From Chitinophaga pinensis (GTDB lineage: Bacteria > Bacteroidota > Bacteroidia > B-17B0 > Aurantibacillaceae): DNA of 64,000 bases. Location: contig CALRPF020000013.1 of NCBI GenBank assembly GCA_943369995.1, positions 36,422 through 100,421 of the forward strand. Direction: 5' to 3'. The position numbers were made by a program, and so were the translations under genes. Every line of letters begins with the position of its first letter. Positions within the stretch are counted from its first letter, which is position 1. Positions 1 through 64,000 of this stretch are shown here, piece by piece. The notes under the pieces were generated by a model that worked only from the letters and a program-made list of their open reading frames with translations, searched no databases and was not told the DNA's origin.

Positions 1-126
1 AACGGATCGGTAAACAACAAAGGAGACGATTCTATTAAAGAAGGTGTATACATTTACAAAGTAAGATTTAAAGATATTGATGGTAAGATCCATAATAAAA
101 CAGGACACGTTACATTAATGAAATAA
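1..126 (+). CDS. 3' end of a T9SS type B sorting domain protein (gliding motility-associated C-terminal / CHU_C-like domain), 5'-truncated by the window
   Basis: Frame 1 reads ...IKEGVYIYKVRFKDIDGKIHNKTGHVTLMK*, matching the GxYxY...GxxTL end of type B CTDs; not in the ORF track. Confidence 0.8.
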   Translation, partial: NGSVNNKGDDSIKEGVYIYKVRFKDIDGKIHNKTGHVTLMK

Positions 127-146
127 AAGCCTTATACTTTATATTG

Positions 147-178
147 AAAAGCCTTACCTTTATGGTGAGGCTTTTTTT
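147..178 (+). terminator. Intrinsic terminator-like hairpin
   Basis: AAAAGCCTTACC-ttta t-GGTGAGGCTTTT (one G-U pair) running into a T7 tract that ends at the ATG at 179. Confidence 0.65.
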
Positions 179-1726
179 ATGGAAACAATTGATACATTTA
201 AAGAACAATTAAATTTCGGCTACGCTGCTGCAGAAGGCGCTTTAACCCTTGGTGCCGCTATTTTTGAAGGACAACCGCAAAAAGAAGTAGTTATAAAAAT
301 TCCGTTAAAAACCCTTAACCGTCACGGGCTTATTGCTGGCGCCACCGGAACCGGAAAAACAGTAACCTTGCAGATCATTGCAGAAAGCATGTGTCAGGCA
401 GGTATTCCTGTTTTGTTAATGGATCTTAAAGGAGATCTGAGTGGTATTGCAAAAGCAGCAACACTAAATCCAAAAATTGAAGAACGTCACAAACTAATTG
501 GTATTGATTTTAAAGCCAACGCAAATACAACCGAATTTTTTACCTTATCAAAAGAACAAGGGGTAAGATTACGTGCCACTGTTTCGGAATTTGGACCCGT
601 TTTATTTTCAAAAATATTAGATCTCAATGATACTCAAAGTGGTATTGTTGCAATCCTTTTTAAATATGCCGATGATAAAAAACTACCATTATTAGATCTT
701 AAGGACTTTAAACAATTACTTCAATTTGCAACCGGAGAAGGAAAAGAAGAAATAAAAAAAGAATATGGAAATATTACAAGCACCAGCACATCTACCATAC
801 TCAGAAAAATAATTGAATTAGAGAGCCAGGGAGCTGAACTATTTTTTGGAGAAAAAAGCTTTGAAGTATCTGATCTTGTAAGAACTGATAGCAATGGAAA
901 AGGAATTGCCTCTGTTATTCGCTTAACGGATATACAGGATAAACCAAAATTATTTTCAACATTTATGCTTAGCCTTTTGGCAGAAGTATACGCTTCTTTT
1001 CCGGAAGCTGGTGATCTGGAAAAACCAAAGCTTTGCATTTTTATTGATGAAGCACACTTGATCTTTAATGAAGCTTCAAAAGCATTGCTGGATCAGTTAG
1101 AATCTATTATTAAACTAATTCGTTCAAAAGGAGTAGGAATTTATTTTATTACTCAAAACCCTTATGATGTGCCAGATGCAGTGCTTTCACAATTAGGTTT
1201 AAAAGTACAGCATGCCTTAAGAGCTTTTACCGAAAAGGATAGAAAAGCAATAAAAAAAACGGCCGAAAATTATCCTATTACCCAGTTTTACAAAACCGAT
1301 GAATTACTAACCAGTCTTGGAATTGGCCAGGCTCTTGTAAGTGCGTTAAACGAAAAAGGCATACCTACCCCCCTTGCTGCTGTTCATTTAAAGGCGCCGG
1401 CGAGCAGAATTGGTATTTTAACGACAGAAGAAATTTCAGAAACGATCGCTGCAAGCAAAATTGCAGCAAAATATAACGAAGTAATTGATAGAGAAAGTGC
1501 TTACGAGATCTTAACCGGTAAAATAAAAGAAGCCGGGGAAGAGAAAAAAGAAATTGCAGAAAAGCCCAAAACAAAACAAAAAGCAGAAAAATCTGTAATT
1601 GAAAAAGCCTCAGAAAACACCATGGTAAGACAAATTGGGCGTACGGTAATGAAAGAAGTGGCACGTGGTTTATTAGGTGTATTAGGCCTTGGCGGCGGCA
1701 CTAAAAAGAAAAAAGGCTGGTTCTAA
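179..1726 (+). CDS. DUF853 / HerA-like helicase-domain ATPase (YjgR family)
   Basis: Walker A GATGTGKT, DLKGDLSG motif, Walker B FIDEAH, RSKGVG...TQNP, QHALRAFT; 515 aa. Confidence 0.88.
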   Translation: METIDTFKEQLNFGYAAAEGALTLGAAIFEGQPQKEVVIKIPLKTLNRHGLIAGATGTGKTVTLQIIAESMCQAGIPVLLMDLKGDLSGIAKAATLNPKIEERHKLIGIDFKANANTTEFFTLSKEQGVRLRATVSEFGPVLFSKILDLNDTQSGIVAILFKYADDKKLPLLDLKDFKQLLQFATGEGKEEIKKEYGNITSTSTSTILRKIIELESQGAELFFGEKSFEVSDLVRTDSNGKGIASVIRLTDIQDKPKLFSTFMLSLLAEVYASFPEAGDLEKPKLCIFIDEAHLIFNEASKALLDQLESIIKLIRSKGVGIYFITQNPYDVPDAVLSQLGLKVQHALRAFTEKDRKAIKKTAENYPITQFYKTDELLTSLGIGQALVSALNEKGIPTPLAAVHLKAPASRIGILTTEEISETIAASKIAAKYNEVIDRESAYEILTGKIKEAGEEKKEIAEKPKTKQKAEKSVIEKASENTMVRQIGRTVMKEVARGLLGVLGLGGGTKKKKGWF

Positions 1727-1779
1727 CACCTATTAACAGTATGTTAAAAACCCTTGTTTTTAAAGTTTAAAGTATTTGG

Positions 1780-1787
1780 TAATTTTG
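1780..1787 (+). promoter_or_regulatory. Bacteroidota -7 promoter element for purQ
   Basis: TAATTTTG matches TAnnTTTG, 19 nt before the ATG. Confidence 0.5.
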
Positions 1788-1806
1788 TCGTCTAAAATAA
1801 AATAAA

Positions 1807-2499
1807 ATGAAATTTGGCGTTGTTGTATTTCCGGGTTCTAATTGTGACGAAGACATGGTATATGTTTTAAAAAATATTTTAAAACAGGAAACCGTAAAGT
1901 TGTGGCACAAAAATACCGATCTTGAAGGTTGCACTCATATAATTTTACCCGGAGGTTTCTCTTATGGTGATTACTTAAGAAGTGGCGCCATTGCTCGATT
2001 TTCTCCAATTATGGATAGCGTTATTAAACATGCCAATAATGGTGGTTTTTTATTTGGCGTTTGCAACGGTTTTCAAATTTTATGCGAAAGCGGTTTATTA
2101 CCCGGGGCTTTATTACATAATAATTCACGCAAGTTCATTTGCAAAAATGTATTTATTAAAGCGCAAACAAATAATTCATTAATAACTTCACAGATTCCAG
2201 CAAACAAAGCACTAAAAATTCCTATTGCGCACGGCGAAGGAAAATATTTTGCCGATGCAGATACAATAAAAAAATTAAATGCCAACGGGCAGATCTTATT
2301 CCGTTATTGCGATGAAGATGGAAATATTACAGACGCTGCAAACCCAAATGGCGCAACTGATAATATTGCCGGCGTTTGCAACGAAAAAAGAAATGTTTTT
2401 GGTATGATGCCTCATCCCGAAAGAGCGGCAGATAAAGAATTAGGAAACGAAGACGGGAAATTCTTATTTGAAAGTATTTTAAATTTAGTTGAGGCTTAA
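1807..2499 (+). CDS. purQ: Phosphoribosylformylglycinamidine synthase subunit PurQ
   Basis: VFPGSNCD, PGGFSYGDYLRSGA, GVCNGFQ (catalytic Cys), GMMPHPER. Confidence 0.97.
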   Translation: MKFGVVVFPGSNCDEDMVYVLKNILKQETVKLWHKNTDLEGCTHIILPGGFSYGDYLRSGAIARFSPIMDSVIKHANNGGFLFGVCNGFQILCESGLLPGALLHNNSRKFICKNVFIKAQTNNSLITSQIPANKALKIPIAHGEGKYFADADTIKKLNANGQILFRYCDEDGNITDAANPNGATDNIAGVCNEKRNVFGMMPHPERAADKELGNEDGKFLFESILNLVEA

Positions 2500-2520
2500 A
2501 CAGTTTTTAAAAAACTATTT

Positions 2521-2553
2521 AAAAGGTTGCAGCTTGGGCTTCAACCTTTTTTT
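2521..2553 (+). terminator. Intrinsic terminator after purQ
   Basis: AAAAGGTTG-c-AGC-ttgg-GCT-t-CAACCTTTT plus further Ts. Confidence 0.75.
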
Positions 2554-2630
2554 ATTTTATGCCAAGATAATATTTGTGTTTTATAACCGTTATAAGTTAT
2601 ATTCAACAAGGCAAATTGGTGTATTCTAGT

Positions 2631-2638
2631 TATATTTG
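2631..2638 (+). promoter_or_regulatory. -7 promoter element for the GT-C gene at 2684
   Basis: TATATTTG matches TAnnTTTG, downstream of the purQ terminator. Confidence 0.45.
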
Positions 2639-2683
2639 ACACTTCAGTTTCTTTAATTTATTTAAATAGTTACGCAACGGTAT

Positions 2684-4261
2684 ATGCATAAACATCAAAA
2701 AAAAATAGAATATCTTTTTGCTATCCTACTTTTCTTTTTTGGCTTGTATTATTATTGCTTCCGTATTTTAGGTTTTGATCTTTCTTACACCCCGGGTGAT
2801 TTTGGCGATTCGCGTTTTATTAACTATGTATTAGAACACGGATATAAATGGCTGCGCGGTATTGAGCCTGATTTTTGGCGTGCCAATTTTATGTATCCTT
2901 TAAAGGACAACATTGCCATCTCCGATTCTATGGCGGGCTCATTACCTATTTATGCTTTATTTCGTTTTATGGGCATTGATGTTGAACCTTCTTATCAATT
3001 GTGGTGGCTTAGTTGTTGTATTCTAAATTTCTGGTTTTGCTTTATTGCCTTTAAAAAAATTGGCTTTAGCCCATTTTTAAGTGCTATTGGAGCTTATGCG
3101 TTTGCCTTTGGCATAAACAATTTTAATCAATTTGTACACCTGCAATTCAACTGTAAATTTTTTGTGCCTATAGCCATCGCCTTATTTTATTCGTTTGTTA
3201 AAGATCCCAAACAAAAGTATTTTATTTTGCTACTGCTTACTACCGTTCTTCAATTTTATTGTAGTGCTTATATTGCCATATTTTTAATACTATTTATGAT
3301 CTTATTTGGTGCGTTGTATTTAGCATTTAAAGATAACAGGCAAGTTTTTTTTGCAGCTCTAAATAAAAAACTGATCATGCGATTGAGCATTGCAACGATT
3401 ATTAGTTTATTACTAATTATGCTACTCGCTTTACCCTACCATTCAATGGCCAGGATGATTGGTTACCAAAAATATGCAAATATAGTATCCTCCTTACCCA
3501 CCTTTTTCAGTTACTTTTTACCGGTTGATGGTTCAATTACATGGCAATTCTTGAGAGATACGCCGGCAAGAGAATATCCACTTTGGTATTTACATGAGCT
3601 TTTTGCCGGAGGTTTTTGTTATTTGGGTTTCTTGATTGCTTTTGTTCATATACTATATTCACTTATTAAAAAACAAAAAATAAATTTTTTAAGTGCACTT
3701 TTATGCATTGTTTGTTTTGTTTTTATTTTGATCTTCTCAAAAACAGAATCTCAACATTCCATCTTTAAAATTCTTCAATTCTTTCCGGGCTTTGGAAGTA
3801 TGCGACTTACATGCAGATTCATGATCATTACAAATTTTATAATGATTTGGTTAAGCTTATATTATTTTAATAAAGCAACTAAAGGAAAAGCCATTATTCT
3901 GTCAATTCTTTTAAGTTTATTGGTAATTGGCGATAATTTATTTGATGCTGAAAAAACACCTCGGAGCCTTACAAAAACAAGAATTGAAAGAACTGAAAAT
4001 ATGTGTGCCCTTATTAAAGAAAAAAATACAGCAAACAATAAAATAATTGCTGTACTTAATTTAAAAGATGACTTGGAATTTTTTCACCTGGATGTTATGC
4101 TCGCTACGCAAAAACTTAATTTATATACACTTAACGGCTATTCAAGTACTTGTTATGGAGAGTTATGCGGCGCTTACCACGATCCAAAACATATAAAACT
4201 CTCTAACTGGCTTAGGAGTTATTATATTAAAGAAAATAAGGTAACCTTTATTGAAAATTAA
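2684..4261 (+). CDS. Polytopic membrane protein, GT-C-fold glycosyltransferase-like (YfhO-like)
   Basis: N-terminal TM followed by an acidic loop (PGDFGDSRFINYVLEH...ISDSM), about 11-13 hydrophobic segments and a soluble C-terminal domain. Confidence 0.6.
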   Translation: MHKHQKKIEYLFAILLFFFGLYYYCFRILGFDLSYTPGDFGDSRFINYVLEHGYKWLRGIEPDFWRANFMYPLKDNIAISDSMAGSLPIYALFRFMGIDVEPSYQLWWLSCCILNFWFCFIAFKKIGFSPFLSAIGAYAFAFGINNFNQFVHLQFNCKFFVPIAIALFYSFVKDPKQKYFILLLLTTVLQFYCSAYIAIFLILFMILFGALYLAFKDNRQVFFAALNKKLIMRLSIATIISLLLIMLLALPYHSMARMIGYQKYANIVSSLPTFFSYFLPVDGSITWQFLRDTPAREYPLWYLHELFAGGFCYLGFLIAFVHILYSLIKKQKINFLSALLCIVCFVFILIFSKTESQHSIFKILQFFPGFGSMRLTCRFMIITNFIMIWLSLYYFNKATKGKAIILSILLSLLVIGDNLFDAEKTPRSLTKTRIERTENMCALIKEKNTANNKIIAVLNLKDDLEFFHLDVMLATQKLNLYTLNGYSSTCYGELCGAYHDPKHIKLSNWLRSYYIKENKVTFIEN

Positions 4262-4264
4262 AGC

Positions 4265-6205
4265 TCACTTAAGAAATTCAACTATCAATTCCTTGTCTTT
4301 ACGCCGTGTAGTATGAAACGTATTTTCGTTTGGAGAAATAACCAAATTTTCTTTAAACGGGGTTGTAATACGATATTTATTTTTACCGGCTTGTGTCAGA
4401 ATAAATTCTTCATAGATACTATAACTGTCTTTTTCAAAAACAATAATACCGCCAAACTCTTCTTTTGCAGTTGCTATTTTGCCGTTTAACGCGCTGAGTT
4501 GCGAGCGACCATCTTCAAAAGTTGTTATAATAATTTTACTTCCTTCATTACCATCAACCATTAATTTGCCCTCAGCTGAGATCCTGATAAACTTATTACC
4601 CTCTGTTTTCAGTATAACAGTATCAGAAGAAAGTGTCTTGGCTCTTGATGATGTGAATTTATAAATAGATGTATCCTTTAAAATATAATCGGGTAGTTGC
4701 CCGGTATTCAATATCGCAATCTTATAGTTTTTAACTTTCGCAAGGTTTATTTCAAATCTTGATGGAATTAAACTATAACCTATATAATCTGTATAGAACA
4801 TAAGTTTTATATAATCAAATTCAGGGCAATTAAAAACCACCAGTTGTTCGTTCTTAAATTCTTTTGTAAGTGCATTACAGGTATTGTACCAATTAATGTT
4901 TTGATTGCGTATAAATTGCATATAGCCGTCCGTCTTCTTCCATACGGTATGTTTTTCCTGAAAAGCTTCAAGTTTACAAAAATTAATACTACAATAAATC
5001 ACTAAAACAACAAAAAGCATTTGCTTTATTTTATTCTTTGCAATTTTTAAATACTCGTATATAATTTCGCCAATAGCCCCAAAGCCTAAAAAGAAAACAA
5101 AAAACACGAAGAAAGTAAAGCCGGGCATTTTTGTAGCTACATAGGTAAAAAATGCGTACACTATTACAACAGCAAACAAAAAGCAAATAAACAATTTTTT
5201 GTCACTAACATATTTATACAGTAAAATTAAACCAGGTATAATAAAAAAGTAAGCCAAATAACCTATTGTATTGGCAAGGCTCTCAAAATAGAAAAAAGCA
5301 TCACCACTATGTGCGTCTAAGGCAATATTAATATGTGCAACATTAAAAGCATGCTCCTGGGCAGCCTCTAATGGGAAACGACTAAATATGTAGATCTGCC
5401 AGGCAGCGGGAAGTATAAGCGCGACACAAAATGCTTTGAATAAATTAAACCAATCGCGCCGATAATTTTTAAAAGTATTTTTTTGCTGAATTAAAAACAT
5501 AAACCAAATTCCAAATACGATATAACCCGGCAGCCACTTTGTAAGAACAGCAAAGGAACTAAATAATGCAATAAGCAACATCCATTTTACCGATGCTCTT
5601 TCTTTTAGATATTCGCTATAAGCCCAAATACTCGCAACTATATAACACATAAAAATAATATCGTTATGATCGGTAGGCTGCGAGCCGACCATAAACTCAT
5701 TAAAAAAATAATTAAGGCTAAAAAACAATGCTCCTATAAAACCTATTCTTTTAGTAAATACATTATCTCCGATCTTATAAACGCAAAAAGTAGCAAACGT
5801 AAAACATATGGCACTTGGCAAACGAATTGCAAATGCCGTAGCGCCTAATAATTTAACAGAAAGCGCCATTTGCATTAAGAAAAACGGCTGCTTGTGCAAC
5901 CAAATATAATTCTTATCCCAATTTATATAATTATATGGCAAAATAGTATCGCGATATAGTTTGGGAGAAAACAGGTCGGCTGACATGTTTTTTGCTACGA
6001 GCGCATGGAATTGTTCATCCCAAAGATTGATAAATTCATCGGCAGTAATTACAAAAATTTTAAAACAAAGAGTACCTAGAAGTAAAAAAAAAAGTGCCAG
6101 TGATTTTTTACTATTGAACTCAAATATTAAAACAGAAGAAAAATAAAATAACAAAGAAACGACAATTAATATTTGCTGATAAGGTAAAAAATAACTGTCG
6201 AACAT
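4265..6205 (-). CDS. ArnT/PMT (GT39/GT83-like) glycosyltransferase with C-terminal beta-trefoil-like domain
   Basis: LWDEQFH acidic loop, HKQPFF, AIRLPSA, LTKW motifs; multiple TMs; fascin-like repeats in the last about 120 aa. Confidence 0.8.
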   Translation of the reverse strand: MFDSYFLPYQQILIVVSLLFYFSSVLIFEFNSKKSLALFFLLLGTLCFKIFVITADEFINLWDEQFHALVAKNMSADLFSPKLYRDTILPYNYINWDKNYIWLHKQPFFLMQMALSVKLLGATAFAIRLPSAICFTFATFCVYKIGDNVFTKRIGFIGALFFSLNYFFNEFMVGSQPTDHNDIIFMCYIVASIWAYSEYLKERASVKWMLLIALFSSFAVLTKWLPGYIVFGIWFMFLIQQKNTFKNYRRDWFNLFKAFCVALILPAAWQIYIFSRFPLEAAQEHAFNVAHINIALDAHSGDAFFYFESLANTIGYLAYFFIIPGLILLYKYVSDKKLFICFLFAVVIVYAFFTYVATKMPGFTFFVFFVFFLGFGAIGEIIYEYLKIAKNKIKQMLFVVLVIYCSINFCKLEAFQEKHTVWKKTDGYMQFIRNQNINWYNTCNALTKEFKNEQLVVFNCPEFDYIKLMFYTDYIGYSLIPSRFEINLAKVKNYKIAILNTGQLPDYILKDTSIYKFTSSRAKTLSSDTVILKTEGNKFIRISAEGKLMVDGNEGSKIIITTFEDGRSQLSALNGKIATAKEEFGGIIVFEKDSYSIYEEFILTQAGKNKYRITTPFKENLVISPNENTFHTTRRKDKELIVEFLK

Positions 6206-6232
6206 TAAATAGGATCTTTAAGGCTGAATAAT

Positions 6233-6889
6233 TTACACCTGCATTTCAGGTATATCGCCTTCTATAATTAACTTACCGGCGGTTGCATTTTTTATCTCAT
6301 CAATACTTATTCCAGGCGCACGTTCCAATAATTTGAATCCTCCTTGTGGAGCTATTTCATAAACACCTAACTCAGTAACTACTTTTTTTACGCATCTAAC
6401 GCCAGTTAAAGGCAATTCACATTTCGGTAAAAATTTTGATTGGCCTGCTTTATTTACCTGTTGCATGGCAACAATAATATTTTTTGCACTTGCTACAAGA
6501 TCCATTGCTCCGCCCATACCTTTAACCATTTTTCCGGGAATCTTCCAGTTAGCTATATCACCATTCTCGCTAACTTCCATCGCGCCAAGAATTGTAAGGT
6601 TTACTTTCTGCGAACGTATCATTCCAAAACTCATGGCACTATCAAAAATACTTGAGCCTTTAAGTAAGGTTATTGTTTGTTTACCTGCGTTAATAAGATC
6701 AGCGTTTTCTTCACCTTCATAGGGAAAAGGACCCATACCGAGAATACCATTTTCCGACTGAAGAACAACATTTACACCTTCAGGAATATAATTTGCAACC
6801 AAAGTAGGAATCCCAATTCCAAGATTTACAAACATACCATCCTTTACTTCCTTTGCTATTCTTTTGGCTATACCGTTTTTATCTAACAT
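6233..6889 (-). CDS. scoB: 3-oxoacid CoA-transferase subunit B
   Basis: VNLGIGIPT, LQSENG (catalytic Glu), NAGK, GMGGAMDL. Confidence 0.95.
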   Translation of the reverse strand: MLDKNGIAKRIAKEVKDGMFVNLGIGIPTLVANYIPEGVNVVLQSENGILGMGPFPYEGEENADLINAGKQTITLLKGSSIFDSAMSFGMIRSQKVNLTILGAMEVSENGDIANWKIPGKMVKGMGGAMDLVASAKNIIVAMQQVNKAGQSKFLPKCELPLTGVRCVKKVVTELGVYEIAPQGGFKLLERAPGISIDEIKNATAGKLIIEGDIPEMQV

Positions 6890-6890
6890 A

Positions 6891-7934
6891 TCAATATGCG
6901 TTTTTATATTCTTTTGAAAATTGTTTATTTAATGCTTTAGCTACGTTTTTTGCTATGATCATTCTTCCTTTATAACCATAATGTTCAGTTGTCCAGTTCT
7001 GATCGGTAAATTCTTTTCCATTAACCAACTCTAGATTATCAACAACAACACAATTGTTTTTAGTGTATCGTTTTATCAAATAATCTCTGTTTTGTTTCAT
7101 TAAAAATACTAATTCTTTGCCAACTAAACTATCTGCATATTCAATATTTTCGGCCATTAAATTTAAATACAAATTCACTTTATTTTTATTGCACCAATGG
7201 GCTATTTCGTCAAAATCCTTTATCCGCGGGTTATCCTCACGAATATTAAACGCATACCCTTTTATGTAGTGGCAAGCGAGCGTAATTTTTTCATGATCCC
7301 AGCTTCCATCAGCTTTTACGTAAGTACCTTGCGCCATACCATTATCCCATTCTCTTACGGTTTTATATTTAAACGGGAAAGGAAAAACAAGCGGTTTTGT
7401 TTCCCATTCTTTAAGCATTTCGGCTTCTCTTTGTTGCTCTGTTTTATTATCAAAGGCCTGTAAAGAAAGAAAGAAACGGTTAATTATATTTGGGTAGGGT
7501 TGTGCCAGAACTATAGATTCTTGTAATTGTGTTTCAAGGCGCGAATGTATCCAGGCAGCGTCAAACGAACGCATATTTAAAGTAACAATAATAGCCTTTG
7601 GCTTTTTTTCACTTACATCAATTTGCTTTACCCACTCTTTATAAATACCGGCATGCGTTGCAGGCTTATTGATGGTGGTTAAAGTAAGTGTTGGATAAAA
7701 GAACGCGGTAATTTCGGAAATAGTATTTTTAATTGAATCAGTTTCTCTTACGTTAAAGTTTGACGATTCTCCAAAATAAAAAATATCGGTCTCTTTTTGT
7801 TTTGCCCTTACCTCAACGATCTGTTCACATTTCTCATTAAGATCGCGTTTATATAAAGTAAAATTATAAATAAGATCCAGGCCAATAATTATTACTATCA
7901 GCATACATATCTTTATTATAATTTTTTTTGCCAT
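6891..7934 (-). CDS. DltD-like / SGNH-like membrane-anchored acyltransferase
   Basis: Start revised to the ATG at 7934 (TAATG overlap with the MBOAT stop); N-terminal anchor MAKKIIIKICMLIVIIIGL; block I-like YFGESS; C-terminal TTEHYGYKG resembles DltD DxxHLGxxG. Confidence 0.6.
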   Translation of the reverse strand: MAKKIIIKICMLIVIIIGLDLIYNFTLYKRDLNEKCEQIVEVRAKQKETDIFYFGESSNFNVRETDSIKNTISEITAFFYPTLTLTTINKPATHAGIYKEWVKQIDVSEKKPKAIIVTLNMRSFDAAWIHSRLETQLQESIVLAQPYPNIINRFFLSLQAFDNKTEQQREAEMLKEWETKPLVFPFPFKYKTVREWDNGMAQGTYVKADGSWDHEKITLACHYIKGYAFNIREDNPRIKDFDEIAHWCNKNKVNLYLNLMAENIEYADSLVGKELVFLMKQNRDYLIKRYTKNNCVVVDNLELVNGKEFTDQNWTTEHYGYKGRMIIAKNVAKALNKQFSKEYKNAY

Positions 7935-9340
7935 TAAAACTGAAAATAAATAAACGTAAATTTTTGAGTTCCTGATAAAGCCATTAAACAAAATAATAAT
8001 ACCGTATAAAAAGCCCACCTGTAAGGTGTTTTGAGGGTATTTAATTTAGAATCGAAACGCGAATTGTATAAAAAAATATCAAAAATTATAATTAAAACCG
8101 CAAATATTACTGGCATTAAAATATCAAGCTCAGCGAATTGCAAAGAATTATTCCTCAAAATAGCTTTGATCATATCCTTTGCTTTCTGAAAATTTTCGGC
8201 CCTGAAAAATATCCAGATAAACGACGTAATAACAAATGTTTTTAATACAAGAAGCGCATTTAGTAAACTCCATTCTTTTTTTATTTCGAATTTAAAGATC
8301 ATTGAAAAATAACGTTCCAATAAAAGCATTATGCCATGCAGCGCGCCCCAAACAACAAAGGTCCAGCTGGCACCATGCCATAGGCCGCTTACCATAAAAA
8401 CAATTAAAATATTAATACTCCACCTCGGAATTTTTACACGGTTACCTCCCAAAGGAATATATAAATAATCTCTAAACCAGGTGCTAAGCGAAATATGCCA
8501 TCTGCCCCAAAATTCAGATACACTTTTTGCCAGATAAGGCGTTTTAAAATTATTCATGATATTAATTCCCATTAACCTTGCGCAGCCTAAAGCAATGGTT
8601 GAATAGCCAAAAAAATCGGCATAAATCTGGAAAGAAAATAAAAAGACAGATAATAAAACTTCGTAAGAATTATATTTTAATGGCTCGGCGTAGATTTGGT
8701 TAACATACGGAGCAATGTTATCGGCCACGGCCATTTTTATAAATAAACCAAACAGGATCAATTTAAAACCATCCGAAAAATTTTGGTATAATGGTTTATG
8801 TGCTTCTTTCAATTCATTACCAAGCGTTTCGTAACGCTCAATGGGGCCAGCTACCATTTGCGGAAAGAACAGTACATAATTTGCAAAATACCCCAAATGC
8901 GTTTCGGCTTTCTGCCTGCCGCGGTATACTTCAATAGTATAGCTCATGGATTGAAATGTATGAAAAGAAAGTCCGATAGGCAAAATAATATTAAGGTTAA
9001 GCGGATGAAATTCTTTTCCGAACAAAGAAAATGCCGAAACCAGGTTTTCGTTGAAAAAATTAAAATATTTAAAAAAGGCCAATAGGCCAATATTTGCAGT
9101 TAAGCTGGCTACCAGGTAAAATAATTTTAGCCTACCCTCTACCCTTTCAATAGTTAGAGCCGCGATATAATCAACTACAATAATTAAAAAAAGTATAAGA
9201 ATATACTTCGGTACAAATACCATATAAAAATAACAGCTCGAAATAAAAATGAGCATCCACCTGAATTTTTGTGGCAATAAATAATATAACCCAATTACAA
9301 TTGGAAGAAAAAATAAAAAATGTAATGAATTAAATAACAT
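7934..9340 (-). CDS. MBOAT family O-acyltransferase (AlgI/DltB/PatA-like)
   Basis: MLFNS start, LPIGLSFHTFQSMSY, FFPQMVAGPIER, DFFGYS, FWGRWHISLSTWFRDYLYIPLGG, SGLWHGA (catalytic His). Confidence 0.95.
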   Translation of the reverse strand: MLFNSLHFLFFLPIVIGLYYLLPQKFRWMLIFISSCYFYMVFVPKYILILFLIIVVDYIAALTIERVEGRLKLFYLVASLTANIGLLAFFKYFNFFNENLVSAFSLFGKEFHPLNLNIILPIGLSFHTFQSMSYTIEVYRGRQKAETHLGYFANYVLFFPQMVAGPIERYETLGNELKEAHKPLYQNFSDGFKLILFGLFIKMAVADNIAPYVNQIYAEPLKYNSYEVLLSVFLFSFQIYADFFGYSTIALGCARLMGINIMNNFKTPYLAKSVSEFWGRWHISLSTWFRDYLYIPLGGNRVKIPRWSINILIVFMVSGLWHGASWTFVVWGALHGIMLLLERYFSMIFKFEIKKEWSLLNALLVLKTFVITSFIWIFFRAENFQKAKDMIKAILRNNSLQFAELDILMPVIFAVLIIIFDIFLYNSRFDSKLNTLKTPYRWAFYTVLLFCLMALSGTQKFTFIYFQF

Positions 9341-10975
9341 TTATTGCAACTCTTTACGTTTATATACTTCTACATGTTCTTTTTTAAGTAAAAAAGAAAA
9401 ATTATCTGTTATTACCTTAAAAGAAGCTTCGTTTTTTAAGGTAGGGTTATTTACAACAACATACTTAATATCCTTTTCTATAACACTTTTAACAAGAACA
9501 GAATCTGCAAATCGTTGTGCCGACAGAGTAAGTCCTTTTTGGTCCATTAAATAAAGTGTAATATCAAAGCTTTCGTCCGGCACGCTCAAAACCTTATCAT
9601 TTCTTGTAATACCAGCCTCTCTGAGATCTGGCGTAATGGTTTCGAGAGGTTTTGTTGAATTGCCGTAAGACCATCTTAAAAAGGCCGCGTAGTCTTTTTC
9701 TTCTTTAGACAAAAAAGGGTACCAACTACACATACTATCGTTTTTTATTGTTCTTAACCGAAAAAAAGCAGCAGAATAAAATGAATTAAAAATAACAACT
9801 ATAATTACGAAGGCTGTAAAGAATTTAGTGTTGCCAATTATTTGAAATTCATTATTAAAAACGATATGCGCAATACTTAAACAGGTAATAACGGGCAGTA
9901 TCATTAAATTATTTAAATAATAATCGTGAACGGTAAACACTTGAAAAAAGAACAATATATAAAATACAAAAAATAATGTAGCAAACACAAAAGAATATTT
10001 CAAAAAACTATTTAACTTTTTGAGATTAGCGTATACAAAAATAACCGCAGATAAAAACAAAAAGAACATTGGCTTATTTAAGAATACAGGGAAAAGAATA
10101 TTGAACAGCGACTGAAAATTAGAAAGAACAGCTTCTTCCTGCATTTCCCAAATAGGTAATACCGTTAAAAGAAAAACACCATTTGAACTGTCTCCATTAT
10201 AATAAACGGCATATTTATACCAGCAAATTATCAATAGTATTGACAGAATAATGAAAGATACCGGTAATATTTTTTTTGTGAATAATTTTTCGGTTTTAAA
10301 AAATGTGTTCAAATTAAAAAAATCAATTACCGAAAAAAATAATAGAAGCGCAAAAGGCATAACTGCGCTGGCCTTAATAAGAACAGCTAACATGGAAACA
10401 AATAAGCACCAATAAAAATATTTTAAGGAGCGCGTGTCATAAAAAGAATACAGAAAACAAAATCCAATTATGGCTAACGATAACGCGGGTACATCGGCAA
10501 TAAAGTTAAAACCATAATAAACAAGCATTGGCGATGTAAGAAAAAAGCTCACACAAAAGAATGAAAACAAAAGTGAGGCCCTGGTTCTTAAGAGTGAATT
10601 AAAAAGAAAGAACATGGCCAGTACAAACATAAAATATTCAAGCAGCTTATAAATAAATTCGTGTTCGCCAAAAATTGTCCACAAACAGGCAACGGTATAA
10701 TTCAGAATTGGAAATTCACTTACAGCACTTCCATCCTTATTTGCCTGGAAATGAATTTTTGGTTGAAAAAAATGCATTCCTTCTTCATAATAGTTCTTTG
10801 TAATAGATAAACAATCGCTTTGACGCCATTGATGTATTATTGAGGGCCTGTTTTTTAATGCCAGGTTATAGGCATTTACAAAAAACAAAAGTATAATAAA
10901 ACAAAGCAGAAATAAATTCGCGCTAAGTTTTGTTTTACCACTAAATATTTTTTTAAAAGAAATTTCTTTTGTCAT
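9341..10975 (-). CDS. ArnT-like GT-C-fold glycosyltransferase
   Basis: HQWRQSDCLS first-loop motif, EFPILNY, DVPALS, VLIK; about 12 TMs. Confidence 0.7.
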   Translation of the reverse strand: MTKEISFKKIFSGKTKLSANLFLLCFIILLFFVNAYNLALKNRPSIIHQWRQSDCLSITKNYYEEGMHFFQPKIHFQANKDGSAVSEFPILNYTVACLWTIFGEHEFIYKLLEYFMFVLAMFFLFNSLLRTRASLLFSFFCVSFFLTSPMLVYYGFNFIADVPALSLAIIGFCFLYSFYDTRSLKYFYWCLFVSMLAVLIKASAVMPFALLLFFSVIDFFNLNTFFKTEKLFTKKILPVSFIILSILLIICWYKYAVYYNGDSSNGVFLLTVLPIWEMQEEAVLSNFQSLFNILFPVFLNKPMFFLFLSAVIFVYANLKKLNSFLKYSFVFATLFFVFYILFFFQVFTVHDYYLNNLMILPVITCLSIAHIVFNNEFQIIGNTKFFTAFVIIVVIFNSFYSAAFFRLRTIKNDSMCSWYPFLSKEEKDYAAFLRWSYGNSTKPLETITPDLREAGITRNDKVLSVPDESFDITLYLMDQKGLTLSAQRFADSVLVKSVIEKDIKYVVVNNPTLKNEASFKVITDNFSFLLKKEHVEVYKRKELQ

Positions 10976-11045
10976 TTTTAATATTCAGTTGTACCAATTG
11001 GGATATAAATTTTTATTGATTGAAATTAGAAGAGATCAAACTATT

Positions 11046-11756
11046 TTATTTCTTTCTCACTGTTCTTTGTTCGATGCGTTTTTCGTATTTCTGTCCCTGA
11101 AAGATCCGGTGAACATAAATACCTGGTGTGTGAATGTGGTCAGGATCTAATTCGCCTGCAGGCACAAGCTCTTCTACTTCAGCAATTGTAATTCTGCCGG
11201 CCATTGCCATTAAAGGATTAAAATTACGGGCAGTGCTGTTATAAATTAAATTTCCGGCCGTATCGCCTTTCCATGCTTTTACAATAGCAAAGTCAGCTTC
11301 AAAAGCTTTCTCCATTAAATATTCTTTTTCTTCACCATTAAAAGTAAACTTACGTGTTTCTTTTCCAATGGCCACTTCGGTGCCAACCCCAGCCGGCGTA
11401 AAAATAACAGGCATACCATAACCGGCAGCCATACATCTTGTAGCAAGTGTGCCTTGAGGTACTAATTCAACCTCTAACTCACCGCTTAACATCTGGCGTT
11501 CGAATTCATCATTCTCTCCAACGTAACTTGAGATCATTTTTTTGATCTGTTTTGTTTGAAGCAATAAGCCTAAACCAAAATCATCTACACCGGCATTATT
11601 ACTAATACAGGTTAAATTCTTAACACCTTTTTTTACCAATTCCGCAATACAGTTCTCAGGAATGCCACATAAGCCAAAACCACCCACCATTAAGGTATTG
11701 CCATCTTTAATATCTTTTAATGCTTCTTCAACATTTTTTACTACTCGATTAATCAT
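11046..11756 (-). CDS. scoA: 3-oxoacid CoA-transferase subunit A
   Basis: [44 protein letters not shown]. Confidence 0.95.
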
Positions 11757-13389
11757 TTTTTTGGCGTTTTTTACGTTCGTTTACAAATATAGAAATTTTA
11801 TCTTTTGTGTAAGGTAAATAGCGCTGAAATTCATACTCCCTTACCAGTTTAAAGTCCTTTGGTTTGTCGTATTGAATAACGTAATCATAAGCGTAAAGAT
11901 CAAGAAAATAATACCATATGCTTCTGTTTCCTTCGTGCCACCCGTTTACCTCCATTCCACCATTGATCTTATGGTATTCTACACCAACTTTATCCTTCAA
12001 AAAGGCATAAGCTTCCCAACGCTTTCTATTTAATTCAAGATAATCTTTTGTGCCAAATACAGAAATATAAACAAACAGTAAAAGCGGCAAAATGGCAAGC
12101 CGGTAATTTGTTTTATAGTTTAGATTTGCATAAGCAAATACTATTAAAGCAAGCGTTATTAAAGGGATATGATACCTGTCGTAATAACTTTCGGTTATAA
12201 GTATCATAAAAATATAGGCTAAAAATAAAGTTGCAATAAAAATTACTTTAGGGTTTTTATTGAACGGATTGATTCTTTGCTTTATCAGTTTAAACACAAA
12301 TAAAACAAAACAAATAAGAGATCCTGAAGTGAATAAATACTTTATTACAACACCTATTTTATCTGCAGTTTCTGAATAATTATGCTCATGTTCGCCTTTG
12401 TAATCCCTGTTCATATCCTGAACAAAAGTTTCTGCTCCAATAAAAAGATTTGAAAAAGTATTTCCTATCGGAAAACGCTCTTCTCTTAAAATAAAATATA
12501 TTGCTGCTGAACAAATTAACGTTGTTAAAACAATTACATATCCTTTAAACTCTTTTAAAAGGCCGGATATATATATAACTGCAAAAGGAAACAAATAAAG
12601 TAAAACATGAAGAATGATAGTTGAAGATCTTGTTTTTAAATTCAGGAAAAGTCTGTCGAAAAATATAGATGGCGATAAATGGTCTCCAGAAAATTTGTAA
12701 GCAGAATCAGGAAGAAGAATGCCTTTAAGATAATGCTCATAATACTTAAATACCACAATTATGATAGCAAAGAATGCAATGGACAAGCCAACGTACAACC
12801 ATCTTTTTTGATCTAAAAACAAACAGCAGAACGTAAAACATGCCGGCACAATAATACCGTATTGCCTTAGCAAAACAATAAGCATTGACAGGATAAATAC
12901 GGCAATAAAGGATAAATAACTTCGTGACCTAAAAAATTCGAAAGCAAAATAACAACTTACAATAATGAGTGTATTGAAGTTGACATCTGTCATGAAAGTA
13001 TTGCATAGCCCAAAATAAATCGGGTTAAAAAGAAATACCAGACAAAGAATAAAAGCGGTAAGTCTATTGTTTGTAATATCTATTACAATTTTATTTAATG
13101 TAAGAACAGATATTAAAGCAGATATAAGTGTAGAGAAGCGAAGAACAGTAAAAGAAAAACCAAAGATTTTGGTAAACAATGCACCCCATATAATTTGCGT
13201 GTACAAGGTCATTGCAGGAAAATCGCCTATATTAATAATATTATCTTTTTGATAAATTAATACAGATTTTCCATACGTCCAGTCGTCATTTAAAGGAAAG
13301 TTACCGATGGGATTGACTATAATTTCACTAATGATGAAGATCATCATTAAAATTACGATCAGTTTATTTTTTTCAACAAAAGATTTCAT
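11749..13389 (-). CDS. GT-C-fold glycosyltransferase-like membrane protein (paralogue of 15765-17387)
   Basis: FPLNDDW acidic loop, MTDV, RQYG; many TMs; stop overlaps the scoA start by 8 nt. Confidence 0.7.
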
Positions 13390-13414
13390 TTTACAGGGTT
13401 TATAATTTTACCTG

Positions 13415-15673
13415 TTATTGATCCATATTGTCAAATTCGTTTATTTCTTCAGAACCATCATTATCTGAGGCATCGTATTTGCTACAATCCAATTCAAGAT
13501 TCGGATCTAAATTTTTCGGTCGTGGAAACTCTCCTTTACTAACCTTTAATTTTGGATCAGCATACACTTTGCTAAAGAATTTTCCCCAAATGGGCAAAGC
13601 CATTGTTGCACCCTGACCTTCAACCATCGAATTAAAATGTATACTTCTGTCTTCGCCGCCAACCCATGCGCCGGCAACCAACTCAGGCGTTAAGCCAATA
13701 AACCAGCCATCGGCATTTTTTTGCGTGGTACCCGTTTTTCCGGCTATCTGATTCATTAATTTATGTCTTGATCTTAAGCGCGAGCCGGTTCCTCCATCAA
13801 CTACACCACGCATTAATTGTATCATGGTGTACGCTTTTTCTTCACTAAAAACCTCATCAGTAGTTGGAATAAATTCTTCAAGCACTTTTCCGTTCTTATC
13901 TTCAATACGTGTAACAAAGGTGGGTTGAATATATGTTCCTTTATTTGCAAATGTTGAATTAGCTCCCACCATTTCAAATACGCTTATATCTGCTGTGCCT
14001 AAACAAATTGAGTGCACCTCGGGTATTTCTGATGTAACACCCAAGCGTTTTACCAATGTAACAAGAGCATGCGGCGTATATTGCTTCATAACCCAGGCCG
14101 TTATGTAGTTGATAGAATTTGCCAGAGCTTTTTTAAGAGTTAGCATTTTACCATTGTTCTTATCATTTGGCCCGTCTGAATTACTCGGACACCACTCTTT
14201 TCCATCGGGCAATGTAATACACGTTCTAACGTTTGGTACCTGGTGGCATGGCGAGTACCCTTCCTGTATTGCCAGAGCATAAACAAAGGGTTTAAAGGTT
14301 GAACCTACCTGGCGCTTACTAACTTTTACGTGATCGTATTTAAAATGTTTGTGGTTGATGCCACCCACCCAGGCTTTAACATAACCGGTTTGAGGTTCCA
14401 TGGCCATAAAGCCAGTTTGTAAAAACCCTTTATAGTATTTTATACTATCAAAAGGTGTCATCACAGTATCAATATCGCCGCGTAAACTATAAACAGACAT
14501 TTCTACAGGCTTGTAAAAAGTAGCGATGGCCTCTTGATCGCTCATACCAGATTTTTTCGCAGAACGAAAACGATCGCTGCGTTTGATAGAAGCGTTCATA
14601 ATATTATCTATTTCCTGCTTGTTTACATTCCAGGCAAAGGGTGCGTTCTTTTTTGTTTTCAGATCTTTATCAAAAACCTTTTGAAGTTCATGCATATGTT
14701 CAAATACAGCCTCTTCAGCATACTTTTGCATACGTGAATCGATGGTGGTATATACTCTTAAACCGTCTTTATAAACGTTGTAAGGTTTATTTGTTTCGGG
14801 ATTGATATGTTTTTCGCACCACAACTTTAAAAAATTATCGCGCAGATACTCTCTTAAGTAAGGCGCTAATCCATCATTATGATCTTCAGGATGAAAACTA
14901 AGATCTAAAGGTAATACTTTTAAACTATCGTATTTTTGCTGTGCCAGGTAACCATATTTTACCATTTGGCTTAAGACCACATTACGCCTTTGCTTTGTTT
15001 TTTCGGGAAAACGAATAGGATTAAACAACGAAGGATTTTTTGCCATACCAACAAGCATGGCCGCTTGTTCGATATTTAAACTATCCTGCGAACGATTAAA
15101 ATAAATTTGCGATGCGGATTTTACGCCAACCGCTAAATTTAAGAAATCAAATTTGTTTAAATAAAGCGCTAAAATCTCATCTTTGGTATAGTATTTTTCA
15201 AGACGTGTGGCAATGATCCACTCTTTCATTTTGCGAATGGCCAATTCAACCTTACTTAATTTTTCGCGGGGAAACATCATTTTAGCTAGTTGCTGCGTAA
15301 CAGTACTTCCGCCACCTCTGCTACCACCTGTAAAAGCTCCGGCAAAAGCGCGGCCCAATGCCTTTATATCTACACCGCTATGCTCATAAAACCTCGCATC
15401 TTCAGTTGCAATTAAAGCTTCTACGAGATCTTTATCTAATTGATTAAAATTTACATTTACACGGTTTTCGCTATAGTATTTTCCAAGGATCTTCATATCA
15501 CCACTATAAACAATAGTGGCAAGGTTGTTTTTTGGATTTACAAGCTCTTCCACATCCGGTAAAGCTCCAAAAATACCCATACCGGTAAGCGTTACAATTG
15601 TAAAAAGAAGAAGAAACGGGCTGAGGAAAAGTATCCAAAGCCATTTGACATATTTATTTGATTTTTGTGCCAT
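13415..15673 (-). CDS. mrcA: Class A penicillin-binding protein 1A (transglycosylase + transpeptidase)
   Basis: EDARFYEH, GGSTVTQQLAK, RKMKEW, YLN; transpeptidase STFK, SIN, KTGT; start moved to the ATG at 15673 (MAQKSNK). Confidence 0.93.
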   Translation of the reverse strand: MAQKSNKYVKWLWILFLSPFLLLFTIVTLTGMGIFGALPDVEELVNPKNNLATIVYSGDMKILGKYYSENRVNVNFNQLDKDLVEALIATEDARFYEHSGVDIKALGRAFAGAFTGGSRGGGSTVTQQLAKMMFPREKLSKVELAIRKMKEWIIATRLEKYYTKDEILALYLNKFDFLNLAVGVKSASQIYFNRSQDSLNIEQAAMLVGMAKNPSLFNPIRFPEKTKQRRNVVLSQMVKYGYLAQQKYDSLKVLPLDLSFHPEDHNDGLAPYLREYLRDNFLKLWCEKHINPETNKPYNVYKDGLRVYTTIDSRMQKYAEEAVFEHMHELQKVFDKDLKTKKNAPFAWNVNKQEIDNIMNASIKRSDRFRSAKKSGMSDQEAIATFYKPVEMSVYSLRGDIDTVMTPFDSIKYYKGFLQTGFMAMEPQTGYVKAWVGGINHKHFKYDHVKVSKRQVGSTFKPFVYALAIQEGYSPCHQVPNVRTCITLPDGKEWCPSNSDGPNDKNNGKMLTLKKALANSINYITAWVMKQYTPHALVTLVKRLGVTSEIPEVHSICLGTADISVFEMVGANSTFANKGTYIQPTFVTRIEDKNGKVLEEFIPTTDEVFSEEKAYTMIQLMRGVVDGGTGSRLRSRHKLMNQIAGKTGTTQKNADGWFIGLTPELVAGAWVGGEDRSIHFNSMVEGQGATMALPIWGKFFSKVYADPKLKVSKGEFPRPKNLDPNLELDCSKYDASDNDGSEEINEFDNMDQ

Positions 15674-15764
15674 TTTGAAAGGGTAAAAATAACAAAAACC
15701 CTTAATGTAAAAAGTGAAATAAACTAAAAATAGTAACAATATTGCGCCTTAACGAGAAGCAACA

Positions 15765-17387
15765 CTAATTACTGGCTGTTTTTGCAGTATCTACCCTCAT
15801 AAGCAGCCTTAAAGTATCTTTTTTATATGGAAAATAGCGCTGGAATTCATATTCACGAAGCGTTTTAAAACCACTCTCTTTATTAAACTGGATAAGGTAA
15901 TCGTAGTTTTGAAGATTGCCGTAATCTGCCCACCAATTATTTTTTCCATCGTTCCAGCAATTCACCTCAAAGCCACCATTAATTTTCTCCGCATTAACTT
16001 TCGCTTTGTCCTTAATAAAATAATAAGCGTCCCATCTGTTTCGATTAAGGGCAAGATAATCCTTTGTTCCGAAAACCGATAAATAAAAAAAACAGAACAA
16101 GATCACTATGCTTATACTATAACTGGCTTTAAAAGTTTTATTCATAAACGAAAATAAAATAAAGATTAAAGCAATTATTGGTAAATGATACCTATCAAAA
16201 TACACATCTTTTTGTGTAATAAGTATCATAAAAATATACATACCCAATAACAAAACTAAAAATAAAGCCACTGGATCTAATTTAAATGCTTTTTTACCTG
16301 ATTTAATTTTGGACGATAAAAAAAGTATAAGTACAATAAAAGTGAACGACGAAAAAACATATTTTATAATATCGCAAAGTGCCGCAAAATCAGTGGATCT
16401 TGTATGGCCATTACTTTCGTGAAATGTTTCAGGCCCGATACACATGTTTGTAAACATATTATGAAAAGGGAAGATGTTACCCTGCAACAAAAAATAACAA
16501 CCAAAAATACATACTATAGAAACCCCAAAAGCATAAATTTTATTGACTGACCTGATAATTGAAGCGAGATAAATAATTGCTAAAGGAAAACCATATATAA
16601 GAATGTGTACTAAAATTACTTTGTACCGCCCGGCTATATTTACAAAAAAATTCTCCCAAAAAGCGTAACTCAAAAGATCAATTGATCCTGAAAAAGTATA
16701 AGCTGCACCATAGGATAAAGAATGCTTAAGAATACTTTCATAACATTTCAATACTCCAAGAGTTATTACAATAACTATAAACGAGATAATTAAATATCTT
16801 TTCTTTTTTTCTTTTAAAGCAATACAAGAGAGGAAAAAACAAATTGGTAAAACAATTCCAAACTGACGAATTAATACAAGACCAATAGATAATAATAAAA
16901 AATAATATATATATATTTCTTTTTTTGTGTCAAAAAAAACAAAAGCACAATAACAACTTAAGATTAACAGTGTAGTGAAATTTACATCTGTCATATATGT
17001 ATTTGTAAGGCTAAAGTACAATGGATTAAACAATAACACTAAACATGAAAAAAAGCCAAGCCCCGGATTATTGCTGATCTTAACAACAAGTTTATTTAGA
17101 AAAAACAGGCCAATGAGCGATGAAATAAGCGTAGAAAATCTTAAGACGGTAAATGAGAAACCGAAGATCTTTGTAAAAATTGTTCCCCACAATAAATGAG
17201 TAAAAAGCGTCATGGCTCCAAAATCACCGATCGTATAAACACCATTGATGGCAAATGATACCGATTTTGAATAAGCCCAATCATCATTTAAAGGAAATTC
17301 GCCAATTGGATTTACGATAATTTCACAAATAATGAATATTAAAATCAGAAATAAAAAATGTTTATGTTTTATTGCAAAAGATCTCAT
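15765..17387 (-). CDS. GT-C-fold glycosyltransferase-like membrane protein (paralogue of 11749-13389)
   Basis: FPLNDDW, MTDV, RQFG; shares the identical 19-aa block [19 protein letters not shown] with its paralogue. Confidence 0.7.
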   Translation of the reverse strand: MRSFAIKHKHFLFLILIFIICEIIVNPIGEFPLNDDWAYSKSVSFAINGVYTIGDFGAMTLFTHLLWGTIFTKIFGFSFTVLRFSTLISSLIGLFFLNKLVVKISNNPGLGFFSCLVLLFNPLYFSLTNTYMTDVNFTTLLILSCYCAFVFFDTKKEIYIYYFLLLSIGLVLIRQFGIVLPICFFLSCIALKEKKKRYLIISFIVIVITLGVLKCYESILKHSLSYGAAYTFSGSIDLLSYAFWENFFVNIAGRYKVILVHILIYGFPLAIIYLASIIRSVNKIYAFGVSIVCIFGCYFLLQGNIFPFHNMFTNMCIGPETFHESNGHTRSTDFAALCDIIKYVFSSFTFIVLILFLSSKIKSGKKAFKLDPVALFLVLLLGMYIFMILITQKDVYFDRYHLPIIALIFILFSFMNKTFKASYSISIVILFCFFYLSVFGTKDYLALNRNRWDAYYFIKDKAKVNAEKINGGFEVNCWNDGKNNWWADYGNLQNYDYLIQFNKESGFKTLREYEFQRYFPYKKDTLRLLMRVDTAKTASN

Positions 17388-17501
17388 GAATTAATTTATA
17401 GTCTTTATATTTTAAATACTTTAAACGTACGCAATTGCAATATATTTTCAATATTTTAAATTAAATGCTAAAATAGCAAATAAAGTGCTGCAATATAGAC
17501 C

Positions 17502-18809
17502 CTACCTTAAAATTAGAAGGCGATTAGCGTCTAGCTTTATAAAAATAAATAGAAGAATAGTGAATGACCAAAGTGATGAACCTCCGTAACTAAAGAAAGG
17601 TAAAGGAATGCCAATAACGGGCATTAAACCAATGGTCATACCAATATTCACTGCAAGGTGAAAAAATAATACACAAGCTACTCCATAACCGTATATCCTG
17701 CTAAAATCAGAACGTTGCCTTTCTGATAAAAATATAAGCCGGAGTATTAAAAATAGTTCTAAAAAAATAACCACCGTGCTGCCAACAAAACCCCACTCCT
17801 CGCCTACTGTACAAAAAATAAAATCAGTATCCTGTTCCGGCACAAAATCGTATTTGGTTTGCGTACCCTGCAAATAACCTTTACCAAAAAAGCCACCGCT
17901 ACCAATAGCGATCTTTGCCTGATTTACATTATATCCTTCTTTTTTAAGATCTACCGTTCCTCGTCCTAACAATACATCTATCCTTACTTTTTGATGCTCT
18001 TCTAAATGATTGTAAACATAATTTGTTCCAAGTACAACTCCTGCGGCAAGCACGTAAGCTACAATAACTCCAATTAAATTTGCCCTGCTGCGTTTAATGA
18101 ATAAAAAAGCCGATGATGCAATTACGGCGAGCGTTATTAGCAAGCCACTAATGCTTGTTACAATTAATGCTACTACAAATAAAATTGCCGCTAAAATTCC
18201 AAAAATTAAAAATCCTACACTTAAACCTTCGCGATACAAAACAATAATAAATGCTATAAACACAATGGCAAGCCCCGTTTCATTCTGCAATTTGATAATT
18301 AAAATTAACGGCACGATAATAAATAATAAAGCAATAAATGTGTTCTTGTAATTTTTTATTAGATCCTTTAAACGCAACCGAAATTGTTGGTTAACAACAA
18401 TATTCTGGTTACTTAAAAATTTTGCGAGCGCCAAACTGGTTGCAAATTTCATGAACTCGGCAGGCTGTATACCTGCACTACCAAATCTAAACCACGAGTG
18501 ACTACCTTTTATTTCTTTTCCTAAGAATAAAACCAAAATATTCATTAAAAGAAAAAAGCCATAAAAACCATAAGCAAAAGCAGTATAAAAATTGGCGTCT
18601 ATTAATAAGATACTAAACGCAATAACTGCGGCACCACCTATCCAGATAAGCTGTTTACCATACTTTTGCGTTGTATCAAAAATATTCTGATGCTCTTCAT
18701 CATAAACTGCAGCATAAATATTTAACCAACCCATAAAAACGAGCAGCACGTAGGTAATAAGCGTTAGCCTGTCTACCCCATAAAATATACTATTTTCGTT
18801 TCTTGCCAA
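17502..18809 (-). CDS. rodA: Rod shape-determining protein RodA (SEDS)
   Basis: QPAEFMK, GYNVNQAKIAIGSGG, PEQDTDFIF, GIPLPFFSYGGSS; TTG start. Confidence 0.95.
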   Translation of the reverse strand: MARNENSIFYGVDRLTLITYVLLVFMGWLNIYAAVYDEEHQNIFDTTQKYGKQLIWIGGAAVIAFSILLIDANFYTAFAYGFYGFFLLMNILVLFLGKEIKGSHSWFRFGSAGIQPAEFMKFATSLALAKFLSNQNIVVNQQFRLRLKDLIKNYKNTFIALLFIIVPLILIIKLQNETGLAIVFIAFIIVLYREGLSVGFLIFGILAAILFVVALIVTSISGLLITLAVIASSAFLFIKRSRANLIGVIVAYVLAAGVVLGTNYVYNHLEEHQKVRIDVLLGRGTVDLKKEGYNVNQAKIAIGSGGFFGKGYLQGTQTKYDFVPEQDTDFIFCTVGEEWGFVGSTVVIFLELFLILRLIFLSERQRSDFSRIYGYGVACVLFFHLAVNIGMTIGLMPVIGIPLPFFSYGGSSLWSFTILLFIFIKLDANRLLILR

Positions 18810-18812
18810 TTA

Positions 18813-20699
18813 TTAATTTTTTATAGGTCGTTTGATTTTTGCAGCGTCTTTTTTATTATTCTTTGTTATCAGATCACCCTCTAACATTCTTTTTTCAGTT
18901 TCAGGTCTTTCTGTTTTGCCTTTTAAATACTTTTCGATCATTAAAGTAACAATGGGTGCACTCCAGGTATTACCAAAACCGGCATTTTCAACAATACAGG
19001 CAATAGCAATTTTTGGATTATCGCGGGGCGCAAATGCCAAAAAAACAGCGTGATCATCGCCATGAGGATTTTGTGCAGTACCTGTTTTACCGCACACTAC
19101 TATATCTTTTAAACGGTTTGTAAACGCTGTGCCACCGGGCTCTAAGGCGCCCTGCATACCATCAATAACGTTTAAATAAGCGGTTTGGTCTTGTACACCT
19201 ACGTAATGCTTTTGTTTAAAGCGTTTGTCTAATTGTTTATCTATACCAACACCTTTTACGCTGTGAGGTGTGTAATAAAAGCCCCTGTTAGCAATGCTGG
19301 CCACTACATTCGCCATTTGTAGGGGCACCAGCGTTAACTCGGCCTGGCCAATACCTAATGAAACAATTGTATTACTGCGCCAACCGTTCTTTCCAAAAAC
19401 TTTATTATAATATTCAACCGATGGAACGTTGCCGGGTTTATCGTAAGGAAGGTCGGTTCCCAAACGTGTTCCGGGACCAAATGTTTTTACCATTTCACGC
19501 CAATGATTATAACCATCAATAAAATTAGGGTACTTCCGCTGATCTACAATTTCTCTGAAAACATATGCATAATAAGAATTGCAAGATGCTGCCACCGAAC
19601 CAGGTAAATTTTTTCCGCCTCCATGCGCGTGGCATTTTGGTTTACCGCCCATAGGCGGATACCCCATGGCGCAAGGATAAACAGTATTACGATTAATTAA
19701 ACCATCCTGTTGCGCTATTAAAGCATCTATTAACTTAAAGATAGAGCCCGGGGGATACATGGCTGTGAGTGCACGATTAAACAAAGGACGGTTGATACTA
19801 TCGTAATATAGTTTTGTGAAATTTTTAGAACGTTCTTTACCACCAACCAGTAAGTTTGGATCATATGCAGGTCCTGAAACCAAGCATAAGATCTCTCCTG
19901 TAGATGGTTCAATTGCAACAATGGCGCCTTTTTTTCCAGTCATTAATTTTTCGCCATACTCCTGCAAATCACGATCAATACTGCAATACAAAGGTTTACC
20001 CGCAATTGCCAATGTATCATACTTTCCATCCATGTAACGGCCAATTACTTTGTTGTGCACATCTGTAATAGCTATTTGTGTTCCTTTTTTTCCTCGCAAC
20101 GCTTCTTCGTAACTTCTTTCAAGGCCTGTGATACCAATGTAATCACCTTCTTTATAATAGAGATCTTTTTCGGCCTGCTCTTTACTTACCTCACCAACAT
20201 ACCCTAAAAGATGTGCTGCAATTGGCTTTGGGTATTTTCTTACAGTACGTTTCTGAACAAAAAAACCTTTAAAGCGATATGCTTTTTCCTGCAAGGCAGC
20301 GTAAGTTTGCGCCGACATTTGTTTTTCGAAAATACTTTCTTTACGCGGAGAATTGGGCGCCTGGCAAGCGCGTTTCATGCGTTTTAAATATTCTTGCCTG
20401 GTAATTTGTAACACTTCGCAAACACCCATCGTATCACAACCTTTAGTTTCGCGTGGAATGACCATAAGATCATAAGAAGGCGCGTTAAACACTAATAATT
20501 TTCCTTTGCGGTCGTAAATATATCCGCGCACCGGATATTCAGTCATGTAACGAAATGCATTCTTTTCCGCATCTAGTTTATACTGAATATCTATTACCTG
20601 AATGTAGAACAGGCGGCATAAATAAATTATAACCACCAGGCAAAAAAATCCACCTATAATCAATTTTCTATTGCCGAGTTGTTGCGAATTAATACTCAT
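18813..20699 (-). CDS. mrdA: Penicillin-binding protein 2
   Basis: RGYIYDR, RKYP, GITGLE, YPPGSIFK, SCN, GKTGTAQ. Confidence 0.95.
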   Translation of the reverse strand: MSINSQQLGNRKLIIGGFFCLVVIIYLCRLFYIQVIDIQYKLDAEKNAFRYMTEYPVRGYIYDRKGKLLVFNAPSYDLMVIPRETKGCDTMGVCEVLQITRQEYLKRMKRACQAPNSPRKESIFEKQMSAQTYAALQEKAYRFKGFFVQKRTVRKYPKPIAAHLLGYVGEVSKEQAEKDLYYKEGDYIGITGLERSYEEALRGKKGTQIAITDVHNKVIGRYMDGKYDTLAIAGKPLYCSIDRDLQEYGEKLMTGKKGAIVAIEPSTGEILCLVSGPAYDPNLLVGGKERSKNFTKLYYDSINRPLFNRALTAMYPPGSIFKLIDALIAQQDGLINRNTVYPCAMGYPPMGGKPKCHAHGGGKNLPGSVAASCNSYYAYVFREIVDQRKYPNFIDGYNHWREMVKTFGPGTRLGTDLPYDKPGNVPSVEYYNKVFGKNGWRSNTIVSLGIGQAELTLVPLQMANVVASIANRGFYYTPHSVKGVGIDKQLDKRFKQKHYVGVQDQTAYLNVIDGMQGALEPGGTAFTNRLKDIVVCGKTGTAQNPHGDDHAVFLAFAPRDNPKIAIACIVENAGFGNTWSAPIVTLMIEKYLKGKTERPETEKRMLEGDLITKNNKKDAAKIKRPIKN

Positions 20700-21214
20700 G
20701 ACCTTTTACGGTTTGTAAAAAATAAGAACTGGATAAGATAAACCAAACCAAAAGTACCGATGCTGCTTAACACGGCTCTGAAAAAAGTTCTGAAGAATTC
20801 TGAGAAACGAAATACTTCAATAAAGAAAAAATAAAAATGATGAATAACAACTAATGTACCGGCATAACTTAAAAACCAGGCAAGGCCCATATCTGTTACC
20901 GTTGGCTGAACACCAACATCGTAACCATCGCGTGGTGAAATAAATTTTAAAACATAATATCTGCTAAAACCCATTAATGTACAGGCCGATGCATGAAGAC
21001 CAGATGAATCGAAAAAATAATCGATACAAATACCTAAGAAAAAAGAAATAATTAAAACGGTAACACGCGATAATTCAAATGGCAATAAAATAATTACCAA
21101 AACATAGGGCAATAAAATAATGTAACTGGACAGGTTAATGTTTTGAATGATTAACACCTGAACCAATATCAGTAATATAAAGCGGAAAATATTTTTAGCT
21201 ATCTCAGTCGTCAA
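20696..21214 (-). CDS. mreD: Rod shape-determining protein MreD
   Basis: 172-aa hydrophobic protein between mreC and mrdA; ATGA overlap with mrdA. Confidence 0.88.
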   Translation of the reverse strand: MTTEIAKNIFRFILLILVQVLIIQNINLSSYIILLPYVLVIILLPFELSRVTVLIISFFLGICIDYFFDSSGLHASACTLMGFSRYYVLKFISPRDGYDVGVQPTVTDMGLAWFLSYAGTLVVIHHFYFFFIEVFRFSEFFRTFFRAVLSSIGTFGLVYLIQFLFFTNRKRS

Positions 21215-22043
21215 CTTGTTTTTGTGCTAGGTTTTCTAATGAATCTCTTTCGGTTTTAAATTTATTCTTGATCACGTAAACGTGATTTACTTTTTTAAGA
21301 TCGGCGCTTAACTTTACTCTTACGGTATAAAAACTTTCGTTCTGCCTGCGCTCAAAGCTTTCTACAAAACCAACCATGATGCCTTCGGGAAAAATACCTG
21401 AGAGCTCGCTGGTAATTACCGTATCACCGGCTTTAACTTTAGCATGTGTTGGAATATCTGTAAGCAAACAATAACGATAATCTTTTCCATCCCAAATTAA
21501 AGGACCATAACTTCCATCTTTTTTTAACTGACAATTTACCCGAATATCTTTATGCAAAATACTCATTGCACTTGCAAAGTTGGTAGACGCGTTTGTAACA
21601 ATACCAACTATACCTTCGCTGCTCATCACTGCCATGTCTTGCCCAATACCTTGGTTAGCGCCAACGTTAAGCGTTAAAAAATTACGGCGTTTATTTACTG
21701 ATGAGTTAACTACTTTTGCGCTCATAAAAGAATACTGTTGTTTATACAATGTATCGTTCTTTTTAAATTCCCGTAAAGGCAAAATAGAATAATTTGATTT
21801 TAAAAAATTTCTTAATACTGAATTTTCTAAAGCGAGTTTATCGTTCTCTTGTTTTAAGGCAAAATAATCTTTTGTATTTGCAGCCGCAGTATAAATGCCA
21901 GCTACAACCTGGTTAGATGAATTTAAAACCTGCGAACCCTGGTAGCCATTATCCTGCACCATAAACCAAACACTTATCATTTGCAGAAACAAAAAAATAA
22001 ATATAAAATGGTGTTTTACTACAAAGGCAAGTAAGTTTCTCAC
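21204..22043 (-). CDS. mreC: Rod shape-determining protein MreC
   Basis: N-terminal TM, coiled coil, AKVVNSS, GIVG, GDTVITS, FPEGI. Confidence 0.93.
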   Translation of the reverse strand: MRNLLAFVVKHHFIFIFLFLQMISVWFMVQDNGYQGSQVLNSSNQVVAGIYTAAANTKDYFALKQENDKLALENSVLRNFLKSNYSILPLREFKKNDTLYKQQYSFMSAKVVNSSVNKRRNFLTLNVGANQGIGQDMAVMSSEGIVGIVTNASTNFASAMSILHKDIRVNCQLKKDGSYGPLIWDGKDYRYCLLTDIPTHAKVKAGDTVITSELSGIFPEGIMVGFVESFERRQNESFYTVRVKLSADLKKVNHVYVIKNKFKTERDSLENLAQKQVDD

Positions 22044-22108
22044 GTGTTAAATTATTAGCGAGTGAAACAAATGTGTCACTATATAAAGCTACGATGCGCT
22101 TATGCTGT

Positions 22109-23131
22109 TTACTTGATTAAGAACGGGAATTTATGAACATTTTTAAGTGCAATTCCGGTACCACGCGCAACAGCGCGAAGAGGATCTTCGCAAACGTGAA
22201 CCGGTAATTTTGTTTTCATGGAGATACGCTTATCCAAACCTCTCAATAATGAACCACCACCGGCCATAAAAATTCCTTTACGGTAAATATCTGCAGCTAA
22301 CTCTGGAGGCGTCATCTCCAATGCGTTTAAGATCGCTTCTTCAATTTTAGAAATTGATTTATCTAAACAATGTGCTATCTCAACATAACTGATATAAACT
22401 TCTTTAGGAATACCGCTCATTAAGTCGCGCCCTTGTACAGCAAAGTCTGCGGGAGGATTATCGATCTCAGTCATAGCGGCGCCCACTTCAATTTTTACTC
22501 TTTCTGCACTACGCTCACCAATTAAAATATTGTGCTGACGACGCATATACTCTTCAATATTCGCGTTAAAATCGTCACCCGCAATACGTGTTGATTTATC
22601 ACACACAATGCCACCTAATGCAATTACGGCAATTTCGGAAGTACCACCACCAATATCAATAATCATATTTCCCATTGGCTCTTCCACATCAATACCCATA
22701 CCAATAGCTGCGGCCATGGGTTCGTGGATCATGTATACTTCTTTTGCACCTGCATGTTCTGCACTATCTCGAACCGCACGTTTCTCTACCTCTGTAATAC
22801 CACTGGGAATGCAGATTACCATACGCAATGATGGCTTAAAAAAACGATTTCCAGGATTGATCATTTTAATCATTCCTTTAATCATTTCTTCTGCAGCCTG
22901 GAAATCGGCAATAACTCCATCCTTTAAGGGGCGGATTGTTTTTATGTTCTCATGTGTTTTACCATGCATCATTTGTGCCTGGCGTCCTACAGCTATTACT
23001 CTGCCCGTAGTTCTGTCAACCGCAACTATACTGGGTTCATCAACTACAACTTTATCGTTATGAATAATAATTGTATTTGCAGTTCCTAAGTCAATTGCAA
23101 TATCCTGGGTTAAAAAGTCAAATAAAGCCAT
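22109..23131 (-). CDS. mreB: Actin-like protein MreB
   Basis: IDLGTAN, IRPLKDGVIAD, EPMAAAIG, DIGGGTSE, AGGGSLL. Confidence 0.98.
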   Translation of the reverse strand: MALFDFLTQDIAIDLGTANTIIIHNDKVVVDEPSIVAVDRTTGRVIAVGRQAQMMHGKTHENIKTIRPLKDGVIADFQAAEEMIKGMIKMINPGNRFFKPSLRMVICIPSGITEVEKRAVRDSAEHAGAKEVYMIHEPMAAAIGMGIDVEEPMGNMIIDIGGGTSEIAVIALGGIVCDKSTRIAGDDFNANIEEYMRRQHNILIGERSAERVKIEVGAAMTEIDNPPADFAVQGRDLMSGIPKEVYISYVEIAHCLDKSISKIEEAILNALEMTPPELAADIYRKGIFMAGGGSLLRGLDKRISMKTKLPVHVCEDPLRAVARGTGIALKNVHKFPFLIK

Positions 23132-23241
23132 ATAAAAAATAAAGAATAAGTTGTAAAGTTATAAAATAAGAAAGGCAGTTGCTAATGGAAAAACGGCCTT
23201 TTCAAGAAAGATTTAAAGAAGAAGTTAACAAGTAAATAAAA

Positions 23242-23305
23242 GGTAAAATGTAAAAGGGAATATGGAATATGTACCCGTTTTCCATCTTACATTTTCCATC
23301 TTACA
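23242..23305. repeat. Heptamer-period imperfect inverted repeat 3' of speA
   Basis: ggtaaaa tgtaaaa gggaata tggaata ... ttttcca tcttaca ttttcca tcttaca; exact tandem 14-mer TTTTCCATCTTACA x2; the arms are complementary. Confidence 0.7.
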
Positions 23306-23310
23306 TAAAA

Positions 23311-24708
23311 TTAGTAACCAAGAATCTTAAGCATGCTCTTATAACTTTGCTCTTTTGCAAAAAGGCGTGTTGTAATTTCTCCGTCTTTGTCCCTATCAAT
23401 CAAAACATGTTTTGGCGCAGGAATTAAACAATGTTGCGTGCCACCATAACCACTCAATGCTTCCTGGTAAGCCCCGGTATGAAAGAATCCTATGTACTGT
23501 GGCTCTTTTTGATTTTTTTCAATTAAAGGAAGAAAAACCTGATTGGTATGCGCCTCTGTATTATAATAATCCATGCTATCGCAGGTCATGCCTCCTAAGT
23601 TCACAGGCCCATAAGGTTTATCCCAATTATTAATGGCCAATAAAATAAAACGTTGATTGATACCCCATGTATCGGGCAGGGTTGTAATAAAACTGCTGTC
23701 AATAAAATACCAGGTTTCGCGATCGTTTTGTTGCTTCTGATCTACCACTGAATACAAGGTTGCACCGCTTTCACCGACTGTATAAGAACCAAATTCTGTA
23801 AAAATATTTGGTTCAGGAATATCGTTTTGCTTACAAAATGCTTTTATCTGTTCAACAATTTCTTCAATCATGTATTCGTAATCGTATTCAAAACTTAATG
23901 AAGTGCGAATTGGCATGCCACCACCAATATTGAGTGAATCCAACGTTGGGCAGACCTCACGAAGATCTTTATAGATCTGTAAACATTTATTCAACTCCGT
24001 CCAATAGTAAATAGTGTCTTTAATACCTGTATTAATAAAAAAGTGCAATAGCTTTAAGCTGAATTTTGGATTGGGTTTAATCTTCTCGTTATAAAGGTTC
24101 ATGATCTCACTGCTGCGTATACCAAGGCGTGAGGTATAAAATGTAAAAGAAGGTTCTTCTTCTGTACTAATTCTTATTCCAAGATTTAAATTATCTGCTT
24201 TGCTATATTTTTTGTAATAATCAATCTCATCCAAATGATCTAAAACCGGGATAACATTAAAACCATCATTTATTAACTCAACAATATTTTGTTTGTAGTT
24301 TTGGCGTTTATATCCGTTACAAATAATATATGTATCTTTGTTCAAAGCTTTTTTTTGAAATTGCTCTTTGATAATGTTTAGATCGAATGCCGATGAAGTC
24401 TCAATATGAACATCATTTTTGAGCACCTCATCCAGCACAAAGCTAAAATGAGAGCTTTTTGTGCAATAACAATACACGTATTTGCCCTTGTAATCTACCT
24501 TTGCCATAGCCACGTTAAACAAACGTTTGGCTTTTTGAATCTGGGAACTTATTTTAGGTAAATAACTGATCCTCAAAGGTGTGCCGTACTGCTTAATAAT
24601 ATCCATTAAAGGAATATCATTAAAATAAAGTTCGTCGTCTACCACATCAAAACCTTCCTGAGGGAAGTTAAATGTTTGGTTTATCAGGGTTGTGTATTTA
24701 TTATTCAT
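23311..24708 (-). CDS. speA: Arginine decarboxylase (short Bacteroidota-type, fold III PLP enzyme)
   Basis: YCTKS PLP lysine, SRLG, LNIGGG, FTEFG, CDSMDYY, GAYQEAL. Confidence 0.85.
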   Translation of the reverse strand: MNNKYTTLINQTFNFPQEGFDVVDDELYFNDIPLMDIIKQYGTPLRISYLPKISSQIQKAKRLFNVAMAKVDYKGKYVYCYCTKSSHFSFVLDEVLKNDVHIETSSAFDLNIIKEQFQKKALNKDTYIICNGYKRQNYKQNIVELINDGFNVIPVLDHLDEIDYYKKYSKADNLNLGIRISTEEEPSFTFYTSRLGIRSSEIMNLYNEKIKPNPKFSLKLLHFFINTGIKDTIYYWTELNKCLQIYKDLREVCPTLDSLNIGGGMPIRTSLSFEYDYEYMIEEIVEQIKAFCKQNDIPEPNIFTEFGSYTVGESGATLYSVVDQKQQNDRETWYFIDSSFITTLPDTWGINQRFILLAINNWDKPYGPVNLGGMTCDSMDYYNTEAHTNQVFLPLIEKNQKEPQYIGFFHTGAYQEALSGYGGTQHCLIPAPKHVLIDRDKDGEITTRLFAKEQSYKSMLKILGY

Positions 24709-24712
24709 TTTA

Positions 24713-24763
24713 ATGTAAGTTAGTTACTTATGCTAAACGTTTACCAAAGTAAGTTGTTTACTT
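24713..24763. promoter_or_regulatory. Two quasi-palindromic AAGTAA-N5-TTACTT sites in the speA/arginase divergent region
   Basis: 24713-24729 ATGTAAgttagTTACTT and 24747-24763 AAGTAAgttgtTTACTT. Confidence 0.5.
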
Positions 24764-24805
24764 CACACAAAAATAAAGCTTATTATTAATAAAAAGTTAA
24801 ATTTT

Positions 24806-25759
24806 ATGATAAAACCCATCAAAATTATTGAAGTTAAGAGTGAAATTGGTGCCGGAACACGTGGTTCGAGCATGGGTGTTGATGCTATTAAGATAGCCGC
24901 TTTAGACTTTGGTAGTGCCTTTTTTAAGCGTTACAAGTCTGTAGAAATACCTAATGAAAATAATTTATTGTTAGAGCCCGTTGTGCATGACTATGCTAAG
25001 CGTATTAAAGGTGTGTATAGCTTGAATGAGCGAATTGCCAAAGAAATTCAGAAAACATTGAAGGCCGATCAGGTGCCAATTGTATTAGCTGGCGATCATA
25101 GCTCAGCTTTAGGAACCATAAGCGGGATACGTATGGCGTACCCAGACAAGAAGCTTGGGGTGATATGGATAGATGCTCACGCTGATCTTCACAGTCCTTA
25201 CACTACACCAAGTGGCAACATGCATGGAATGCCGCTTTGCTGTGTTTTGAACGAAGATAATCGCGACAGGCAACAAAATAAGCCCGACGATGAAACGGTT
25301 GAATATTGGGAAAAATTGAAAAATTTGGGTGGTATTTGCCCTAAAATTAATTATTCAGACCTCGTTTATATTGCTTTGCGTGATTTTGAACCACCTGAAG
25401 ATTACTTAATTAAGAAGAATAAAGTACGTGTTTTTCATTTGCAGGAGATTCGTAAAAAAGCTGTTGAACGTGTTGCTATTGAGTCTTTAAATTACCTGGA
25501 TCATTGCGACATTATATACGTAAGCTTTGATGTGGACAGCATGGATTCACGTATTTCGAGCGGCACAGGTACGCCGGTTCCAAACGGTATTACTGAAAAA
25601 GAAGCAGGAAATCTTATTTATTATATCATGAGAAGCAAAAAAATCGTTTGTTTTGAAATGGTGGAAATAAACCCAACATTAGATAAAGAAAACTTAATGG
25701 CAGAGAATGCTTTTGAGATTCTGCAAAAAACAACAAACCAATTGAGTAACGATTTTTAA
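24806..25759 (+). CDS. rocF: Arginase
   Basis: AGDHS, WIDAHAD, SGNMHGMP, SFDVD, GTGTP, EINP. Confidence 0.88.
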   Translation: MIKPIKIIEVKSEIGAGTRGSSMGVDAIKIAALDFGSAFFKRYKSVEIPNENNLLLEPVVHDYAKRIKGVYSLNERIAKEIQKTLKADQVPIVLAGDHSSALGTISGIRMAYPDKKLGVIWIDAHADLHSPYTTPSGNMHGMPLCCVLNEDNRDRQQNKPDDETVEYWEKLKNLGGICPKINYSDLVYIALRDFEPPEDYLIKKNKVRVFHLQEIRKKAVERVAIESLNYLDHCDIIYVSFDVDSMDSRISSGTGTPVPNGITEKEAGNLIYYIMRSKKIVCFEMVEINPTLDKENLMAENAFEILQKTTNQLSNDF

Positions 25760-27057
25760 TCAATAACAATTTTCTTTACAAGGCTTGTATTAGTTTGCGA
25801 GGTAATCGTTAAAAAATACAAGCCTTTTTGCACTTGAGAAATATCCAACTTGCCATTTACTAATTTCACATCAAATATCTGCCCCAGACAATTTGTTAAA
25901 GTAACAGACTTTAAAGCGACATCTGATCTAACAAAGATCATATCCTTGGCAGGATTTGGATAGATAGAAACTTCTGACGCAGGATCTATTTCTTGAATTG
26001 AATTACTATTGCAATTAAGTTTATTTATATAATCCCACAAAGTATTGTCAAAAGTAGACAACGCAAAGGTAGCTCCATCGGCAGATTCTCCTTGCCTTAT
26101 AACAACCATATTGGTACTCGGCACAACATAAATTTTCTGGTCATTCTTTCCCAATGCAGCAAACATGTCTCCAGGGCAATTTGAGATTAATGGTCCACTT
26201 AAAACAAGCTGAGGGCCAGGATTCATAAATGTTGGCTTTCCATTTAACCACCAGAGGTAACCATATGATAAGTTAAAATTCTGCGACGTGTTGGTCATTG
26301 CTTTAAAGTAAAGTGAGTCTTTCATAATAGTATCTGTTTTCCAAATTCCTTTATTTAAGTTCAACAAGCCGAAACGTGCCATATCTCTGGCTTTACTATA
26401 ATAGATTTTTTGCAACCAAAAACCGCTCATCCCGGTTTGCGCTTCAATCCAGTTATTGGTAACCAAATTATAACTCATTCCCGCAGGCATACTTATTACC
26501 TGGTATAGTTTTTCATAGACGCCCGTGTGGTAGGCCCACCTGGTACCCGCATCTACTTTATATAATAAACATGCTTTCGCTGTGTCATCCGAGGTGCAGG
26601 GTTGAGGGGGTGTCTCGTCCACTCCACTTGTCATCTGCAATAAATTTTCTACAGTGATCAAATTTTCTTTCACAAGAGGTTCGCTCGTCCAGCCAGTGCC
26701 AATATACTGCGAAACTTTATTATTAATATTAATAAAGCCTTTTTGCTGAGCCACACCTGCTAAAAAACCAGTCAAACTTTTACTTGCCGAGGCCCAATAA
26801 TGAATAGAATCAACAGTATATGTACCGAAATATTTTTCTAAAACAATTTTACCATTTTTAAGTATAATAAATGATTTGGTATTTTTTACTTGAAGGTAAT
26901 TGTATAATGAATCTATGCGTGCCTGACACCAGTTAAGGCTTTGAGGAGAAATTGTATCCCATGTTGAACCTGTAGTTGGAGGAAAATAAAGTGTTTGAGA
27001 TTTAAATGTAGAAAAGCAAAGTAGTGCTAACGAGAAAACGAAATAAAATTTTTTCAT
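25756..27057 (-). CDS. T9SS-secreted serine hydrolase (beta-lactamase/class C-like fold), copy A
   Basis: Signal peptide; SASK (SxxK), Y-H-T, YGYLWW, ALG; type A CTD IYPNPA...GLYFL...KKIVI. Confidence 0.88.
   Translation of the reverse strand: MKKFYFVFSLALLCFSTFKSQTLYFPPTTGSTWDTISPQSLNWCQARIDSLYNYLQVKNTKSFIILKNGKIVLEKYFGTYTVDSIHYWASASKSLTGFLAGVAQQKGFININNKVSQYIGTGWTSEPLVKENLITVENLLQMTSGVDETPPQPCTSDDTAKACLLYKVDAGTRWAYHTGVYEKLYQVISMPAGMSYNLVTNNWIEAQTGMSGFWLQKIYYSKARDMARFGLLNLNKGIWKTDTIMKDSLYFKAMTNTSQNFNLSYGYLWWLNGKPTFMNPGPQLVLSGPLISNCPGDMFAALGKNDQKIYVVPSTNMVVIRQGESADGATFALSTFDNTLWDYINKLNCNSNSIQEIDPASEVSIYPNPAKDMIFVRSDVALKSVTLTNCLGQIFDVKLVNGKLDISQVQKGLYFLTITSQTNTSLVKKIVID
25780..25830 (+). terminator. 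Arginase terminator-like hairpin embedded in the antisense coding sequence of hydrolase A
   Basis: AAGGCTTGTATT (25780-25791) and AATACAAGCCTT (25816-25827) form a perfect 12-bp stem whose 3' end runs into a T5 tract; starts 21 nt after the arginase stop. Confidence 0.55.
25802..25845. repeat. 44-nt exact repeat, copy 1 (copy 2 at 27153-27196)
   Basis: GTAATCGTTAAAAAATACAAGCCTTTTTGCACTTGAGAAATATC is identical in both hydrolase CTD regions. Confidence 0.9.
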
Positions 27058-27100
27058 ATCAAATAATATTTCTATTTGGACTAATTAAATGCACAAAGGT

Positions 27101-28405
27101 TTAATTTGGATTTACAATAAATTTTTTAATTACTCGGGCATTATTTGACAACGTAATCGTTAAAAAATACAAGCCTTTTTGCACTTGAGAAATATCAAGT
27201 GTATTATCGCTCATTTTTACATTAATTGTTTGGCCAAGGTAATCTGTAAGTAAAATAGATTTTAATTCTAATTCAGATTTAATGGTAATAAGATCTTTTG
27301 CCGGATTCGGATAAACCGAAACTTTTCTAGCAAGATCTGCTTCCGTTATTGATGCAGTGCTGCAAACCAACTTGTTTATATAATCCCACAACACGTTATC
27401 AAAGGCAGATGCTGCCAAATTAAAACCACCGGCAGTATTTCCCTGTCGTATAACTACTAATTTTTGACTTGGTACAACATATATTTTTTGATCATTCTTA
27501 CCCAAAGCGGCAAACATATCTGCCGGCGCATTCGGCATTAACGTTCCCGGAAATACAGTTTGAAAACCCGGAGTCATAAAATCAGCTTTACCATTTAACC
27601 ACCATAAATATCCATAAGCTTTATTAAAATTTTGCGATGAATTGGTCATGTCTTTAAAATAAAGCGAATCTTTCATAATAGTATCGTTAGCCCAAATACC
27701 TTTATTTAGGTTTAGCAAACCAAAGCGCGCCATGCTCCTGGCCTTACTATAATATATTTGATCAAACCAAAAACCATCCATTCCAATTTTACTTTTTACC
27801 CAATTTGTTGTTACAAGATTATAAGATTGTCCGGCAGCAGCACTAATTACGCTTTGGATTTTTTTATAAGCACCGGTATGGTAAGCCCACCTTGTACCAG
27901 CGTTTACCTGATACAGCAAACATGATTTTGCTGTATCTTCATTATCACATGGTGATGGTGGTCCGTCATCCAAACCACTGGTCATTTGTAACAAATTTTT
28001 TACAGTAATTAAATCTTCTTTAACTAACGGCGCGCTTGTCCATCCGGTGCCAATATACTGAGAAACCTGATTGTTTATGTTTATCAATCCTTGTTGTTGT
28101 GCCACGCCCGCTAAAAAACCTGTAAGACTTTTACCGGCTGATGCCCAATACCATGTTGAATCTAGTGTGTAAGTTCCAAAATATTTTTCCAGCACAATTT
28201 TACCATTCTTTAAAATAATAAATGATTTAGTGTTTTTTATCTGTAAATAATTATATAGAGAGTCGATTCGCTGCTGACACCAATTAAGGCTTTGCGGAGA
28301 TAGTGTATCCCATGCTGTTCCGCTTAGTGGCGGAAAATACAAAGCCTGTGCTTTTAGAAAAGAAAAGCCAAATACAAATAAAAAACCAAAGTATATTTTT
28401 CTCAT
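27101..28405 (-). CDS. T9SS-secreted serine hydrolase, copy B (tandem paralogue)
   Basis: Signal peptide; SAGK, Y-H-T, YGYLWW; CTD VYPNPA...GLYFL...KKFIV. Confidence 0.88.
   Translation of the reverse strand: MRKIYFGFLFVFGFSFLKAQALYFPPLSGTAWDTLSPQSLNWCQQRIDSLYNYLQIKNTKSFIILKNGKIVLEKYFGTYTLDSTWYWASAGKSLTGFLAGVAQQQGLININNQVSQYIGTGWTSAPLVKEDLITVKNLLQMTSGLDDGPPSPCDNEDTAKSCLLYQVNAGTRWAYHTGAYKKIQSVISAAAGQSYNLVTTNWVKSKIGMDGFWFDQIYYSKARSMARFGLLNLNKGIWANDTIMKDSLYFKDMTNSSQNFNKAYGYLWWLNGKADFMTPGFQTVFPGTLMPNAPADMFAALGKNDQKIYVVPSQKLVVIRQGNTAGGFNLAASAFDNVLWDYINKLVCSTASITEADLARKVSVYPNPAKDLITIKSELELKSILLTDYLGQTINVKMSDNTLDISQVQKGLYFLTITLSNNARVIKKFIVNPN
27153..27196. repeat. 44-nt exact repeat, copy 2
   Basis: Identical to 25802-25845; encodes DISQVQKGLYFLTIT on the minus strand. 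Confidence 0.9.
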
Positions 28406-28499
28406 ACGTTTTAGACTTATTAAAAGTATTAAAGTTTAACCGAAGATAATAATTTTGATTTAAGCCAATTAGTTACGTAATTTAGCTATTACAAAAATT

Positions 28500-28952
28500 A
28501 TGGATAGTTTATTTAAAACAGAAACAAAACAACAATTTATTGAGCGTATCAATGAACTAACACCACAATCGCAGGCGCAATGGGGTAAAATGAACGTTGG
28601 TCAAATGCTAACACACGCTCAAAAACCTTTTGAAATTGCTTCAGGCAAACTAGTACCAAAAGTAAATGTACTTATAAAATTATTATTTGGTAAAAGCGCA
28701 AAAAGATCTGTTGTCAATGATCCGCAGTTCAAAAAAAACATTCCAACGTTTGCTGAGGGAAAAATTACTGATGAATGCGTTTTTGAAACAGAAAAGAAAA
28801 AATTATTAGAATCGCTGGAGTACTTCCACATTAAAGGCCCTGAAGGAATAACAAAAGCACCGCATCCTTTTTTTGGACCAATGACTATTGAAGAATGGGA
28901 TGCATTACAAACTAAACATTTAGATCATCATTTACGTCAGTTTGGCGTTTAA
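28500..28952 (+). CDS. DUF1569 / DinB-superfamily protein
   Basis: WGKMNVGQML.H, HPFFGPMT..EW....KHLDHHLRQFGV. Confidence 0.88.
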   Translation: MDSLFKTETKQQFIERINELTPQSQAQWGKMNVGQMLTHAQKPFEIASGKLVPKVNVLIKLLFGKSAKRSVVNDPQFKKNIPTFAEGKITDECVFETEKKKLLESLEYFHIKGPEGITKAPHPFFGPMTIEEWDALQTKHLDHHLRQFGV

Positions 28953-28969
28953 CTATTTACAATACTAAT

Positions 28970-29746
28970 ATGAGTTTTATTTTAAGTGAACAAAAAAATA
29001 GTGTTTTAATTCTCACATTAAACCGTGCAGATAAATTTAACAGTTTTAACCGCGAAATGGCTTTGCAATTAATTGCAGAACTTGATAAAGCAGAAAAAGA
29101 CAAAACTATTAGAGCAATTATTTTAACCGGTACAGGAAAAGCTTTTTGTGCGGGACAAGATCTTGCAGAAGCAATTGATCCGAACGGGCCTGGTATTAAA
29201 AAAATTGTTGATGAACATTACAATCCAATTATTTTAAGAATAAGAAATATAGAAAAACCTATTATTGCTGCTGTAAATGGAGTGGCCGCGGGTGCGGGTG
29301 CCAACATAGCATTGGCATGTGACATTGTTTTAGCAGGAAAAGCTGCAAGCTTTATACAGGCCTTTAGTAAAATTGGCTTGATACCCGATAGCGGTGGTAC
29401 ATTTACATTACCGCGTTTAGTTGGTTTACAATTAGCAAGTGCTTTAATGATAACCGGCGATAAATTAAGTGCAGAAGATGCAAAAGGTTTTGGAATGGTT
29501 TACAAACTATTTGAAGATGCCGAACTTGCAGAAAAAGCATTGGAGTTTGCATCTGGTATTGCAGCAATGCCAACGCTGGCAATAGGTTTTACAAAACGTT
29601 TATTGAACGCGAGCGCTACAAATAATCTTGATCAGCAATTAAAGATGGAGGGCGATGTACAGGTAAAATCTGCTAACAGTTACGATTATAACGAAGGTGT
29701 AAAAGCATTTTTAGAAAAACGCAAACCTGATTTTAAAGGCGAATGA
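28970..29746 (+). CDS. paaG: Enoyl-CoA hydratase/isomerase family protein, PaaG-like
   Basis: AFCAGQDL, AAGAGANIALACD, GLIPDSGGT (PaaG-type Asp), EGVKAFLEKRKP. Confidence 0.7.
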   Translation: MSFILSEQKNSVLILTLNRADKFNSFNREMALQLIAELDKAEKDKTIRAIILTGTGKAFCAGQDLAEAIDPNGPGIKKIVDEHYNPIILRIRNIEKPIIAAVNGVAAGAGANIALACDIVLAGKAASFIQAFSKIGLIPDSGGTFTLPRLVGLQLASALMITGDKLSAEDAKGFGMVYKLFEDAELAEKALEFASGIAAMPTLAIGFTKRLLNASATNNLDQQLKMEGDVQVKSANSYDYNEGVKAFLEKRKPDFKGE

Positions 29747-29797
29747 TTTAATGCTTACTAAAATTGCAGATCAAAGTTAAATTCATATATTTATTAT

Positions 29798-31633
29798 ATG
29801 AAAAAACTTCTACTAATTTTCTCAATAATATTTAGCTTAAATTCATTTTCGCAAAACACCTGTAATTTTGCTTTGGCTTTTTGTGACAGTGTTATATTTC
29901 CAGGAGTAACTAACGCGCCAAACGCGCCTGTAGGTCCAAGCTACGGTTGTTTAGGATCGCAACCAAATTGCAGCTGGTTTTATACCCAGGTGACTGTTAC
30001 GGGTAATATTGACATTCAACTGAGTGCTGCCAATGATATAGATTTTATTTGTTGGGGACCTTTTAATACGCTTATGAATGCCTGTAGTAATTTAACAAGT
30101 ACTAACACCATTGACTGTAGTTACTCTTCTTCGTCTACCGAAACACTTAATATTGCGAATGGTGTTGTTGGACAATATTACATCTTCTTAACTACCAATT
30201 TTTCCAACCAAAACAATCCTATTTTAGTAAAAAAAATTGGAGGTTCAGGCAATACCTGTTCTGCATTTAACGGGGTGAAAGGATATGTGTACAAAGACAT
30301 AGATAACAATTGCACTAAAAATCTGGGGGATATTGCACTTACTAATATACCTGTTAAGCTTTATGATAATATTGGAAATTTAGTAATGCAAACGAACTCA
30401 AATATTTATGGCGAATATTGGCTCGTACAATCTGCCGGCACTTATTCTGTTGTAATAGATACTTTATCTATGCCTTATACAATACAATGCCCTAATCCCG
30501 GAGTTGATTCAGTTGTAACCTTAACGCCATCTTACTCTATTGCGCCAAATGTAAATTTTAATCTTGATTGCAAACCCGGTTTTGATATTGGTGTAAATTC
30601 TATAACACATAATGGCATTGCCTTCCCTGGTGTAACACATACGTTAATCGTAGACGCCGGAAATTGTGCCAACTGGTACAATCTCAATTGCCCCGCCAAT
30701 GTATCTGGAACAGTAAAAATAGGCGTTAGCGGCCCGGTTACCTATACAGGAACGCCAAGCTGGGCAATGGTTCCAACATCCACACTTGGCAATGTATTTA
30801 CCTATAATATTGCAAATTTTGCAGCAATTAATCCAAGTATGGATTTTGCTTTAGCTTTAAAAACCAATACCATTGCTCTTGCAGGAAATCAGATCTGTAT
30901 TACAGTAACAGTATCACCAACATCGGGAGATAATAATATCTCCAATAATATTTTGCAACAATGTTATCCCGTTGTAAACTCATATGATCCAAACTATAAA
31001 GAAACTTATCCTGAACATGTGCCTCCTGGTTATCAGGACTGGCTTACCTACACAATTCATTTTCAAAACACCGGTAATGCAAGTGCCATTGATATAAAGC
31101 TTATTGATACTTTAAGCAACAACCTCGATCTAAATACGTTTAGTGTGATCAATAATAGTCACCCATTAATAACAAGTTTAACAGGTAATAAATTATTGTT
31201 TAAATTTAATAACATCAACTTACCCGATAGTGCAAGTAATCCTGCGGGATCTATGGGCTTTGTGCAATACAAGATAAAACCATTACCTAATTTACCCGGC
31301 GGCACGCAGATCAAGAATCGCGCCCATATTTATTTTGATTTTAATGCCCCAATTGTGACGAATACTTCAACAAATAATTTTATATTAACTACCGGTTTAA
31401 ACGGATCAAAGCAAAGCAATCAAATCTCAGTTTATCCAAATCCCAATTCCGGAAATTTTGTAGTCGAAGCAAAAGAAAAAATTACTATTGAATTATTTGA
31501 TGTAGTTGGAAAAGTTGTTCTTCATCAACAATTATCAGAAGGAAAAACGAAGATCGACATTAGTGAGTACGCCAACGGCATATATTTTCTAAAAACTGAT
31601 AAAACAAATTATTTAAAGATTGTAAAACAATAA
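29798..31633 (+). CDS. T9SS type A cargo: adhesin-like N-domain, SdrD-B-like domain, NSYDPN/YTIHFQNTG Ig-like domain, CTD
   Basis: Signal peptide; YGCLGSQPN..WFY..DIDFICWGPF; GYVYKDIDNNC; SYDPNYK, YTIHFQNTG, IYFDFN.PI.TN; VYPNP...GIYFL. Confidence 0.8.
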   Translation: MKKLLLIFSIIFSLNSFSQNTCNFALAFCDSVIFPGVTNAPNAPVGPSYGCLGSQPNCSWFYTQVTVTGNIDIQLSAANDIDFICWGPFNTLMNACSNLTSTNTIDCSYSSSSTETLNIANGVVGQYYIFLTTNFSNQNNPILVKKIGGSGNTCSAFNGVKGYVYKDIDNNCTKNLGDIALTNIPVKLYDNIGNLVMQTNSNIYGEYWLVQSAGTYSVVIDTLSMPYTIQCPNPGVDSVVTLTPSYSIAPNVNFNLDCKPGFDIGVNSITHNGIAFPGVTHTLIVDAGNCANWYNLNCPANVSGTVKIGVSGPVTYTGTPSWAMVPTSTLGNVFTYNIANFAAINPSMDFALALKTNTIALAGNQICITVTVSPTSGDNNISNNILQQCYPVVNSYDPNYKETYPEHVPPGYQDWLTYTIHFQNTGNASAIDIKLIDTLSNNLDLNTFSVINNSHPLITSLTGNKLLFKFNNINLPDSASNPAGSMGFVQYKIKPLPNLPGGTQIKNRAHIYFDFNAPIVTNTSTNNFILTTGLNGSKQSNQISVYPNPNSGNFVVEAKEKITIELFDVVGKVVLHQQLSEGKTKIDISEYANGIYFLKTDKTNYLKIVKQ

Positions 31634-31639
31634 AAATAA

Positions 31640-31675
31640 AAAAGCCCCAAAGGTGTGTCGTTCTTCAGGGCTTTT
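31640..31675. terminator. Probable bidirectional terminator between convergent genes
   Basis: AAAAGCCC...GGGCTTTT 8-bp stem, A-tract on the left and T-tract on the right; long loop. Confidence 0.55.
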
Positions 31676-31689
31676 AAATTTACAAGCTC

Positions 31690-33993
31690 TTAGTCCAGAA
31701 TTAAGCTTGTAATATCTTTACTATTCATATTTTTAACATTATGTTGCTGCTGATAAGCAATGTTAATGCTATTGCCTTTTTTCATTTTTCTTATTTCATT
31801 TGGTTTTGTAACCTGCATGTAACCGTTATTAGAGAACCTGATCACATAGTTCTCATTATACTTAAAGTAAAAACCCGAAAGCGAATTTCCATTATAACTT
31901 TTAGCTATTGGATAACTTGTGTTTATGTTTTTAAACAAAACTGCGTTATACTCATCTGACAAACTATCTACGTTTACATTATAATTTACTAAAACATCTT
32001 CCATTTGTCCACTATGAATATAGGCGTCGATATTTTTTACACCTAAGCCACTTTTCACTAAAGCATTTCCAACATCATTATTATTTTGAAAAGAATTATA
32101 GTAGTAGCCCGGATACGTTTTTTTAACATAGGTCTTCCATCCTTTAAAATCCAGTTGCTTTTCATCTTTGTTCTGATATTTTTTCGAATAATTATAGGCA
32201 AGCAGATCCTTTTCTTCTGCAGTTATCATTGGAAAATTAAGATCATTATAATTATATGGAGCCGTTCTTTCTTTTTTATTAAAACGTTTTGCTTCGCTAT
32301 ACAAAGCTCTTAGTATTGTATTGCACAAAACAGAATTTGCTTTTTTAGAGACATAACAGGTACCATCATCCATTAAAGTAACTGCTTTTCCTTTAAGGCC
32401 AATGAATGATTTATCTGTTTTAATACTCAGATCTATGCCATTGCCAATTGAATTAAGCCTGAGGTCCCAACACAATAATTTGCGATTATACGTTGCCCTG
32501 AATTCCTCTTTTGTTAAAGAGCCGGTATAAACATAGGTTCTGTTCAATAATGGTTGTATGTGTTTTGGCACATCGTAGTTGTTTTTGTTCGCTTTTACGA
32601 TCGTAAAAATCATCTCTTTTTCTTTAGTAATTTTCACAAACTTAATTCTAAAGAAAGCCTTGTTCTTGTTTTTCCGCCTGTTAAACATAGTGCCATATGT
32701 AGGAAAATATCTTATCGAATCTTTTGTAGTTTGAAGATTATCTTTCCGGTATGTATAGAGGTAATTTTTGTTCGCAAATCGGGCCTCGTAACTTGTGGTA
32801 TCTGCCATATTTCTGATATTGCTTAACAAATAACCGTAATATTCTCTTACAGCCCTTGTAGCATCCGACCCATTATCCTTTTTTGCTATCAGGGGTTTCA
32901 CGGCAACATCTGTTGTTGTCCAACTGCCATCATTATTTAAAGAATAAAATTTAAAATTTTCCGAAGTATCTGTTAAAGCAAAATTAATTTTAATGGATGT
33001 ATCGCTTTTAGTTTTTAACTCCTCTCCATTTACATCAAAAGCACTTATTTCGTACATACCCCCACTTTTAAACAATTCCATTTTTTCGCCAACTTTTGTT
33101 GACATAGGAATTCCTGAAAGCATTATCTCTACCGGATTTCTGAATTCGCGGTAAAATAACTTCACATTACCTGTATAATTCTGTCCGGATAAAGTTACAA
33201 ACGCATTCTTATCAATTGTAATTTCACTGCCCGATTCATAAAAAATTGTTCGGCCTGCCATGGCATTAAAATTATACACCGTATCATTTATATCAATACC
33301 GGGGATTGGTTGTTTGATGCAAGCCATTGGTAAACTTTTAACTTTTTGTTTTACAGTTGAAGGATGATTTACTACTACAGTTTTATTTTTGTTTTCTTTA
33401 TAAAAGTTACCAAAATAAGCAAGATCCACCGTGTGTACATTCTCGTTAAACTCAATTTGAATTTTTTCAGTTTTATTTGGCAAAGAAAAAATGTTGTTGC
33501 TACTTACCTGTAAAGAAACAAGGTCTTTTAACAAATGTAAACTATCTGTTACAAGCTCGATATCTTTTTTCTGAATGCATATTCTTTTAACCGGAGAGTT
33601 CTTTAAAAGTTCAAATAAATTATTTTCGTAAAAAGTACAGTTACTTAAAAGGTGTACTTCCTCTAATTCGCCAAACATATCTAATGATTCGGTAAGGCCA
33701 GATAGATCGCAGTTTTCGAAGATGATCGTTTTTGGATCAAGATCTTCGTCTATGATACTTACTAATGAATCCATATCAAAACCAGGCTTATTAAATCCAA
33801 CTAATTTAATAGCTTTAAATGATCTGTATTTATCCAATTGATCAATAAATATTAATGTGCGCTTGTCATTTTTAATAACCAGGCAAGCATTTTCATTTGA
33901 AGAAAAATTCTGTCCGGGTTTGTAATACCTGTAATTTTGAGAAACCATGTTTGCTGTTAGGCATATTAATGCCATGATCATAATGCGTTGCAT
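31690..33993 (-). CDS. Hypothetical exported protein: LRR-like N-region plus an uncharacterised SGIPM/SGGMYEI module
   Basis: Signal-like N-terminus; Leu-periodic segments (LDMFGELEEVHLLSN, LHLLKDLVSLQVSSNNI); 767-aa open frame; no CTD. Confidence 0.6.
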   Translation of the reverse strand: MQRIMIMALICLTANMVSQNYRYYKPGQNFSSNENACLVIKNDKRTLIFIDQLDKYRSFKAIKLVGFNKPGFDMDSLVSIIDEDLDPKTIIFENCDLSGLTESLDMFGELEEVHLLSNCTFYENNLFELLKNSPVKRICIQKKDIELVTDSLHLLKDLVSLQVSSNNIFSLPNKTEKIQIEFNENVHTVDLAYFGNFYKENKNKTVVVNHPSTVKQKVKSLPMACIKQPIPGIDINDTVYNFNAMAGRTIFYESGSEITIDKNAFVTLSGQNYTGNVKLFYREFRNPVEIMLSGIPMSTKVGEKMELFKSGGMYEISAFDVNGEELKTKSDTSIKINFALTDTSENFKFYSLNNDGSWTTTDVAVKPLIAKKDNGSDATRAVREYYGYLLSNIRNMADTTSYEARFANKNYLYTYRKDNLQTTKDSIRYFPTYGTMFNRRKNKNKAFFRIKFVKITKEKEMIFTIVKANKNNYDVPKHIQPLLNRTYVYTGSLTKEEFRATYNRKLLCWDLRLNSIGNGIDLSIKTDKSFIGLKGKAVTLMDDGTCYVSKKANSVLCNTILRALYSEAKRFNKKERTAPYNYNDLNFPMITAEEKDLLAYNYSKKYQNKDEKQLDFKGWKTYVKKTYPGYYYNSFQNNNDVGNALVKSGLGVKNIDAYIHSGQMEDVLVNYNVNVDSLSDEYNAVLFKNINTSYPIAKSYNGNSLSGFYFKYNENYVIRFSNNGYMQVTKPNEIRKMKKGNSINIAYQQQHNVKNMNSKDITSLILD

Positions 33994-34071
33994 AATAAAA
34001 CATTTTAAGGTTAAACAATAAATAAATTAAAATTTAATGTGGTAAGAATTATCGCATTAAAGAACGTGGTG

Positions 34072-34584
34072 TTATTTAAACCAACTGCTGTACATTAAAT
34101 AATTATTTGCTATTCTGTCAATTTCGCCGCTGATCAATTCCTGCGAAATATCTTTTACTTTTTTTGCCGGTACACCTGCGTAAATACAACCGCTTGGCAC
34201 TTTTGTTCCTTCTGTAACCACAGCACCCGCTGCTATAATAGTGTTACTGCCAATTTCGCAATTATCCATTACTATGGCACCCATACCTATTAGAACATTA
34301 TCATGAACCGTGCATCCATGAACGATGGCATTATGTCCTATAGAAACATTATTGCCTAAATTCACTTTTGTTTTTTGATACGTACAATGTAAAACGGCAC
34401 CATCCTGGATGTTTACTTTGTTGCCGATCTTTATACTATTTACGTCTCCACGAACAACCGCGTTAAACCATATACTGCAATCGTTTCCTATTAATACGTC
34501 TCCAACGATGGTGGCGTTGGGTGCAATAAAACAATTTTCTCCAAAGGTTGGAGCAATTCCATTTACTGGTAAGATAACAGCCAT
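34072..34584 (-). CDS. Gamma carbonic anhydrase family protein (YrdA/PaaY-like)
   Basis: Hexapeptide repeats; VRGDVN, NIQDG.V.H, IGHNAIVHGC. Confidence 0.93.
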   Translation of the reverse strand: MAVILPVNGIAPTFGENCFIAPNATIVGDVLIGNDCSIWFNAVVRGDVNSIKIGNKVNIQDGAVLHCTYQKTKVNLGNNVSIGHNAIVHGCTVHDNVLIGMGAIVMDNCEIGSNTIIAAGAVVTEGTKVPSGCIYAGVPAKKVKDISQELISGEIDRIANNYLMYSSWFK

Positions 34585-34588
34585 AATT

Positions 34589-35029
34589 TTATTTTTTTAA
34601 TTCCATTTTACAATTGTCCAATCCCGGACCAAATCCATCTTTTGTAATACTTACGATTTTAAAACCGTACTTTTCAAAAAAACCGGTAGTATGCTGTGAG
34701 GTAACATTTACAATTGTTTTACCCGGATACGTTTTTTCTATTTCATTCAAACGAAATTCTAAAAGTGACTTTCCTAAATTTTGTTTGAGGCAATCATTAT
34801 GAACCATGCCCCAGCATAAAGACACAGTATCATCCTCATTTAAATCATATCCACCTGCGCCAACTATTTTTTCACCCAATAACATTACATAAAATGTATG
34901 GTGGAACTGAGGAATATCTTCTATAAGATCTTTTTCTTCAAACTCAAAAAAATATTTTGGAATGTTACTTCTAAAAATAGAAATAACTTCGGGCAAATGT
35001 TTTTCGGAATATTTTTCAAAACGTACCAT
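34589..35029 (-). CDS. GNAT family N-acetyltransferase
   Basis: VGAGG, WGMVH...QNLGK.LL, FFEKYGF. Confidence 0.85.
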   Translation of the reverse strand: MVRFEKYSEKHLPEVISIFRSNIPKYFFEFEEKDLIEDIPQFHHTFYVMLLGEKIVGAGGYDLNEDDTVSLCWGMVHNDCLKQNLGKSLLEFRLNEIEKTYPGKTIVNVTSQHTTGFFEKYGFKIVSITKDGFGPGLDNCKMELKK

Positions 35030-35334
35030 TACATTCCAGGCAATAAGCCACCTGCGGCTTTTTTCATTTCTTCTTCGTTTAGTTTATCTGCCGCGGCAAT
35101 TGCTCTATTGATGGTAACAGTTAATTGTTCTTCCAGCTCTTCTTTACTCCCATGCTGTAAAGCGGGCGCAATGTAAATAGTGTTAACTTTCCTGTTTCCG
35201 GTAATTTCAATTTTGATATCGCCACCGGCACCTTCTATTTTTAATACAACGCCGTCGAGCTTGTTTTTTATCTCATCTGCTTTTTGCTTCATTTCCTGAA
35301 GCTTTCCAAGCATATCTCCCATTTTTCCAAACAT
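35029..35334 (-). CDS. ybaB: YbaB/EbfC nucleoid-associated protein
   Basis: MQ-rich N-terminus, GAGGDIKIEITGN, ELEEQL..TINRA. Confidence 0.88.
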   Translation of the reverse strand: MFGKMGDMLGKLQEMKQKADEIKNKLDGVVLKIEGAGGDIKIEITGNRKVNTIYIAPALQHGSKEELEEQLTVTINRAIAAADKLNEEEMKKAAGGLLPGM

Positions 35335-35338
35335 ACTT

Positions 35339-35776
35339 TTACTTAAATAAATTACCCAATCCGCCCATCATATCTCCTAAGCCTCCGGTTCCACCAATAT
35401 TTTTCATAATATCTTGTAGGTCAAAGCTAGAATCGTTTGGGTCGTTTGTTTTTTTAGTAAAACTCTCCAAAACTTTTGGTACTAATGTAGAGGCAATGCC
35501 AGAAGCTGCGGCATTATCAATACCAAACTTTTTTACTAAATCGCTTACCACATTTGAATTCATTGATTTAGAAAGCTCGCCGGAAACAGAATTGTTTTTA
35601 AACATATCCATTATTCCATTTAAATTTCCGGCCGAAGCCTGCGATTTTAATGTGTCAAAAATAGAATTAGCGGTAGAATTAATAGCCGCATCGTTATTTT
35701 CGTTCGGAATTGCGTTGTTGTTTATGATCGCATCTCCTGCATTTTCTTTTACCAGATTAATTAAGTTGTCTAACAT
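35339..35776 (-). CDS. DUF937/YidB-like hypothetical protein
   Basis: Helical repeats, LVKKFGID...ASGIA..LVP, Gly-rich tail. Confidence 0.6.
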   Translation of the reverse strand: MLDNLINLVKENAGDAIINNNAIPNENNDAAINSTANSIFDTLKSQASAGNLNGIMDMFKNNSVSGELSKSMNSNVVSDLVKKFGIDNAAASGIASTLVPKVLESFTKKTNDPNDSSFDLQDIMKNIGGTGGLGDMMGGLGNLFK

Positions 35777-35800
35777 GAGTTTATTCTTTTAATTTATAAT

Positions 35801-36577
35801 TTATTTTAATTCATTGGGAACAATACAAACCGGAATTGGATCTATCTTGTGTTTGTTGGCTGCATTTCTTTTTAAATAAATAGCCATTATTTCTTTCTCG
35901 CGAAAACTTAGTTCGTGCACTTCCTTTTTAGCAATGTATTCCATTGCCCATTCCAGTTCGGGATAGGTTGCGCCTATCTGGTCTTCATCGGTTCTTCCAT
36001 CAGCAAATAATCCATCTGTTGGCTTTGCCTGTTGTATGCTTCCAACAACACCTAATTCTTTTGCCAATTCATATACCTCCGTTTTATATAAGTCGGCAAT
36101 CGGACTAAGATCTACTCCTCCATCACCATACTTGGTAAAAAAACCAATTCCAAAATCCTCTACTTTATTTCCGGTACCTGCAACTAATAAACGGTTATGG
36201 CCGGCAAAAGCATAAAGCGTTGTCATGCGTAAACGAGCACGCGTGTTGGCCATAGTTAAAAAATCCTGTACTTCTTTTGGAAACGTGTTTTCAATACTTT
36301 CTAAAGTAGCTGTAAGATCAACAGTTCCGGTTTCAACATTTTTAAAAGCAGAGGCCAGCCATTTTATATGTTCGGCACTGCGATCAAATTCAGTTTTAAA
36401 CTGGCGAATAGGAAGATTAAGAACAATAACTCTTTTTCCGGTTAAAGCGCAAAGCGTTGAAGTAACAGCGCTGTCAATACCTCCAGAGATACCAACCACA
36501 AAACCATCTGTGCCCGATTTATCTGAATAGCTTTTTAACCAGCCAACAATATGTTCTATTATAAGTTTTGAGTTCAT
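35801..36577 (-). CDS. nadE: NH3-dependent NAD+ synthetase
   Basis: GISGGIDS, ANTRARLRM, GTGNKVE, FFTKYGDGGVD, PIADLYKTEV. Confidence 0.96.
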   Translation of the reverse strand: MNSKLIIEHIVGWLKSYSDKSGTDGFVVGISGGIDSAVTSTLCALTGKRVIVLNLPIRQFKTEFDRSAEHIKWLASAFKNVETGTVDLTATLESIENTFPKEVQDFLTMANTRARLRMTTLYAFAGHNRLLVAGTGNKVEDFGIGFFTKYGDGGVDLSPIADLYKTEVYELAKELGVVGSIQQAKPTDGLFADGRTDEDQIGATYPELEWAMEYIAKKEVHELSFREKEIMAIYLKRNAANKHKIDPIPVCIVPNELK

Positions 36578-36639
36578 TTTTAACTAAAATATGTTTGTAA
36601 AGTTAGTATTTTGAGCAAATTATTTATCTTAAAGATAAT

Positions 36640-36647
36640 TAAATTTG
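36640..36647 (+). promoter_or_regulatory. -7 element of a probably leaderless sprT-like transcript
   Basis: TAAATTTG ends 5 nt before the GTG at 36652. Confidence 0.55.
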
Positions 36648-36651
36648 ACAA

Positions 36652-37308
36652 GTGGATCCAAGAGCTTTACAATACCAGCGCAATTCGGCAATATTAAAAA
36701 AATATTTGCCCGAAGAAACTGTTGGTATAATTGCAGAGTGGATCATTGATCTTGATTTTAAATTAAAGATCACTAAAGAGCGTAAAACCCGTTTGGGAGA
36801 TTATATGTCGCCACACTCCGGATTAAATCACACTATAACTGTTAATCACAATTTAAATAAGTATGCTTTTTTAATTACCTTGGTTCACGAAGTTGCACAT
36901 TTGGTAACGTATAACGAATATAAAAATTCAGTTAATCCACATGGCGTTGAATGGAAGCGTAATTTTCAAAAATTAATGCAGCCATTTTTAAGTACAGATA
37001 TTTTTCCTTTAGAAGTTTTTGCTGCATTGCGTAAATATTTACAAAATCCGGCAGCATCAAGCTGTAGCGACATTCAACTGTTGCGCACCTTAAAATTGCA
37101 TGATGAAAATAGTGATACAATTTTTTTAGAACACATTCCCTTAAACACTTTATTTTTATATAATGGCGAGCGTATTTTTAAAAAAGGCGAGCGTATTCGC
37201 AAACGATTTAAATGTGTGGAAATAAAAAGCGGAACCGTTTATTTATTCAATCCTCTTACCGAAGTTGAATTGTTTGATTCAACTACTAGCGCTCAATTAG
37301 CTGAGTAG
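36652..37308 (+). CDS. SprT-like domain zinc metalloprotease
   Basis: RKTRLGDY, ITLVHEVAH (HExxH), PHGVEWK, NPAASS; GTG start. Confidence 0.88.
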   Translation: MDPRALQYQRNSAILKKYLPEETVGIIAEWIIDLDFKLKITKERKTRLGDYMSPHSGLNHTITVNHNLNKYAFLITLVHEVAHLVTYNEYKNSVNPHGVEWKRNFQKLMQPFLSTDIFPLEVFAALRKYLQNPAASSCSDIQLLRTLKLHDENSDTIFLEHIPLNTLFLYNGERIFKKGERIRKRFKCVEIKSGTVYLFNPLTEVELFDSTTSAQLAE

Positions 37309-38296
37309 AAAGTACAATATTTGATTTATTGGTTTGTTTGCCATCCATGATATCTAATATCAGTAAAGATGCATTCTTTCCAATTTCTTCAACCGGCTGC
37401 GAAACAGAAATAATTGGCCTGTCAATAATATTAAACAAGTCGATATCATCAAAACAGGCAATTTTTATTTTATGTCCTTTTTCAGCAAATTGTTTTTTCT
37501 TTAAAACATTTAATATGGTTGTTGCAATATTATTATTCAAAGCAAAAATAGCATCCAGATCAGGATGTGTTTTTAAAAGATCAGTTAATGCATCTTCAAC
37601 ATCAGCTTCTACCTTTTCAAAATTAATTGGTTTTAATAACGAAGCATCAAATTTTAATTTACTTTTTGATAAAGCATCTTTATAACCATTTACACGATCT
37701 TCTATTGTACTTATATAAGAAGGTGTAATAGAAAAGCAGGCAATTTTTTTGCAGTTTTTATTTATAAGATGATTTGTTATTTCAAGAGCTCCACCGTAAT
37801 TATCAATTACAACGTAATTAGTATTAAACAAAGGTAAAACACGGTCAATAAATACGGTTGGAATAGAAAGGTATCTTGGCTGATCGTAAAAAGATGAATC
37901 TTTAAACGTAGAAGCAATAATAAGTCCATCCACACCTTGTTGATTGATCATCATTTCCACCAGGCGTTTTTCTTTTTCCTCGTTCTCATCGGTGCTGCAC
38001 ACCATTAAATTATAATTCTTCTCAAAAAGAACACCTTCAATGTTTTTTGCGATTTTAGAATAAAAAGGATTGGCAATATCAGCTACTATAAGGCCTACAA
38101 AGTTGCTTTTACCCGTTCGAAGTGCTTTTGCAAACTTATTAGGCGTGTAATCTAATTTTGCTACAGCATCTAATACTTCAGCCTGGGTTTTTTTACTGAT
38201 ACCATATTGATTACCCTTGCCATTTAATACCATGGAAATAAGAGTTTTCGAAAAGCCAAGCTGTTTCGACAGATCTTCTAATTGCAATCTTTTCAT
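37286..38296 (-). CDS. LacI family transcriptional regulator
   Basis: N-terminal HTH (LEDLSKQLGFSKTLISMVLNG), Y.PN..A..LR, DIANPFY, VDGLII, SVSQP..EIG. Confidence 0.93.
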   Translation of the reverse strand: MKRLQLEDLSKQLGFSKTLISMVLNGKGNQYGISKKTQAEVLDAVAKLDYTPNKFAKALRTGKSNFVGLIVADIANPFYSKIAKNIEGVLFEKNYNLMVCSTDENEEKEKRLVEMMINQQGVDGLIIASTFKDSSFYDQPRYLSIPTVFIDRVLPLFNTNYVVIDNYGGALEITNHLINKNCKKIACFSITPSYISTIEDRVNGYKDALSKSKLKFDASLLKPINFEKVEADVEDALTDLLKTHPDLDAIFALNNNIATTILNVLKKKQFAEKGHKIKIACFDDIDLFNIIDRPIISVSQPVEEIGKNASLLILDIMDGKQTNKSNIVLSTQLIER

Positions 38297-38467
38297 AAGA
38301 TTAAAATTTAAATAAAGAGGCGTAAAAACACTTAATTAATACCTCCGTTATAACAAATCTAAAGAAACTTTAGGTAATTTAAAAGGATTTAGACAGGGCT
38401 TTGAAAGAATTAGACCATTTGGCCTTATTTAAAGTTAAGAATTAATAATTAACATACAAACATTTAG

Positions 38468-38498
38468 TTTGATTACTTCCAAAATAAATCTAGGTTTG
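38468..38498 (+). promoter_or_regulatory. Canonical Bacteroidota housekeeping-sigma promoter for the aminotransferase
   Basis: TTTG (38468-38471), 19-nt spacer, TAGGTTTG (38491-38498). Confidence 0.75.
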
Positions 38499-38537
38499 TA
38501 GCCTAAATTTGAAAAAACAAGGTAAAACACTAATAAA

Positions 38538-39794
38538 ATGAAGGTTTCTAAGTTAGCAGAGAACATAATTGGGTCTGAGATCATAAAATTGGCCGGTGAG
38601 GTAAATGAGAAGATAAAACAAGGTGAAAAGATCTATAATTTAACCATTGGCGACTTTAACCCTCACGAGTTCCCTATTCCTATAGAACTAAAGCAGTTTA
38701 TTATTGACGAATACATTGCCAACCAAACCAATTACCCTGCGGCAGATGGCATGTTGGAATTACGCAATGCTGTAAGCAATCTTTTAAAACAACGTGGTGG
38801 TTTGGATTATAAAAATGACGAGATACTTATTGCAGGTGGCGCAAGACCAATTATCTATAGCATTTTTAGGGCATTGGTAGATGCTGATGATACAGTAATA
38901 TTTGCAGTACCATCATGGAATAATAATCATTACACTTATCTAAATGGCGCAAAGCCTGTGGTTATTGAAGCTACGCCAGAACAAAATTTTATGCCTTTGG
39001 CTAAAGATATTAAACCACATGTACAAAACGCAACTTTGTTGGCTTTATGTTCACCTCAAAACCCAACCGGTACTGTATTTACAAAAGAAGGATTAGAAGA
39101 GATCTGCGATATGATCTTAGAAGAAAATAAACGTCGCGGCCCTTCTCAAAAGCCCTTATACTTAATGTACGATCAAATTTATTGGGCCTTAACCTTTGGT
39201 GATATCAAACATTACGATCCTGTTACGCTTCGCCCTGAAATGAAAAATTATACTGTTTTTGTTGATGGGATCTCTAAATCCCTTTCTGCTACAGGTGTTC
39301 GTGTTGGATGGAGCATGGGACCAAAATTCATTATTGATAAAATGAAAGCTATTTTAACGCATGTTGGTGCCTGGGCTCCAAAAGCAGAGCAAATGGCTAC
39401 AGCAAAATACCTGTCAAACCTTGAGGGTTACGATACTTTTTTAATCGAACAAAAACAGAAAATTGATACACGCTTACAAGGTTTTTATAAGGGTTTTCAG
39501 GAGTTAAAAAAAGCTGGTTATAAAGTAGATGCTATTACGCCGCAGGCAGCTATTTATTTAACAGTGCAATTTAGTTTGCACGGACAAAAAACCGCAGATG
39601 GTAAAACACTTGCAACAACAGCCGATATTACTAAATATTTGTTGGATGAAGCCAAACTAGCCATCGTTCCTTTTTCAGCATTTGGCGCATCGCCTAATTC
39701 AAGCTGGTACCGCTTATCGGTTGGTACCTGTAAAGTTGAAGATGTGAATGCTGCGATTGCAAGCTTAAAAAATGCTTTGAGCAAGCTTTCCTAA
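38538..39794 (+). CDS. PLP-dependent aminotransferase class I/II (AspC-like)
   Basis: GDFNP, CSPQNPTG, YDQIY, DGISKS..ATGVRVGW. Confidence 0.9.
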   Translation: MKVSKLAENIIGSEIIKLAGEVNEKIKQGEKIYNLTIGDFNPHEFPIPIELKQFIIDEYIANQTNYPAADGMLELRNAVSNLLKQRGGLDYKNDEILIAGGARPIIYSIFRALVDADDTVIFAVPSWNNNHYTYLNGAKPVVIEATPEQNFMPLAKDIKPHVQNATLLALCSPQNPTGTVFTKEGLEEICDMILEENKRRGPSQKPLYLMYDQIYWALTFGDIKHYDPVTLRPEMKNYTVFVDGISKSLSATGVRVGWSMGPKFIIDKMKAILTHVGAWAPKAEQMATAKYLSNLEGYDTFLIEQKQKIDTRLQGFYKGFQELKKAGYKVDAITPQAAIYLTVQFSLHGQKTADGKTLATTADITKYLLDEAKLAIVPFSAFGASPNSSWYRLSVGTCKVEDVNAAIASLKNALSKLS

Positions 39795-39795
39795 A

Positions 39796-40674
39796 TTATC
39801 TTCCAAAAAGATCGCTCTCAAAATTGCGGGCTTTCTCTTTTATAATCTCACTTTCAAGATAAGCGTCTTGTCCGTGATTTACTGATTTTACAGACCTGTC
39901 GAATAAATTATTTTCTTTACTTATTTGCGATGCGAAATAATTTCTTTCAAAAACATCTCTATATGTTATTTCCTCCTCAGATAAATAATTTTTTGCTGTA
40001 AAGGCTTTGAACAAACCCTGCCATTCTAAATAATAGATCCAGAACAAAGGAATTACTTTTTTGGTTTTTTTATCTCTAACCAAAGGCGCAATGGCAACAA
40101 TATATTTTTCGAGTTGGCCTGAATAATTATTTATTATCCAATCTTCTTTTATCAAATAATTTACAATGTCCTTTGCAATTACATACCTCTTTTCTACAAG
40201 TGTATTTTTTGTTTCTTTACCATTTGCATCAAAGCTAGTTACCTCAGAAGAGTCCTTAAAAAAAAGAGCTAACTCTATTTGTTTTGCGCTTAACACCGTT
40301 TTTTCTACTTCATTAAAATTATCACTGTTAAACGCGTTCAGCTTTTTTTCAAACAAGCCAAACTTTAGTAATTCTATTAAGCTTATCTGCTCACATTTTT
40401 TATCGGTTGAAAACAATAATTTATTCCGTTTGTTTTCTAAGCTTATTGTGCGCCAAATGGGTGTACCCTTTAAAATATAATTTGGCTTAAAAGGCCGGCT
40501 GTTAAATCCTGTATAGAAAAGAGAATCCACAAAGCAATCTTTTACATTGTATTCTGTATATGACCCGGGCCCGGCGGTTCCACCCTTAAACTGCGAAAAG
40601 CCTTTGCACACTGCAAAACAAACTATAGATATGAAGATGTATTTAACTCTCAAACGTATAAATATATAATACAA
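39796..40674 (-). CDS. Divergent GldN-like protein (exact start uncertain)
   Basis: IWRTISL..K.N..LF, YLIKEDW, AIAP, LFWIYY, TYRDVF.R.YFAS.I.KENN..DR, ESE.IKE...NFESDL parallel GldN/PorN motifs. Confidence 0.7.
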   Translation of the reverse strand: MYYIFIRLRVKYIFISIVCFAVCKGFSQFKGGTAGPGSYTEYNVKDCFVDSLFYTGFNSRPFKPNYILKGTPIWRTISLENKRNKLLFSTDKKCEQISLIELLKFGLFEKKLNAFNSDNFNEVEKTVLSAKQIELALFFKDSSEVTSFDANGKETKNTLVEKRYVIAKDIVNYLIKEDWIINNYSGQLEKYIVAIAPLVRDKKTKKVIPLFWIYYLEWQGLFKAFTAKNYLSEEEITYRDVFERNYFASQISKENNLFDRSVKSVNHGQDAYLESEIIKEKARNFESDLFGR

Positions 40675-40740
40675 ATCGCTTATAAAAGCTACAGTTTTTG
40701 AGCAAAATTTTGTTTATCTTTAGTCTCTTATTTTTAATAC

Positions 40741-43164
40741 ATGAAGATCTCTTACAACTGGCTTAAAACCCTTGTCAATATTGATGTTTCTGCGCAAGAA
40801 GCAGCAGACCTTTTAACCTCCTCCGGACTTGAAGTGGAAGGCATTGAAATTTTTGAAAGCTTAAAAGGCGGCTTAAAAGGTTTGGTTGTTGGCCATGTTT
40901 TAGAATGTGAGAAACATCCTGATGCTGATAAATTAAAATTAACCAAAGTAGATATTGGTGCTGCAGAACCTTTATCAATTGTTTGCGGCGCACCAAATGT
41001 AGCTGCCGGACAAAAAGTTATTATTGCAACGATTGGTACAAAACTATATCCAACAACAGGAGAGCCTTTTGAAATAAAGAAATCAAAGATACGCGGTGTT
41101 TTAAGCGAAGGCATGATCTGTGCAGAAGATGAATTTGGTTTAGGAACCAGCCACGACGGTATTTTAATTTTACCTCCGGATACAAAAACAGGTTTGCCTG
41201 CTGCTGATTATTTTAAAATTGAAAATGATACTGTATTAGAAATTGGTTTAACACCAAATCGTAGCGACGCTGCTTCGCATTTAGGTGTTGCGCGTGATAT
41301 TATTGCCATTGTAAATTCAGCAAAAGACACGCCAGATTACCAATTATATTTGAGTGGATTAAATCAATTACCTGAAGCAACAACTATTAATAAAGTAGAA
41401 GTTGTTGTAGAAAATACAGAAGCCTGTCCGCGTTATTCGGGTTTAGTTATTAGTGGCGTTGCCGTGAAAGAAAGTCCGGATTGGTTACAAAACCGCTTAA
41501 AGGCAATTGGCCTGCGTCCGATAAATAATATTGTTGATATTACAAATTTTGTGTTGCATGAATTAGGTCAGCCTTTACATGCTTTCGATCTTGAAAAAAT
41601 AAAAGGAAATAAAATTGTTGTAAGAACAGCAAAGCAAGGGGAAAAATTTAAAACATTAGATGATGTTGAGCGTACATTAAATGCAAACGACTTAATGATC
41701 TGCAATGAAACAGAACCAATGTGTATTGCAGGTGTGTTTGGCGGAATAGAAAGTGGCGTAAATGAAAAAACAACTGCCGTATTTTTAGAATCTGCATATT
41801 TTGATCCGGGCTTTGTTCGTAAAACAGCAAAACAACATGCATTAAAAACAGACGCATCATTTCGTTTTGAAAGAGGAACAGATCCTGATATGACTGTTTC
41901 TGCATTAACGCGTGCCGCTAATTTAATTCTTGAAATTGCTGGTGGTACATTAAGTATGGGCGTGGTAGACATTTATCCTGAAAAATTAGAGCCGTACAAA
42001 GTAGCTTTTTCATACAGCAATTGCAACTCTTTGATTGGAAAAGAAATTGATCGTGCTATTATTAAGAACATCATACTTAATTTGGGAATTACAATTGATT
42101 CGGAAGGGTCGGATGGTTTATTATTAAATGTACCGCGCTTTAAAACCGATGTTACACGTGAGGCAGATGTGATTGAAGAAGTAATGCGCATTTACGGCTA
42201 CAACAATGTAGAAGTAAGCAAAGCTATTTCGTACACTGCTTTTAACGAAGCCAAAAATAATGATGTGGCCGTAGAAAATAAAACCGCTTCTTTATTAGAA
42301 GGTTTTGGTTTTAACGAGATCATGAGTTTATCATTAACGAAGGAAACTTACTATCCTGAAGGAAATAATAATGTAAAAGTGGTAAACCCTTTAAGTAACG
42401 ACTTAAATGTATTACGCGCAGATATGTTATTTAGTGGATTGGAAGCAATAGCTTATAATATTAATCGTAAAAATGCTGATCTTAAATTTTTTGAGTACGG
42501 AAGAACTTATTCCATTGCAGATAAAGAAACGCCAAAATATGCCGAGCAAAAACACTTAACTTTATTTGTTACGGGAAATGCCTTCAATGAGAATCCGTTT
42601 AACTTAACTCGAAAAGCCGATCTTTCATTTTTGAAAGCCGCTGTAAATAATTTATTGCAAAAATGTGGCATTACAAATTATAAATGTGTTGAAAGTACTT
42701 ATACTAATTTTGACTACGGCTTAAATTATACGTTAAATAATAAAACCTTGGTTGAATTTGGCGCTGTATCAAAAGCACAATTAAAAGCGTTTGATATTAG
42801 TCAACCTGTTTTTTATGCCGACTTTAACTGGGAAACTTTGGTAAAAGCATTTTCAAAACAAAAAATAGAATTTGAAGAGATTAGTAAATTCCCTTCGGTA
42901 AGAAGAGATCTTGCTTTATTAATTGATAAAGCAGTAAAGTATCAACAAATCGAGGAACTTGCTTTTAATACTGAGAAAAAATTACTGAAAGAAGTAAACC
43001 TTTTTGATATTTATGAGGGTGAAAAATTAGGCAACAAAAAATCGTATGCCGTTAGTTTTACATTATTAAATAACGAAGCTACTTTAACCGATAAACAAAT
43101 TGAAGGTGTAATGGAAAAATTAATTTCCAATTATAAAGAGAAGTTGGGTGCTGAATTGAGGTAA
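40741..43164 (+). CDS. pheT: Phenylalanine--tRNA ligase beta subunit
   Basis: HPDADKL, CGAPNV, SEGMIC, LTPNRSD, RFERGTD, FPSVRRDLA; 807 aa. Confidence 0.98.
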   Translation: MKISYNWLKTLVNIDVSAQEAADLLTSSGLEVEGIEIFESLKGGLKGLVVGHVLECEKHPDADKLKLTKVDIGAAEPLSIVCGAPNVAAGQKVIIATIGTKLYPTTGEPFEIKKSKIRGVLSEGMICAEDEFGLGTSHDGILILPPDTKTGLPAADYFKIENDTVLEIGLTPNRSDAASHLGVARDIIAIVNSAKDTPDYQLYLSGLNQLPEATTINKVEVVVENTEACPRYSGLVISGVAVKESPDWLQNRLKAIGLRPINNIVDITNFVLHELGQPLHAFDLEKIKGNKIVVRTAKQGEKFKTLDDVERTLNANDLMICNETEPMCIAGVFGGIESGVNEKTTAVFLESAYFDPGFVRKTAKQHALKTDASFRFERGTDPDMTVSALTRAANLILEIAGGTLSMGVVDIYPEKLEPYKVAFSYSNCNSLIGKEIDRAIIKNIILNLGITIDSEGSDGLLLNVPRFKTDVTREADVIEEVMRIYGYNNVEVSKAISYTAFNEAKNNDVAVENKTASLLEGFGFNEIMSLSLTKETYYPEGNNNVKVVNPLSNDLNVLRADMLFSGLEAIAYNINRKNADLKFFEYGRTYSIADKETPKYAEQKHLTLFVTGNAFNENPFNLTRKADLSFLKAAVNNLLQKCGITNYKCVESTYTNFDYGLNYTLNNKTLVEFGAVSKAQLKAFDISQPVFYADFNWETLVKAFSKQKIEFEEISKFPSVRRDLALLIDKAVKYQQIEELAFNTEKKLLKEVNLFDIYEGEKLGNKKSYAVSFTLLNNEATLTDKQIEGVMEKLISNYKEKLGAELR

Positions 43165-43179
43165 CAAAAAATTCAGGCC

Positions 43180-44253
43180 GTGAAAGACACATTCAAAGAT
43201 CTTAAAATTATTGAGCTGGCCGGTGTTTTAGCAGGGCCGTCGGTTGGGCATTTTTTTGCAGAATTGGGCGCTAAAGTAATTAAGGTTGAGAATCCGAAAA
43301 CAAAAGGTGATGTTACGCGTAGCTGGAAATTAAAAACAGAAAACCCTAAAGAAGATACCAGCGCATATTTCTGGAGTGTAAATTCAAACAAAGAATTTAT
43401 ATTTTTAGACATTACCGTTCCATCGCAATTACAAAAATTACACGAGCACATTAAAGATGCTGATATCGTTATCACCAATTATAAATCAGGCGATGATGTA
43501 AAATTAAAAGTAGACTACTCTACTCTATCAAAATTAAATCCAAAACTTATTTACGCCTCTATAAACGGGTTTGGGCATGACAGTCCTCGCACGGCTTACG
43601 ATCTTATTCTGCAGGCCGAAAGCGGTTTTATGTTCATGAATGGTGAGCCTAACAGCAAGCCTGTAAAAATGCCGGTTGCTTTAATTGATATTTTAGCGGG
43701 GCATCAATTAAAAGAAGCTATTTTAATTGCTTTAATTAATCGCTATAAAAATAATAAAGGGGCTCACGTTTCTGTTTCGTTATTTGATAGCGCTGTTGCT
43801 TCATTAGCCAATCAGGCAACCAATTGGCTTATTGCAAAACAATTACCAAAAGCGGCAGGTAGCCTGCACCCAAACATTGCACCGTATGGCGAATTGTTTG
43901 ATACAAAAGATGGTCAATTAATTACCTTTGCAATTGGCAGCAATTCACAATTCAAAAATTTGTGTGAGCTCATGCAATATCCTTCGTTGGCAACAGATCC
44001 AAAATATGCAACCAATCAATTACGAGTGCAGAACAGAATTCAATTGTATCATTTAATTTATAATTATATGAAACAATACAATTTTAAAGATCTTTATAAG
44101 ATGTGTTTAGAGAGAGAAATTCCAATTGGAAAGATCCGCGATCTGAAAGAAGTATTTGAATTACCAGAAGCAAAAGCCATGATCAATAAGTTCACGTTTC
44201 GAAAAACAGAATTACAAAACGTATCCGGTATTGCCTTTAAATTTTTAAGCTAA
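43180..44253 (+). CDS. CaiB/BaiF family III CoA-transferase
   Basis: LAGP, LAELGA.VIKVE, GD.TR.W, YDLILQAESG, DILAG; GTG start. Confidence 0.9.
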   Translation: MKDTFKDLKIIELAGVLAGPSVGHFFAELGAKVIKVENPKTKGDVTRSWKLKTENPKEDTSAYFWSVNSNKEFIFLDITVPSQLQKLHEHIKDADIVITNYKSGDDVKLKVDYSTLSKLNPKLIYASINGFGHDSPRTAYDLILQAESGFMFMNGEPNSKPVKMPVALIDILAGHQLKEAILIALINRYKNNKGAHVSVSLFDSAVASLANQATNWLIAKQLPKAAGSLHPNIAPYGELFDTKDGQLITFAIGSNSQFKNLCELMQYPSLATDPKYATNQLRVQNRIQLYHLIYNYMKQYNFKDLYKMCLEREIPIGKIRDLKEVFELPEAKAMINKFTFRKTELQNVSGIAFKFLS

Positions 44254-44684
44254 TGGAAGTAAAACAAGCCATCACAAAACAAGAAGTTGAAGCGATCATC
44301 GAGCTGCGTTATAAAATCTTACGCAAACCCTGGGATCAGCCAAAAGAAACGGCTACCGATGGTTTGGAAGAAACAAGCATCAATTTTTTTATTTCAGACG
44401 AAAATGGCATTGCTCTTGCCTGTGGCAGATTACAGGAGAACGAAAATAAAGTAGGACAAATACGTTACATGGCTGTTGACGATTCGCAACAAGGAAAAGG
44501 CTTAGGCAAAAAAATAGTTCAGGCTTTAGAAAAAAAAGGAAAAGAAATCGGTCTTAAAAAGATTGAACTTCAGGCTAGAGAAAATGCCGTAGAATTTTAT
44601 AAAAGCAACGGTTACGCTATAAAAGAAAAATCTTTTTTACTCTGGGGTATCATTCAGCATTATTTAATGGAAAAAGACTTGTAG
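44253..44684 (+). CDS. GNAT family N-acetyltransferase
   Basis: LRYKILRKP, QIRYMAV...QQGKGLG, A..FY...GY. Confidence 0.9.
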   Translation: MEVKQAITKQEVEAIIELRYKILRKPWDQPKETATDGLEETSINFFISDENGIALACGRLQENENKVGQIRYMAVDDSQQGKGLGKKIVQALEKKGKEIGLKKIELQARENAVEFYKSNGYAIKEKSFLLWGIIQHYLMEKDL

Positions 44685-44728
44685 ATAGTGGGCTGCGAGG
44701 CACAATTCTAAATTAAAAAAATAATTCG

Positions 44729-44736
44729 TATATTTG
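44729..44736 (+). promoter_or_regulatory. -7 element for the uORF-czcA-czcB unit
   Basis: TATATTTG matches TAnnTTTG; it overlaps the ORF-track TTG start, so the GTG at 44740 is preferred. Confidence 0.55.
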
Positions 44737-44739
44737 CAT

Positions 44740-45126
44740 GTGCTTAAGAAGTATTCAATAATAATTTTATTTCTTTTTGCTTATACAATTGTATTTGCGC
44801 ATAGCATTATTCCTCACCATCATCACGACGAAAATCATCATATGGAGCAAGCTAACCATCATGATGGTGACGCTGATGAAAGCCTGGCACATGAGTTTGG
44901 AAATTACATTCATTCGGTTAATACAGCCGATGTATATCAGAAACCCGATGTTGAGACAGATAATAATATAATAGCAACAGTTTACCTTGTTGCTACGTTT
45001 AATTTTAATATCCATTCCGCTCAAAAAGCGCCTCCCATAGTCACGCTCTCAAACGACTGTATTCCTCTTGCTCAGCACTGCCTTTCAACCAAAGGCTTAA
45101 GAGCTCCCCCATTTTCATTAAGTTAA
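44740..45126 (+). CDS. His-rich leader protein with C-terminal RAPP motif (candidate translation-arrest uORF)
   Basis: 128 aa from the GTG; hydrophobic N-terminus, HSIIPHHHH cluster, GLRAPP at 45094-45111; 69 nt upstream of czcA. Confidence 0.75.
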   Translation: MLKKYSIIILFLFAYTIVFAHSIIPHHHHDENHHMEQANHHDGDADESLAHEFGNYIHSVNTADVYQKPDVETDNNIIATVYLVATFNFNIHSAQKAPPIVTLSNDCIPLAQHCLSTKGLRAPPFSLS

Positions 45127-45176
45127 GCAGTTAGCTGCTTTGTTACATTCTCTTTGAGAATATTTTTCTCTTTTTT
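45125..45176 (+). promoter_or_regulatory. Hairpins between the uORF and czcA (possible attenuator)
   Basis: AAGCAG-ttag-CTGCTT (45125-45140); ATTCTC-ttt-GAGAAT versus the alternative GAGAA-tattt-TTCTC followed by T6. Confidence 0.4.
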
Positions 45177-45195
45177 AAAACTTAATTAAAGTAAA

Positions 45196-48100
45196 ATGCT
45201 TAATAAAATTATTGCGTTCTCTATAAAGAACAAATTAATCGTTGGCTTATTTGTTTTGGCCCTTATAGGCTATGGAAGCTATGAGATTACAAAATTACCT
45301 ATTGATGCCGTGCCGGACATAACCGATAACCAGGTGCAGGTAATTACTGTTACACCATCATTGGGTGCTGCCGATGTGGAAAGATTAATTACCTTTCCAA
45401 TAGAACAGGCCAACAGTAATATTCCGGGCCTAAGAGAGATTCGCAGCTTTTCACGATTCGGCCTATCATTAATTACTATCGTATTTGATGATGATGTAGA
45501 TATCTATTGGGCACGACAACAAGTAACCGAACGATTAAAAACAGCGGAGCAACAAATCCCAAAAGGTATTGGCTCACCCGAGTTAGCGCCCGTTACTACA
45601 GGTTTAGGAGAGATCTATCAATATGTTTTAAGACCAAAGCCCGGGTACGAAACAAAATACACCGACATTGAATTACGAAGCATTCAGGATTGGATTGTAA
45701 AGCGTCAGCTAATCAGTGTTAAAGGCGTAGCAGATGTAAGCAGCTTCGGAGGTAAAGTGAAGCAATATGAAATAGCTGTTAATCCGGCTACACTTAAATC
45801 CTACAGCATTACTATCAACGATGTATTTACAGCACTGGAAAAAAATAATGAAAATACAGGTGGTGCTTATATTGAAAAAGCCTCCACTGTTTTATATATC
45901 CGTGCAGAGGGTTTAATTGGAAACATTGATGACATAAAAAATATCGTTGTAAAAAACACATCTAACGGAACACCCTTATTATTAAATGACGTTGCCGAAG
46001 TAAGAACAGGAAATGCTACGCGCTACGGAGCTATTACTTATAATGATGAAGGAGAAGTTGCCGGAGCGGTAGTAATGATGTTAAAAGGTGGCAATAGCAG
46101 TAGAGTAATTAGTGATGTAAAAGAAAAAATAATTCAGATTCAAAAAACATTGCCTGAAGGAGTTGTGCTAGAGCCATTTCTAGACCGCACCAAAATGGTA
46201 AACAGCGCCATCGGAACTGTTACAAAAAATTTATTGGAGGGTGCATTAATTGTAATTCTAATATTAGTTTTATTCCTGGGCAATTTGAGGGCAGGTTTTA
46301 TTGTTGCTTCTGTTATTCCATTATCCATGTTGTTTGCAGTTATTATGATGAACATGTTTGGTGTAAGCGGAAACCTGATGAGTTTAGGCGCGCTGGATTT
46401 TGGGCTGATAGTTGACGGTGCCGTAATTATTGTAGAGGCTTGTATGTTTCAATTGCATATTTCCAGGCAGAATAAAATTACGCAGTTACAGATGGATGAT
46501 ATTGTTTATAACACTTCTGCCCGAATGAGGAATGCGGCTGTATTTGGTGAGCTGATCATATTAGCAGTTTATCTTCCGATTTTTACGCTTGAGGGAATAG
46601 AAGGAAAAATGTTTAAACCAATGGCTCAAACGGTTGCGTTTGCTTTATTAGGAGCATTCATTCTATCATTAACATACATCCCAATGGTGAGTGCTTTATT
46701 TCTAAGCAAAAACACATCTCATAAAAAAAATATTTCAGATCGCATCATGGAGAAATTGGAAATAATCCATCACAGTTATTTATCCAGAGTATTAACTATC
46801 CCAAAAACAATCATTAGCAGTGTTGTTATCCTTTTTATTATTTCAATGATCATTTTTTCAACCCTAGGCGGAGAGTTCATTCCTTCTTTACCCGAAGGTG
46901 ATTTTGCCGTGGAAACACGTGTGTTAACCGGAAGTAATTTAACCACCTCTTCTGAAGCCATAATGAAATCAGCACACATTTTAAAAAACAAATTTCCCGA
47001 AATAGAAAAAATAGTTGGTAAAACAGGTAGTGGCGAAATACCAACCGATCCCATGCCAATGGAAGCATCAGACATGATGATTATTTTAAAAGATAAATCC
47101 GAATGGACTTCAGCAAAAACGTGGGATGAGCTTTCAAAAAAAATGAGTGAAGCATTAAAAGATGTACCGGGCGTTACTTACAGCTTTCAATTTCCGGTGG
47201 CAATGCGCTTTAATGAATTAATGACAGGCTCTAAGCAGGATGTGGTTTGTAAAATATTCGGTGAAAATTTAGACACACTTTCAAAATACTCAAAAGTGTT
47301 GGGCTCAATTGCCGAAAAAGTAGAGGGCGCAAAAGATGTATATGTAGAACCCATTGATGGTTTACCACAGTTAATAATAACTTATAACCGTAAATTGATT
47401 GCGCAATTCGGTTTAAATATACAGGATATTAATAAGGTTGTTAATACTGCATTTGCCGGGCAAAGCAGCGGCATGGTATATGAAGATGAAAAACGTTTTA
47501 ACCTCGTGGTTCGACTTGCCGGAGAAAGGCGTCAGAATCTGGAAGACGTGCAAAATCTTTTGATCTTAACGCCGCAGGGCACTCAAATTCCTTTGCAACA
47601 GGTTGCAAATGTTTCTATACAGCAAAGCATCAATCAAATTCAAAGGGATGATGCAAAGCGCAGGATTATTGTGGGCTTTAATGTAAAAGGCAGAGACGTG
47701 CAAAGCATTGTTGAAGATTTACAAAAAGAAATTGAAAAAATAAAAATGCCAACTGGTTACTATGTAACTTATGGTGGAGCCTTTGAAAATTTAGTAGCTG
47801 CAAAAAAACGATTGTCTATTGCTGTTCCTGTTTCATTACTTCTGATCTTCTTTTTATTGTATTTCGCTTTTAAATCTGTGAGGCAGGGCTTGCTCATTTA
47901 TTCAGCAATTCCACTTTCTGCAATAGGTGGCATTCTTTTTCTGGCATTAAGAGGTATGCCTTTTAGCATAAGTGCTGGTATTGGTTTTATTGCTTTGTTT
48001 GGGGTTGCTGTTCTTAATGGTATTATGTTAATATCAGAATACAACCGTATTAAAAAAAGCGGCGCAACAGATCTAAAGCAAATAGTTTTAGAAGGCACAA

Positions 48101-49530
48101 AGCAACGTTTACGTCCTGTATTAATGACTGCCTTTGTTGCGTCGCTTGGTTTCCTGCCAATGGCGTTAAGCAACGATGCCGGAGCCGAAGTGCAGAGACC
48201 TTTAGCAACAGTTGTAATTGGCGGTTTGCTCATTGCTACATTTCTAACCTTGTTTGTTTTACCTATACTTTACATGTTGTTTGAAAAAAAGGTATTTGAA
48301 AAAAACAATAAAATCGCTACAACGTCTGTAATACTTCTAATGTTCGTTTCAGTTCAAAACATAAATGCACAGCAGTCAATTACATTAAAAGCTGCTATTG
48401 ATACGGCAATAAAAAATAATTTACGGGTTAAGAATGAAAAGCTAAATGCCGAGTACCAGAAAATATTAAAATCTACAACAGTTGATATTCCGCAAACCAA
48501 CGTTACCGGAGAATACGGGCAGATCAATTCTATTTATAAAGACACGAAGTTTGGCATCTCTCAATCACTTAATTTTCCAATTGTATATGCTAAACGCAAA
48601 ACTTTACAAAACGAAAACTATAAAAGTTATATGCTAAATGTTGCCGTGCGCGAATGTGAACTAAAAAAACAAGTAAGCGACGAATTTTATGTGCTGCATT
48701 ATTTACTGCAAAAGCAGAAGATTCTTTTAAAGAACGATAGTGTTTATGCGGTTTTCTTACAAAATGCCAATTTACGTTTTTTAAAAGGTGAAAGTAATAT
48801 CTTGGAGAAAACAACCGCAGAAACACAACGCGGACAAATAGCCATACAGCTAAATCAATTAAAAAATGATATAGAGATCGTGCAACTTCAGTTTCAGTTT
48901 TTGCTGAACAGTACAACTGTTTTTACTCCGTCTGCAGATTCGTTTAAAATGGAATTCACAGGCACGTCTGATGTTTCTGGTTTTAGCGATCATCCGCAGA
49001 TAAAGATTTTGCAGCAGCAAAAACAAGTATCACTAACGAATACGCGACTGGAAAGATCAAAGCTTCTACCCGATCTTATTTTTGGGTACAATAATCAAAG
49101 CATACGGGGCGTTGGCGCCGACAATGTTTTATATTCAGCGTCATCCCGCTTCAGTTCGGTGCATATAGGAATTGGGCTTCCTTTATTTTTTGGTTCTCAA
49201 AAAGCCAGGATCAATTCTTCAAAAACGCTCCAATTGATTTCTGAAAATAATTACCAGTTAGGTATGCAAACATTAAATACCGAATATCAAAAGGCTTTTA
49301 AACAATACCAGGCAAATACAATGGCGGTAAAATATTTTGAAGACACCGCTTTAGATAATGCAGAAACTATAATAAAAACGGCTAATCAGCAATTTGCCAA
49401 CGGCGCTATCAATTACCTTGAATGGACTATGCTGATTAATAATGCCGCCAGTATCCAAAGCGATTACGCCGACGCTTTAAAAAATCTCAACCGCTCTGTT
49501 ATTCAATTAAACTATTTAATCTCAAAGTAA
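45196..49530 (+). CDS. czcA: CusA/CzcA heavy-metal RND transporter fused to a C-terminal TolC-like outer-membrane factor
   Basis: LPIDAVPD, GALDFGLIVDGAVIIVE, AVLNG, RLRPVLMTA, VQRPLATVVIGG; about 386-aa OMF-like tail (ITLKAAIDTAIKNN, GAINYLE); 1444 aa. Confidence 0.93.
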   Translation: MLNKIIAFSIKNKLIVGLFVLALIGYGSYEITKLPIDAVPDITDNQVQVITVTPSLGAADVERLITFPIEQANSNIPGLREIRSFSRFGLSLITIVFDDDVDIYWARQQVTERLKTAEQQIPKGIGSPELAPVTTGLGEIYQYVLRPKPGYETKYTDIELRSIQDWIVKRQLISVKGVADVSSFGGKVKQYEIAVNPATLKSYSITINDVFTALEKNNENTGGAYIEKASTVLYIRAEGLIGNIDDIKNIVVKNTSNGTPLLLNDVAEVRTGNATRYGAITYNDEGEVAGAVVMMLKGGNSSRVISDVKEKIIQIQKTLPEGVVLEPFLDRTKMVNSAIGTVTKNLLEGALIVILILVLFLGNLRAGFIVASVIPLSMLFAVIMMNMFGVSGNLMSLGALDFGLIVDGAVIIVEACMFQLHISRQNKITQLQMDDIVYNTSARMRNAAVFGELIILAVYLPIFTLEGIEGKMFKPMAQTVAFALLGAFILSLTYIPMVSALFLSKNTSHKKNISDRIMEKLEIIHHSYLSRVLTIPKTIISSVVILFIISMIIFSTLGGEFIPSLPEGDFAVETRVLTGSNLTTSSEAIMKSAHILKNKFPEIEKIVGKTGSGEIPTDPMPMEASDMMIILKDKSEWTSAKTWDELSKKMSEALKDVPGVTYSFQFPVAMRFNELMTGSKQDVVCKIFGENLDTLSKYSKVLGSIAEKVEGAKDVYVEPIDGLPQLIITYNRKLIAQFGLNIQDINKVVNTAFAGQSSGMVYEDEKRFNLVVRLAGERRQNLEDVQNLLILTPQGTQIPLQQVANVSIQQSINQIQRDDAKRRIIVGFNVKGRDVQSIVEDLQKEIEKIKMPTGYYVTYGGAFENLVAAKKRLSIAVPVSLLLIFFLLYFAFKSVRQGLLIYSAIPLSAIGGILFLALRGMPFSISAGIGFIALFGVAVLNGIMLISEYNRIKKSGATDLKQIVLEGTKQRLRPVLMTAFVASLGFLPMALSNDAGAEVQRPLATVVIGGLLIATFLTLFVLPILYMLFEKKVFEKNNKIATTSVILLMFVSVQNINAQQSITLKAAIDTAIKNNLRVKNEKLNAEYQKILKSTTVDIPQTNVTGEYGQINSIYKDTKFGISQSLNFPIVYAKRKTLQNENYKSYMLNVAVRECELKKQVSDEFYVLHYLLQKQKILLKNDSVYAVFLQNANLRFLKGESNILEKTTAETQRGQIAIQLNQLKNDIEIVQLQFQFLLNSTTVFTPSADSFKMEFTGTSDVSGFSDHPQIKILQQQKQVSLTNTRLERSKLLPDLIFGYNNQSIRGVGADNVLYSASSRFSSVHIGIGLPLFFGSQKARINSSKTLQLISENNYQLGMQTLNTEYQKAFKQYQANTMAVKYFEDTALDNAETIIKTANQQFANGAINYLEWTMLINNAASIQSDYADALKNLNRSVIQLNYLISK

Positions 49531-49537
49531 TACAATT

Positions 49538-50668
49538 ATGAAAAAATATATAATTCTATCCATTTTTATTACTGCTTTTATGGCCTGTAATAATAAAGAG
49601 GAAAAAACCGAAACTGAAATTCCTGCAAATGAAAATGTTGTTGAGTTAACCGAGGCACAGTTTAAAAATTCAAAAATAGAAACCGGTAAGATCGAACGAA
49701 AATCAATTTCCTCATTGTTAAAGGTGAATGGTAAAATTGATGTGCCTCCGCAAAATATGGTATCAGTAAGTGCTCCATTAGGCGGTTACTTACGATCAAC
49801 TAAACTTTTGGAGGGCATGCACATTAGTAAAGGCGAAGTGATAGCGAGTATGGAGGATCAACAATATATCCAACTGCAGCAGGATTATTTAACCGCTAAA
49901 GCGCATCTGATATCTATTGAAAAAGAATATAACCGTCAAAAAGAATTAAACCAAAGCAAAGCTAGCAGCGATAAGGTATTTGAAAGTGCGCAGGCAGAAT
50001 ATTCATCACAGAAAGTAATGGTAAAATCTTTATCTGAAAAATTAAAGCTCATTGGTATCAATCCGGATAACTTAAACGAAACTAATATTTCAAGAAGTAT
50101 TAATGTAACCTCACCTATTGACGGATATGTTTCGGCAGTTAAAATGAATATCGGAAAATATGCAAATCCTACAGATGTATTATTTGAATTGGTAAATCCT
50201 GCGGATATTCATTTGGCTTTAACGGTTTTTGAAAAAGATCTCGATAAACTATTTATAGGACAAAAAATAGTAGCTTACAACAATAACCCCGAAAGTAAAA
50301 GATACAATTGCGAGATCATTTTAATTGGTAAGGACATTTCCTCCGAAAGGGCTGTAACGGTTCATTGTCATTTCATGCAATACGATAAATCGTTAATTCC
50401 CGGCATGTTCATGAATGCAGAAGTTGAAGTATCAACTAACGAAGCCTTTGTTGTTCCTAATAACGCGATTGTGTTGTTTGAAAGTAAACAATACGTTTTT
50501 ACACAAACATCGGATAAGAAATTTGAAATACAGGAAGTAACCACCCAAAACACAGAAAATGGTTTTACACAGGTAACCTTTTTAAATAATAAAAATATGG
50601 AGAATGAACTATTTGTTACCAAAGGAGCATACACCTTATTAATGAAAATGAAAAACACCGAAAAATAA
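49538..50668 (+). CDS. czcB: RND periplasmic adaptor (CzcB-like lipoprotein)
   Basis: Lipobox FMAC, VSAPLGG, coiled-coil hairpin, SPIDG.V, LIPGMF. Confidence 0.9.
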   Translation: MKKYIILSIFITAFMACNNKEEKTETEIPANENVVELTEAQFKNSKIETGKIERKSISSLLKVNGKIDVPPQNMVSVSAPLGGYLRSTKLLEGMHISKGEVIASMEDQQYIQLQQDYLTAKAHLISIEKEYNRQKELNQSKASSDKVFESAQAEYSSQKVMVKSLSEKLKLIGINPDNLNETNISRSINVTSPIDGYVSAVKMNIGKYANPTDVLFELVNPADIHLALTVFEKDLDKLFIGQKIVAYNNNPESKRYNCEIILIGKDISSERAVTVHCHFMQYDKSLIPGMFMNAEVEVSTNEAFVVPNNAIVLFESKQYVFTQTSDKKFEIQEVTTQNTENGFTQVTFLNNKNMENELFVTKGAYTLLMKMKNTEK

Positions 50669-50804
50669 ACAATTAAAGAGCAAAACATTTAATTAGCAGC
50701 TCTTTTTTGAACACATTTTTTAATGCTGCTATATAGGCTCAGGTTAAAGAACTGATCTAGCTATTTATTTTTTTTATCAAATATCGATCATTTTATAAAA
50801 CTCT

Positions 50805-51674
50805 TTATTCATCGGGCTCTATATGAATTAAAATATCCGCTAATTGAGGCATTCTATCCAATAAATGATCTTTAAGCTCGTGTGATATTAAGTGTCCTTC
50901 ACTCACTGTTATTTTCGCATTTACAATTACATGAAGATCGACATGGTATTTCATTCCGGTTTTCCTAACGTAGCATTTTTCCGTATCAATAATTCCCTTA
51001 ACTGTTTTTGATTCAACTCTTATTTCAGCAACAATATCATCATATAAATGCTCATCCATTATCTCGCCAAGCGCCGGCCTAAAAATTAAATAACTATTAT
51101 ATAAAATAACACCCGAAGCAACAAGTGCCGCCCAATCATCAGCTGTTTCATAACCTTTTCCAAAAATTAACGCAATAGATATCCCTATAAAAGCTGTAAC
51201 GGAAGTAATTGCATCACTTCTATGATGCCATGCATCTGCTTTTAAAGAAGAACTGTTGGTTTGTTTACTTTTAGCCAATACAATTCTGTAAAAAGTTTCT
51301 TTTATACCGATGATCACTGCCAAAATAATTAACGTGTATGCTTTGGGAAGTTCATGCGGAGTTTTTATATTTTGAATGCTTGTATAAGCAATAATAATTG
51401 CAGAGGCCATTAAAAACCCTACCACTAAAAAAGTAACTAAGGGTTCTGCCCTTCCATGTCCGTATGGATGATTCTCATCTGCAGGACGATTAGAATACTT
51501 TATACCGAACAAAACGAGTACGGAAGAAAAAATATCAGATGTAGACTCTATAGCATCGGCAATTAAAGCATACGAATTTCCGAAATAACCGGTAACACCT
51601 TTAAGTAAAGCGAGACACGAATTGCCAACAATACTCAGATAGGTTGCTTTTATAGCTTTTTGTTCTGCGCTCAT
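50805..51674 (-). CDS. Cation diffusion facilitator family transporter
   Basis: ALIADAIESTSD, HPYGHGRAE, ADAWHHRSD, DLHV, HIEP. Confidence 0.93.
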   Translation of the reverse strand: MSAEQKAIKATYLSIVGNSCLALLKGVTGYFGNSYALIADAIESTSDIFSSVLVLFGIKYSNRPADENHPYGHGRAEPLVTFLVVGFLMASAIIIAYTSIQNIKTPHELPKAYTLIILAVIIGIKETFYRIVLAKSKQTNSSSLKADAWHHRSDAITSVTAFIGISIALIFGKGYETADDWAALVASGVILYNSYLIFRPALGEIMDEHLYDDIVAEIRVESKTVKGIIDTEKCYVRKTGMKYHVDLHVIVNAKITVSEGHLISHELKDHLLDRMPQLADILIHIEPDE

Positions 51675-51692
51675 TTTATAAAGTTAGAACTT

Positions 51693-53597
51693 TTATTCCC
51701 AGAAATTCCATTTTTGAGGCCAAAAATCAATTGTTTTAACTTCAAAATCGGTGATCACAAAGTTTTCTTTAGCTGCATTCCAGATAAAAAAGCCAATCTT
51801 AGAATTATCTTTCATTTTTTTGAATGGCGTGCCGCAAAAGCTATTAGCGTAAACCGTAATAGTTGAATCCGGTTTCATTACAAAATTACCAGTAGATCCG
51901 GCATCAAAAACAGGAGGAATATTTTTATCAGTGCTATTGATAGAAATACAACCAAGAATATTATTTATTTTTTTATTTAATTTAAATGTAGACTTTAAAC
52001 TAATTACTTGCCCCGTTTTAGTTGCTATTTTATTCAGGGGCACATCTGCGTGAAACGGATACTCCTGTATTGAATCCACTTTAAATGGAATTTCATTTTT
52101 AAAATCAAGTTCCTTTTTATTAATATAATTCGCAAAATAGATCTCACTTTCACCTTCAACTACTTTGTTTTTATCTTCGGGCCTTTTAGAATAAAGCTTA
52201 TAATTTATAGCTTGTGTTTGTACATTCTCAATTAAATAAGGATAATACTCCAAAGCAATAGATTGATGCAAAGGAAAAGCAGAGGTTAACACCAGGTAAT
52301 CAGTTTTAAGCGAGGCAACGAATTCAGAAAAATGTTTAACTGAAATAGTTACCGAATCGTGCGAACCTTTATATTTAAAATCAGTATTATACTTTTTAAA
52401 ATAAATTCCTTCCATCACTTCATCAGAATCAAAAAATATTGGATAAACGTTCGTCCCTCCAAGTGTTTTTTTATGCTCCACCGTTCTTTCATACTGAAAT
52501 TCAAAAACCGTTTTTACACATTGCTGGAAATAGTCTTTTTTATAATAAGTCTTAAAGATCAGCACAGATAAAACAATTACAGCAACAAAATTAAAAACCA
52601 CTTTATTTTTAAAATCCAATAAAGAGCTAACTAAAACAACAATTGCAACTCCAGAAAACAGCATCACCGAATTTTGAAATATTGGAACGTTAAGAACAGA
52701 ATAAAAATAAACGATAAGATAATTGATCAAAAAAACAATAAACAGAAACACCTGTTTTTTATTGAAAATGAATTTTTTATTTAAAATAATACACGTAATT
52801 ATTAATCCAAAAAATATCCACCAGTTTTTTCCAGTTCCAAAAACGATCTTTAAAAATCCAAATACATCTGTAAACTCGGGCTTGGCCAACCAACCTCCTT
52901 GCCCTATGCCAATGCCGCCAATACTAAGCTGGTAAAGTGTTACGGGCAAATGAGGCAAATAAGCCATGATTGTTAAAGCAAGTGCAATTAAATAGGGCTT
53001 GAAGTTGTTTTTATTTAAAAATAGTAAACCTGAAGCGCAAATAGTAAAAGCAAACAGCGCATTAACGTGTTGATTAAGCGCAGAAAGTAAAGCAAATAAA
53101 GCAAGGAAAAAATAATTTTTATTTTTAGTTTCGTTTAAAAAAAATATATTGAAAAAATAATATAACAAAGCTATACTAAAAAAAATACCGGAGATATACA
53201 TTCTTGCGATAGGCGCATAAAAAACAAATACCAACGAAAAGCTAAAAATGAGTGCCGCTATAATTGCTACGTGTTTAGAAAAATTCTTCAGGCAAAAAAA
53301 GTAAGCGTAAATAACGGCTGCAAAACTAAATAATAGAAATGGTAATTTTATGATCCAATTTGTATAGCCGAAAAATTTAGTAAGGTACCAGATCAAAACC
53401 TGCACAAAGGCCGGGTGCGCATCGATCTTTACACCTTTATCTATTAGCTCGCTAAGGGAATTAAAACGCGTTCTGTCAAGCCCGCTTAACTCATCTAATG
53501 TAAATTGATAATCAAATAATGGTATTATTCTAAGAACAATACATGCAATTAAAATAACAACAAAAACGATATGCTCTTTTATAAATTTAATTAGCAT
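51693..53597 (-). CDS. GT39/ArnT-like glycosyltransferase with large periplasmic C-terminal domain
   Basis: FTLDELS acidic loop, DAHP, KLPF, ARMY motifs; about 12 TMs. Confidence 0.75.
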   Translation of the reverse strand: MLIKFIKEHIVFVVILIACIVLRIIPLFDYQFTLDELSGLDRTRFNSLSELIDKGVKIDAHPAFVQVLIWYLTKFFGYTNWIIKLPFLLFSFAAVIYAYFFCLKNFSKHVAIIAALIFSFSLVFVFYAPIARMYISGIFFSIALLYYFFNIFFLNETKNKNYFFLALFALLSALNQHVNALFAFTICASGLLFLNKNNFKPYLIALALTIMAYLPHLPVTLYQLSIGGIGIGQGGWLAKPEFTDVFGFLKIVFGTGKNWWIFFGLIITCIILNKKFIFNKKQVFLFIVFLINYLIVYFYSVLNVPIFQNSVMLFSGVAIVVLVSSLLDFKNKVVFNFVAVIVLSVLIFKTYYKKDYFQQCVKTVFEFQYERTVEHKKTLGGTNVYPIFFDSDEVMEGIYFKKYNTDFKYKGSHDSVTISVKHFSEFVASLKTDYLVLTSAFPLHQSIALEYYPYLIENVQTQAINYKLYSKRPEDKNKVVEGESEIYFANYINKKELDFKNEIPFKVDSIQEYPFHADVPLNKIATKTGQVISLKSTFKLNKKINNILGCISINSTDKNIPPVFDAGSTGNFVMKPDSTITVYANSFCGTPFKKMKDNSKIGFFIWNAAKENFVITDFEVKTIDFWPQKWNFWE

Positions 53598-53611
53598 TTG
53601 TTCTAAAAAAT

Positions 53612-53640
53612 AAAAGCTGAGTTTTAATAGCTCAGCTTTT
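53612..53640 (-). terminator. Intrinsic terminator after ilvE
   Basis: AAAAGCTGAG...CTCAGCTTTT 10-bp stem; minus-strand U-tract TTTTATTTTTT. Confidence 0.75.
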
Positions 53641-53663
53641 CAAAATTAATAAAAAAATTAGTT

Positions 53664-54728
53664 TTATATTTTTAACATCCAGTTTAATTTATCAGCAGCT
53701 TTACCTTTGCGAATTAAACGTAATGTTTCATCCACTTTAGTAGAGAATTTTCTTTCTTCAACGGGAGGTAAAACAAAATCTTTTCCTTCAAAGCCAATTC
53801 CTATAATCTGAGCAATTGTAGCAGCAGTGCCACAACCAAAAGCTTCTTTTAATTCTCCTTTTTCGTATGCTTCTGCAACTTCTTTTAAACTTACTTTTCT
53901 TTCTTCTACTTTCATGCCCCAATCCCGTGCCAAAGCTAAAACGCTATCGCGTGTAATACCGGCTAAAATTGTATCGCTTAACGCTGGGGTTAATAAGGTA
54001 TCGCCAATAACGAACATCAGGTTCATTGTTCCGCTTTCTTCAACAAAATGATGTGTTGCACTATCGGTCCAAATTACTTGCTGGTAACCTTTTTGTTGCG
54101 CTAATTTAGTTGGGTATAAACTTCTGCCGTAGTTACCTGCAGCCTTAACAAAGCCAACACCACCATGCACAGAACGGAAATAATCAGTTTCTACAATTAC
54201 TTTAATTGGCTCGCTATAATATTTACCCGCAGGGCAAGTTATAATAACAAATTTATAGGTTTCGCTTGCTTTTACGCCAATTGCTTCATCTGTTGCAATT
54301 AAAAAAGGACGAATATATAAGCTACCCGTCTCACTCGATGGCACCCAATTAGAATCTAATCTTAATAATTCCAACAAGCCGTTCATGAAAATTTCTTCAG
54401 GAACTTCGGGCATACACATACGAACTGCACTTTTATTTAAACGCTTAAAATTTTCTAAAGGACGAAATAAAGAAACTTCTCCTTTTTCATTCTTGTAAGC
54501 TTTCATACCTTCAAAAATTGCCTGGCCATAATGTAAGGCACTCATCGCATAACTCATTGGCACATCACCGTATGGCAAAATGCTTGAACTTTGCCATTTG
54601 CCATCAGCATATTCTGCAACGAACATGTGGTCGCTAAAACATTTACCAAATGGTACGTTGTTTACATCGTAATCGGTAACTCTACTTTTCGCAATTTTAT
54701 CTATGCGAATATTCGCTGTGCTTATCAT
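53664..54728 (-). CDS. ilvE: Branched-chain amino acid aminotransferase
   Basis: ALHYGQAIFEGMKAY, LYIRP, KAAGNY, EESGTMN, LAGITR, GCGTAA. Confidence 0.96.
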   Translation of the reverse strand: MISTANIRIDKIAKSRVTDYDVNNVPFGKCFSDHMFVAEYADGKWQSSSILPYGDVPMSYAMSALHYGQAIFEGMKAYKNEKGEVSLFRPLENFKRLNKSAVRMCMPEVPEEIFMNGLLELLRLDSNWVPSSETGSLYIRPFLIATDEAIGVKASETYKFVIITCPAGKYYSEPIKVIVETDYFRSVHGGVGFVKAAGNYGRSLYPTKLAQQKGYQQVIWTDSATHHFVEESGTMNLMFVIGDTLLTPALSDTILAGITRDSVLALARDWGMKVEERKVSLKEVAEAYEKGELKEAFGCGTAATIAQIIGIGFEGKDFVLPPVEERKFSTKVDETLRLIRKGKAADKLNWMLKI

Positions 54729-54863
54729 AAAATATAATGTTATGTAACAAATAACTACAAAATTTTTGAATTTGCAAATAAATTCATCAAGAAATTAGTG
54801 GGTTTTGGTCGATATTTTACCCTACGCGATGTGTATTAGCGCTATGTATAACCTAAAACACGG

Positions 54864-55613
54864 CTATTTTTCGAATTTTAGCAACTTAAGATCGGCGCCA
54901 TCAAACACTGCATAGGTTCTGTAATTTATCCATTCTCCTAAGTTAATATACCTCGCTTTTCCATCCACATCAAGATCGAGTGGTAAATGACGGTGACCAA
55001 AAATAAAATAGTCTATTTTGTTTTGTTTTAAATAATCACGACTGTATAAAAACAACCATTCGTTCTCATTTCCTAAAAATTTTTCATCAGAATCGCCGGT
55101 TGTTATTCTGCTCCGGCGACTGGTAAAGCGAGCAAACCAAAAAGAAAAATTGGGATGTAAACGTGAGTACAACCAATGGCATACTTTACTTGTAAAAACG
55201 ATCTTTAATAATTTATAGCCCTTATCTCCGGGACCCAAGCCATCGCCATGGCCAATATAAAATGTTTTGTTATTGTAAATTTTTGTTATTGGCTGATAAT
55301 GTACGGTAACATTTAATTCTTTAATAAAATAATCCTGCATCCACAGATCGTGATTACCAGTAAAGAAATGCACTTTAATGCCTGAATCGGTAAACTCTGC
55401 TATTTTACCCAGCAAACGCGTAAAGCCTTTAGGAACGGTGTATTTGTGCTCGAACCAAAAATCAAAAATATCACCCACCAGGTAAACTTCCTCTGCATCT
55501 GCTTTAATTGAATCGAGCCAACGGCAAACAGCTTTTTCACGCTCTAAACTTAATTCTAAAGTTGGAACACCTAAATGAAAATCGGAAGCAAAATATATTT
55601 TTTTAGCACTCAC
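54864..55613 (-). CDS. lpxH: UDP-2,3-diacylglucosamine diphosphatase (LpxH-like metallophosphoesterase)
   Basis: SDFHLG, GDIFDFW, GNHD, HGD, FGHRH, NLGEW; GTG start. Confidence 0.85.
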   Translation of the reverse strand: MSAKKIYFASDFHLGVPTLELSLEREKAVCRWLDSIKADAEEVYLVGDIFDFWFEHKYTVPKGFTRLLGKIAEFTDSGIKVHFFTGNHDLWMQDYFIKELNVTVHYQPITKIYNNKTFYIGHGDGLGPGDKGYKLLKIVFTSKVCHWLYSRLHPNFSFWFARFTSRRSRITTGDSDEKFLGNENEWLFLYSRDYLKQNKIDYFIFGHRHLPLDLDVDGKARYINLGEWINYRTYAVFDGADLKLLKFEK

Positions 55614-58600
55614 TTAAAATAAATTATCCTTTATTAAATTTTTAGCAACTAATTTATGAATATTAATTGTAAAACGTACAGTATTAATACCTTTTACGTT
55701 ATTGAGTTTCATGGTTGTTTTAATATCATTACTATAAGCCAGTGGAATATAAACATCTACTACATCTTTTAAGATATTAATATTTAATCCAACATCCCAT
55801 AAAAAAGGGTCGGTATTTAGTGCGCGCGCATCGCAAACCGCAACATCTGCAAATAGCTTTACGGGTAAAATAAAAAATGATGGTGATTTAATATTGGCTG
55901 CCAAAAGCCATTCAGGAGTTTGACCCAAAGGCGACCAAGCTTTTAATGCGCCATCAACATCAGCAAACTGGCTAAAACCAAAACCCCTGTACTGATTTCT
56001 GGCGAAGAAATTTGATTCGAATAAATAATCCTGATAACCATTGTAGCCACTGGCCCTGAAAGCATAATAACTTCTTTCGGATAAAGAACCTGCTAAAAAT
56101 GCCCCGGCAAATAAGCGTACATCAAAATATCGTTTACGACTCAATGTTATCTGGTAATTAAACGTAGCCGAAATTTTTGCCATACTCGCTGTGTGCTGTA
56201 ATTCTACGTTTAAAACAAATGGATTAATGATACGTTTATTACTTAGATTATAATTTAATTTATTTACAAATGAATAGGCGTTATATTTTTTTGACTCAAT
56301 CGTATCGTTTAAATATATACTATTGCTGAATTTCACACTATCAACAAATAAGTTATTGTTTGAGTAACTTATTGAATGGTGAATGGTGCTGTTTGCATCC
56401 TTTTGTTTAAGATCAAATTGTAAAAACGGGGCTATTTTATAATAATTAAGATGATCTATTTTAAGATCCGCTGTATTCGCTCCGTAGGTTGTGCCGCTTA
56501 AAAAATTATCGTACGCAAACGATTTTGCTTTAACTCCAAAAGTAATTTGTTGTATTGCCTTTTTAGGAAAGAAGTTTAGTCCAACATCTGCAAAGCCTCC
56601 GGGGCTTTTAGATTCAAAGCCAAACATAGGTGCAAAGTAATAATCAAAACGTTTTTGGTACAAACTATAATTATGAATTGTTACACCGGCCATAAAACCA
56701 TTATAATAATTAGCCCCAAATAATGGTAGATAATTTATTTGCGTTTTAGTTGGATCTTCTAATTTTGTAATAAGATTAAACTGTAAAGGTTTTGCTTTTT
56801 TAAAAATACCTCTTGCGCGTATGTAATTATTTTTACGGTTTACATCCGGCATTTTATCAAGACCATCAATTTTAAAATAGTCCACATCCATTGGTGGGAA
56901 TTCGACAGTGCCTCTTTTACTAAAGCCATTATACCATATCAATCCAACCGGTTTATCATCTTTAAAACCATATACATTTACCGGTGTAGCAATGCCCGTT
57001 TTGTTTTTTACGTTTAGTCTAAAGCTACCATCCTTATTTTTTTTAACGCTTTTAATTTTATAATCAATCTTATCGGTAGATGATATTAAATGCGTGGTAA
57101 ACCACGATAGATCCATTCCGCTAAAAAAGTTTAAGGTTTTTACAAGGTCTTTTTGCGATGGATGTTTAAATTTATATTGTTCATAATAAAACTGCATAGC
57201 TTTATCAAGATTATTTTCGCCCATGTAATCCATTAGGTAATCAAATACGACAGGTGTTTTACTGTAAACAATACTTCCATAATTAAATTCAGAAAAATCC
57301 TGCGATGCAATATCTAAAGGTTGATCATTTCTTGCTTTTGCTGAAATAAAATAAGCAATTTCTTTTTCACGCCAATAAGGGGTTTTATTTACGCCAAACA
57401 ACTTAAAATTTTCTTTAACGCCAATAAGATCAGATAGTTTTTTATCAGGATATTTTGCGCGCATATAACGCAATTCGTAAAACGAATTTATACCTTCATC
57501 CAAAGTGGGATGATCACGTTCATTACTTCCTAAAATACCGTAAAACCAATTGTGGCCAACCTCATGTGCAATAGTTATATCAAGATCGAACTCATTGCTC
57601 ATATCGCCAATAACAGTAATGTTTGGATACTCCATACCGCCGCCGGCCATAATAGTACCATCAATTGCAGTTACATGATTGTACGGATAGTCACCATTTA
57701 AATAGGAGTAAAAAATGGTTGATTCGTTTACATAGTTGATGGCATTTTTCCAAAGCTTGAAATTTTTATTCGTAAAAAAAATCCAGGTATCTACTGTTCT
57801 TTTAGTATTTGGAACTTCGATCTGATCATGTAACACATTAAAACGCTTATCGGCAAACCATGCAAAATCGTGTACACGAAATTGTTTAAAACGAATGGTC
57901 TTTGTTTCTTTTGAAGATTCAGGAAACGCCATATCAGCCGAACGAAAATCCTCTTTATCCAAACGCTGTAAAGTTTCCTTTACTTTTTCATTCAAAAAAT
58001 ATTCTTCTTCTTCGGCATCAATTCTATCGCCCGTAGCAGATAAAAGATAATTTTTCGGCACCGTAATCTTTACATCAAAGCTTCCAAACTCGCTGTAAAA
58101 TTCGCCTTGATCCAGATAGGGCATTTGATGCCAGCCATCATTATCAAACACCGCAGGCTTTGGATACCACTGTGTAATAAAATAAGCCTGTTCGGTATGA
58201 CCTAATCGCGAAAATTTTGCATCAGGTATCTTTACAAAAAAAGGAGTAGTGATTATAAGTGTATCGAGCGAACGTAAAGGTTCGTTCAATATTAGTTTAC
58301 AAATATCAATGTGTTCTTTATCAAATTCCCATTTTATTTCTTTACCGTTTACTTTAAAATTTAAGCTGTCAATAAAGCCTCTTTCTTCTTTCTTCGAAAA
58401 ATAAAAATCAGTTTTTTTATGGATCAATAATTGTTTTGCAAGCGCGGTTGAATGGTCTTTATAAGCATTTGGCCATAAATGAAAATAGATGTAGTTTAAA
58501 GATTGACTGGAATTATTGATGTATTGAATCTCTTCGTTAGCAGACAGAACATGTGTAACGTCGTTTAATTTTACGTCAATTTTATAATTTACTTCTTGTT

Positions 58601-58703
58601 GAAAATACGTTTGTTGAGAAAACAGGTTATTGCTAATAACAAAAATCGCCACAAGCCAATTGCAGCGATTTACTATTTTTATGTTCTTAAAATTACTTAA
58701 CAA
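55614..58703 (-). CDS. M1 family metallopeptidase with long C-terminal extension
   Basis: GGMEYP, HEVGHNW (HExxH), DEG; QWYPK; amphipathic strand-rich C-terminal region; start codon uncertain. Confidence 0.88.
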   Translation of the reverse strand: MLSNFKNIKIVNRCNWLVAIFVISNNLFSQQTYFQQEVNYKIDVKLNDVTHVLSANEEIQYINNSSQSLNYIYFHLWPNAYKDHSTALAKQLLIHKKTDFYFSKKEERGFIDSLNFKVNGKEIKWEFDKEHIDICKLILNEPLRSLDTLIITTPFFVKIPDAKFSRLGHTEQAYFITQWYPKPAVFDNDGWHQMPYLDQGEFYSEFGSFDVKITVPKNYLLSATGDRIDAEEEEYFLNEKVKETLQRLDKEDFRSADMAFPESSKETKTIRFKQFRVHDFAWFADKRFNVLHDQIEVPNTKRTVDTWIFFTNKNFKLWKNAINYVNESTIFYSYLNGDYPYNHVTAIDGTIMAGGGMEYPNITVIGDMSNEFDLDITIAHEVGHNWFYGILGSNERDHPTLDEGINSFYELRYMRAKYPDKKLSDLIGVKENFKLFGVNKTPYWREKEIAYFISAKARNDQPLDIASQDFSEFNYGSIVYSKTPVVFDYLMDYMGENNLDKAMQFYYEQYKFKHPSQKDLVKTLNFFSGMDLSWFTTHLISSTDKIDYKIKSVKKNKDGSFRLNVKNKTGIATPVNVYGFKDDKPVGLIWYNGFSKRGTVEFPPMDVDYFKIDGLDKMPDVNRKNNYIRARGIFKKAKPLQFNLITKLEDPTKTQINYLPLFGANYYNGFMAGVTIHNYSLYQKRFDYYFAPMFGFESKSPGGFADVGLNFFPKKAIQQITFGVKAKSFAYDNFLSGTTYGANTADLKIDHLNYYKIAPFLQFDLKQKDANSTIHHSISYSNNNLFVDSVKFSNSIYLNDTIESKKYNAYSFVNKLNYNLSNKRIINPFVLNVELQHTASMAKISATFNYQITLSRKRYFDVRLFAGAFLAGSLSERSYYAFRASGYNGYQDYLFESNFFARNQYRGFGFSQFADVDGALKAWSPLGQTPEWLLAANIKSPSFFILPVKLFADVAVCDARALNTDPFLWDVGLNINILKDVVDVYIPLAYSNDIKTTMKLNNVKGINTVRFTINIHKLVAKNLIKDNLF

Positions 58704-59834
58704 TTATTTTGATGCTATTGCTTTTTCAATTGCTTTCTCTAATTCTGCCCCACGTAAATTTTTAGCAATTATTTTTCCTTCTTTATCCAGTAACACCGTG
58801 TATGGAATTCCCTCAACAGCGTATAATTTTGCAGCATAACTATCCCAATATTTAAGATCACTTACCTGTGGCCATGTAATACCATCTTTTTGAATTGCTT
58901 CTACCCAACGACCTTTATCCTGGTCTAGAGAAACACCATAGATCTCAAAACCTTTATCCTTATATTTTGCGTAGGCTTTTACAACGTTAGGCATTTCTTT
59001 TCTGCAAGGGCCGCACCAGCTGGCCCAAAAATCTACCAATACAATTTTTCCTTTTAAAGATGATAAGGCTAATTCTTTATCATCCGGTGTAGGTAATACT
59101 ATTTCAGGAGCTTGTTGACCAATAGTTGTCGCTAACATTTTTGTTACTACGTCATGAAACATTCTTACACCTTTATCTGAAGGATATTTTTTACTTAAAC
59201 CTTCATCCAAAATTTTATAAAGATCGCCGAATTTATCCGGCTCCATTCCCTGTATTGCTATCATTGAAGCATACTTGTCGGGGTTTTTTGTAATTTTTTC
59301 AGCGATAACAGTATTAAAATTATTCATTATCTCGTTAAAAGGTTTTTCAAAGATGTTGCTTAAGGAATCCATTTTTAAAGAATCCATTTTAACGCTTTGC
59401 ACAATTGCCTGAAATGCCTGGTTTAAAGAATCCATACGTATATTCTTTTTGTTTGTGATCTCATTATACTCCACAAACAAAGCTGTTTCAGGCGATCCTT
59501 CAACTTTATATGTTCTTGCAAGATCTTTTAAATTGGCAGTAAGCTTAACTTTATCGGCACTGTCTAAAACCAGCATAGCAAAATTTTGTTGATTTAATTT
59601 AATGCGATAAAATCCAATATGTGGTGTGTATGTTTTAAATTCGAAATTACCTTGTTCGTCAATTACCGTGCTATCCACAACAACAGGCTGAGGGTTGATT
59701 AATTTTTCGAGATAAATGGTTTCACCGTTCGAATTGCTTAAAGTTCCTTTTAATTCAAAGCTTCCTGTTCTTTTGGTTTCTCCGCAAGATGATAAAATGG
59801 CTATTGCTGCAATAGCGCTTATTGTTTTAAACAT
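58704..59834 (-). CDS. TlpA/ResA-like thioredoxin lipoprotein with N-terminal DUF4369-like domain
   Basis: Lipobox LSSC (start moved to the ATG at 59834); DFWASWCGPC; GIP...LLD.EG.I. Confidence 0.9.
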   Translation of the reverse strand: MFKTISAIAAIAILSSCGETKRTGSFELKGTLSNSNGETIYLEKLINPQPVVVDSTVIDEQGNFEFKTYTPHIGFYRIKLNQQNFAMLVLDSADKVKLTANLKDLARTYKVEGSPETALFVEYNEITNKKNIRMDSLNQAFQAIVQSVKMDSLKMDSLSNIFEKPFNEIMNNFNTVIAEKITKNPDKYASMIAIQGMEPDKFGDLYKILDEGLSKKYPSDKGVRMFHDVVTKMLATTIGQQAPEIVLPTPDDKELALSSLKGKIVLVDFWASWCGPCRKEMPNVVKAYAKYKDKGFEIYGVSLDQDKGRWVEAIQKDGITWPQVSDLKYWDSYAAKLYAVEGIPYTVLLDKEGKIIAKNLRGAELEKAIEKAIASK

Positions 59835-59838
59835 GATT

Positions 59839-61290
59839 TTATTTTTCAAGTGTTTCTTTTACTAACTGGTTTAATAATTTAGGATCTGCTTTTCCTTTGC
59901 TTAATTTCATTGCTTCGCCCACAAACATTCCTAATAAGCCAACTTTTCCATTTTTATACTCTGTAACTTTTTCAGGAAATTTTGACAATGCCGCATCAAT
60001 TATACTTTGCAGCTCACTACTATTACTGTTTTGCAAAAGATCTAATTCTTTGGCAATTTGTTCGGCAGTTTTACTTTGGTTATTCATTAACTCAGGAAAT
60101 ATACTTTGAGCGGCAGCAGCGTTACTTACTTTACCATCGTCGATCAACGAAATTATTTCAGCAATTTTTTTGGGTGCTAATGTAAATTCAGAAATAGTTA
60201 AAGCGCGTTCATTTAAATATGCTTTAATAGGGCCCATAACCCAATTGGCCGCGCTTTTATAATTTTTAGTGAAGGTAACAAGCTTATTATAATATGCGGC
60301 AACTTCTTTCAGATCTATTAACTGAAGCGCATCGTATTCGGTAAGCTTATATGTTTTTGTATATAAATTAAAAAGTTCATCGGGTAAAACAGGAAGATCT
60401 TTTTTTATTTTATTTATATACTCTTGTGTAACAAAAACAGGTTGAAGATCGGGCTCCGGGAAATAACGGTAGTCGTTTGCATTTTCTTTACTTCTTAAAG
60501 AAAAAGTAATTCCTTTTACCGCGTCAAAGCTTCTTGTCTCTCCAGCAATTAACTCGCCTGCTTCAATAAGATCTATTTGCCTTTTAATTTCAAAATCAAT
60601 AGCGCGTTGAACATTTCTGAAAGAGTTCATGTTCTTTACCTCAACTTTTTTTCCAAACTCTTTTGCGCCTTTTAACATTACCGAAATATTTGCATCGCAA
60701 CGTAACGAACCTTCTTCCATATTACCATCGCAAATATCAAGATAACGTACTAATTTTCTTACCTCAGTTAAATAGGCATACGCTTCTTCGCCACTTCTAA
60801 AATCAGGCTCTGTAACTATTTCCAATAATGGAGTTCCCGCGCGGTTAAGATCTATTAACGTTTCAAAAGGATCGATATCATGCAGACTTTTTCCTGCATC
60901 TTCTTCCATATGAATACGTGTAAGATTTATTTTTTTTGTAGAACCGTCTTTTAATTTTGCTGTAATAAAACCACCATTACATATTGGTGTTTTATCCTGC
61001 GTAATTTGATATCCTTTTGGAAGATCGGCATAAAAATAATTTTTACGGGCAAACTGATTCTCTTCGCGAATATCTGCATTTACGGCGATACCTAATTTTA
61101 CCGCAAATTCAATTGCTTTACTATTAACAACAGGTAAAGTGCCGGGGTGACCTAAAGTTACCACACTAACGTTTGTATTTGGCAATGCGCCATATTCAGC
61201 AACATCATTACTATACATTTTAGTTTTTGTAAGTAACTGAATGTGGCATTCTAAACCTATAACGGTTTCGTATTTATCGTAAACGCTCAT
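59839..61290 (-). CDS. gatB: Asp-tRNA(Asn)/Glu-tRNA(Gln) amidotransferase subunit B
   Basis: IGLECH, PGTLPV, RKNYFY.DLPKGYQITQ, HMEEDAGK, NRAG.PL.EIVTEP, YRYFPEPDL. Confidence 0.97.
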   Translation of the reverse strand: MSVYDKYETVIGLECHIQLLTKTKMYSNDVAEYGALPNTNVSVVTLGHPGTLPVVNSKAIEFAVKLGIAVNADIREENQFARKNYFYADLPKGYQITQDKTPICNGGFITAKLKDGSTKKINLTRIHMEEDAGKSLHDIDPFETLIDLNRAGTPLLEIVTEPDFRSGEEAYAYLTEVRKLVRYLDICDGNMEEGSLRCDANISVMLKGAKEFGKKVEVKNMNSFRNVQRAIDFEIKRQIDLIEAGELIAGETRSFDAVKGITFSLRSKENANDYRYFPEPDLQPVFVTQEYINKIKKDLPVLPDELFNLYTKTYKLTEYDALQLIDLKEVAAYYNKLVTFTKNYKSAANWVMGPIKAYLNERALTISEFTLAPKKIAEIISLIDDGKVSNAAAAQSIFPELMNNQSKTAEQIAKELDLLQNSNSSELQSIIDAALSKFPEKVTEYKNGKVGLLGMFVGEAMKLSKGKADPKLLNQLVKETLEK

Positions 61291-61345
61291 AAAATTGCCC
61301 TTAAAGATACTATTTTTTAATGGTATACAATTGCCATAAAAAACA

Positions 61346-61378
61346 AAAAAGGCGGTAGGTTAAACCTACCGCCTTTTT
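61346..61378 (-). terminator. Strong intrinsic terminator after the GEVED gene
   Basis: AAAAAGGCGGTAGGT-taa-ACCTACCGCCTTTTT perfect 15-bp inverted repeat. Confidence 0.88.
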
Positions 61379-61395
61379 AATAAACATTCGTTAAA

Positions 61396-64000
61396 TTATT
61401 CCTTAACTAATTTACCTTCTTTAATAACTACTTTAGTAGTTAACGAAGTGATTTTATAAGTATATAAACCATTAGCTAATTCTTTAATGCTTAAAGCACT
61501 TTCTGCTTTAGATAAAGTAGTTTTATAAACTACTCTGCCTGCAAGATCAAGAACCTGGAAAGCGTAACTTCCGCTAGCATCCTGAATTACAACATTAATA
61601 TTACCGCTATTTGGATTAGGATAAATGAACGTGTTGTTATCGATAACAGTATTTTTAGCAATACCTGTACAAACAACTACAAACACGGTTACGTTAGAGT
61701 TAGTAACACAGCCTAAACTACTTGTAGTAGCTACGTTATATACACTCGAAATAGAAGGAGAAACAGTGATAGCAGAGGTTGTAAATGTTCCAGGTGACCA
61801 TGTATAGTTATTGGCACTTGAAGTAGCAGATATTACAGCATTTCCACCAGAACAAATTGAAGGCGAAGGAGCCACTGCCAATGTAGGACTTGGGTTTACA
61901 GTTACAGCAATTGTTTTACTGCTTGGGCAACCTGGCGTATTTTGACCGCTTACAGTATACGTAGTATTAACCGAAGGTGTAACACTTATCGAAGCCGTTT
62001 GAGCCGAAGTATTCCAGGTATAAGTTGCAGCGCCTGATGCAGTTAAAGTTACTGCGTTTCCGCTACAAACAGTGCTTTGCGATGCAGTTAAAGTAAGAAC
62101 AGGTGCAGCACAAGAACTCTTAATCTGTAAACTATCCATACCAATATCATCTGTAAAATCACCATAAGCAGAGAATTTAACAACACATGTAGGTGAACTC
62201 GTAGAATTTAACACAAGTGTTTTTTTGTTCCAGCTTAAATCAAGCGGGTTATAGTCACCAGAAACAAAACTACCCTGATAGTTATAAGTAGTTCCACCAT
62301 CTGTAGATAAATACACACCTAATGAGTCATCACCGAAAACGTTAACGTGATAGAATGATAAGGTATGAGTAGCTGCTGAACTTAAGTTCACATAAAGCAT
62401 TAGATCACCCTGACTGAAATTATCCCAGCTATGGAAATCTGCACAGCCTGCACCAGTTAAAGGAGCTTGCGTAAATGTGCTTGAAGACCACACTGCGGTT
62501 GCACCATCATCTTGTCTTCTCCAAGATTCATCTCCGGTTGTAGGATTACTATCCCAATTTGCAGCTACAGGAACGTTGTGAATATCACAACGGTTTTGCC
62601 ATGTATTATCAAAGTTCTCTAAGAAAGGAACCGGAGCATAAACGGGAGCACCTAAAATGTTAACCTGAACAGGAGTTGCTGTAGTACTGATAGGACTGCT
62701 TGAACAAGTAACTACTACCTGGTAATATAAAGGGTTAGTAATGCTTGTGAATGAATATGGAACGGTAGTTGCGCCAGACACAGCAGTGTATGGTCCTGAA
62801 AGATTAGTTGCAGTTTGCCATTGGTAACTTAAACCACCCACAGTATATGAAGTAGCCACATTTAAATTAGAGCTACCACCTGAACAAACCATAGTTTGGC
62901 TCGCAACTGAAATATTAGCTGCAGGCGAACCTGTACAAGGTGTTGGAGGTGTAATGTTTATACAATAGTCTTCTGTTTCACCGTAAAAATAAGTACCACA
63001 ATCAGGTTGAGGCGTTGTAACCTCAGCACAAATAATACGCATACGGGTAGTACCAACACTTGCATTTGCTGGAATTTGAACAATAGTCGTAAATGTTGTT
63101 CCTGCAATTTGGAATGGTGTGTAAGCTGAAGTATAAACTGTTTCACCCGGATCACCAAATGATCCGTTTTGGTTAAAATCCATATAAGCTGTAATAATAC
63201 CAGAATACACTCCTGTGCCGCACTGCCCTGCGGTAATGCTTAATGTGTAATTTAAACCTGCTGCTAAATTTGGAGAAGCAAGAATACCTGTGTAATTAGA
63301 ATACAAGTTAAGGGTTGATGTTGGAGAGCTTCCTGTTTGAGAGCAGTTTGAAGTATTATTTAAAGTGCCTATAGATACGTTGAAAATCTCATCATCGAAA
63401 GTATTTGTTGCGTTAGATGTACAATAAGAAGCGCATTGGCAAGGAGTACCACCAACCATTACCTGAACGGGAGTTGATGTTGTACTTGCAGGACCATTTG
63501 TACATGTAATTACGGCTTGATAATATAAAGAAGCGCTTATATTTGTAAATGTATATGCACTTGTTGTAGCACCAGAAACCGAAGTGTAAGGACCAGAAAC
63601 TGTAGTAGATGTATACCATTGGTAAGTTAAACCGCCAAGTGTATATGATGTTGCTAAACCTAAGTTAGAAGAACCACCAGGGCAAACGTTAGTCGCACTT
63701 GCAACTGCCGAGTTTGCAGCAGGGGCACCTGCACAAGGAGTGCCAGGAGCTATGTTAATACAATAATCTTCTGTTTCACCCCATGTATACCCGGCACATT
63801 CACCAGTACCGGTATTAGATTCTACAGCAATTACACGCATACGTGTAATACCAGGAGTTGCACTGGCAGGGATAGTAATTACAGTAGAATTAAGAGTTCC
63901 TGCAATAGCCCAAAGGGTCAATGGACCTACAAAAACCTGCTCACCCGGATCAGCAAATGAACCATTTTGATTATAATCAATATAAACAGTTACACCACCA
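61396..64000 (-). CDS. T9SS type A cargo with GEVED domains, Ig-like repeats and a MAM/cleaved-adhesin-like domain; 5'-truncated by the window
   Basis: Frame stays open to the window edge (GGVTVYIDYNQNGSFADPGE...); two GETEDY motifs; CTD IYPNPN...GLY.Y...K.VK. Confidence 0.88.
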   Translation of the reverse strand, partial: GGVTVYIDYNQNGSFADPGEQVFVGPLTLWAIAGTLNSTVITIPASATPGITRMRVIAVESNTGTGECAGYTWGETEDYCINIAPGTPCAGAPAANSAVASATNVCPGGSSNLGLATSYTLGGLTYQWYTSTTVSGPYTSVSGATTSAYTFTNISASLYYQAVITCTNGPASTTSTPVQVMVGGTPCQCASYCTSNATNTFDDEIFNVSIGTLNNTSNCSQTGSSPTSTLNLYSNYTGILASPNLAAGLNYTLSITAGQCGTGVYSGIITAYMDFNQNGSFGDPGETVYTSAYTPFQIAGTTFTTIVQIPANASVGTTRMRIICAEVTTPQPDCGTYFYGETEDYCINITPPTPCTGSPAANISVASQTMVCSGGSSNLNVATSYTVGGLSYQWQTATNLSGPYTAVSGATTVPYSFTSITNPLYYQVVVTCSSSPISTTATPVQVNILGAPVYAPVPFLENFDNTWQNRCDIHNVPVAANWDSNPTTGDESWRRQDDGATAVWSSSTFTQAPLTGAGCADFHSWDNFSQGDLMLYVNLSSAATHTLSFYHVNVFGDDSLGVYLSTDGGTTYNYQGSFVSGDYNPLDLSWNKKTLVLNSTSSPTCVVKFSAYGDFTDDIGMDSLQIKSSCAAPVLTLTASQSTVCSGNAVTLTASGAATYTWNTSAQTASISVTPSVNTTYTVSGQNTPGCPSSKTIAVTVNPSPTLAVAPSPSICSGGNAVISATSSANNYTWSPGTFTTSAITVSPSISSVYNVATTSSLGCVTNSNVTVFVVVCTGIAKNTVIDNNTFIYPNPNSGNINVVIQDASGSYAFQVLDLAGRVVYKTTLSKAESALSIKELANGLYTYKITSLTTKVVIKEGKLVKE

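Follow-up and report, generated by a model that had tools for sequence, protein, structure and literature searches.

The 14-gene run at 4265-23131 in this DNA is two or three juxtaposed units. It reads best as a mosaic, in which the backbone would be ancestral housekeeping DNA, consisting of the mreBCD-mrdA-rodA operon and, after it, a distinct PBP1A-scoA-scoB string, and accessory genes for envelope-glycan tailoring would have lodged at the junctions between backbone genes, to be gained, lost or replaced between species. With a probability of roughly 0.55, we assign these accessory genes to the glycosylation and O-acylation, in the periplasm, of an envelope glycan that varies, with housekeeping operons providing for their expression. 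They resemble an ordinary, variable set of genes for surface-glycan tailoring, and not dedicated partners of the elongation machine; shared operon position need not mean a common pathway.

In the window, i.e. the whole 64-kb stretch of DNA that was analysed, the list of open reading frames fills positions 4265-23131 with 14 minus-strand genes in the order mreB-mreC-mreD-mrdA-rodA-GTC1-PBP1A-GTC2-scoA-GTC3-MBOAT-SGNH-scoB-GTC4. Coordinates and strand agree with the co-directional run described in an earlier note, and family matches upheld 13 of its 14 gene identities, the exception being mreD with a weak match below cut-off. The genes of the run and a convergent neighbour are:

22109-23131, minus strand: mreB, 340 aa (PF06723, E 2.4e-128)
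21204-22043, minus strand: mreC, 279 aa (PF04085, E 9e-41)
20696-21214, minus strand: mreD, 172 aa (TIGR03426, E 9e-4, under its cut-off)
18813-20699, minus strand: mrdA (PBP2), 628 aa, PBP_dimer and Transpeptidase domains
17502-18809, minus strand: rodA, 435 aa (PF01098, FTSW_RODA_SPOVE, E 1.4e-72)
15765-17387, minus strand: GTC1, 540 aa, GT-C enzyme, PMT_2/GT39-like, in the rodA/PBP1A slot
13415-15739, minus strand: PBP1A (class A PBP), 774 aa, Transgly and Transpeptidase domains (TIGR02074, 485 bits)
11749-13389, minus strand: GTC2, 546 aa, paralogue of GTC1, in the PBP1A/scoA slot
11046-11756, minus strand: scoA, 3-oxoacid CoA-transferase subunit A, 236 aa (TIGR02429, 261 bits, cut-off 128.5)
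9341-10975, minus strand: GTC3, 544 aa, GT-C fold, C-terminal periplasmic alpha/beta domain
7934-9340, minus strand: MBOAT acyltransferase, 468 aa (PF03062, E 6.8e-25)
6891-7934, minus strand: SGNH partner ("DltD-like"), 347 aa from the ATG at 7934, membrane-anchored
6233-6889, minus strand: scoB, 3-oxoacid CoA-transferase subunit B, 218 aa (TIGR02428, 310 bits, cut-off 243.6)
4265-6205, minus strand: GTC4, 646 aa, GT-C enzyme, PMT_2, in the slot downstream of scoB
2684-4261, plus strand: convergent polytopic membrane protein, 525 aa, with its stop 3 nt from that of GTC4

The identity of mreD fits its size and its conserved place between mreC and mrdA, which it overlaps by 11 nt and 4 nt, respectively. 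Identity of mreB among relatives in the genus is 96-100%, and scoB is present in one copy in the genome. The gap between mreB and mreC is 65 nt, and successive gaps from mreC to GTC4 are -11, -4, 3, 114, 25, 25, -8, 70, 0, -1, 1 and 27 nt, the value of -8 being the overlap of GTC2 with scoA. The largest gap (114 nt) lies directly 3' of rodA, the last gene of the conserved elongasome operon. No terminator-like hairpins were found between genes of the run: coding-strand sites are all intragenic, in line with the earlier description of a run lacking strong internal terminators, and the 11 terminator-like sites on both strands are fewer than the 13.9 expected from shuffles. Folding of the three largest gaps is no better than that of shuffled sequence.

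Against the PMT_2 cut-off of 26.1 bits, GTC1 (34.7 bits) and GTC4 (60.4 bits) score above and GTC2 (24.2 bits) and GTC3 (18.5 bits) below. GTC1, whose homologues carry the name "glycosyltransferase family 39 protein", is 45% identical to GTC2 and features a DD motif after TM1; GTC4 has a DE motif at the same place and an additional domain of some 190 aa at its C-terminus. For GTC3, the GT-C fold is confirmed on the predicted structure (AF2, pLDDT 91.1), for which Foldseek returned ArnT (5ezm; E 2e-8, TM 0.52-0.54) as best match, followed by ALG12, STT3, AftD and PglB, and profile alignment with the GTC1/2 family (hhalign) gave 96.6% probability. Of the 17 PMT_2 matches in the 4.89-Mb genome, 4 lie inside 19 kb, where the chance expectation is about 0.07, and their clustering is thus non-random (Poisson P ~7e-7, post hoc). 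The convergent 525-aa protein probably adds a fifth GT-C-like enzyme to this variable neighbourhood. It has no Pfam match, and its homologues are all labelled "hypothetical", some with PF19830; profile-profile comparison links it to the mem740 family (97.4%), and mem740 to the GTC3 family (97.3%).

The prominence of ArnT raises the alternative that these GT-Cs, like ArnT or FlmK, use undecaprenyl-phosphate donors to attach (amino)sugars to the phosphates of lipid A or to the LPS core, with the MBOAT-SGNH pair acylating the same glycolipid at the inner membrane. Several homologues bear the JGI label "4-amino-4-deoxy-L-arabinose transferase-like", a membrane-anchored SGNH protein would suit a lipid acceptor, and some relatives have GT2, polysaccharide deacetylase and GNAT genes beside GT-C-like genes. 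Such a set recalls ArnC/ArnD logic. We nevertheless consider this alternative quite unlikely: the likeness to ArnT is one of fold only, at 9-12% sequence identity, donor genes of the arnA/B type were not found in the run, and up to five different GT-C-like genes at a single locus, with PMT_2 genes numbering 7-17 per genome across the genus, far exceed the plausible needs of lipid A and core sites. The extra periplasmic domains of GTC4 and GTC3 are also more typical of polysaccharide-binding GT-Cs (PMC11127046). The PMT_2/GT39 matches might alternatively point to protein O-glycosylation, with O-mannosyltransferase- or ligase-like enzymes in the Bacteroidota pathway and the MBOAT-SGNH pair adding O-acetyls to the glycan. 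The Bacteroidota O-glycan has as yet no assigned oligosaccharyltransferase, ligase or source of O-acetyl groups (PMC12871550), and its species-specific outer part agrees with the variability described below. This assignment is distinctly improbable, however, as ArnT, OST and Aft all outrank Pmt structures among the fold matches of GTC3; moreover, almost the whole phylum has the O-glycosylation system, whereas the SGNH family is rare and GT-C content is not conserved, so that these genes do not encode its core transferase.

The MBOAT protein, one of six MBOAT paralogues in the genome, scores 165 bits against TIGR04091 (DltB), under the cut-off of 375. It ends in FIYFQF, i.e. the FxYxxF acyl-shuttle motif of PatA-type MBOATs, and FIYFQF or FIYFRF ends all 88 of 88 family members; H282, H322 and Y465 are conserved. 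The stop codon of its gene overlaps an ATG at 7934 (TAATG), which is most likely the start of the SGNH gene and gives a protein of 347 aa, not 375. The "DltD-like" label of the earlier note stands as far as the modelled SGNH fold is concerned (AF2, pLDDT 96.7, residues 2-26 forming an N-terminal helix), the best PDB matches in Foldseek being DltD structures (7dxm, 6pfx and 3bma, E ~1e-5) and then SGNH esterases, but it lacks the backing of any family match in Pfam or NCBIfam. Invariant residues of the family are E56-S57-S58, N120, D311, E317 and H318.

The two genes are neighbours in 80 of 80 loci, and they constitute a portable pair. Comparison of about 100 related loci showed that linkage in the order PBP1A-scoA-(MBOAT-SGNH)-scoB is kept down to approximately 47% SGNH identity (L098, L104-L109), and this long retention, which counts against our preferred reading, could reflect selection for co-expression with the peptidoglycan synthase. 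It is also an argument for peptidoglycan tailoring, whereby the pair, like PatA/PatB, would add O-acetyl groups to MurNAc or GlcNAc in newly made peptidoglycan, and GT-Cs would decorate lipid II, nascent glycan strands or a wall-linked polymer, all of them being co-transcribed with the elongasome and PBP1A to let modification keep step with synthesis. The close, co-directional spacing around PBP1A (gaps no larger than 25 nt, plus overlaps), the PatA-type motif of the MBOAT and the membrane anchor of its partner, suited to a lipid-linked or nascent acceptor, are consistent with such a role, as is a genome whose three AT3 proteins, at 376-390 aa, include no AT3-SGNH fusion of the OatA type. Bacteroides peptidoglycan, furthermore, is reported to be 56-66% O-acetylated (PMC11382707). 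Yet the SGNH family was found in only 3 of 301 sampled Bacteroidota genomes, and is therefore not the general peptidoglycan O-acetyltransferase of the phylum. In Crocinitomicaceae/Cryomorphaceae and Bacteroidales the pair occurs in non-cell-wall contexts, next to ispG, trmO, asparaginase or Omp28-type genes, and two members of the genus (L038, L039) keep scoA and scoB adjacent without it. DltD is the best fold match of the SGNH protein, with PatB absent from the top 50, and GT-C content differs among near relatives, unlike peptidoglycan chemistry, which is conserved. We know of no glycosylation of peptidoglycan by GT-C enzymes in diderms. Peptidoglycan tailoring is thus unlikely in our view. 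The earlier proposal of envelope-modifying enzymes acting on the products of elongation holds for their extracytoplasmic, envelope-modifying nature, shown by the GT-C fold, the FxYxxF motif and the membrane-anchored SGNH protein; its link to elongation finds no backing in the comparison of loci, and coupling of the accessory genes to peptidoglycan elongation is weakly supported and improbable.

The position of the cassette with this pair precisely between the genes of the two subunits, with start and stop codons coupled (0, -1 and +1 nt at its junctions) and kept through a deep clade, could alternatively be explained if ScoAB made a particular acyl-CoA, e.g. acetoacetyl-, succinyl- or another short acyl-CoA, for export by the MBOAT. 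At two loci (L105, L107) the cassette lies immediately downstream of an intact scoA-scoB. We give this metabolic coupling very little credence, since the scores of scoA and scoB are those of ordinary SCOT subunits, the other five MBOAT paralogues of the genome share the motif yet do not adjoin sco genes, the pair of other lineages has no scoAB nearby, and scoA-scoB is adjacent in other families where the cassette is absent.

PBP1A-scoA-scoB is the ancestral order, and PBP1A adjoins scoA-scoB in other families as well (L043, L044, L045, L047). The junction of rodA and PBP1A in relatives is empty, or holds an SprB-repeat T9SS giant or opposite-strand genes; among 34 loci with an ORF upstream of PBP1A, this was an opposite-strand gene in 13 and rodA directly in only 8. 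The rodA/PBP1A, PBP1A/scoA and scoA/MBOAT junctions and the region downstream of scoB each hold zero to two membrane transferases, and the first three slots are empty in 8/17, 21/36 and 19/39 loci, respectively. Occupants belong to at least seven membrane-protein families, three of which (C520, D507, m500) showed no link to GT-C, a further point against our preferred reading. In one relative (L032), GT-C genes in the same slots are 47-62% identical, as against 92-100% for flanking core genes. The closest relative (L031) lacks GTC2 without a scar and has a deletion of GTC4, of which about 125 nt of the 5' end remain. Variation of insertions among relatives is thus apparent for the GT-C genes, but not without co-occurrence: GTC3-type genes accompany MBOAT-SGNH in two independent contexts, adjoining it in 17 of 39 sco-clade loci and lying beside it in divergent orientation in Crocinitomicaceae/Cryomorphaceae. 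Downstream of scoB, relatives carry sets of GT2, DUF2304 and GT-C-like genes, with or without deacetylase and GNAT. No GtrA or DUF2304 flippase was detected in the genome of the window, and no GT2 donor synthase within the 14-gene run; these absences, which leave no evident source of donor, likewise weigh against the preferred reading.

Under the favoured reading of variable-glycan tailoring, GTC1-4, and probably the 525-aa protein, would act on the outer side of the inner membrane, each taking a sugar from a putative polyprenyl-phosphate-sugar donor and transferring it to a presumed lipid-linked or nascent glycan. The MBOAT would move an acyl group, with acetyl from acetyl-CoA as the likeliest, across the membrane onto Tyr465 of FIYFQF, and pass it to Ser57/58 of the SGNH partner for O-acylation of the same or a related glycan. 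We infer this chemistry from the precedent of PatA/PatB and DltB/X/D, in combination with the motif and fold found here; the acyl-shuttle mechanism of FxYxxF MBOATs has been described (PMC12148441). The acceptor would most likely be a species-variable surface glycan, i.e. LPS O-antigen or core, Bacteroidota protein O-glycan, or exopolysaccharide, and peptidoglycan is less likely. A place within wall and CoA-transferase operons that are expressed constitutively may supply both expression and conserved flanks for recombination. As an analogy only, by which surface exposure is not proven, the species-varying content of these junctions resembles serotype-type loci with conserved flanks. The GT2-DUF2304-GT-C-like sets of relatives resemble Gtr-type three-component glycosylation (PMC11127046).

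The 14 ORFs of the run lie uninterrupted on the minus strand, with Pfam and NCBIfam matches identifying MreB, MreC, PBP2/MrdA, RodA, a PBP1A-family class A PBP, ScoA (TIGR02429, 261 bits against a cut-off of 128.5), ScoB (TIGR02428, 310 bits against 243.6) and an MBOAT protein. The MreD match is weak (E 9e-4), its size and position being fitting. The co-directional 14-gene run and the gene order described in the earlier note are borne out by these matches, for MreD weakly. The features concerned are:

4265-23131, minus strand: run mreB-mreC-mreD-mrdA-rodA-GTC1-PBP1A-GTC2-scoA-GTC3-MBOAT-SGNH-scoB-GTC4, GTC1 to GTC4 being four proposed GT-C glycosyltransferases
6891-7934, minus strand: the "DltD-like" ORF beside the MBOAT gene, here called the SGNH partner
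about 17462-17478, minus strand: AT-rich short palindrome TTTGCTATTTTAGCA just 3' of the rodA stop codon
2684-4261, plus strand: convergent ORF for a 525-aa polytopic membrane protein
about 52947-53417, minus strand: further PMT_2 GT-C gene outside the run (648-aa frame; C13:89368-89838 in G000, the genome of the window)

Genes of the run overlap by 11, 4, 8 and 1 nt or are separated by small gaps of 0-3 nt and three further gaps of 25-27 nt; the three larger gaps are mreB|mreC (65 nt), rodA|GTC1 (114 nt) and scoA|GTC3 (70 nt). No intergenic terminator-like hairpin was found within the run, the total hairpin count was below shuffle expectation, and the 65-, 114- and 70-nt gaps folded no better than shuffled sequence, which confirms the earlier statement that no strong terminator lies inside. 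The Bacteroidota promoter motif TAnnTTTG has no exact match in the intergenic gaps of the run, and the region after rodA in relatives holds no consistent promoter motif; both results are uninformative. The 114- and 70-nt gaps, together with the gene orders of relatives, suggest that the run may comprise at least two or three units. The palindrome TTTGCTATTTTAGCA is also present after rodA in two or more relatives (loci L068 and L053); its hairpin is weak, at about -5 kcal/mol, and not significant against shuffles. Third-position GC is 0.26-0.29 in accessory genes and 0.26-0.33 in core genes, with no clear sign that the accessory genes are foreign. The window comes from a relative of Aurantibacillus circumpalustris (Sphingobacteriia); A. 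circumpalustris itself has, at locus L036, the gene order PBP1A-GT-C-GT-C-scoA-GT-C-MBOAT-SGNH-scoB.

Two sets of sequences were annotated against the proteins of the window for comparison: scoB neighbourhoods of 20 kb from 20 relatives, and 80 loci surrounding SGNH partner homologues. All five genes of the mreBCD-mrdA-rodA elongasome operon are present, co-directional and closely spaced, and relatives in the genus keep their order. PBP1A, scoA and scoB are directly adjacent in four of the seven loci from other families of the class that have enough flanking DNA (L043, L044, L045 and L047), so that this string appears to be ancestral, with an originally intact scoA|scoB junction. In the window, scoA and scoB are 4.1 kb apart, with GTC3, MBOAT and SGNH between them; they adjoin each other in other families and in genus members L038 and L039, where no MBOAT-SGNH pair lies between them. 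The mre operon stands upstream of PBP1A in one subclade only. Immediately upstream of PBP1A, 13 loci have a gene on the opposite strand, nine have another gene on the same strand, eight have rodA itself and four have a GTC1-type gene. Judged by gene order, the mre operon is a unit separate from PBP1A-scoA-scoB. The linkage of a class A PBP with a 3-oxoacid CoA-transferase, conserved across several families, has no obvious rationale.

The junctions of this backbone hold variable accessory genes. Among 17 loci in which rodA and PBP1A are neighbours, the junction is empty in eight and holds a GTC1-type gene in three, a 1200-1417-aa SprB-repeat T9SS protein in two and opposite-strand genes in four. 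At L060:1900-5502, at L033:5758-9543 and in L068, the GT-C gene gives way to one for such a SprB-repeat protein, whose C-terminal domain is a T9SS sorting domain. The PBP1A|scoA junction is empty in 21 of 36 loci and otherwise carries one or two genes from four families, while 19 of 39 scoA|MBOAT junctions contain no gene, the others having GTC3 alone, GTC3 together with a member of slot protein family D507 or m500, or D507. Core genes of locus L032 are 92-100% identical to those of the window, against 47-62% for GT-C genes in the same slots. The closest relative, L031, with core genes 90-100% identical, is without GTC2 and GTC4. By DNA alignment, the spacer between scoB and GTC4 is still present in L031, as are about 125 nt from the 5' end of the GTC4 gene, a remnant indicating that GTC4 was deleted there; GTC2 is missing without a scar.

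Downstream of scoB, many relatives carry genes for a 175-aa protein, a GTC3-like enzyme, a 469-aa membrane protein, a GT2 (PF00535) and DUF2304, to which a polysaccharide deacetylase and a GNAT protein are added in some. By their composition, these sets of GT2, DUF2304 and GT-C-like genes recall Gtr-type glycosylation (PMC11127046). The first protein of the set, of about 176 aa (175-185 aa; L054:11703-12230 and equivalents), is conserved, soluble and without Pfam match; in relatives it is invariably found ahead of a distant GTC3-like gene on the downstream side of scoB, and it is absent from the window.

The interleaving of core and accessory genes is best explained historically, by turnover of accessory genes at backbone junctions. 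The ancestral backbone, mreBCD-mrdA-rodA followed by PBP1A-scoA-scoB, would have supplied several junctions at which envelope-tailoring genes may have been inserted, duplicated, swapped and deleted.

The MBOAT protein (PF03062, E 6.8e-25) has its best NCBIfam match in DltB, at 165 bits far under the cut-off of 375. Among 40 aligned members, conservation of H282 (RWHISL) and of H322 is 97% or higher, and Y465 is conserved. Its C-terminus, ...KFTFIYFQF, is the FxYxxF acyl-shuttle motif, fused to the protein, and this motif stands at the extreme C-terminus of 88 of 88 MBOATs from related loci and of all five other MBOAT paralogues of G000, which has six in all. In PatA, FxYxxF carries the acetyl-tyrosine intermediate to PatB, and in Dlt it resides on the separate microprotein DltX (PMC12148441). 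Fusion of the shuttle motif to the MBOAT protein implies an acyl-CoA donor. A metabolic link in which ScoAB would supply this acyl-CoA is judged highly improbable.

The five further MBOATs of G000 (C2:71222-73632, C26:58190-61922, C16:25126-27473, C5:216425-219180 and C2:285737-288517) end in FIYFQF or FIYFRF, and their neighbouring partners differ from one to the next. One lies beside a paralogue from the SGNH partner family, making a second MBOAT-SGNH pair at C2:71222-73632; one, at C26, follows a GTC3-like gene; and one is followed by an AT3 acyltransferase.

The SGNH partner has no Pfam or NCBIfam match and belongs to a family without an existing model; sequence comparison with PDB chains gave nothing useful (Mex67, E 0.057). 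Translation probably begins at the ATG at 7934, whose overlap with the stop codon of the MBOAT gene forms TAATG; the product would then be 347 aa long, the modal length among 882 homologues, all annotated as hypothetical. AlphaFold modelling from 59 diverse homologues (pLDDT 96.7) gave a transmembrane helix at the N-terminus followed by an alpha/beta domain. Foldseek confirmed the SGNH fold: its leading matches were DltD structures (7dxm, 6pfx and 3bma; E about 1e-5), and many SGNH esterases ranked below them. Invariant residues are E56-S57-S58 (block I, GESS), N120, D311, E317 and H318; Thr315 occupies the usual position of the DxxH Asp, D311 and E317 being invariant instead. Many homologues, mainly from Bacteroidales, are longer, at about 490-500 aa (L115:9998-11461 and L121:9989-11491; proteins P0127, P0128 and P0135), the additional length being a C-terminal region of about 150 aa for which Pfam gave no match.

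On the evidence of the fused FxYxxF motif, the conserved MBOAT residues and the DltD-like fold of the partner, the pair is a putative self-contained PatA/PatB-type acyltransferase with a DltD-like partner. MBOAT and SGNH are adjacent in 80 of 80 loci, and to judge from their settings they are a portable pair. It lies between scoA and scoB in the clade of the window and downstream of an intact scoA-scoB in L105 and L107. In Crocinitomicaceae/Cryomorphaceae it is divergent and sits beside a GTC3-type gene among ispG, histidine kinase and T9SS protease genes, and in Bacteroidales it adjoins genes for DUF6029, an Omp28-like protein, trmO and asparaginase.

The earlier note had proposed that the accessory genes modify peptidoglycan or other products of elongation. 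Peptidoglycan tailoring coupled to wall synthesis would fit the linkage of the pair to PBP1A, which is kept down to about 47% identity of the SGNH partner, as well as the membrane anchor of that partner and the heavy O-acetylation reported for Bacteroides peptidoglycan (PMC11382707); the lack of an OatA-type AT3-SGNH fusion in G000 raises its likelihood slightly but does not establish it. Nevertheless, the SGNH partner family occurs in only 3 of 301 near-complete Bacteroidota genomes (3 of 143 genera), which argues against a general role in peptidoglycan, and the pair is found in non-wall contexts in other lineages. We consider such tailoring unlikely. The elongasome link of the accessory genes looks like one of location, not of mechanism.

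The GT-C genes of the run are diverse. GTC1 (34.7 bits) and GTC4 (60.4) score above the PMT_2 cut-off of 26.1, and GTC2 (24.2) and GTC3 (18.5) below it. GTC1 and GTC2 are paralogues with 45% identity, and GTC3 and GTC4 represent other subfamilies. An acidic motif directly follows TM1, DD in GTC1 and GTC2 and DE in GTC4, and E87 is invariant across the GTC3 family. GTC3 is the one GT-C gene modelled (38 homologues, pLDDT 91.1), and its predicted structure combines a GT-C fold with an additional periplasmic alpha/beta domain at the C-terminus, the best structural matches being ArnT (E 2e-8), then ALG12, STT3, AftD, PglB, AftA and Pmt4. Going by the fold only, the enzymes would be expected to use a polyprenyl-phosphate-linked sugar donor.

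Profile comparison with hhalign linked the GTC3 family to the GTC1/GTC2 family (96.6% probability), and tied the families of the convergent 525-aa ORF and of the slot proteins mem469, mem633 and mem740 to the GT-C families. The convergent ORF, connected to the GT-C group through the 740-aa family by profile-profile comparison, probably counts as the fifth such gene in this neighbourhood. Its homologues are all annotated as hypothetical, some with PF19830, and its stop codon lies 3 nt from that of GTC4, leaving no room for terminators between the two genes. Pfam gave nothing for this ORF or for seven slot proteins of the families C520, D507 and m500. These three families are not called GT-C, since hhalign found no GT-C link for them; no relatives were detectable among known families.

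PMT_2 matches number 17 in G000 and 7-17 in each fairly complete genome of the genus, a range also common among genomes of the class; 17 copies in a genome imply many acceptors or linkages. Neither GtrA (PF04138) nor DUF2304 (PF10066) was detected in the whole G000 genome despite its 17 GT-C genes, and the run contains no GT2 or flippase gene.

Fixed slots that are extremely divergent between conserved flanks are a signature of variable surface glycans. This favours, with a probability of roughly 0.55 on the basis of gene content and analogy, the reading that the accessory genes may tailor a species-variable glycan, be it the O-antigen or core of LPS, the Bacteroidota O-glycan or an EPS. The enzymes would work on the periplasmic side of the inner membrane. 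Which periplasmic enzymes serve the Bacteroidota O-glycan, and where its O-acetyl groups come from, has yet to be established (PMC12871550).

It is tempting to consider a tie of function between the wall synthases and the accessory enzymes, in which sugars (GT-C) and acyl groups (MBOAT-SGNH), the latter possibly from ScoAB acyl-CoA, would be added while PBP1A and RodA-PBP2 synthesise strands, so that lipid II, nascent peptidoglycan or an attached polymer would be decorated in a species-variable manner. This appears very unlikely; if it is true, Bacteroidota would have a variable peptidoglycan or wall-linked glycan of "serotype-like" character.

Should the tailoring of a species-variable glycan be correct, the locus would provide a family of DltD-like SGNH partners, as yet uncharacterised, for the PatA-type MBOATs of Bacteroidota and a clear case of multi-family GT-C tailoring genes turning over at fixed junctions of housekeeping operons, and would add the conserved but unexplained PBP1A-scoA-scoB linkage. 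The genes are candidates for periplasmic steps of envelope glycan decoration in Bacteroidota, in a lineage with a cultured member, Aurantibacillus circumpalustris. The parts are of known kinds, PatA-type MBOAT-SGNH acyltransferases and GT-C glycosyltransferases, and do not by themselves make a new kind of system. What is new, on sequence and model evidence, is the SGNH partner family, with its predicted DltD-like fold, variant catalytic loop and lack of an existing model; the apparent scattered-slot architecture and the split of scoA from scoB are also new.

Like PatA/PatB, AlgI/AlgJ/AlgX and DltB/DltX/DltD (PMC12148441), the pair is a two-gene MBOAT and SGNH unit. Its MBOAT protein resembles PatA in the conserved His and the fused C-terminal FxYxxF (FIYFQF), and its partner shares with the wider MBOAT-SGNH systems the SGNH fold, the block-I Ser and the block-V His. 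In structure the partner is closer to DltD than to PatB, and it has an N-terminal transmembrane anchor and Thr at the DxxH Asp position; in further contrast to PatA/PatB, no Ape-type esterase adjoins the pair, whose family is rare in the phylum. Resemblances to Dlt are the DltD fold of the partner, the DltB match of the MBOAT protein and the membrane anchoring of both. A Dlt D-alanylation system was nevertheless rejected, because DltA ligase, DltC carrier and DltX microprotein have no match among the 14 run genes or the flanking genes and the MBOAT score falls far short of the DltB cut-off; moreover, the shuttle motif is on the MBOAT protein itself rather than on a separate DltX. To our knowledge, the host, a diderm, is not known to produce teichoic acids.

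The GT-C enzymes share with ArnT (GT83) and protein O-mannosyltransferases (GT39) the Pfam family PMT_2, the acidic post-TM1 motifs and, for GTC3, the best structural match (ArnT). They differ in that GTC3 is 9-12% identical to ArnT, GTC2 and GTC3 fall under the PMT_2 cut-off, and donor genes of the arn or dpm type are absent from the vicinity. Gtr-type periplasmic glycosylation has three components, a GtrA flippase, a GtrB polyprenyl-P-sugar synthase and a serotype-specific GT-C enzyme, and includes the GT136 pentofuranose systems (PMC11127046). As in Gtr, the GT-C enzymes of the window are highly divergent and differ between close relatives, some with extra periplasmic domains; unlike Gtr, the four or five genes come without GT2 or flippase and are chromosomal in housekeeping operons, neither prophage-borne nor in an O-antigen cluster.

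Variable glycan loci between conserved flanks include the O-antigen locus between galF and gnd and the pneumococcal cps locus near pbp2x and pbp1a. In contrast to these, the variable genes of the window are scattered over four or five junctions instead of forming one block, and the set consists of periplasmic tailoring enzymes only, with no full polysaccharide pathway. As in these loci, the flanks are housekeeping genes including a PBP, the content is swapped or lost between close relatives, and the cassette genes are far more divergent than their flanks.

Follow-up and report, generated by a model that had tools for sequence, protein, structure and literature searches.

The scoA and scoB genes of Chitinophaga pinensis are separated by an MBOAT acyltransferase gene, a gene for a DltD-fold partner and a gene for a GT-C-fold glycosyltransferase, and this arrangement is best explained, with a probability of roughly 0.7, by the tolerated insertion of a self-contained O-acylation cassette, that is, by operon hitch-hiking and not by substrate channelling. 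A preliminary description of the window (the whole 64,000-nt stretch of DNA that was analysed) had proposed that ScoAB makes a short acyl-CoA, such as acetoacetyl-CoA, which the MBOAT/DltD-like relay would place on a sugar installed by the GT-C enzyme; the split operon would then reflect a dedicated CoA-transferase-fed envelope acylation pathway. The alternative named there, a neutral insertion, is the better supported of the two, given that the cassette is autonomous, was captured once and lies at a junction that is an insertion hot spot. The features of the locus are as follows.

4265-6205, minus strand: downstream GT-C, PMT_2/ArnT-like, 646 aa, 27 nt after scoB (PMT_2 60.4 bits, above cut-off)
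6233-6889, minus strand: scoB, 3-oxoacid CoA-transferase subunit B, 218 aa (PF01144 152 bits, TIGR02428 310 bits)
6891-7934, minus strand: DltD-fold (SGNH-like) protein, membrane-anchored and periplasmic, MBOAT partner, 347 aa (AF2 fold)
7934-9340, minus strand: AlgI/PatA/DltB-type MBOAT acyltransferase, 468 aa (PF03062 88.5 bits)
9341-10975, minus strand: inner GT-C-fold glycosyltransferase, variable accessory gene, 544 aa (AF2 fold)
10976-11045, minus strand: A/T-rich spacer of 70 nt separating scoA from the inner GT-C gene
11046-11756, minus strand: scoA, 3-oxoacid CoA-transferase subunit A, 236 aa (PF01144 244.7 bits, TIGR02429 261 bits)
11749-13389, minus strand: GT-C-like gene upstream of scoA, which it overlaps, 546 aa (PMT_2 24.2 bits, just under cut-off)
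13415-15739, minus strand: PBP1a, class A penicillin-binding protein (Transgly 185 bits, Transpeptidase 85 bits)
15765-17387, minus strand: GT-C between rodA and PBP1a, 540 aa (PMT_2 34.7 bits, above cut-off)

Layout of the split scoAB locus

The minus-strand order is scoA, spacer, inner GT-C, MBOAT, DltD-fold gene and scoB, and the start of scoB lies 4156 nt from the stop of scoA, in agreement with the distance of about 4.2 kb given previously. The tight junctions reported for the locus were likewise recovered: the MBOAT start abuts the stop of the inner GT-C gene (gap of 0 nt), the MBOAT stop and the DltD-like start share 1 nt in the overlap TAATG, the scoB ATG lies 1 nt past the DltD-like stop, as read directly in the sequence, and the upstream GT-C gene overlaps scoA by 8 nt. 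The preliminary description had missed that the junction of scoA with the inner GT-C gene is uncoupled by the A/T-rich spacer, which is the sole junction of the run that is not tight and in which a terminator scan found no terminator-like site. The spacer is replaced in 12 related loci by a direct scoA-to-MBOAT junction of 3-34 nt (3-10 nt in 11 of the 12). The spacing suggests that genes of the split operon may be translationally coupled, and the tight junctions suggest that the cassette and scoB are probably co-transcribed.

ScoA and ScoB score above the cut-offs of TIGR02429 (128.5 bits) and TIGR02428 (243.6 bits), respectively, models that are defined at the subfamily and not the equivalog level. 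They are encoded by the only CoA_trans genes of the genome (one A and one B subunit), and the catalytic SENG motif, at residue 45 of ScoB, is conserved in 36 of 36 Bacteroidia orthologues. Both subunits resemble the two-subunit family-I enzymes ScoAB, AtoDA and PcaIJ, from which the locus differs in that its genes lie 4.2 kb apart and are not adjacent, a separation that is common in Bacteroidia. Identity of scoA is 85-100% within the clade that shares the arrangement and about 77% to other Bacteroidia families; ScoA and ScoB are 77% identical to other families, which are themselves 76% identical to one another. As judged from these comparisons, there is no accelerated or lineage-specific divergence and no change of function, which argues against the proposed feed, and the two genes appear to encode the genome's single, ordinary, housekeeping family-I 3-oxoacid CoA-transferase.

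The inner GT-C protein matches PMT_2 at 18.5 bits (E 0.0025), under the cut-off of 26.1, and its AF2 model (pLDDT 71, pTM 0.74) has its best PDB matches, with E values of 2e-5 to 2e-4, in ArnT (5ezm/5f15), ALG12, STT3 and AftD; ALG9 and Pmt4 are also among the best matches, and all possess the GT-C fold. About half of the clade possesses this gene and the rest do not, and the presence of the upstream and downstream GT-C genes also varies among relatives. The upstream gene is a paralogue of the GT-C gene located between rodA and PBP1a (phmmer E 1e-147), and it belongs with the latter to a concentration of five GT-C genes in this 15-kb stretch.

The MBOAT and DltD-fold pair

The preliminary description had identified the inserted pair as an MBOAT with an extracytoplasmic SGNH-like partner, of the kind represented by DltB/DltD and PatA/PatB, and this assignment holds by fold and by conserved histidines. 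The MBOAT lies well above the PF03062 gathering score of 27 bits, its best PDB match is DltB (6bug, E 3e-29), and it retains both histidines of the DltB type, one in RWHISLS (His289-type) and one in GLWH322G, which aligns to DltB His336. The partner matches no Pfam or NCBIfam family at E <= 0.01, with DltD, AlgX/AlgJ and GDSL lipase families included, and its profile finds nothing under E 0.39 among PDB sequences. Its AF2 model (pLDDT 94), which has an N-terminal helix at residues 2-26, nevertheless has only DltD structures (7dxm/3bma/6o93/6pfx) among the top ten Foldseek PDB matches, with E values of 1.2e-6 to 2.7e-5 and TM scores of 0.39-0.47, followed by GDSL/SGNH esterases. Among 26 sequences with 41-78% identity to the protein in the window, the residues E56-S57-S58, N120, R122 and T316-E317-H318 are invariant. 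Thr replaces the usual Asp at position His-3, Glu317 adjoins the His, and Asp311 is nearly invariant. The invariant GESS motif may supply the nucleophile, N120 the oxyanion Asn, and His318, also invariant, the catalytic histidine. The two genes are a stable pair: of 80 related loci, 77 have an MBOAT directly upstream of the DltD-like gene, the three exceptions being a contig end or an MBOAT match under the coverage filter, and in all but one of 33 loci the gap between the two genes is -1 to 3 nt.

PatA/PatB, AlgI/AlgJ/AlgX and WssH/WssI, which act in the O-acetylation of peptidoglycan and on alginate and cellulose, respectively, are carrier-less relays of an MBOAT and a periplasmic SGNH-like protein in diderm bacteria. 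The pair resembles them in its adjacent, overlapping genes, in an AlgI/PatA/DltB-type MBOAT with both histidines, in an SGNH-like periplasmic partner anchored by one N-terminal helix, in lacking an adenylating enzyme and carrier, and in its envelope-synthesis neighbourhood. It differs from them in that the partner has no Pfam match, and so none to an AlgX/AlgJ-type family, and in that the nearest solved folds are those of DltD and not of AlgJ, AlgX or PatB.

That resemblance to DltB and DltD raises the question of whether the cassette might be what is left of a Dlt-type D-alanylation system whose carrier protein is encoded elsewhere, since the MBOAT matches DltB best in sequence and its partner matches DltD best in fold. 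The lack of DltA and DltC, described earlier for the window, extends to the whole genome, which is 100% complete: the best match to TIGR01734 (DltA) stays at 53 bits, where the cut-off is 560, and there is no TIGR01688 (DltC) match at E <= 0.01. The MBOAT, moreover, scores 165 bits against TIGR04091 (dltB), far under the equivalog cut-off of 375, the partner lacks a sequence-level match to the DltD family, and 48 loci show no conservation of a carrier or ligase gene beside the cassette. The locus further departs from the Dlt pathway of Firmicutes in its host, a diderm member of the Bacteroidota, and in its C-terminal motif, which is TTEH with an Asp at -7 in place of the SGNH DxxH. A Dlt remnant is therefore extremely improbable.

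Distribution of the cassette and its linkage to scoAB

The arrangement was compared with the gene neighbourhoods of hundreds of relatives and is not unique to this genome: scoA, zero to two GT-C genes, MBOAT, the DltD-like gene and scoB occur in this order in about 40 species of an Aurantibacillus-like clade, and in all but one of 32 loci the DltD-like gene and scoB are 1-3 nt apart. This conserved, co-directional and tightly spaced order is what a feed from ScoAB to the MBOAT would lead one to expect, and the absence of DltA and DltC, which makes a CoA thioester the likely donor, also counts in its favour. On a phylogenetic tree, however, all cassettes embedded in scoAB form one clade (SH-aLRT 99), and these data indicate one ancestral capture of the cassette into scoAB, from which all of the conservation would derive. 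In the basal genomes, scoA and scoB are directly adjacent (G231) or about 0.5 kb apart (G202).

The linkage was subsequently broken at least four times within the clade. In G008 and G013, which are nested in the clade, the cassette is gone and scoA and scoB are rejoined with a gap of 11 nt, a clean loss that leaves scoAB intact; G041 and G043 retain scoA, MBOAT and the DltD-like gene, with scoB on another contig; a type-1 cassette is absent from G003, whose scoB lies 72 kb away; and in G042 the cassette is located elsewhere and scoA and scoB are adjacent. The linkage is dispensable, which argues against the feed.

Outside this arrangement the pair is found without scoA or scoB nearby in 43 of 80 related loci, as judged on up to 10 kb of flank on each side, an observation that speaks directly against ScoAB as the supplier of the MBOAT. 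These unlinked cassettes are distributed in Bacteroidales, Flavobacteriales, Lentimicrobiaceae, Prolixibacteraceae and others, at 41-50% identity, and they share no other conserved neighbour. The same genome carries a second cassette (C2:71240-73632) among T9SS cargo genes and far from scoAB. Orthologous cassettes also exist in genomes that lack a CoA-transferase: a CoA_trans gene is absent from 8 of 25 cassette-bearing outgroup genomes; scoAB is present in 68% of these 25 genomes versus 82% class-wide. Across the 80 loci, the 25 outgroup genomes and the tree, no linked co-occurrence of cassette and scoAB was found beyond one evolutionary event. Linkage to GT-C genes is likewise not seen outside the clade, where a GT-C-like gene is near the cassette in 5 of 48 loci and adjacent to it in none. 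The MBOAT and DltD-like genes form an autonomous cassette, and an acylation pathway fed by ScoAB is very unlikely.

The scoA-scoB junction as an insertion site

A survey of 48 Bacteroidia loci from about 46 families places the insertion in a wider context. The two genes are adjacent in 25 of the 48 and split or separated in about 20: a small 23S-rRNA-IVP ORF lies between them in four, inserts of 1.2-9.5 kb in eight, and scoB is more than 10.9 kb from scoA in a further eight. The inserts include GT-C, Acyl_transf_3 (AT3), an opposite-strand ABC exporter, a beta-lactamase-like protein and a T9SS-CTD protein, and GT2 occupies the junction in three further genomes outside the sample. This makes the junction a hot spot for insertions, which are unrelated to one another. 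The IVS-protein four-helix cassette, GT-C, GT2, AT3 and ABC exporter insertions share with the present one the same junction and intact scoA and scoB, and most are co-directional and tightly spaced, as here; they differ in being restricted to a single species or a few, whereas the MBOAT/DltD-fold and GT-C insert is fixed across a clade of genus to family level. The AT3 acyltransferase might be taken as a second instance of acylation beside a CoA-transferase, but it is present in one species only (G085) and absent from four congeners, and the other inserts are unrelated to acylation.

GT-C genes are enriched beside or between scoA and scoB class-wide (9 of 115 versus 3 of 422 ORFs; Fisher p = 9e-5), which again would fit a feed onto an installed sugar. 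Of the 48 sampled loci, 12-13 have GT-C genes clustered around scoAB, and 18 have PBP1a directly upstream of scoA. These two counts, along with the tight junctions, are also consistent with regulatory coupling without substrate coupling, in which the cassette and GT-C genes would be kept in a PBP1a-scoAB transcription unit because their position is adaptive, through selection for joint expression of envelope modification with cell-wall synthesis and with the CoA-transferase as a metabolic enzyme (for example, in a growth-phase or carbon-source response) and with no substrate from ScoAB. One long co-directional run reaches from mreB as far as the GT-C gene downstream of scoB, and terminator signals within it are not above chance (7 found versus 9.3 expected). 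Against this, the flanking and inner GT-C content differs from species to species, the cassette has been lost or moved several times, and promoter-motif scans gave chance-level results only. Regulatory coupling is thus unlikely.

Under the preferred reading, a tolerated insertion, scoAB of Bacteroidia lies in an old envelope neighbourhood of PBP1a, scoA, scoB and GT-C genes, whose scoA-scoB junction and flanks repeatedly take in genes of foreign origin. The two-gene cassette would have entered this junction a single time, in the ancestor of the clade and in the orientation of scoA and scoB, and then been vertically inherited, and variable GT-C genes would have been gained and lost beside it afterwards. 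The AlgI/PatA/DltB-type MBOAT would accept an acyl group from a thioester in the cytoplasm, most likely acetyl-CoA because the genome possesses neither DltA nor DltC, and move it through the inner membrane, and the membrane-anchored periplasmic DltD-fold protein would place it onto an envelope glycan. Very tight junctions in about 40 species would also be expected from selection for co-expression, however, and this persistence, together with the GT-C enrichment, the AT3 insert in one unrelated genome and the PBP1a adjacency, leaves room for an unrecognised link between the CoA-transferase and envelope modification.

Neither Pfam nor NCBIfam offers a model for the cassette family, whose named homologues are all annotated as hypothetical; what is modestly novel about the locus is this family. 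The cassette is probably a carrier-less MBOAT-to-SGNH O-acylation relay with acetyl-CoA as its donor.

Gene order around scoA and scoB

Every gene of this region is encoded on the minus strand; together they form one co-directional run, in which scoA and scoB are separated by an inner GT-C (glycosyltransferase-fold) gene and by a cassette consisting of an MBOAT gene and a DltD-like partner gene.

Genes of the run in the window, from its 5' start to its 3' end
mreB, mreC and mreD, minus strand: 5' start of the run, placed by gene order
18813-20699, minus strand: PBP2, after mreD
17502-18809, minus strand: rodA, after PBP2
15765-17387, minus strand: GT-C, between rodA and PBP1a
13415-15739, minus strand: PBP1a, between two GT-C genes
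11749-13389, minus strand: GT-C upstream of scoA, overlapping scoA by 8 nt
11046-11756, minus strand: scoA, CoA-transferase A subunit
9341-10975, minus strand: inner GT-C, its stop abutting the MBOAT start
7934-9340, minus strand: MBOAT, sharing the A of TAATG with the DltD-like gene
6891-7934, minus strand: DltD-like gene, with 1 base between its stop and the scoB ATG
6233-6889, minus strand: scoB, CoA-transferase B subunit
4265-6205, minus strand: GT-C after scoB, 3' end of the run

The preliminary description had reported a split of scoA and scoB with tight junctions, and this is borne out by the gene order and by a reading of the junctions; a 70-nt A/T-rich spacer between scoA and the inner GT-C is a junction that was absent from that description. 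The cassette may be co-transcribed. Scans for sigma-70 promoters (61 found vs 62.5 expected), terminators (7 vs 9.3) and the Bacteroidota -7 motif TAnnTTTG (112 vs 114.6) were all at chance. Five of the approximately 20 GT-C-like genes of the genome fall within this 15-kb stretch, and the two at 11749-13389 and 15765-17387, one on each side of PBP1a, are clear paralogues (phmmer E 1e-147). A 525-aa polytopic protein on the plus strand (window 2684-4261), which is kept beside purQ in close relatives, has no match in Pfam or NCBIfam, and an iterated profile search clusters it with the GT-C genes.

Identity of the cassette proteins and of the CoA-transferase

The MBOAT matches PF03062 and its closest structures are those of DltB (E 3e-29), to which both conserved histidines align, and its score lies far under the dltB equivalog cut-off. 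The 347-aa partner has no match in Pfam, NCBIfam or PDB sequences, and the fold search alone was informative: an AlphaFold model built from a 26-sequence alignment (pLDDT 94), which includes an N-terminal helix, has DltD as all ten of its best PDB fold matches, followed by GDSL/SGNH esterases. Residues E56-S57-S58, N120 and T316-E317-H318 are invariant in the 26 sequences and include candidate catalytic residues. The inner GT-C is weak in Pfam (18.5 bits), and its model matches ArnT, STT3, ALG12 and AftD. The DltD-like and GT-C labels hold at fold level and the original observation is confirmed; its assignment of the module as an MBOAT with a DltD-like partner and with neither DltA nor DltC is supported by the sequence matches, by the folds and by the failure to find dltA or dltC anywhere in the genome.

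The DltD-fold MBOAT partners form a widespread family of at least 882 sequences, for which neither Pfam nor NCBIfam has a model; wherever a source names one, the name is 'hypothetical protein'. Unlike those of the Dlt system, the hosts of this family are diderm Bacteroidota without DltA and DltC. The family also carries an invariant T-E-H in place of the DxxH of SGNH enzymes (window 6891-7934, residues 311-318), with a nearly invariant Asp seven residues ahead of the His.

ScoA and ScoB both exceed the cut-offs of the 3-oxoacid CoA-transferase subfamily models, the SENG catalytic motif is present in ScoB, and the two genes are the sole CoA_trans genes of the genome (4.89 Mb, 100% complete). 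A neofunctionalised ScoAB was considered and rejected: the window's ScoA and ScoB share 77% identity with those of other families, which are 76% identical to one another, and the pair therefore bears no sign of a new function.

Capture of the cassette in one clade and its occurrence without scoAB

The order scoA, zero to two variable GT-C genes, MBOAT, DltD-like gene and scoB is found in approximately 40 species-level genomes of the Aurantibacillus-like clade, among them the cultured Aurantibacillus circumpalustris (G001), which has one GT-C between scoA and MBOAT, with gaps of -1 to 3 nt from MBOAT to partner, 1-3 nt from partner to scoB and, where the GT-C is missing, 3-10 nt from scoA to MBOAT. 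On a tree of MBOAT and partner, all scoAB-embedded cassettes form a single clade (SH-aLRT 99), and on a tree of PBP1a and scoA, the base is occupied by two species in which scoA and scoB are neighbours, directly adjacent in one (G231) and approximately 0.5 kb apart in the other (G202). The cassette was therefore captured once in the clade. Two genomes nested within the clade (G008 and G013, whose sister lineage is L069) have lost it and rejoined scoA to scoB with an 11-nt gap; two others (G041 and G043) retain scoA, MBOAT and partner with scoB on a different contig; G003 lacks this type of cassette and has scoB 72 kb off; and in G042 scoA and scoB are adjacent with the cassette located elsewhere. 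Genomes of the clade thereby form a natural series of 'before, after and reverted' states, and give a clear case of a two-subunit enzyme operon in which several kb of foreign genes for membrane proteins are tolerated between the two subunit genes. The separated scoB of G041 (L118, C4:34000-48000) is followed by a PMT_2 GT-C of 487 aa and has a 4HBT thioesterase and a polyprenyl synthetase just upstream, and that of G003 (L178, C1:995000-1011000) is followed by three unannotated ORFs of 488-523 aa.

The preliminary description had proposed that ScoAB feeds an acyl-CoA to the MBOAT/DltD-like relay. MBOAT-partner orthologues occur elsewhere without scoAB: among 80 related loci in public genomes, 43 have the pair at 41-50% identity with neither scoA nor scoB in flanks of up to 10 kb on each side, which by that description's own test counts against the proposal. 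The cassette is autonomous. These unlinked loci come from Bacteroidales, Salibacteraceae, Brumimicrobium, Lentimicrobiaceae, Prolixibacteraceae and others, and share no other conserved neighbour. A CoA-transferase gene is missing altogether from 8 of 25 such cassette genomes, scoAB being present in 68% of them vs 82% of the class sample. The genome of the window itself possesses a second, paralogous MBOAT and DltD-fold cassette (G000:C2:71240-73632, 39-43% identity), which lies by itself, flanked by T9SS-CTD cargo genes and a PD40/TPR protein (L031:9522-11932, minus strand). A role of the cassette as a general GT-C partner was rejected, given that a GT-C-like gene lies within 7-9 kb in only 5 of 48 non-clade loci and is adjacent in none. 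Nothing was found in the literature on the MBOAT/DltD-like cassette or on its linkage to scoAB.

The scoA-scoB junction across Bacteroidia

A survey of 48 loci across Bacteroidia, about one per family, found scoA and scoB adjacent in 25, separated by a small ORF of the 23S-rRNA-IVP four-helix type in four, separated by inserts of 1.2-9.5 kb in eight and more than 10.9 kb apart in eight, the remaining three being cut by contig ends. The inserts include GT-C genes, an Acyl_transf_3 (AT3) gene, a T9SS-CTD protein, an opposite-strand ABC exporter and a beta-lactamase-like protein, and in three further genomes outside the survey the junction holds a 604-aa protein with no Pfam match and an opposite-strand GT2. 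The junction is thus an insertion hot spot across Bacteroidia; accessory genes, many with envelope functions, have repeatedly landed there and in its flanks, which calls for caution in gene-neighbourhood inference. The small ORF (116-133 aa in a gap of 425-455 nt) recurs in four unrelated families (L128:4740-5141, and L132, L147 and L160 at oriented coordinates of about 4700-5140), and the one scanned, that of L128 (133 aa), matches PF05635, the 23S rRNA intervening-sequence protein, a four-helix bundle.

In 18 of the 48 loci the gene directly upstream of scoA is PBP1a (L127-L173; in the window, 13415-15739 with 11046-11756). GT-C-like genes are enriched adjoining or between scoA and scoB (9 of 115 vs 3 of 422 ORFs; Fisher p = 9e-5, shared ancestry ignored), and in 12-13 of the 48 loci an iterated profile detects GT-C clusters no more than 11 kb from scoAB. 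This PBP1a-scoAB-GT-C neighbourhood is class-wide and has no obvious functional reason; it is most simply read as an old neighbourhood that has taken in accessory envelope genes again and again.

A different reading of the synteny takes it as the trace of a function, in which membrane acyltransferases that decorate GT-C-built glycans would receive from the ScoAB of Bacteroidia a short acyl-CoA other than acetyl-CoA (for example acetoacetyl, 3-hydroxybutyryl or succinyl); these acyltransferases would be the MBOAT in the window and, in genome G085, an AT3 membrane acyltransferase that lies between scoA and scoB and is followed by GT-C-like genes (L149:4700-5854). This reading is considered very improbable. 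The idea that the AT3 of G085 provides another, independent link to an acyltransferase was rejected: the gene is found in one species only, and its absence from that position in four congeners marks it as a sporadic insertion. A CoA-transferase-fed acylation pathway, which if true would be a new way to supply acyl donors to envelope acyltransferases, is not supported, as the comparative evidence argues against it. The favoured reading is neutral or regulatory hitch-hiking of the cassette at a permissive junction.

The cassette itself is proposed to be a carrier-less MBOAT-to-SGNH relay, in which the MBOAT would draw on a cytoplasmic CoA thioester for an acyl group, probably acetyl, and the anchored periplasmic DltD-fold protein would hand this group on to an envelope glycan; in the clade, this acceptor may be a product of the neighbouring GT-C enzymes. 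The family of DltD-fold partners would mark an uncharacterised envelope O-acylation, and the Bacteroidota-wide MBOAT/DltD-fold cassette, itself uncharacterised, is the part worth following up.

Follow-up and report, generated by a model that had tools for sequence, protein, structure and literature searches.

How is the heavy-metal efflux operon at this locus controlled, and does the small open reading frame (ORF) directly ahead of the pump gene take part in that control? The DNA analysed, referred to as the window, is 64,000 nucleotides long, and all features described lie on its forward strand. The pump gene czcA (45196..49530) encodes a 1444-residue CusA/CzcA-family RND permease fused to an OEP (TolC-like) domain, with a TIGR00914 score of 1144 bits (cut-off 701) and Pfam matches to ACR_tran and OEP. 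It is the sole CusA/CzcA-family match above cut-off in the genome. A gene for a czcB-like periplasmic adaptor follows (49538..50668; HlyD_D23, TIGR01730), and a CDF gene neighbours the operon. TM4 of CzcA, DFGLIVDGAVIIVEA, fits what we take to be the D-x5-D-x6-E signature of divalent-cation CzcA, reportedly described by Goldberg in 1999 and by Nies in 2003. No response-regulator domain was found in the window, with 91 such domains present elsewhere in the genome, and the genes within roughly 5 kb in each direction include no regulator. The original prediction that the window contains no metal-responsive regulator therefore holds as far as response regulators and the immediate neighbourhood are concerned.

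Features of the leader peptide

The leader ORF (44740..45126) has two possible starts, TTG 44734 and GTG 44740, and a stop codon at 45124-45126, 69 nt ahead of the czcA ATG at 45196. Because the initiating Met of homologues aligns with GTG 44740, the product was taken to be 128 residues long. The sequence, its translation and the assignment of czcA bear out the original description of a 128-residue ORF with a hydrophobic N-terminus, 11 histidines in residues 21–58 and an RAPP motif four codons before the stop, located 69 nt upstream of a heavy-metal efflux pump gene.

Residues 1–20 (44740..44799) form a putative signal peptide or signal anchor comprising two lysines (KK), a hydrophobic stretch from residue 5 to residue 20 and a VFA sequence followed by HS. 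AlphaFold places a helix at residues 2–23 (pLDDT 88–96), and the pattern AY.IVLAHS is kept across relatives in the alignments. The -3/-1 rule alone would place signal cleavage after A20. The next segment, residues 21–58 (44800..44913), is a candidate periplasmic metal-binding sensor rich in His, Asp and Glu (27%, 12% and 8%, respectively). Its 38 residues include histidines at positions 21, 26–29, 33, 34, 40, 41, 51 and 58, and its pLDDT is low (52–63).

A moderately hydrophobic segment at residues 77–89 (44968..45006) lies 32–44 residues ahead of the predicted stall site and overlaps a second AlphaFold helix (residues 75–86); across the family, hydropathy peaks at -42 to -32 from the Arg of RAPP. 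An internal Pro-Pro, P98-P99 within K-A-P-P (45031..45036), sits at -23 from R121, and a Pro-Pro was found at -24 ± 1 or -18 ± 1 in 99 of 142 family representatives. The candidate arrest motif, R121-A-P-P124 (45100..45111), is followed directly by a four-codon tail, F-S-L-S, and the TAA stop (45112..45126). Of 82 unique loci, 80 have a tail of one to six codons after RAPP, most often four. By transfer from published toeprints of RAPP peptides, the ribosome is predicted to stall with Pro123 (45106-45108) in the P site and Pro124 (45109-45111) in the A site (PMC12992588). The pTM of the whole peptide is 0.28, indicating no compact domain apart from the N-terminal helix, with a pLDDT of 74–84 over residues 75–120.

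Conservation of the leader family

Clustered at 50% identity, the large Bacteroidota family that an HMM search returned for the leader comprises 1386 clusters. R-[A/G]-P-P lies two to seven residues from the C-terminus in 141 of the best 150 (RAPP in 96, RGPP in 45), so the leader ORF is far beyond chance. RAPP is unchanged in 46 close relatives (alignment A1). The best-conserved features of the family are an N-terminal H..PHHH, H58 and the C-terminal R-[A/G]-P-P; in the family alignment A2, H21 and H26 are invariant and P25, H28 and H58 are present in at least 90% of sequences. All six Arg codons, all Ala and Gly codons and all Pro codons are in use at the motif, which indicates that selection acts on the peptide and not on the RNA. 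Exchange of Ala for Gly is the only common substitution, matching mutagenesis of the arrest peptides ApdA and ApdP, in which this exchange alone was fully permissive and Arg was irreplaceable (PMC12992588). Two exceptions count against an arrest-based sensor, namely KAPP in five of the 150 relatives and RGSP in one small clade, both predicted from the published mutagenesis to arrest weakly or not at all (PMC12992588).

The distance from H58 to R121 is 63.6 ± 1.5 residues in 101 sequences, and the intervening residues 61–115 are fixed in length and poorly conserved in sequence. The distance from HHHH to H58 varies (38.4 ± 4.6 residues). No conserved Cys column was found in alignment A2, where proteins carry a mean of 1.6 Cys. 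The C107-x6-C114 pair, noted in the original prediction, is present in the leader and restricted to the closest clade, so it is not the sensor.

The leader aligns with positions 2–130 of the 130-position Pfam model DUF6769 (PF20558) at 21.3–21.5 bits, below the gathering cut-off of 27. As 51 of 107 relatives match this model at E ≤ 0.1 (best E 7.6e-10), the leader was assigned to a divergent branch of DUF6769. DUF2946 was matched by none of the 107 relatives at E ≤ 0.1, and hhalign against seven DUF2946 sequences, an alignment whose small size limits power, aligned only 19 C-terminal columns with a probability of 7.5%. Apart from the RAPP motif, then, homology to DUF2946/CruR could not be detected. 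The CzcI model NF045614 (NCBIfam) did not match the leader protein of the window and matched four of 107 relatives weakly (E about 0.005).

At all loci with enough DNA, the leader gene opens a czc operon, ahead of czcA, czcB or an OEP gene. One family member, upstream of a 150-residue ORF and a HupE/UreJ gene instead of an exporter, argues against the sensor reading. The operational definition of Ozturk 2023 (fewer than 150 residues, Pro-Pro in the last 15 residues, a signal peptide and a co-oriented downstream gene within 1 kb) describes the leader, which has 128 residues, Pro-Pro at 123–124, a hydrophobic N-terminus and czcA in the same orientation 69 nt downstream. The leader likewise has three features of RAPP-type arrest peptides, namely an R-A/G-P-P core near the C-terminus, a hydrophobic N-terminus and a co-oriented gene directly downstream; the downstream secA, secDF or yidC typical of such peptides is replaced by czcA, czcB or OEP.

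Proposed mechanism and alternatives

The sequence TATATTTG (44729..44736) fits the Bacteroidota sigma-A -7 box consensus TAnnTTTG and, as originally predicted, lies just ahead of the ORF, with the GTG starting 4 nt downstream. A -7 box starts 11–17 nt ahead of the start codon in about 38 of 89 family loci. In the published Bacteroidota geometry the box occupies -12 to -5, with 4–5 nt to the transcription start site (TSS) (PMC6847099). Here it begins at -11 from the GTG, compared with the canonical -12 or -13, and only a spacing of 3 nt would put the TSS at G44740; this TSS, and hence the GTG start, are tentative assignments. Judged by the box abutting the start codon, the leader mRNA is apparently leaderless or near-leaderless.

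On this basis, transcription would start at or beside the GTG and a ribosome would load at the 5' end. The KK and hydrophobic N-terminus would direct the nascent chain to the Sec translocon, through which residues 21–58 may be threaded into the periplasm. Translation would then arrest at R121-A-P-P124, with Pro123 and Pro124 placed as in other RAPP/RGPP peptides. During arrest, the 63–64-residue ruler would bring H58 to about the periplasmic opening of the translocon, and the hydrophobic patch 77–89 would lie just outside the ribosome tunnel. Divalent metal bound to the exported histidines could alter the pulling force on the chain and thereby the dwell time of the arrest, which would in turn determine czcA expression. 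Zn, Co, Cd or Ni is the likely ligand because the pump is CzcA-type and a CDF gene is adjacent.

The MFE fold predicts a long-range helix, P1, between the leader tail (45111-45124) and the czcA initiation region at -17 to -4 (45179..45192), and at this locus the duplex has a p of about 0.02 compared with shuffles. A ribosome arrested over about 45094-45122 would stop this pairing; a ribosome stalled at RAPP lowers the predicted cost of opening the initiation region from 6.4 to 4.2 kcal/mol. Where, as in Bacteroidota, Shine-Dalgarno sequences are lacking, initiation depends to a large degree on how accessible the start site is; arrest prolonged by metal would therefore be expected to turn the pump on. 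Against this route, the pairing is significant in a subset of relatives only and absent in the closest, L090, and the family-wide unmasking effect is weak (Wilcoxon p 0.04). Normal termination at the stop codon is likewise computed to open the tail pairing, and only dwell time would therefore separate the two states. CutF-like unmasking at this locus is a credible route, if a little short of an even prospect.

Two hairpins follow the leader. Hairpin 1 (45125..45140; AAGCAG-TTAG-CTGCTT) has a 5' arm that begins inside the stop codon and a dG of -6.1, compared with -2.0 for shuffles (p 0.03). Hairpin 2 (45147-45161; ATTCTC-TTT-GAGAAT) and the U-rich run at 45162-45176 make up a feature at 45147..45176 that recurs in relatives: an identical ATTCTC/GAGAAT hairpin was found in L090, L092 and L098, and equivalents of other sequence in most relatives. 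Folds of entire intergenic regions are more stable than those of shuffles (mean z -1.55; 37.5% below -2), the first 30 nt of 62 such regions have a mean z of -1.29, and the stem begins at position 0–3 of the stop codon in 29 of 39 regions with a dG of -3 or lower. In the pairing profile, two hairpins keep register with the leader stop codon. These post-stop hairpins are more widespread in the family than start-region unmasking, and an attenuation route through them is nearly as likely as unmasking.

The same arrest sensor could accordingly have a transcriptional output in which release from arrest turns the pump on, a possibility to which we give a distinct minority of our confidence. The two hairpins and the U-rich, C>G, pyrimidine-rich spacer would then serve to pause or terminate transcription, either intrinsically or, as in CruR, through Rho, with hairpin 1 just past the leading edge of the arrested ribosome. 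Only a ribosome past the arrest, at the stop codon behind the polymerase, would melt hairpin 1 and suppress termination; periplasmic metal would pull on the chain and relieve arrest, as copper does for CruR, giving read-through into czcA. The hairpins, as the most widespread RNA feature and by their register with the stop codon, speak for this possibility, as do the U-run immediately after hairpin 2 in the window, L001, L002, L006 and L042, and the excess of C over G in 89% of intergenic regions, the signature that found the CruR Rho terminator (PMC9426467). A leaderless transcript would guarantee a pioneer ribosome coupled to the polymerase, and the short, constrained distance from RAPP to the stop also fits. 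The stems, however, are short (5–7 bp) and AU-rich, and no consensus structure was found by sequence-based alignment. In several relatives the U-run lies 8–14 nt from hairpin 2 at a constant distance from the downstream ATG, and so may be part of the initiation region. The 3' arm of hairpin 1 and the 5' arm of hairpin 2 are both pyrimidine-rich and so have no alternative pairing with each other; a trp-type switch is thereby ruled out.

It is improbable, in our judgement, that the ORF encodes a true trans-acting accessory of the pump, that is, a His-rich membrane-anchored or periplasmic metal binder (a chaperone, buffer or CzcI-like modulator) in which RAPP merely slows or limits its own synthesis or is structural. 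The exported His-rich segment does look like a periplasmic metal-binding protein, residues 75–120 have reasonable pLDDT, a few relatives weakly match CzcI, and in Cupriavidus the small protein CzcI, for which a part in regulation has been proposed, is encoded ahead of czcCBA (PMC9973294). Such a protein is hard to reconcile with the low pTM, the poor sequence conservation yet fixed length of residues 61–115, the tail of only one to six residues, and the strongest constraint falling on a motif that bacterial proteomes avoid as ribosome-arresting (PMC12992588); CzcI itself lacks a C-terminal proline motif (Ozturk 2023; PMC9973294). Still less credence is due to an arrest leader that does not sense metal, whose stall would occur constitutively or else reflect the capacity of Sec or of membrane insertion, leaving czcA at a fixed or secretion-dependent level and any metal control unlinked. 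The classical RAPP/RAGP peptides SecM, ApdA, ApdP and ApcA are all reported to be monitors of export and not of ligands (PMC7897499, PMC10987492), and the genome encodes many response regulators outside the window. Metal-efflux genes, though, are always downstream and Sec or YidC genes never, invariant histidines at a fixed distance from RAPP and a segment with 27% His are hard to explain without metal binding, and arrest that depends on a ligand has precedents in CruR and CutF.

The comparative data strongly support an exported His-rich peptide whose RAPP motif would arrest ribosomes and so regulate the czc pump in cis. Beyond this, we lean slightly towards the leader cistron of czcA(-OEP)-czcB being a cis-acting co-translational metal sensor, with CutF-like unmasking as the favoured output. 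A bolder proposal, which we consider rather unlikely, is an independently evolved, Cys-free 'histidine ruler' that would read periplasmic Zn, Co, Cd or Ni in a leaderless, Shine-Dalgarno-less system where RAPP release, not arrest, turns the pump on and the escaped pioneer ribosome alone melts the stop-codon hairpin, a coupling logic undescribed so far.

Relation to known systems

The concept has precedents: CutF and CruR operate like this, and ORFs of this type ahead of CusA/CzcA genes, Bacteroidota ones among them, are already listed in published surveys. Control of an exporter instead of an importer, as proposed in the original prediction, is not novel either, since CutF already gates detoxification and both Ozturk 2023 and Fujiwara 2025 list CusA/CzcA-linked ORFs. 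Such regulators have been described from other bacteria; no case has been tested in this gene family, for this pump or in this phylum. Confirmation would make the leader the first tested example of metal sensing by a nascent chain in Bacteroidota, and likewise the first that serves a heavy-metal efflux pump of the RND type and the first whose sensor consists of histidines only. It is also relevant to the question of how, in a phylum lacking Shine-Dalgarno sequences, ribosome stalling can govern the gene that follows, and the fixed His-to-RAPP ruler and leaderless design would give simple mutational access to force-dependent arrest release across a membrane. If true, the proposal would also explain czc induction in many environmental and gut Bacteroidota that have no adjacent two-component system, and DUF6769-like 'hypothetical proteins' could be annotated as leader peptides.

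The arrest peptides ApdA, ApdP, ApcA and SecM share with the leader an R-A/G-P-P core near the end of a small secretory protein upstream of a regulated gene, and G-L-R-A-P-P here resembles G-I-R-A-G-P of SecM. They monitor Sec/YidC and control secA, secDF or yidC, whereas the leader has a metal-binding-type segment and precedes metal-efflux genes. Placed in several peptide contexts, RAPP and RGPP stall ribosomes of E. coli as well as of B. subtilis, and they resist EF-P (PMC12992588).

CruR (Bp2923, DUF2946) of Bordetella pertussis is an exported uORF with RAPP three residues from its C-terminus, which heads a metal-homeostasis operon and exerts post-transcriptional control through arrest (PMC9426467); its toeprint at Pro-Pro has been confirmed (PMC12992588). 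The leader is likewise an exported uORF with a near-terminal RAPP, a conserved sensor-to-RAPP spacing and a metal operon downstream. To this extent the original proposal of a Bacteroidota analogue of CruR is supported. CruR has CXXC 45 residues from RAPP, compared with an invariant His at 63–64 residues here. Relief of arrest by copper leads to Rho termination before a TonB-dependent importer in CruR, whereas an exporter lies downstream here, and the 162-nt GC-rich spacer of CruR contrasts with the 69-nt AU-rich spacer with two hairpins.

The Pfam family DUF6769 shares with the leader an N-terminal PHHHH, a C-terminal RAPP and alignment from end to end. In the Fujiwara 2025 catalogue (EMBO J), 'DUF6769 family protein' RAPP/RGPP uORFs stand upstream of RND adaptor genes; such entries appear in the appendix and source tables only, the main text does not mention efflux and states that Bacteroidota lack Cu-related uORFs, and none of the DUF6769 or efflux-linked uORFs was tested there (PMC12992588). 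The DUF6769-annotated entries in the source table are Cys-rich, in contrast to the His-rich, Cys-poor branch described here.

CutF of Rhodobacter capsulatus (cutFOG, DUF2946) is a small exported product that acts only in cis upstream of a metal-detoxification gene (PMC9973294), and metal-prolonged stalling opens an RNA structure that hides the downstream start (PMC9973294; bioRxiv 10.1101/2025.02.05.636593). In their survey, the CutF authors listed CutF-like proteins in Bacteroidota beside OEP, CusA/CzcA and CzcB genes, and also His-only clusters (PMC9973294). The leader resembles CutF in its small, exported product directly upstream of a metal-detoxification gene, its C-terminal proline motif and its candidate periplasmic metal-binding motif. 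CutF senses Cu through CxxxC cysteines/disulfides and stalls at an EF-P-sensitive PPP, whereas the leader has histidines only, no conserved Cys and RAPP/RGPP. CutF controls a multicopper oxidase by way of a masked Shine-Dalgarno sequence; the target here is a divalent-cation RND pump, in an apparently leaderless setting and a phylum without Shine-Dalgarno sequences.

The leader ORF and the czc locus

Translation of this region gave a leader ORF that is closed by TAA at 45124-45126 and has two possible starts, TTG 44734 and GTG 44740. Homologues start MLKKYSII and their methionine lines up with GTG 44740, so the leader product is taken to be 128 aa long; TTG 44734 was ruled out on the basis of this alignment and its position inside the -7 box. 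The features described in the original prediction were recovered from the sequence and its translation: a hydrophobic stretch at residues 5-20, 11 histidines between residues 21 and 58, the candidate ribosome-arrest motif R121-A-P-P124 (45100-45111) followed by F-S-L-S and the stop, a 69-nt spacer to the czcA ATG at 45196, and a -7 box, TATATTTG, at 44729-44736, ending 3 nt short of the GTG. The C-x6-C was also found, as C107-x6-C114, but is a clade feature only, because cysteine is unconserved in the family.

The downstream gene, czcA (45196-49530, + strand; TIGR00914, 1144 bits), encodes an RND permease of the CusA/CzcA family fused to an OEP domain. It is one 1444-aa ORF with ACR_tran at residues 5-1029 and an OEP/TolC-like domain at 1264-1442, joined through a hydrophobic, signal-like segment (…KIATTSVILLMFVSVQNINAQQ…), and it is the sole CusA/CzcA-family gene above the family cut-off in the genome. 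The same fusion, of 1439-1452 aa, occurs in the relatives' loci L001-L004, L090, L097 and L098; cleavage and an internal start are options for how one polypeptide might serve both membranes. A gene for a CzcB-like adaptor directly follows, and a CDF (CzcD-like) cation-efflux gene (50805-51674, - strand) faces the operon's 3' end in convergent orientation, making the locus a small divalent-metal resistance cluster. Neighbours of the locus are pheT and genes for a CoA-transferase, a GNAT protein, the CDF transporter, a glycosyltransferase and an aminotransferase. The claim that the window lacks a metal-responsive regulator held for response regulators, the class screened: none of the 91 response-regulator domains in the genome lies inside it.

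The leader ORF heads a czc cluster in 89 further loci from genome and metagenome contigs. The next gene is czcA itself (spacer 49-128 nt), czcB, or an OEP gene with czcA 1.5-2.4 kb further on. One relative differs (P0016, 52% identical): its locus, L095:424-2201, has a 150-aa ORF and a HupE/UreJ_2 gene of the Ni/Co uptake type next, in place of czc genes. This context agrees with the His-only CutF-like clusters located beside HupE/UreJ by Ozturk et al. 2023 (PMC9973294), and the same sensor may be wired to other metal genes.

About 38 of 89 loci have a TAnnTTTG box whose first base is 11-17 nt upstream of the start codon. In Flavobacterium the box lies at -12 to -5 with the transcription start site (TSS) 4-5 nt further on; leaders of 10 nt or less make up only 13% in F. 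johnsoniae, and leaderless mRNAs 5.5% in F. psychrophilum (PMC6847099, PMC9723704). With this geometry, the position of the box near the start codon makes the family mRNAs look leaderless or nearly so. Among loci L001-L098, GTG is the predominant start codon when the box lies at -12 or -13, in keeping with transcription that begins at a purine, the codon's first base, and ATG when it starts 14-17 nt upstream, a pattern that suggests leaderless 5'-GUG mRNAs in Bacteroidota. The window box starts at -11, one base nearer than canonical, so both the TSS and the GTG start are uncertain there.

Family membership and conservation of the candidate arrest motif

Pfam DUF6769 matches the leader product end to end at 21.3 bits, under the 27-bit threshold, and NCBIfam gave no match for it. 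A word-indexed search returned 46 relatives. When 1.84 billion representatives were searched with a profile, 1386 clusters were found at E <= 1e-3; almost all are of 120-150 aa and have full-length matches. DUF6769 was matched by 51 of 107 diverse relatives and DUF2946 by none. Profile-profile alignment (hhalign) with seven DUF2946 sequences from a published table, a test of low power, covered only the 19 last columns (the RAPP tail) at a probability of 7.5%. On these sequence comparisons the leader ORF is a member of a divergent, His-rich DUF6769 branch; homology to DUF2946, CruR or CutF was undetectable. CzcI membership was ruled out, there being only weak matches from four relatives. Among 301 genomes sampled from the phylum, 22 carry the family, as do 19 of 144 genera; the source genome has a single copy.

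In the close set of homologues H58, L115, G119 and R121-A-P-P124 are invariant. Across the diverse set, whose mean column identity is 21%, there is no variation at H21, H26, P123 and P124, and P25, H28, H58 and R121 are conserved at 90% or above. RAPP (96) or RGPP (45) is found in 141 of the best 150 representatives, 2-7 residues from the C-terminus, the rest being KAPP (5), RAPP with a longer tail (2) and truncated sequences (2). RGSP forms a small clade and RSPP occurs at one locus. All six Arg, all Ala and Gly and all four Pro codons are in use at the motif across the family, indicating that the constraint acts on the peptide. In saturation mutagenesis of ApdA and ApdP the Arg was irreplaceable, Ala-to-Gly was fully permissive or better and Ser was partly tolerated, and RAPP/RGPP arrest, which is refractory to EF-P, works on ribosomes of both E. 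coli and B. subtilis and within several peptide contexts (PMC12992588). The substitutions in the family show this same tolerance.

Variants with KAPP or RGSP were seen in representatives P0070, P0097, P0133, P0163 and P0190 and at loci L014, L016, L027, L050 and L053; weak or no arrest is predicted for both motifs from published mutagenesis. The RGSP clade is also where the leader tail is predicted to mask the downstream start most strongly.

H58 and the Arg of RAPP are 63.6 +/- 1.5 residues apart in 101 sequences (63-65 in 75 of them), a spacing much less variable than that from the HHHH motif to H58 (38.4 +/- 4.6). The intervening stretch is poorly conserved in sequence, but two features recur at set positions in it: a moderately hydrophobic patch at -42 to -32 from the Arg, and a Pro-Pro at -24 +/- 1 or -18 +/- 1 in 99 of 142 representatives (P98-P99 within K-A-P-P in the window, 45031-45036), for which contact with the tunnel or a second pause dependent on EF-P are possible roles. 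A terminator scan found a 9-bp hairpin (TAGCAACAG…CTTGTTGCTA) at 44972-44995, in the codons of the hydrophobic patch. AlphaFold with the 107-sequence alignment (pTM 0.28) gave a confident N-terminal helix at residues 2-23 and no compact domain. At arrest, H58 would lie about 65 residues from the peptidyl-transferase centre, roughly the length of the ribosome tunnel plus translocon, which would place it where SecYEG opens into the periplasm, the His cluster having already emerged. In CruR the spacing from CXXC to RAPP is likewise conserved and is functionally required (PMC9426467); the leader family resembles it in being fixed in length, not sequence, and anchored on the stalling motif.

Spacer RNA and possible coupling of the stall to czcA

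Rfam gave no match at E <= 1, such as a NiCo/czcD riboswitch, in 44300-45500. Overall stability of 45085-45230 did not differ from that of shuffles (z -0.55), local elements alone standing out. Across the family, 64 unique spacers are more stable than dinucleotide shuffles (mean z -1.55; 37.5% below -2), and their first 30 nt have a mean z of -1.29, with p <= 0.05 in 39%. A layout recurs in which a first hairpin begins within or just past the stop codon (stem start at stop-codon position 0-3 in 29 of 39 spacers with dG of -3 or lower), a second follows after 5-10 nt and is succeeded by a U-run and by an AU-rich stretch of 25-35 nt that pairs slightly less than shuffles. In the window, the predicted hairpins lie at 45125-45140 and 45147-45161 and the U-run at 45162-45176. 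The MFE fold contains a GAGAA (45156-60)/TTCTC (45166-70) hairpin, but comparative data favour ATTCTC (45147-52)/GAGAAT (45156-61), which was seen again in L090, L092 and L098. MAFFT and RNAalifold on the stop codon to +48 returned no consensus pairs; the hairpins are out of register in the alignment, so their support comes from per-sequence folding, not covariation.

Two possible ways of coupling the predicted stall to czcA were weighed for the window. A ribosome arrested at RAPP could, as in CutF, keep the leader tail from masking the czcA initiation region. In the MFE fold the tail (45111-45124) pairs with 45179-45192 (-17 to -4 of czcA), a duplex that stands out from shuffles at p about 0.02, and the predicted opening cost of the start region falls from 6.4 to 4.2 kcal/mol with the ribosome in place. 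Comparable effects are predicted for L006 and the RGSP clade (3.5-6.5 kcal/mol). No such effect is predicted for most relatives, L090, the closest, among them, and over the whole family the signal is weak (p 0.04); the pairing was accordingly rejected as a universal rule of the family, and unmasking is proposed only tentatively for this locus. Attenuation, with release from arrest as the ON state, would instead draw on the recurring spacer layout: hairpin 1, just past the edge of the arrested ribosome, would open only when a ribosome escapes to the stop codon, and termination would be brought about by hairpin 2 and the U-run, or by Rho on a pyrimidine-rich spacer (C exceeds G in 89% of spacers). 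A trp-type attenuator was rejected, since the 3' arm of hairpin 1 and the 5' arm of hairpin 2 are both pyrimidine-rich and cannot pair. At this locus attenuation is judged almost as likely as unmasking, each at somewhat less than even odds.

Relation to known metal-responsive arrest peptides

The observation behind the original prediction is confirmed, and its reading as a metal-sensing arrest uORF is partly supported: strong comparative evidence points to an arrest leader peptide, whereas that it senses metal, and in which direction it acts on the pump, is what we infer for it. Its novelty was overstated. Published work on CutF, CruR and RAPP contains no experimental test of a peptide from this family, from this phylum or with this class of pump, and the H58-RAPP ruler, the lack of a conserved Cys, the leaderless design and the stop-codon hairpin were not found described there. 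The kind of system is already known, and this branch of it has been catalogued. CruR (DUF2946) is a RAPP uORF in which copper relieves arrest, leading to Rho termination before an importer (PMC9426467), and in CutF, which is exported and senses Cu, a stall prolonged by metal opens a stem-loop masking the cutO ribosome-binding site (PMC9973294). Ozturk et al. 2023 listed 5,334 'CutF-like' proteins, 19% of them (40% normalised) from Bacteroidota, adjoining OEP, CusA/CzcA and CzcB (PMC9973294). Source tables published by Fujiwara et al. 2025 show CusA/CzcA as enriched downstream of RAPP/RGPP small ORFs and include 'DUF6769 family protein' entries, undiscussed in the text (PMC12992588).
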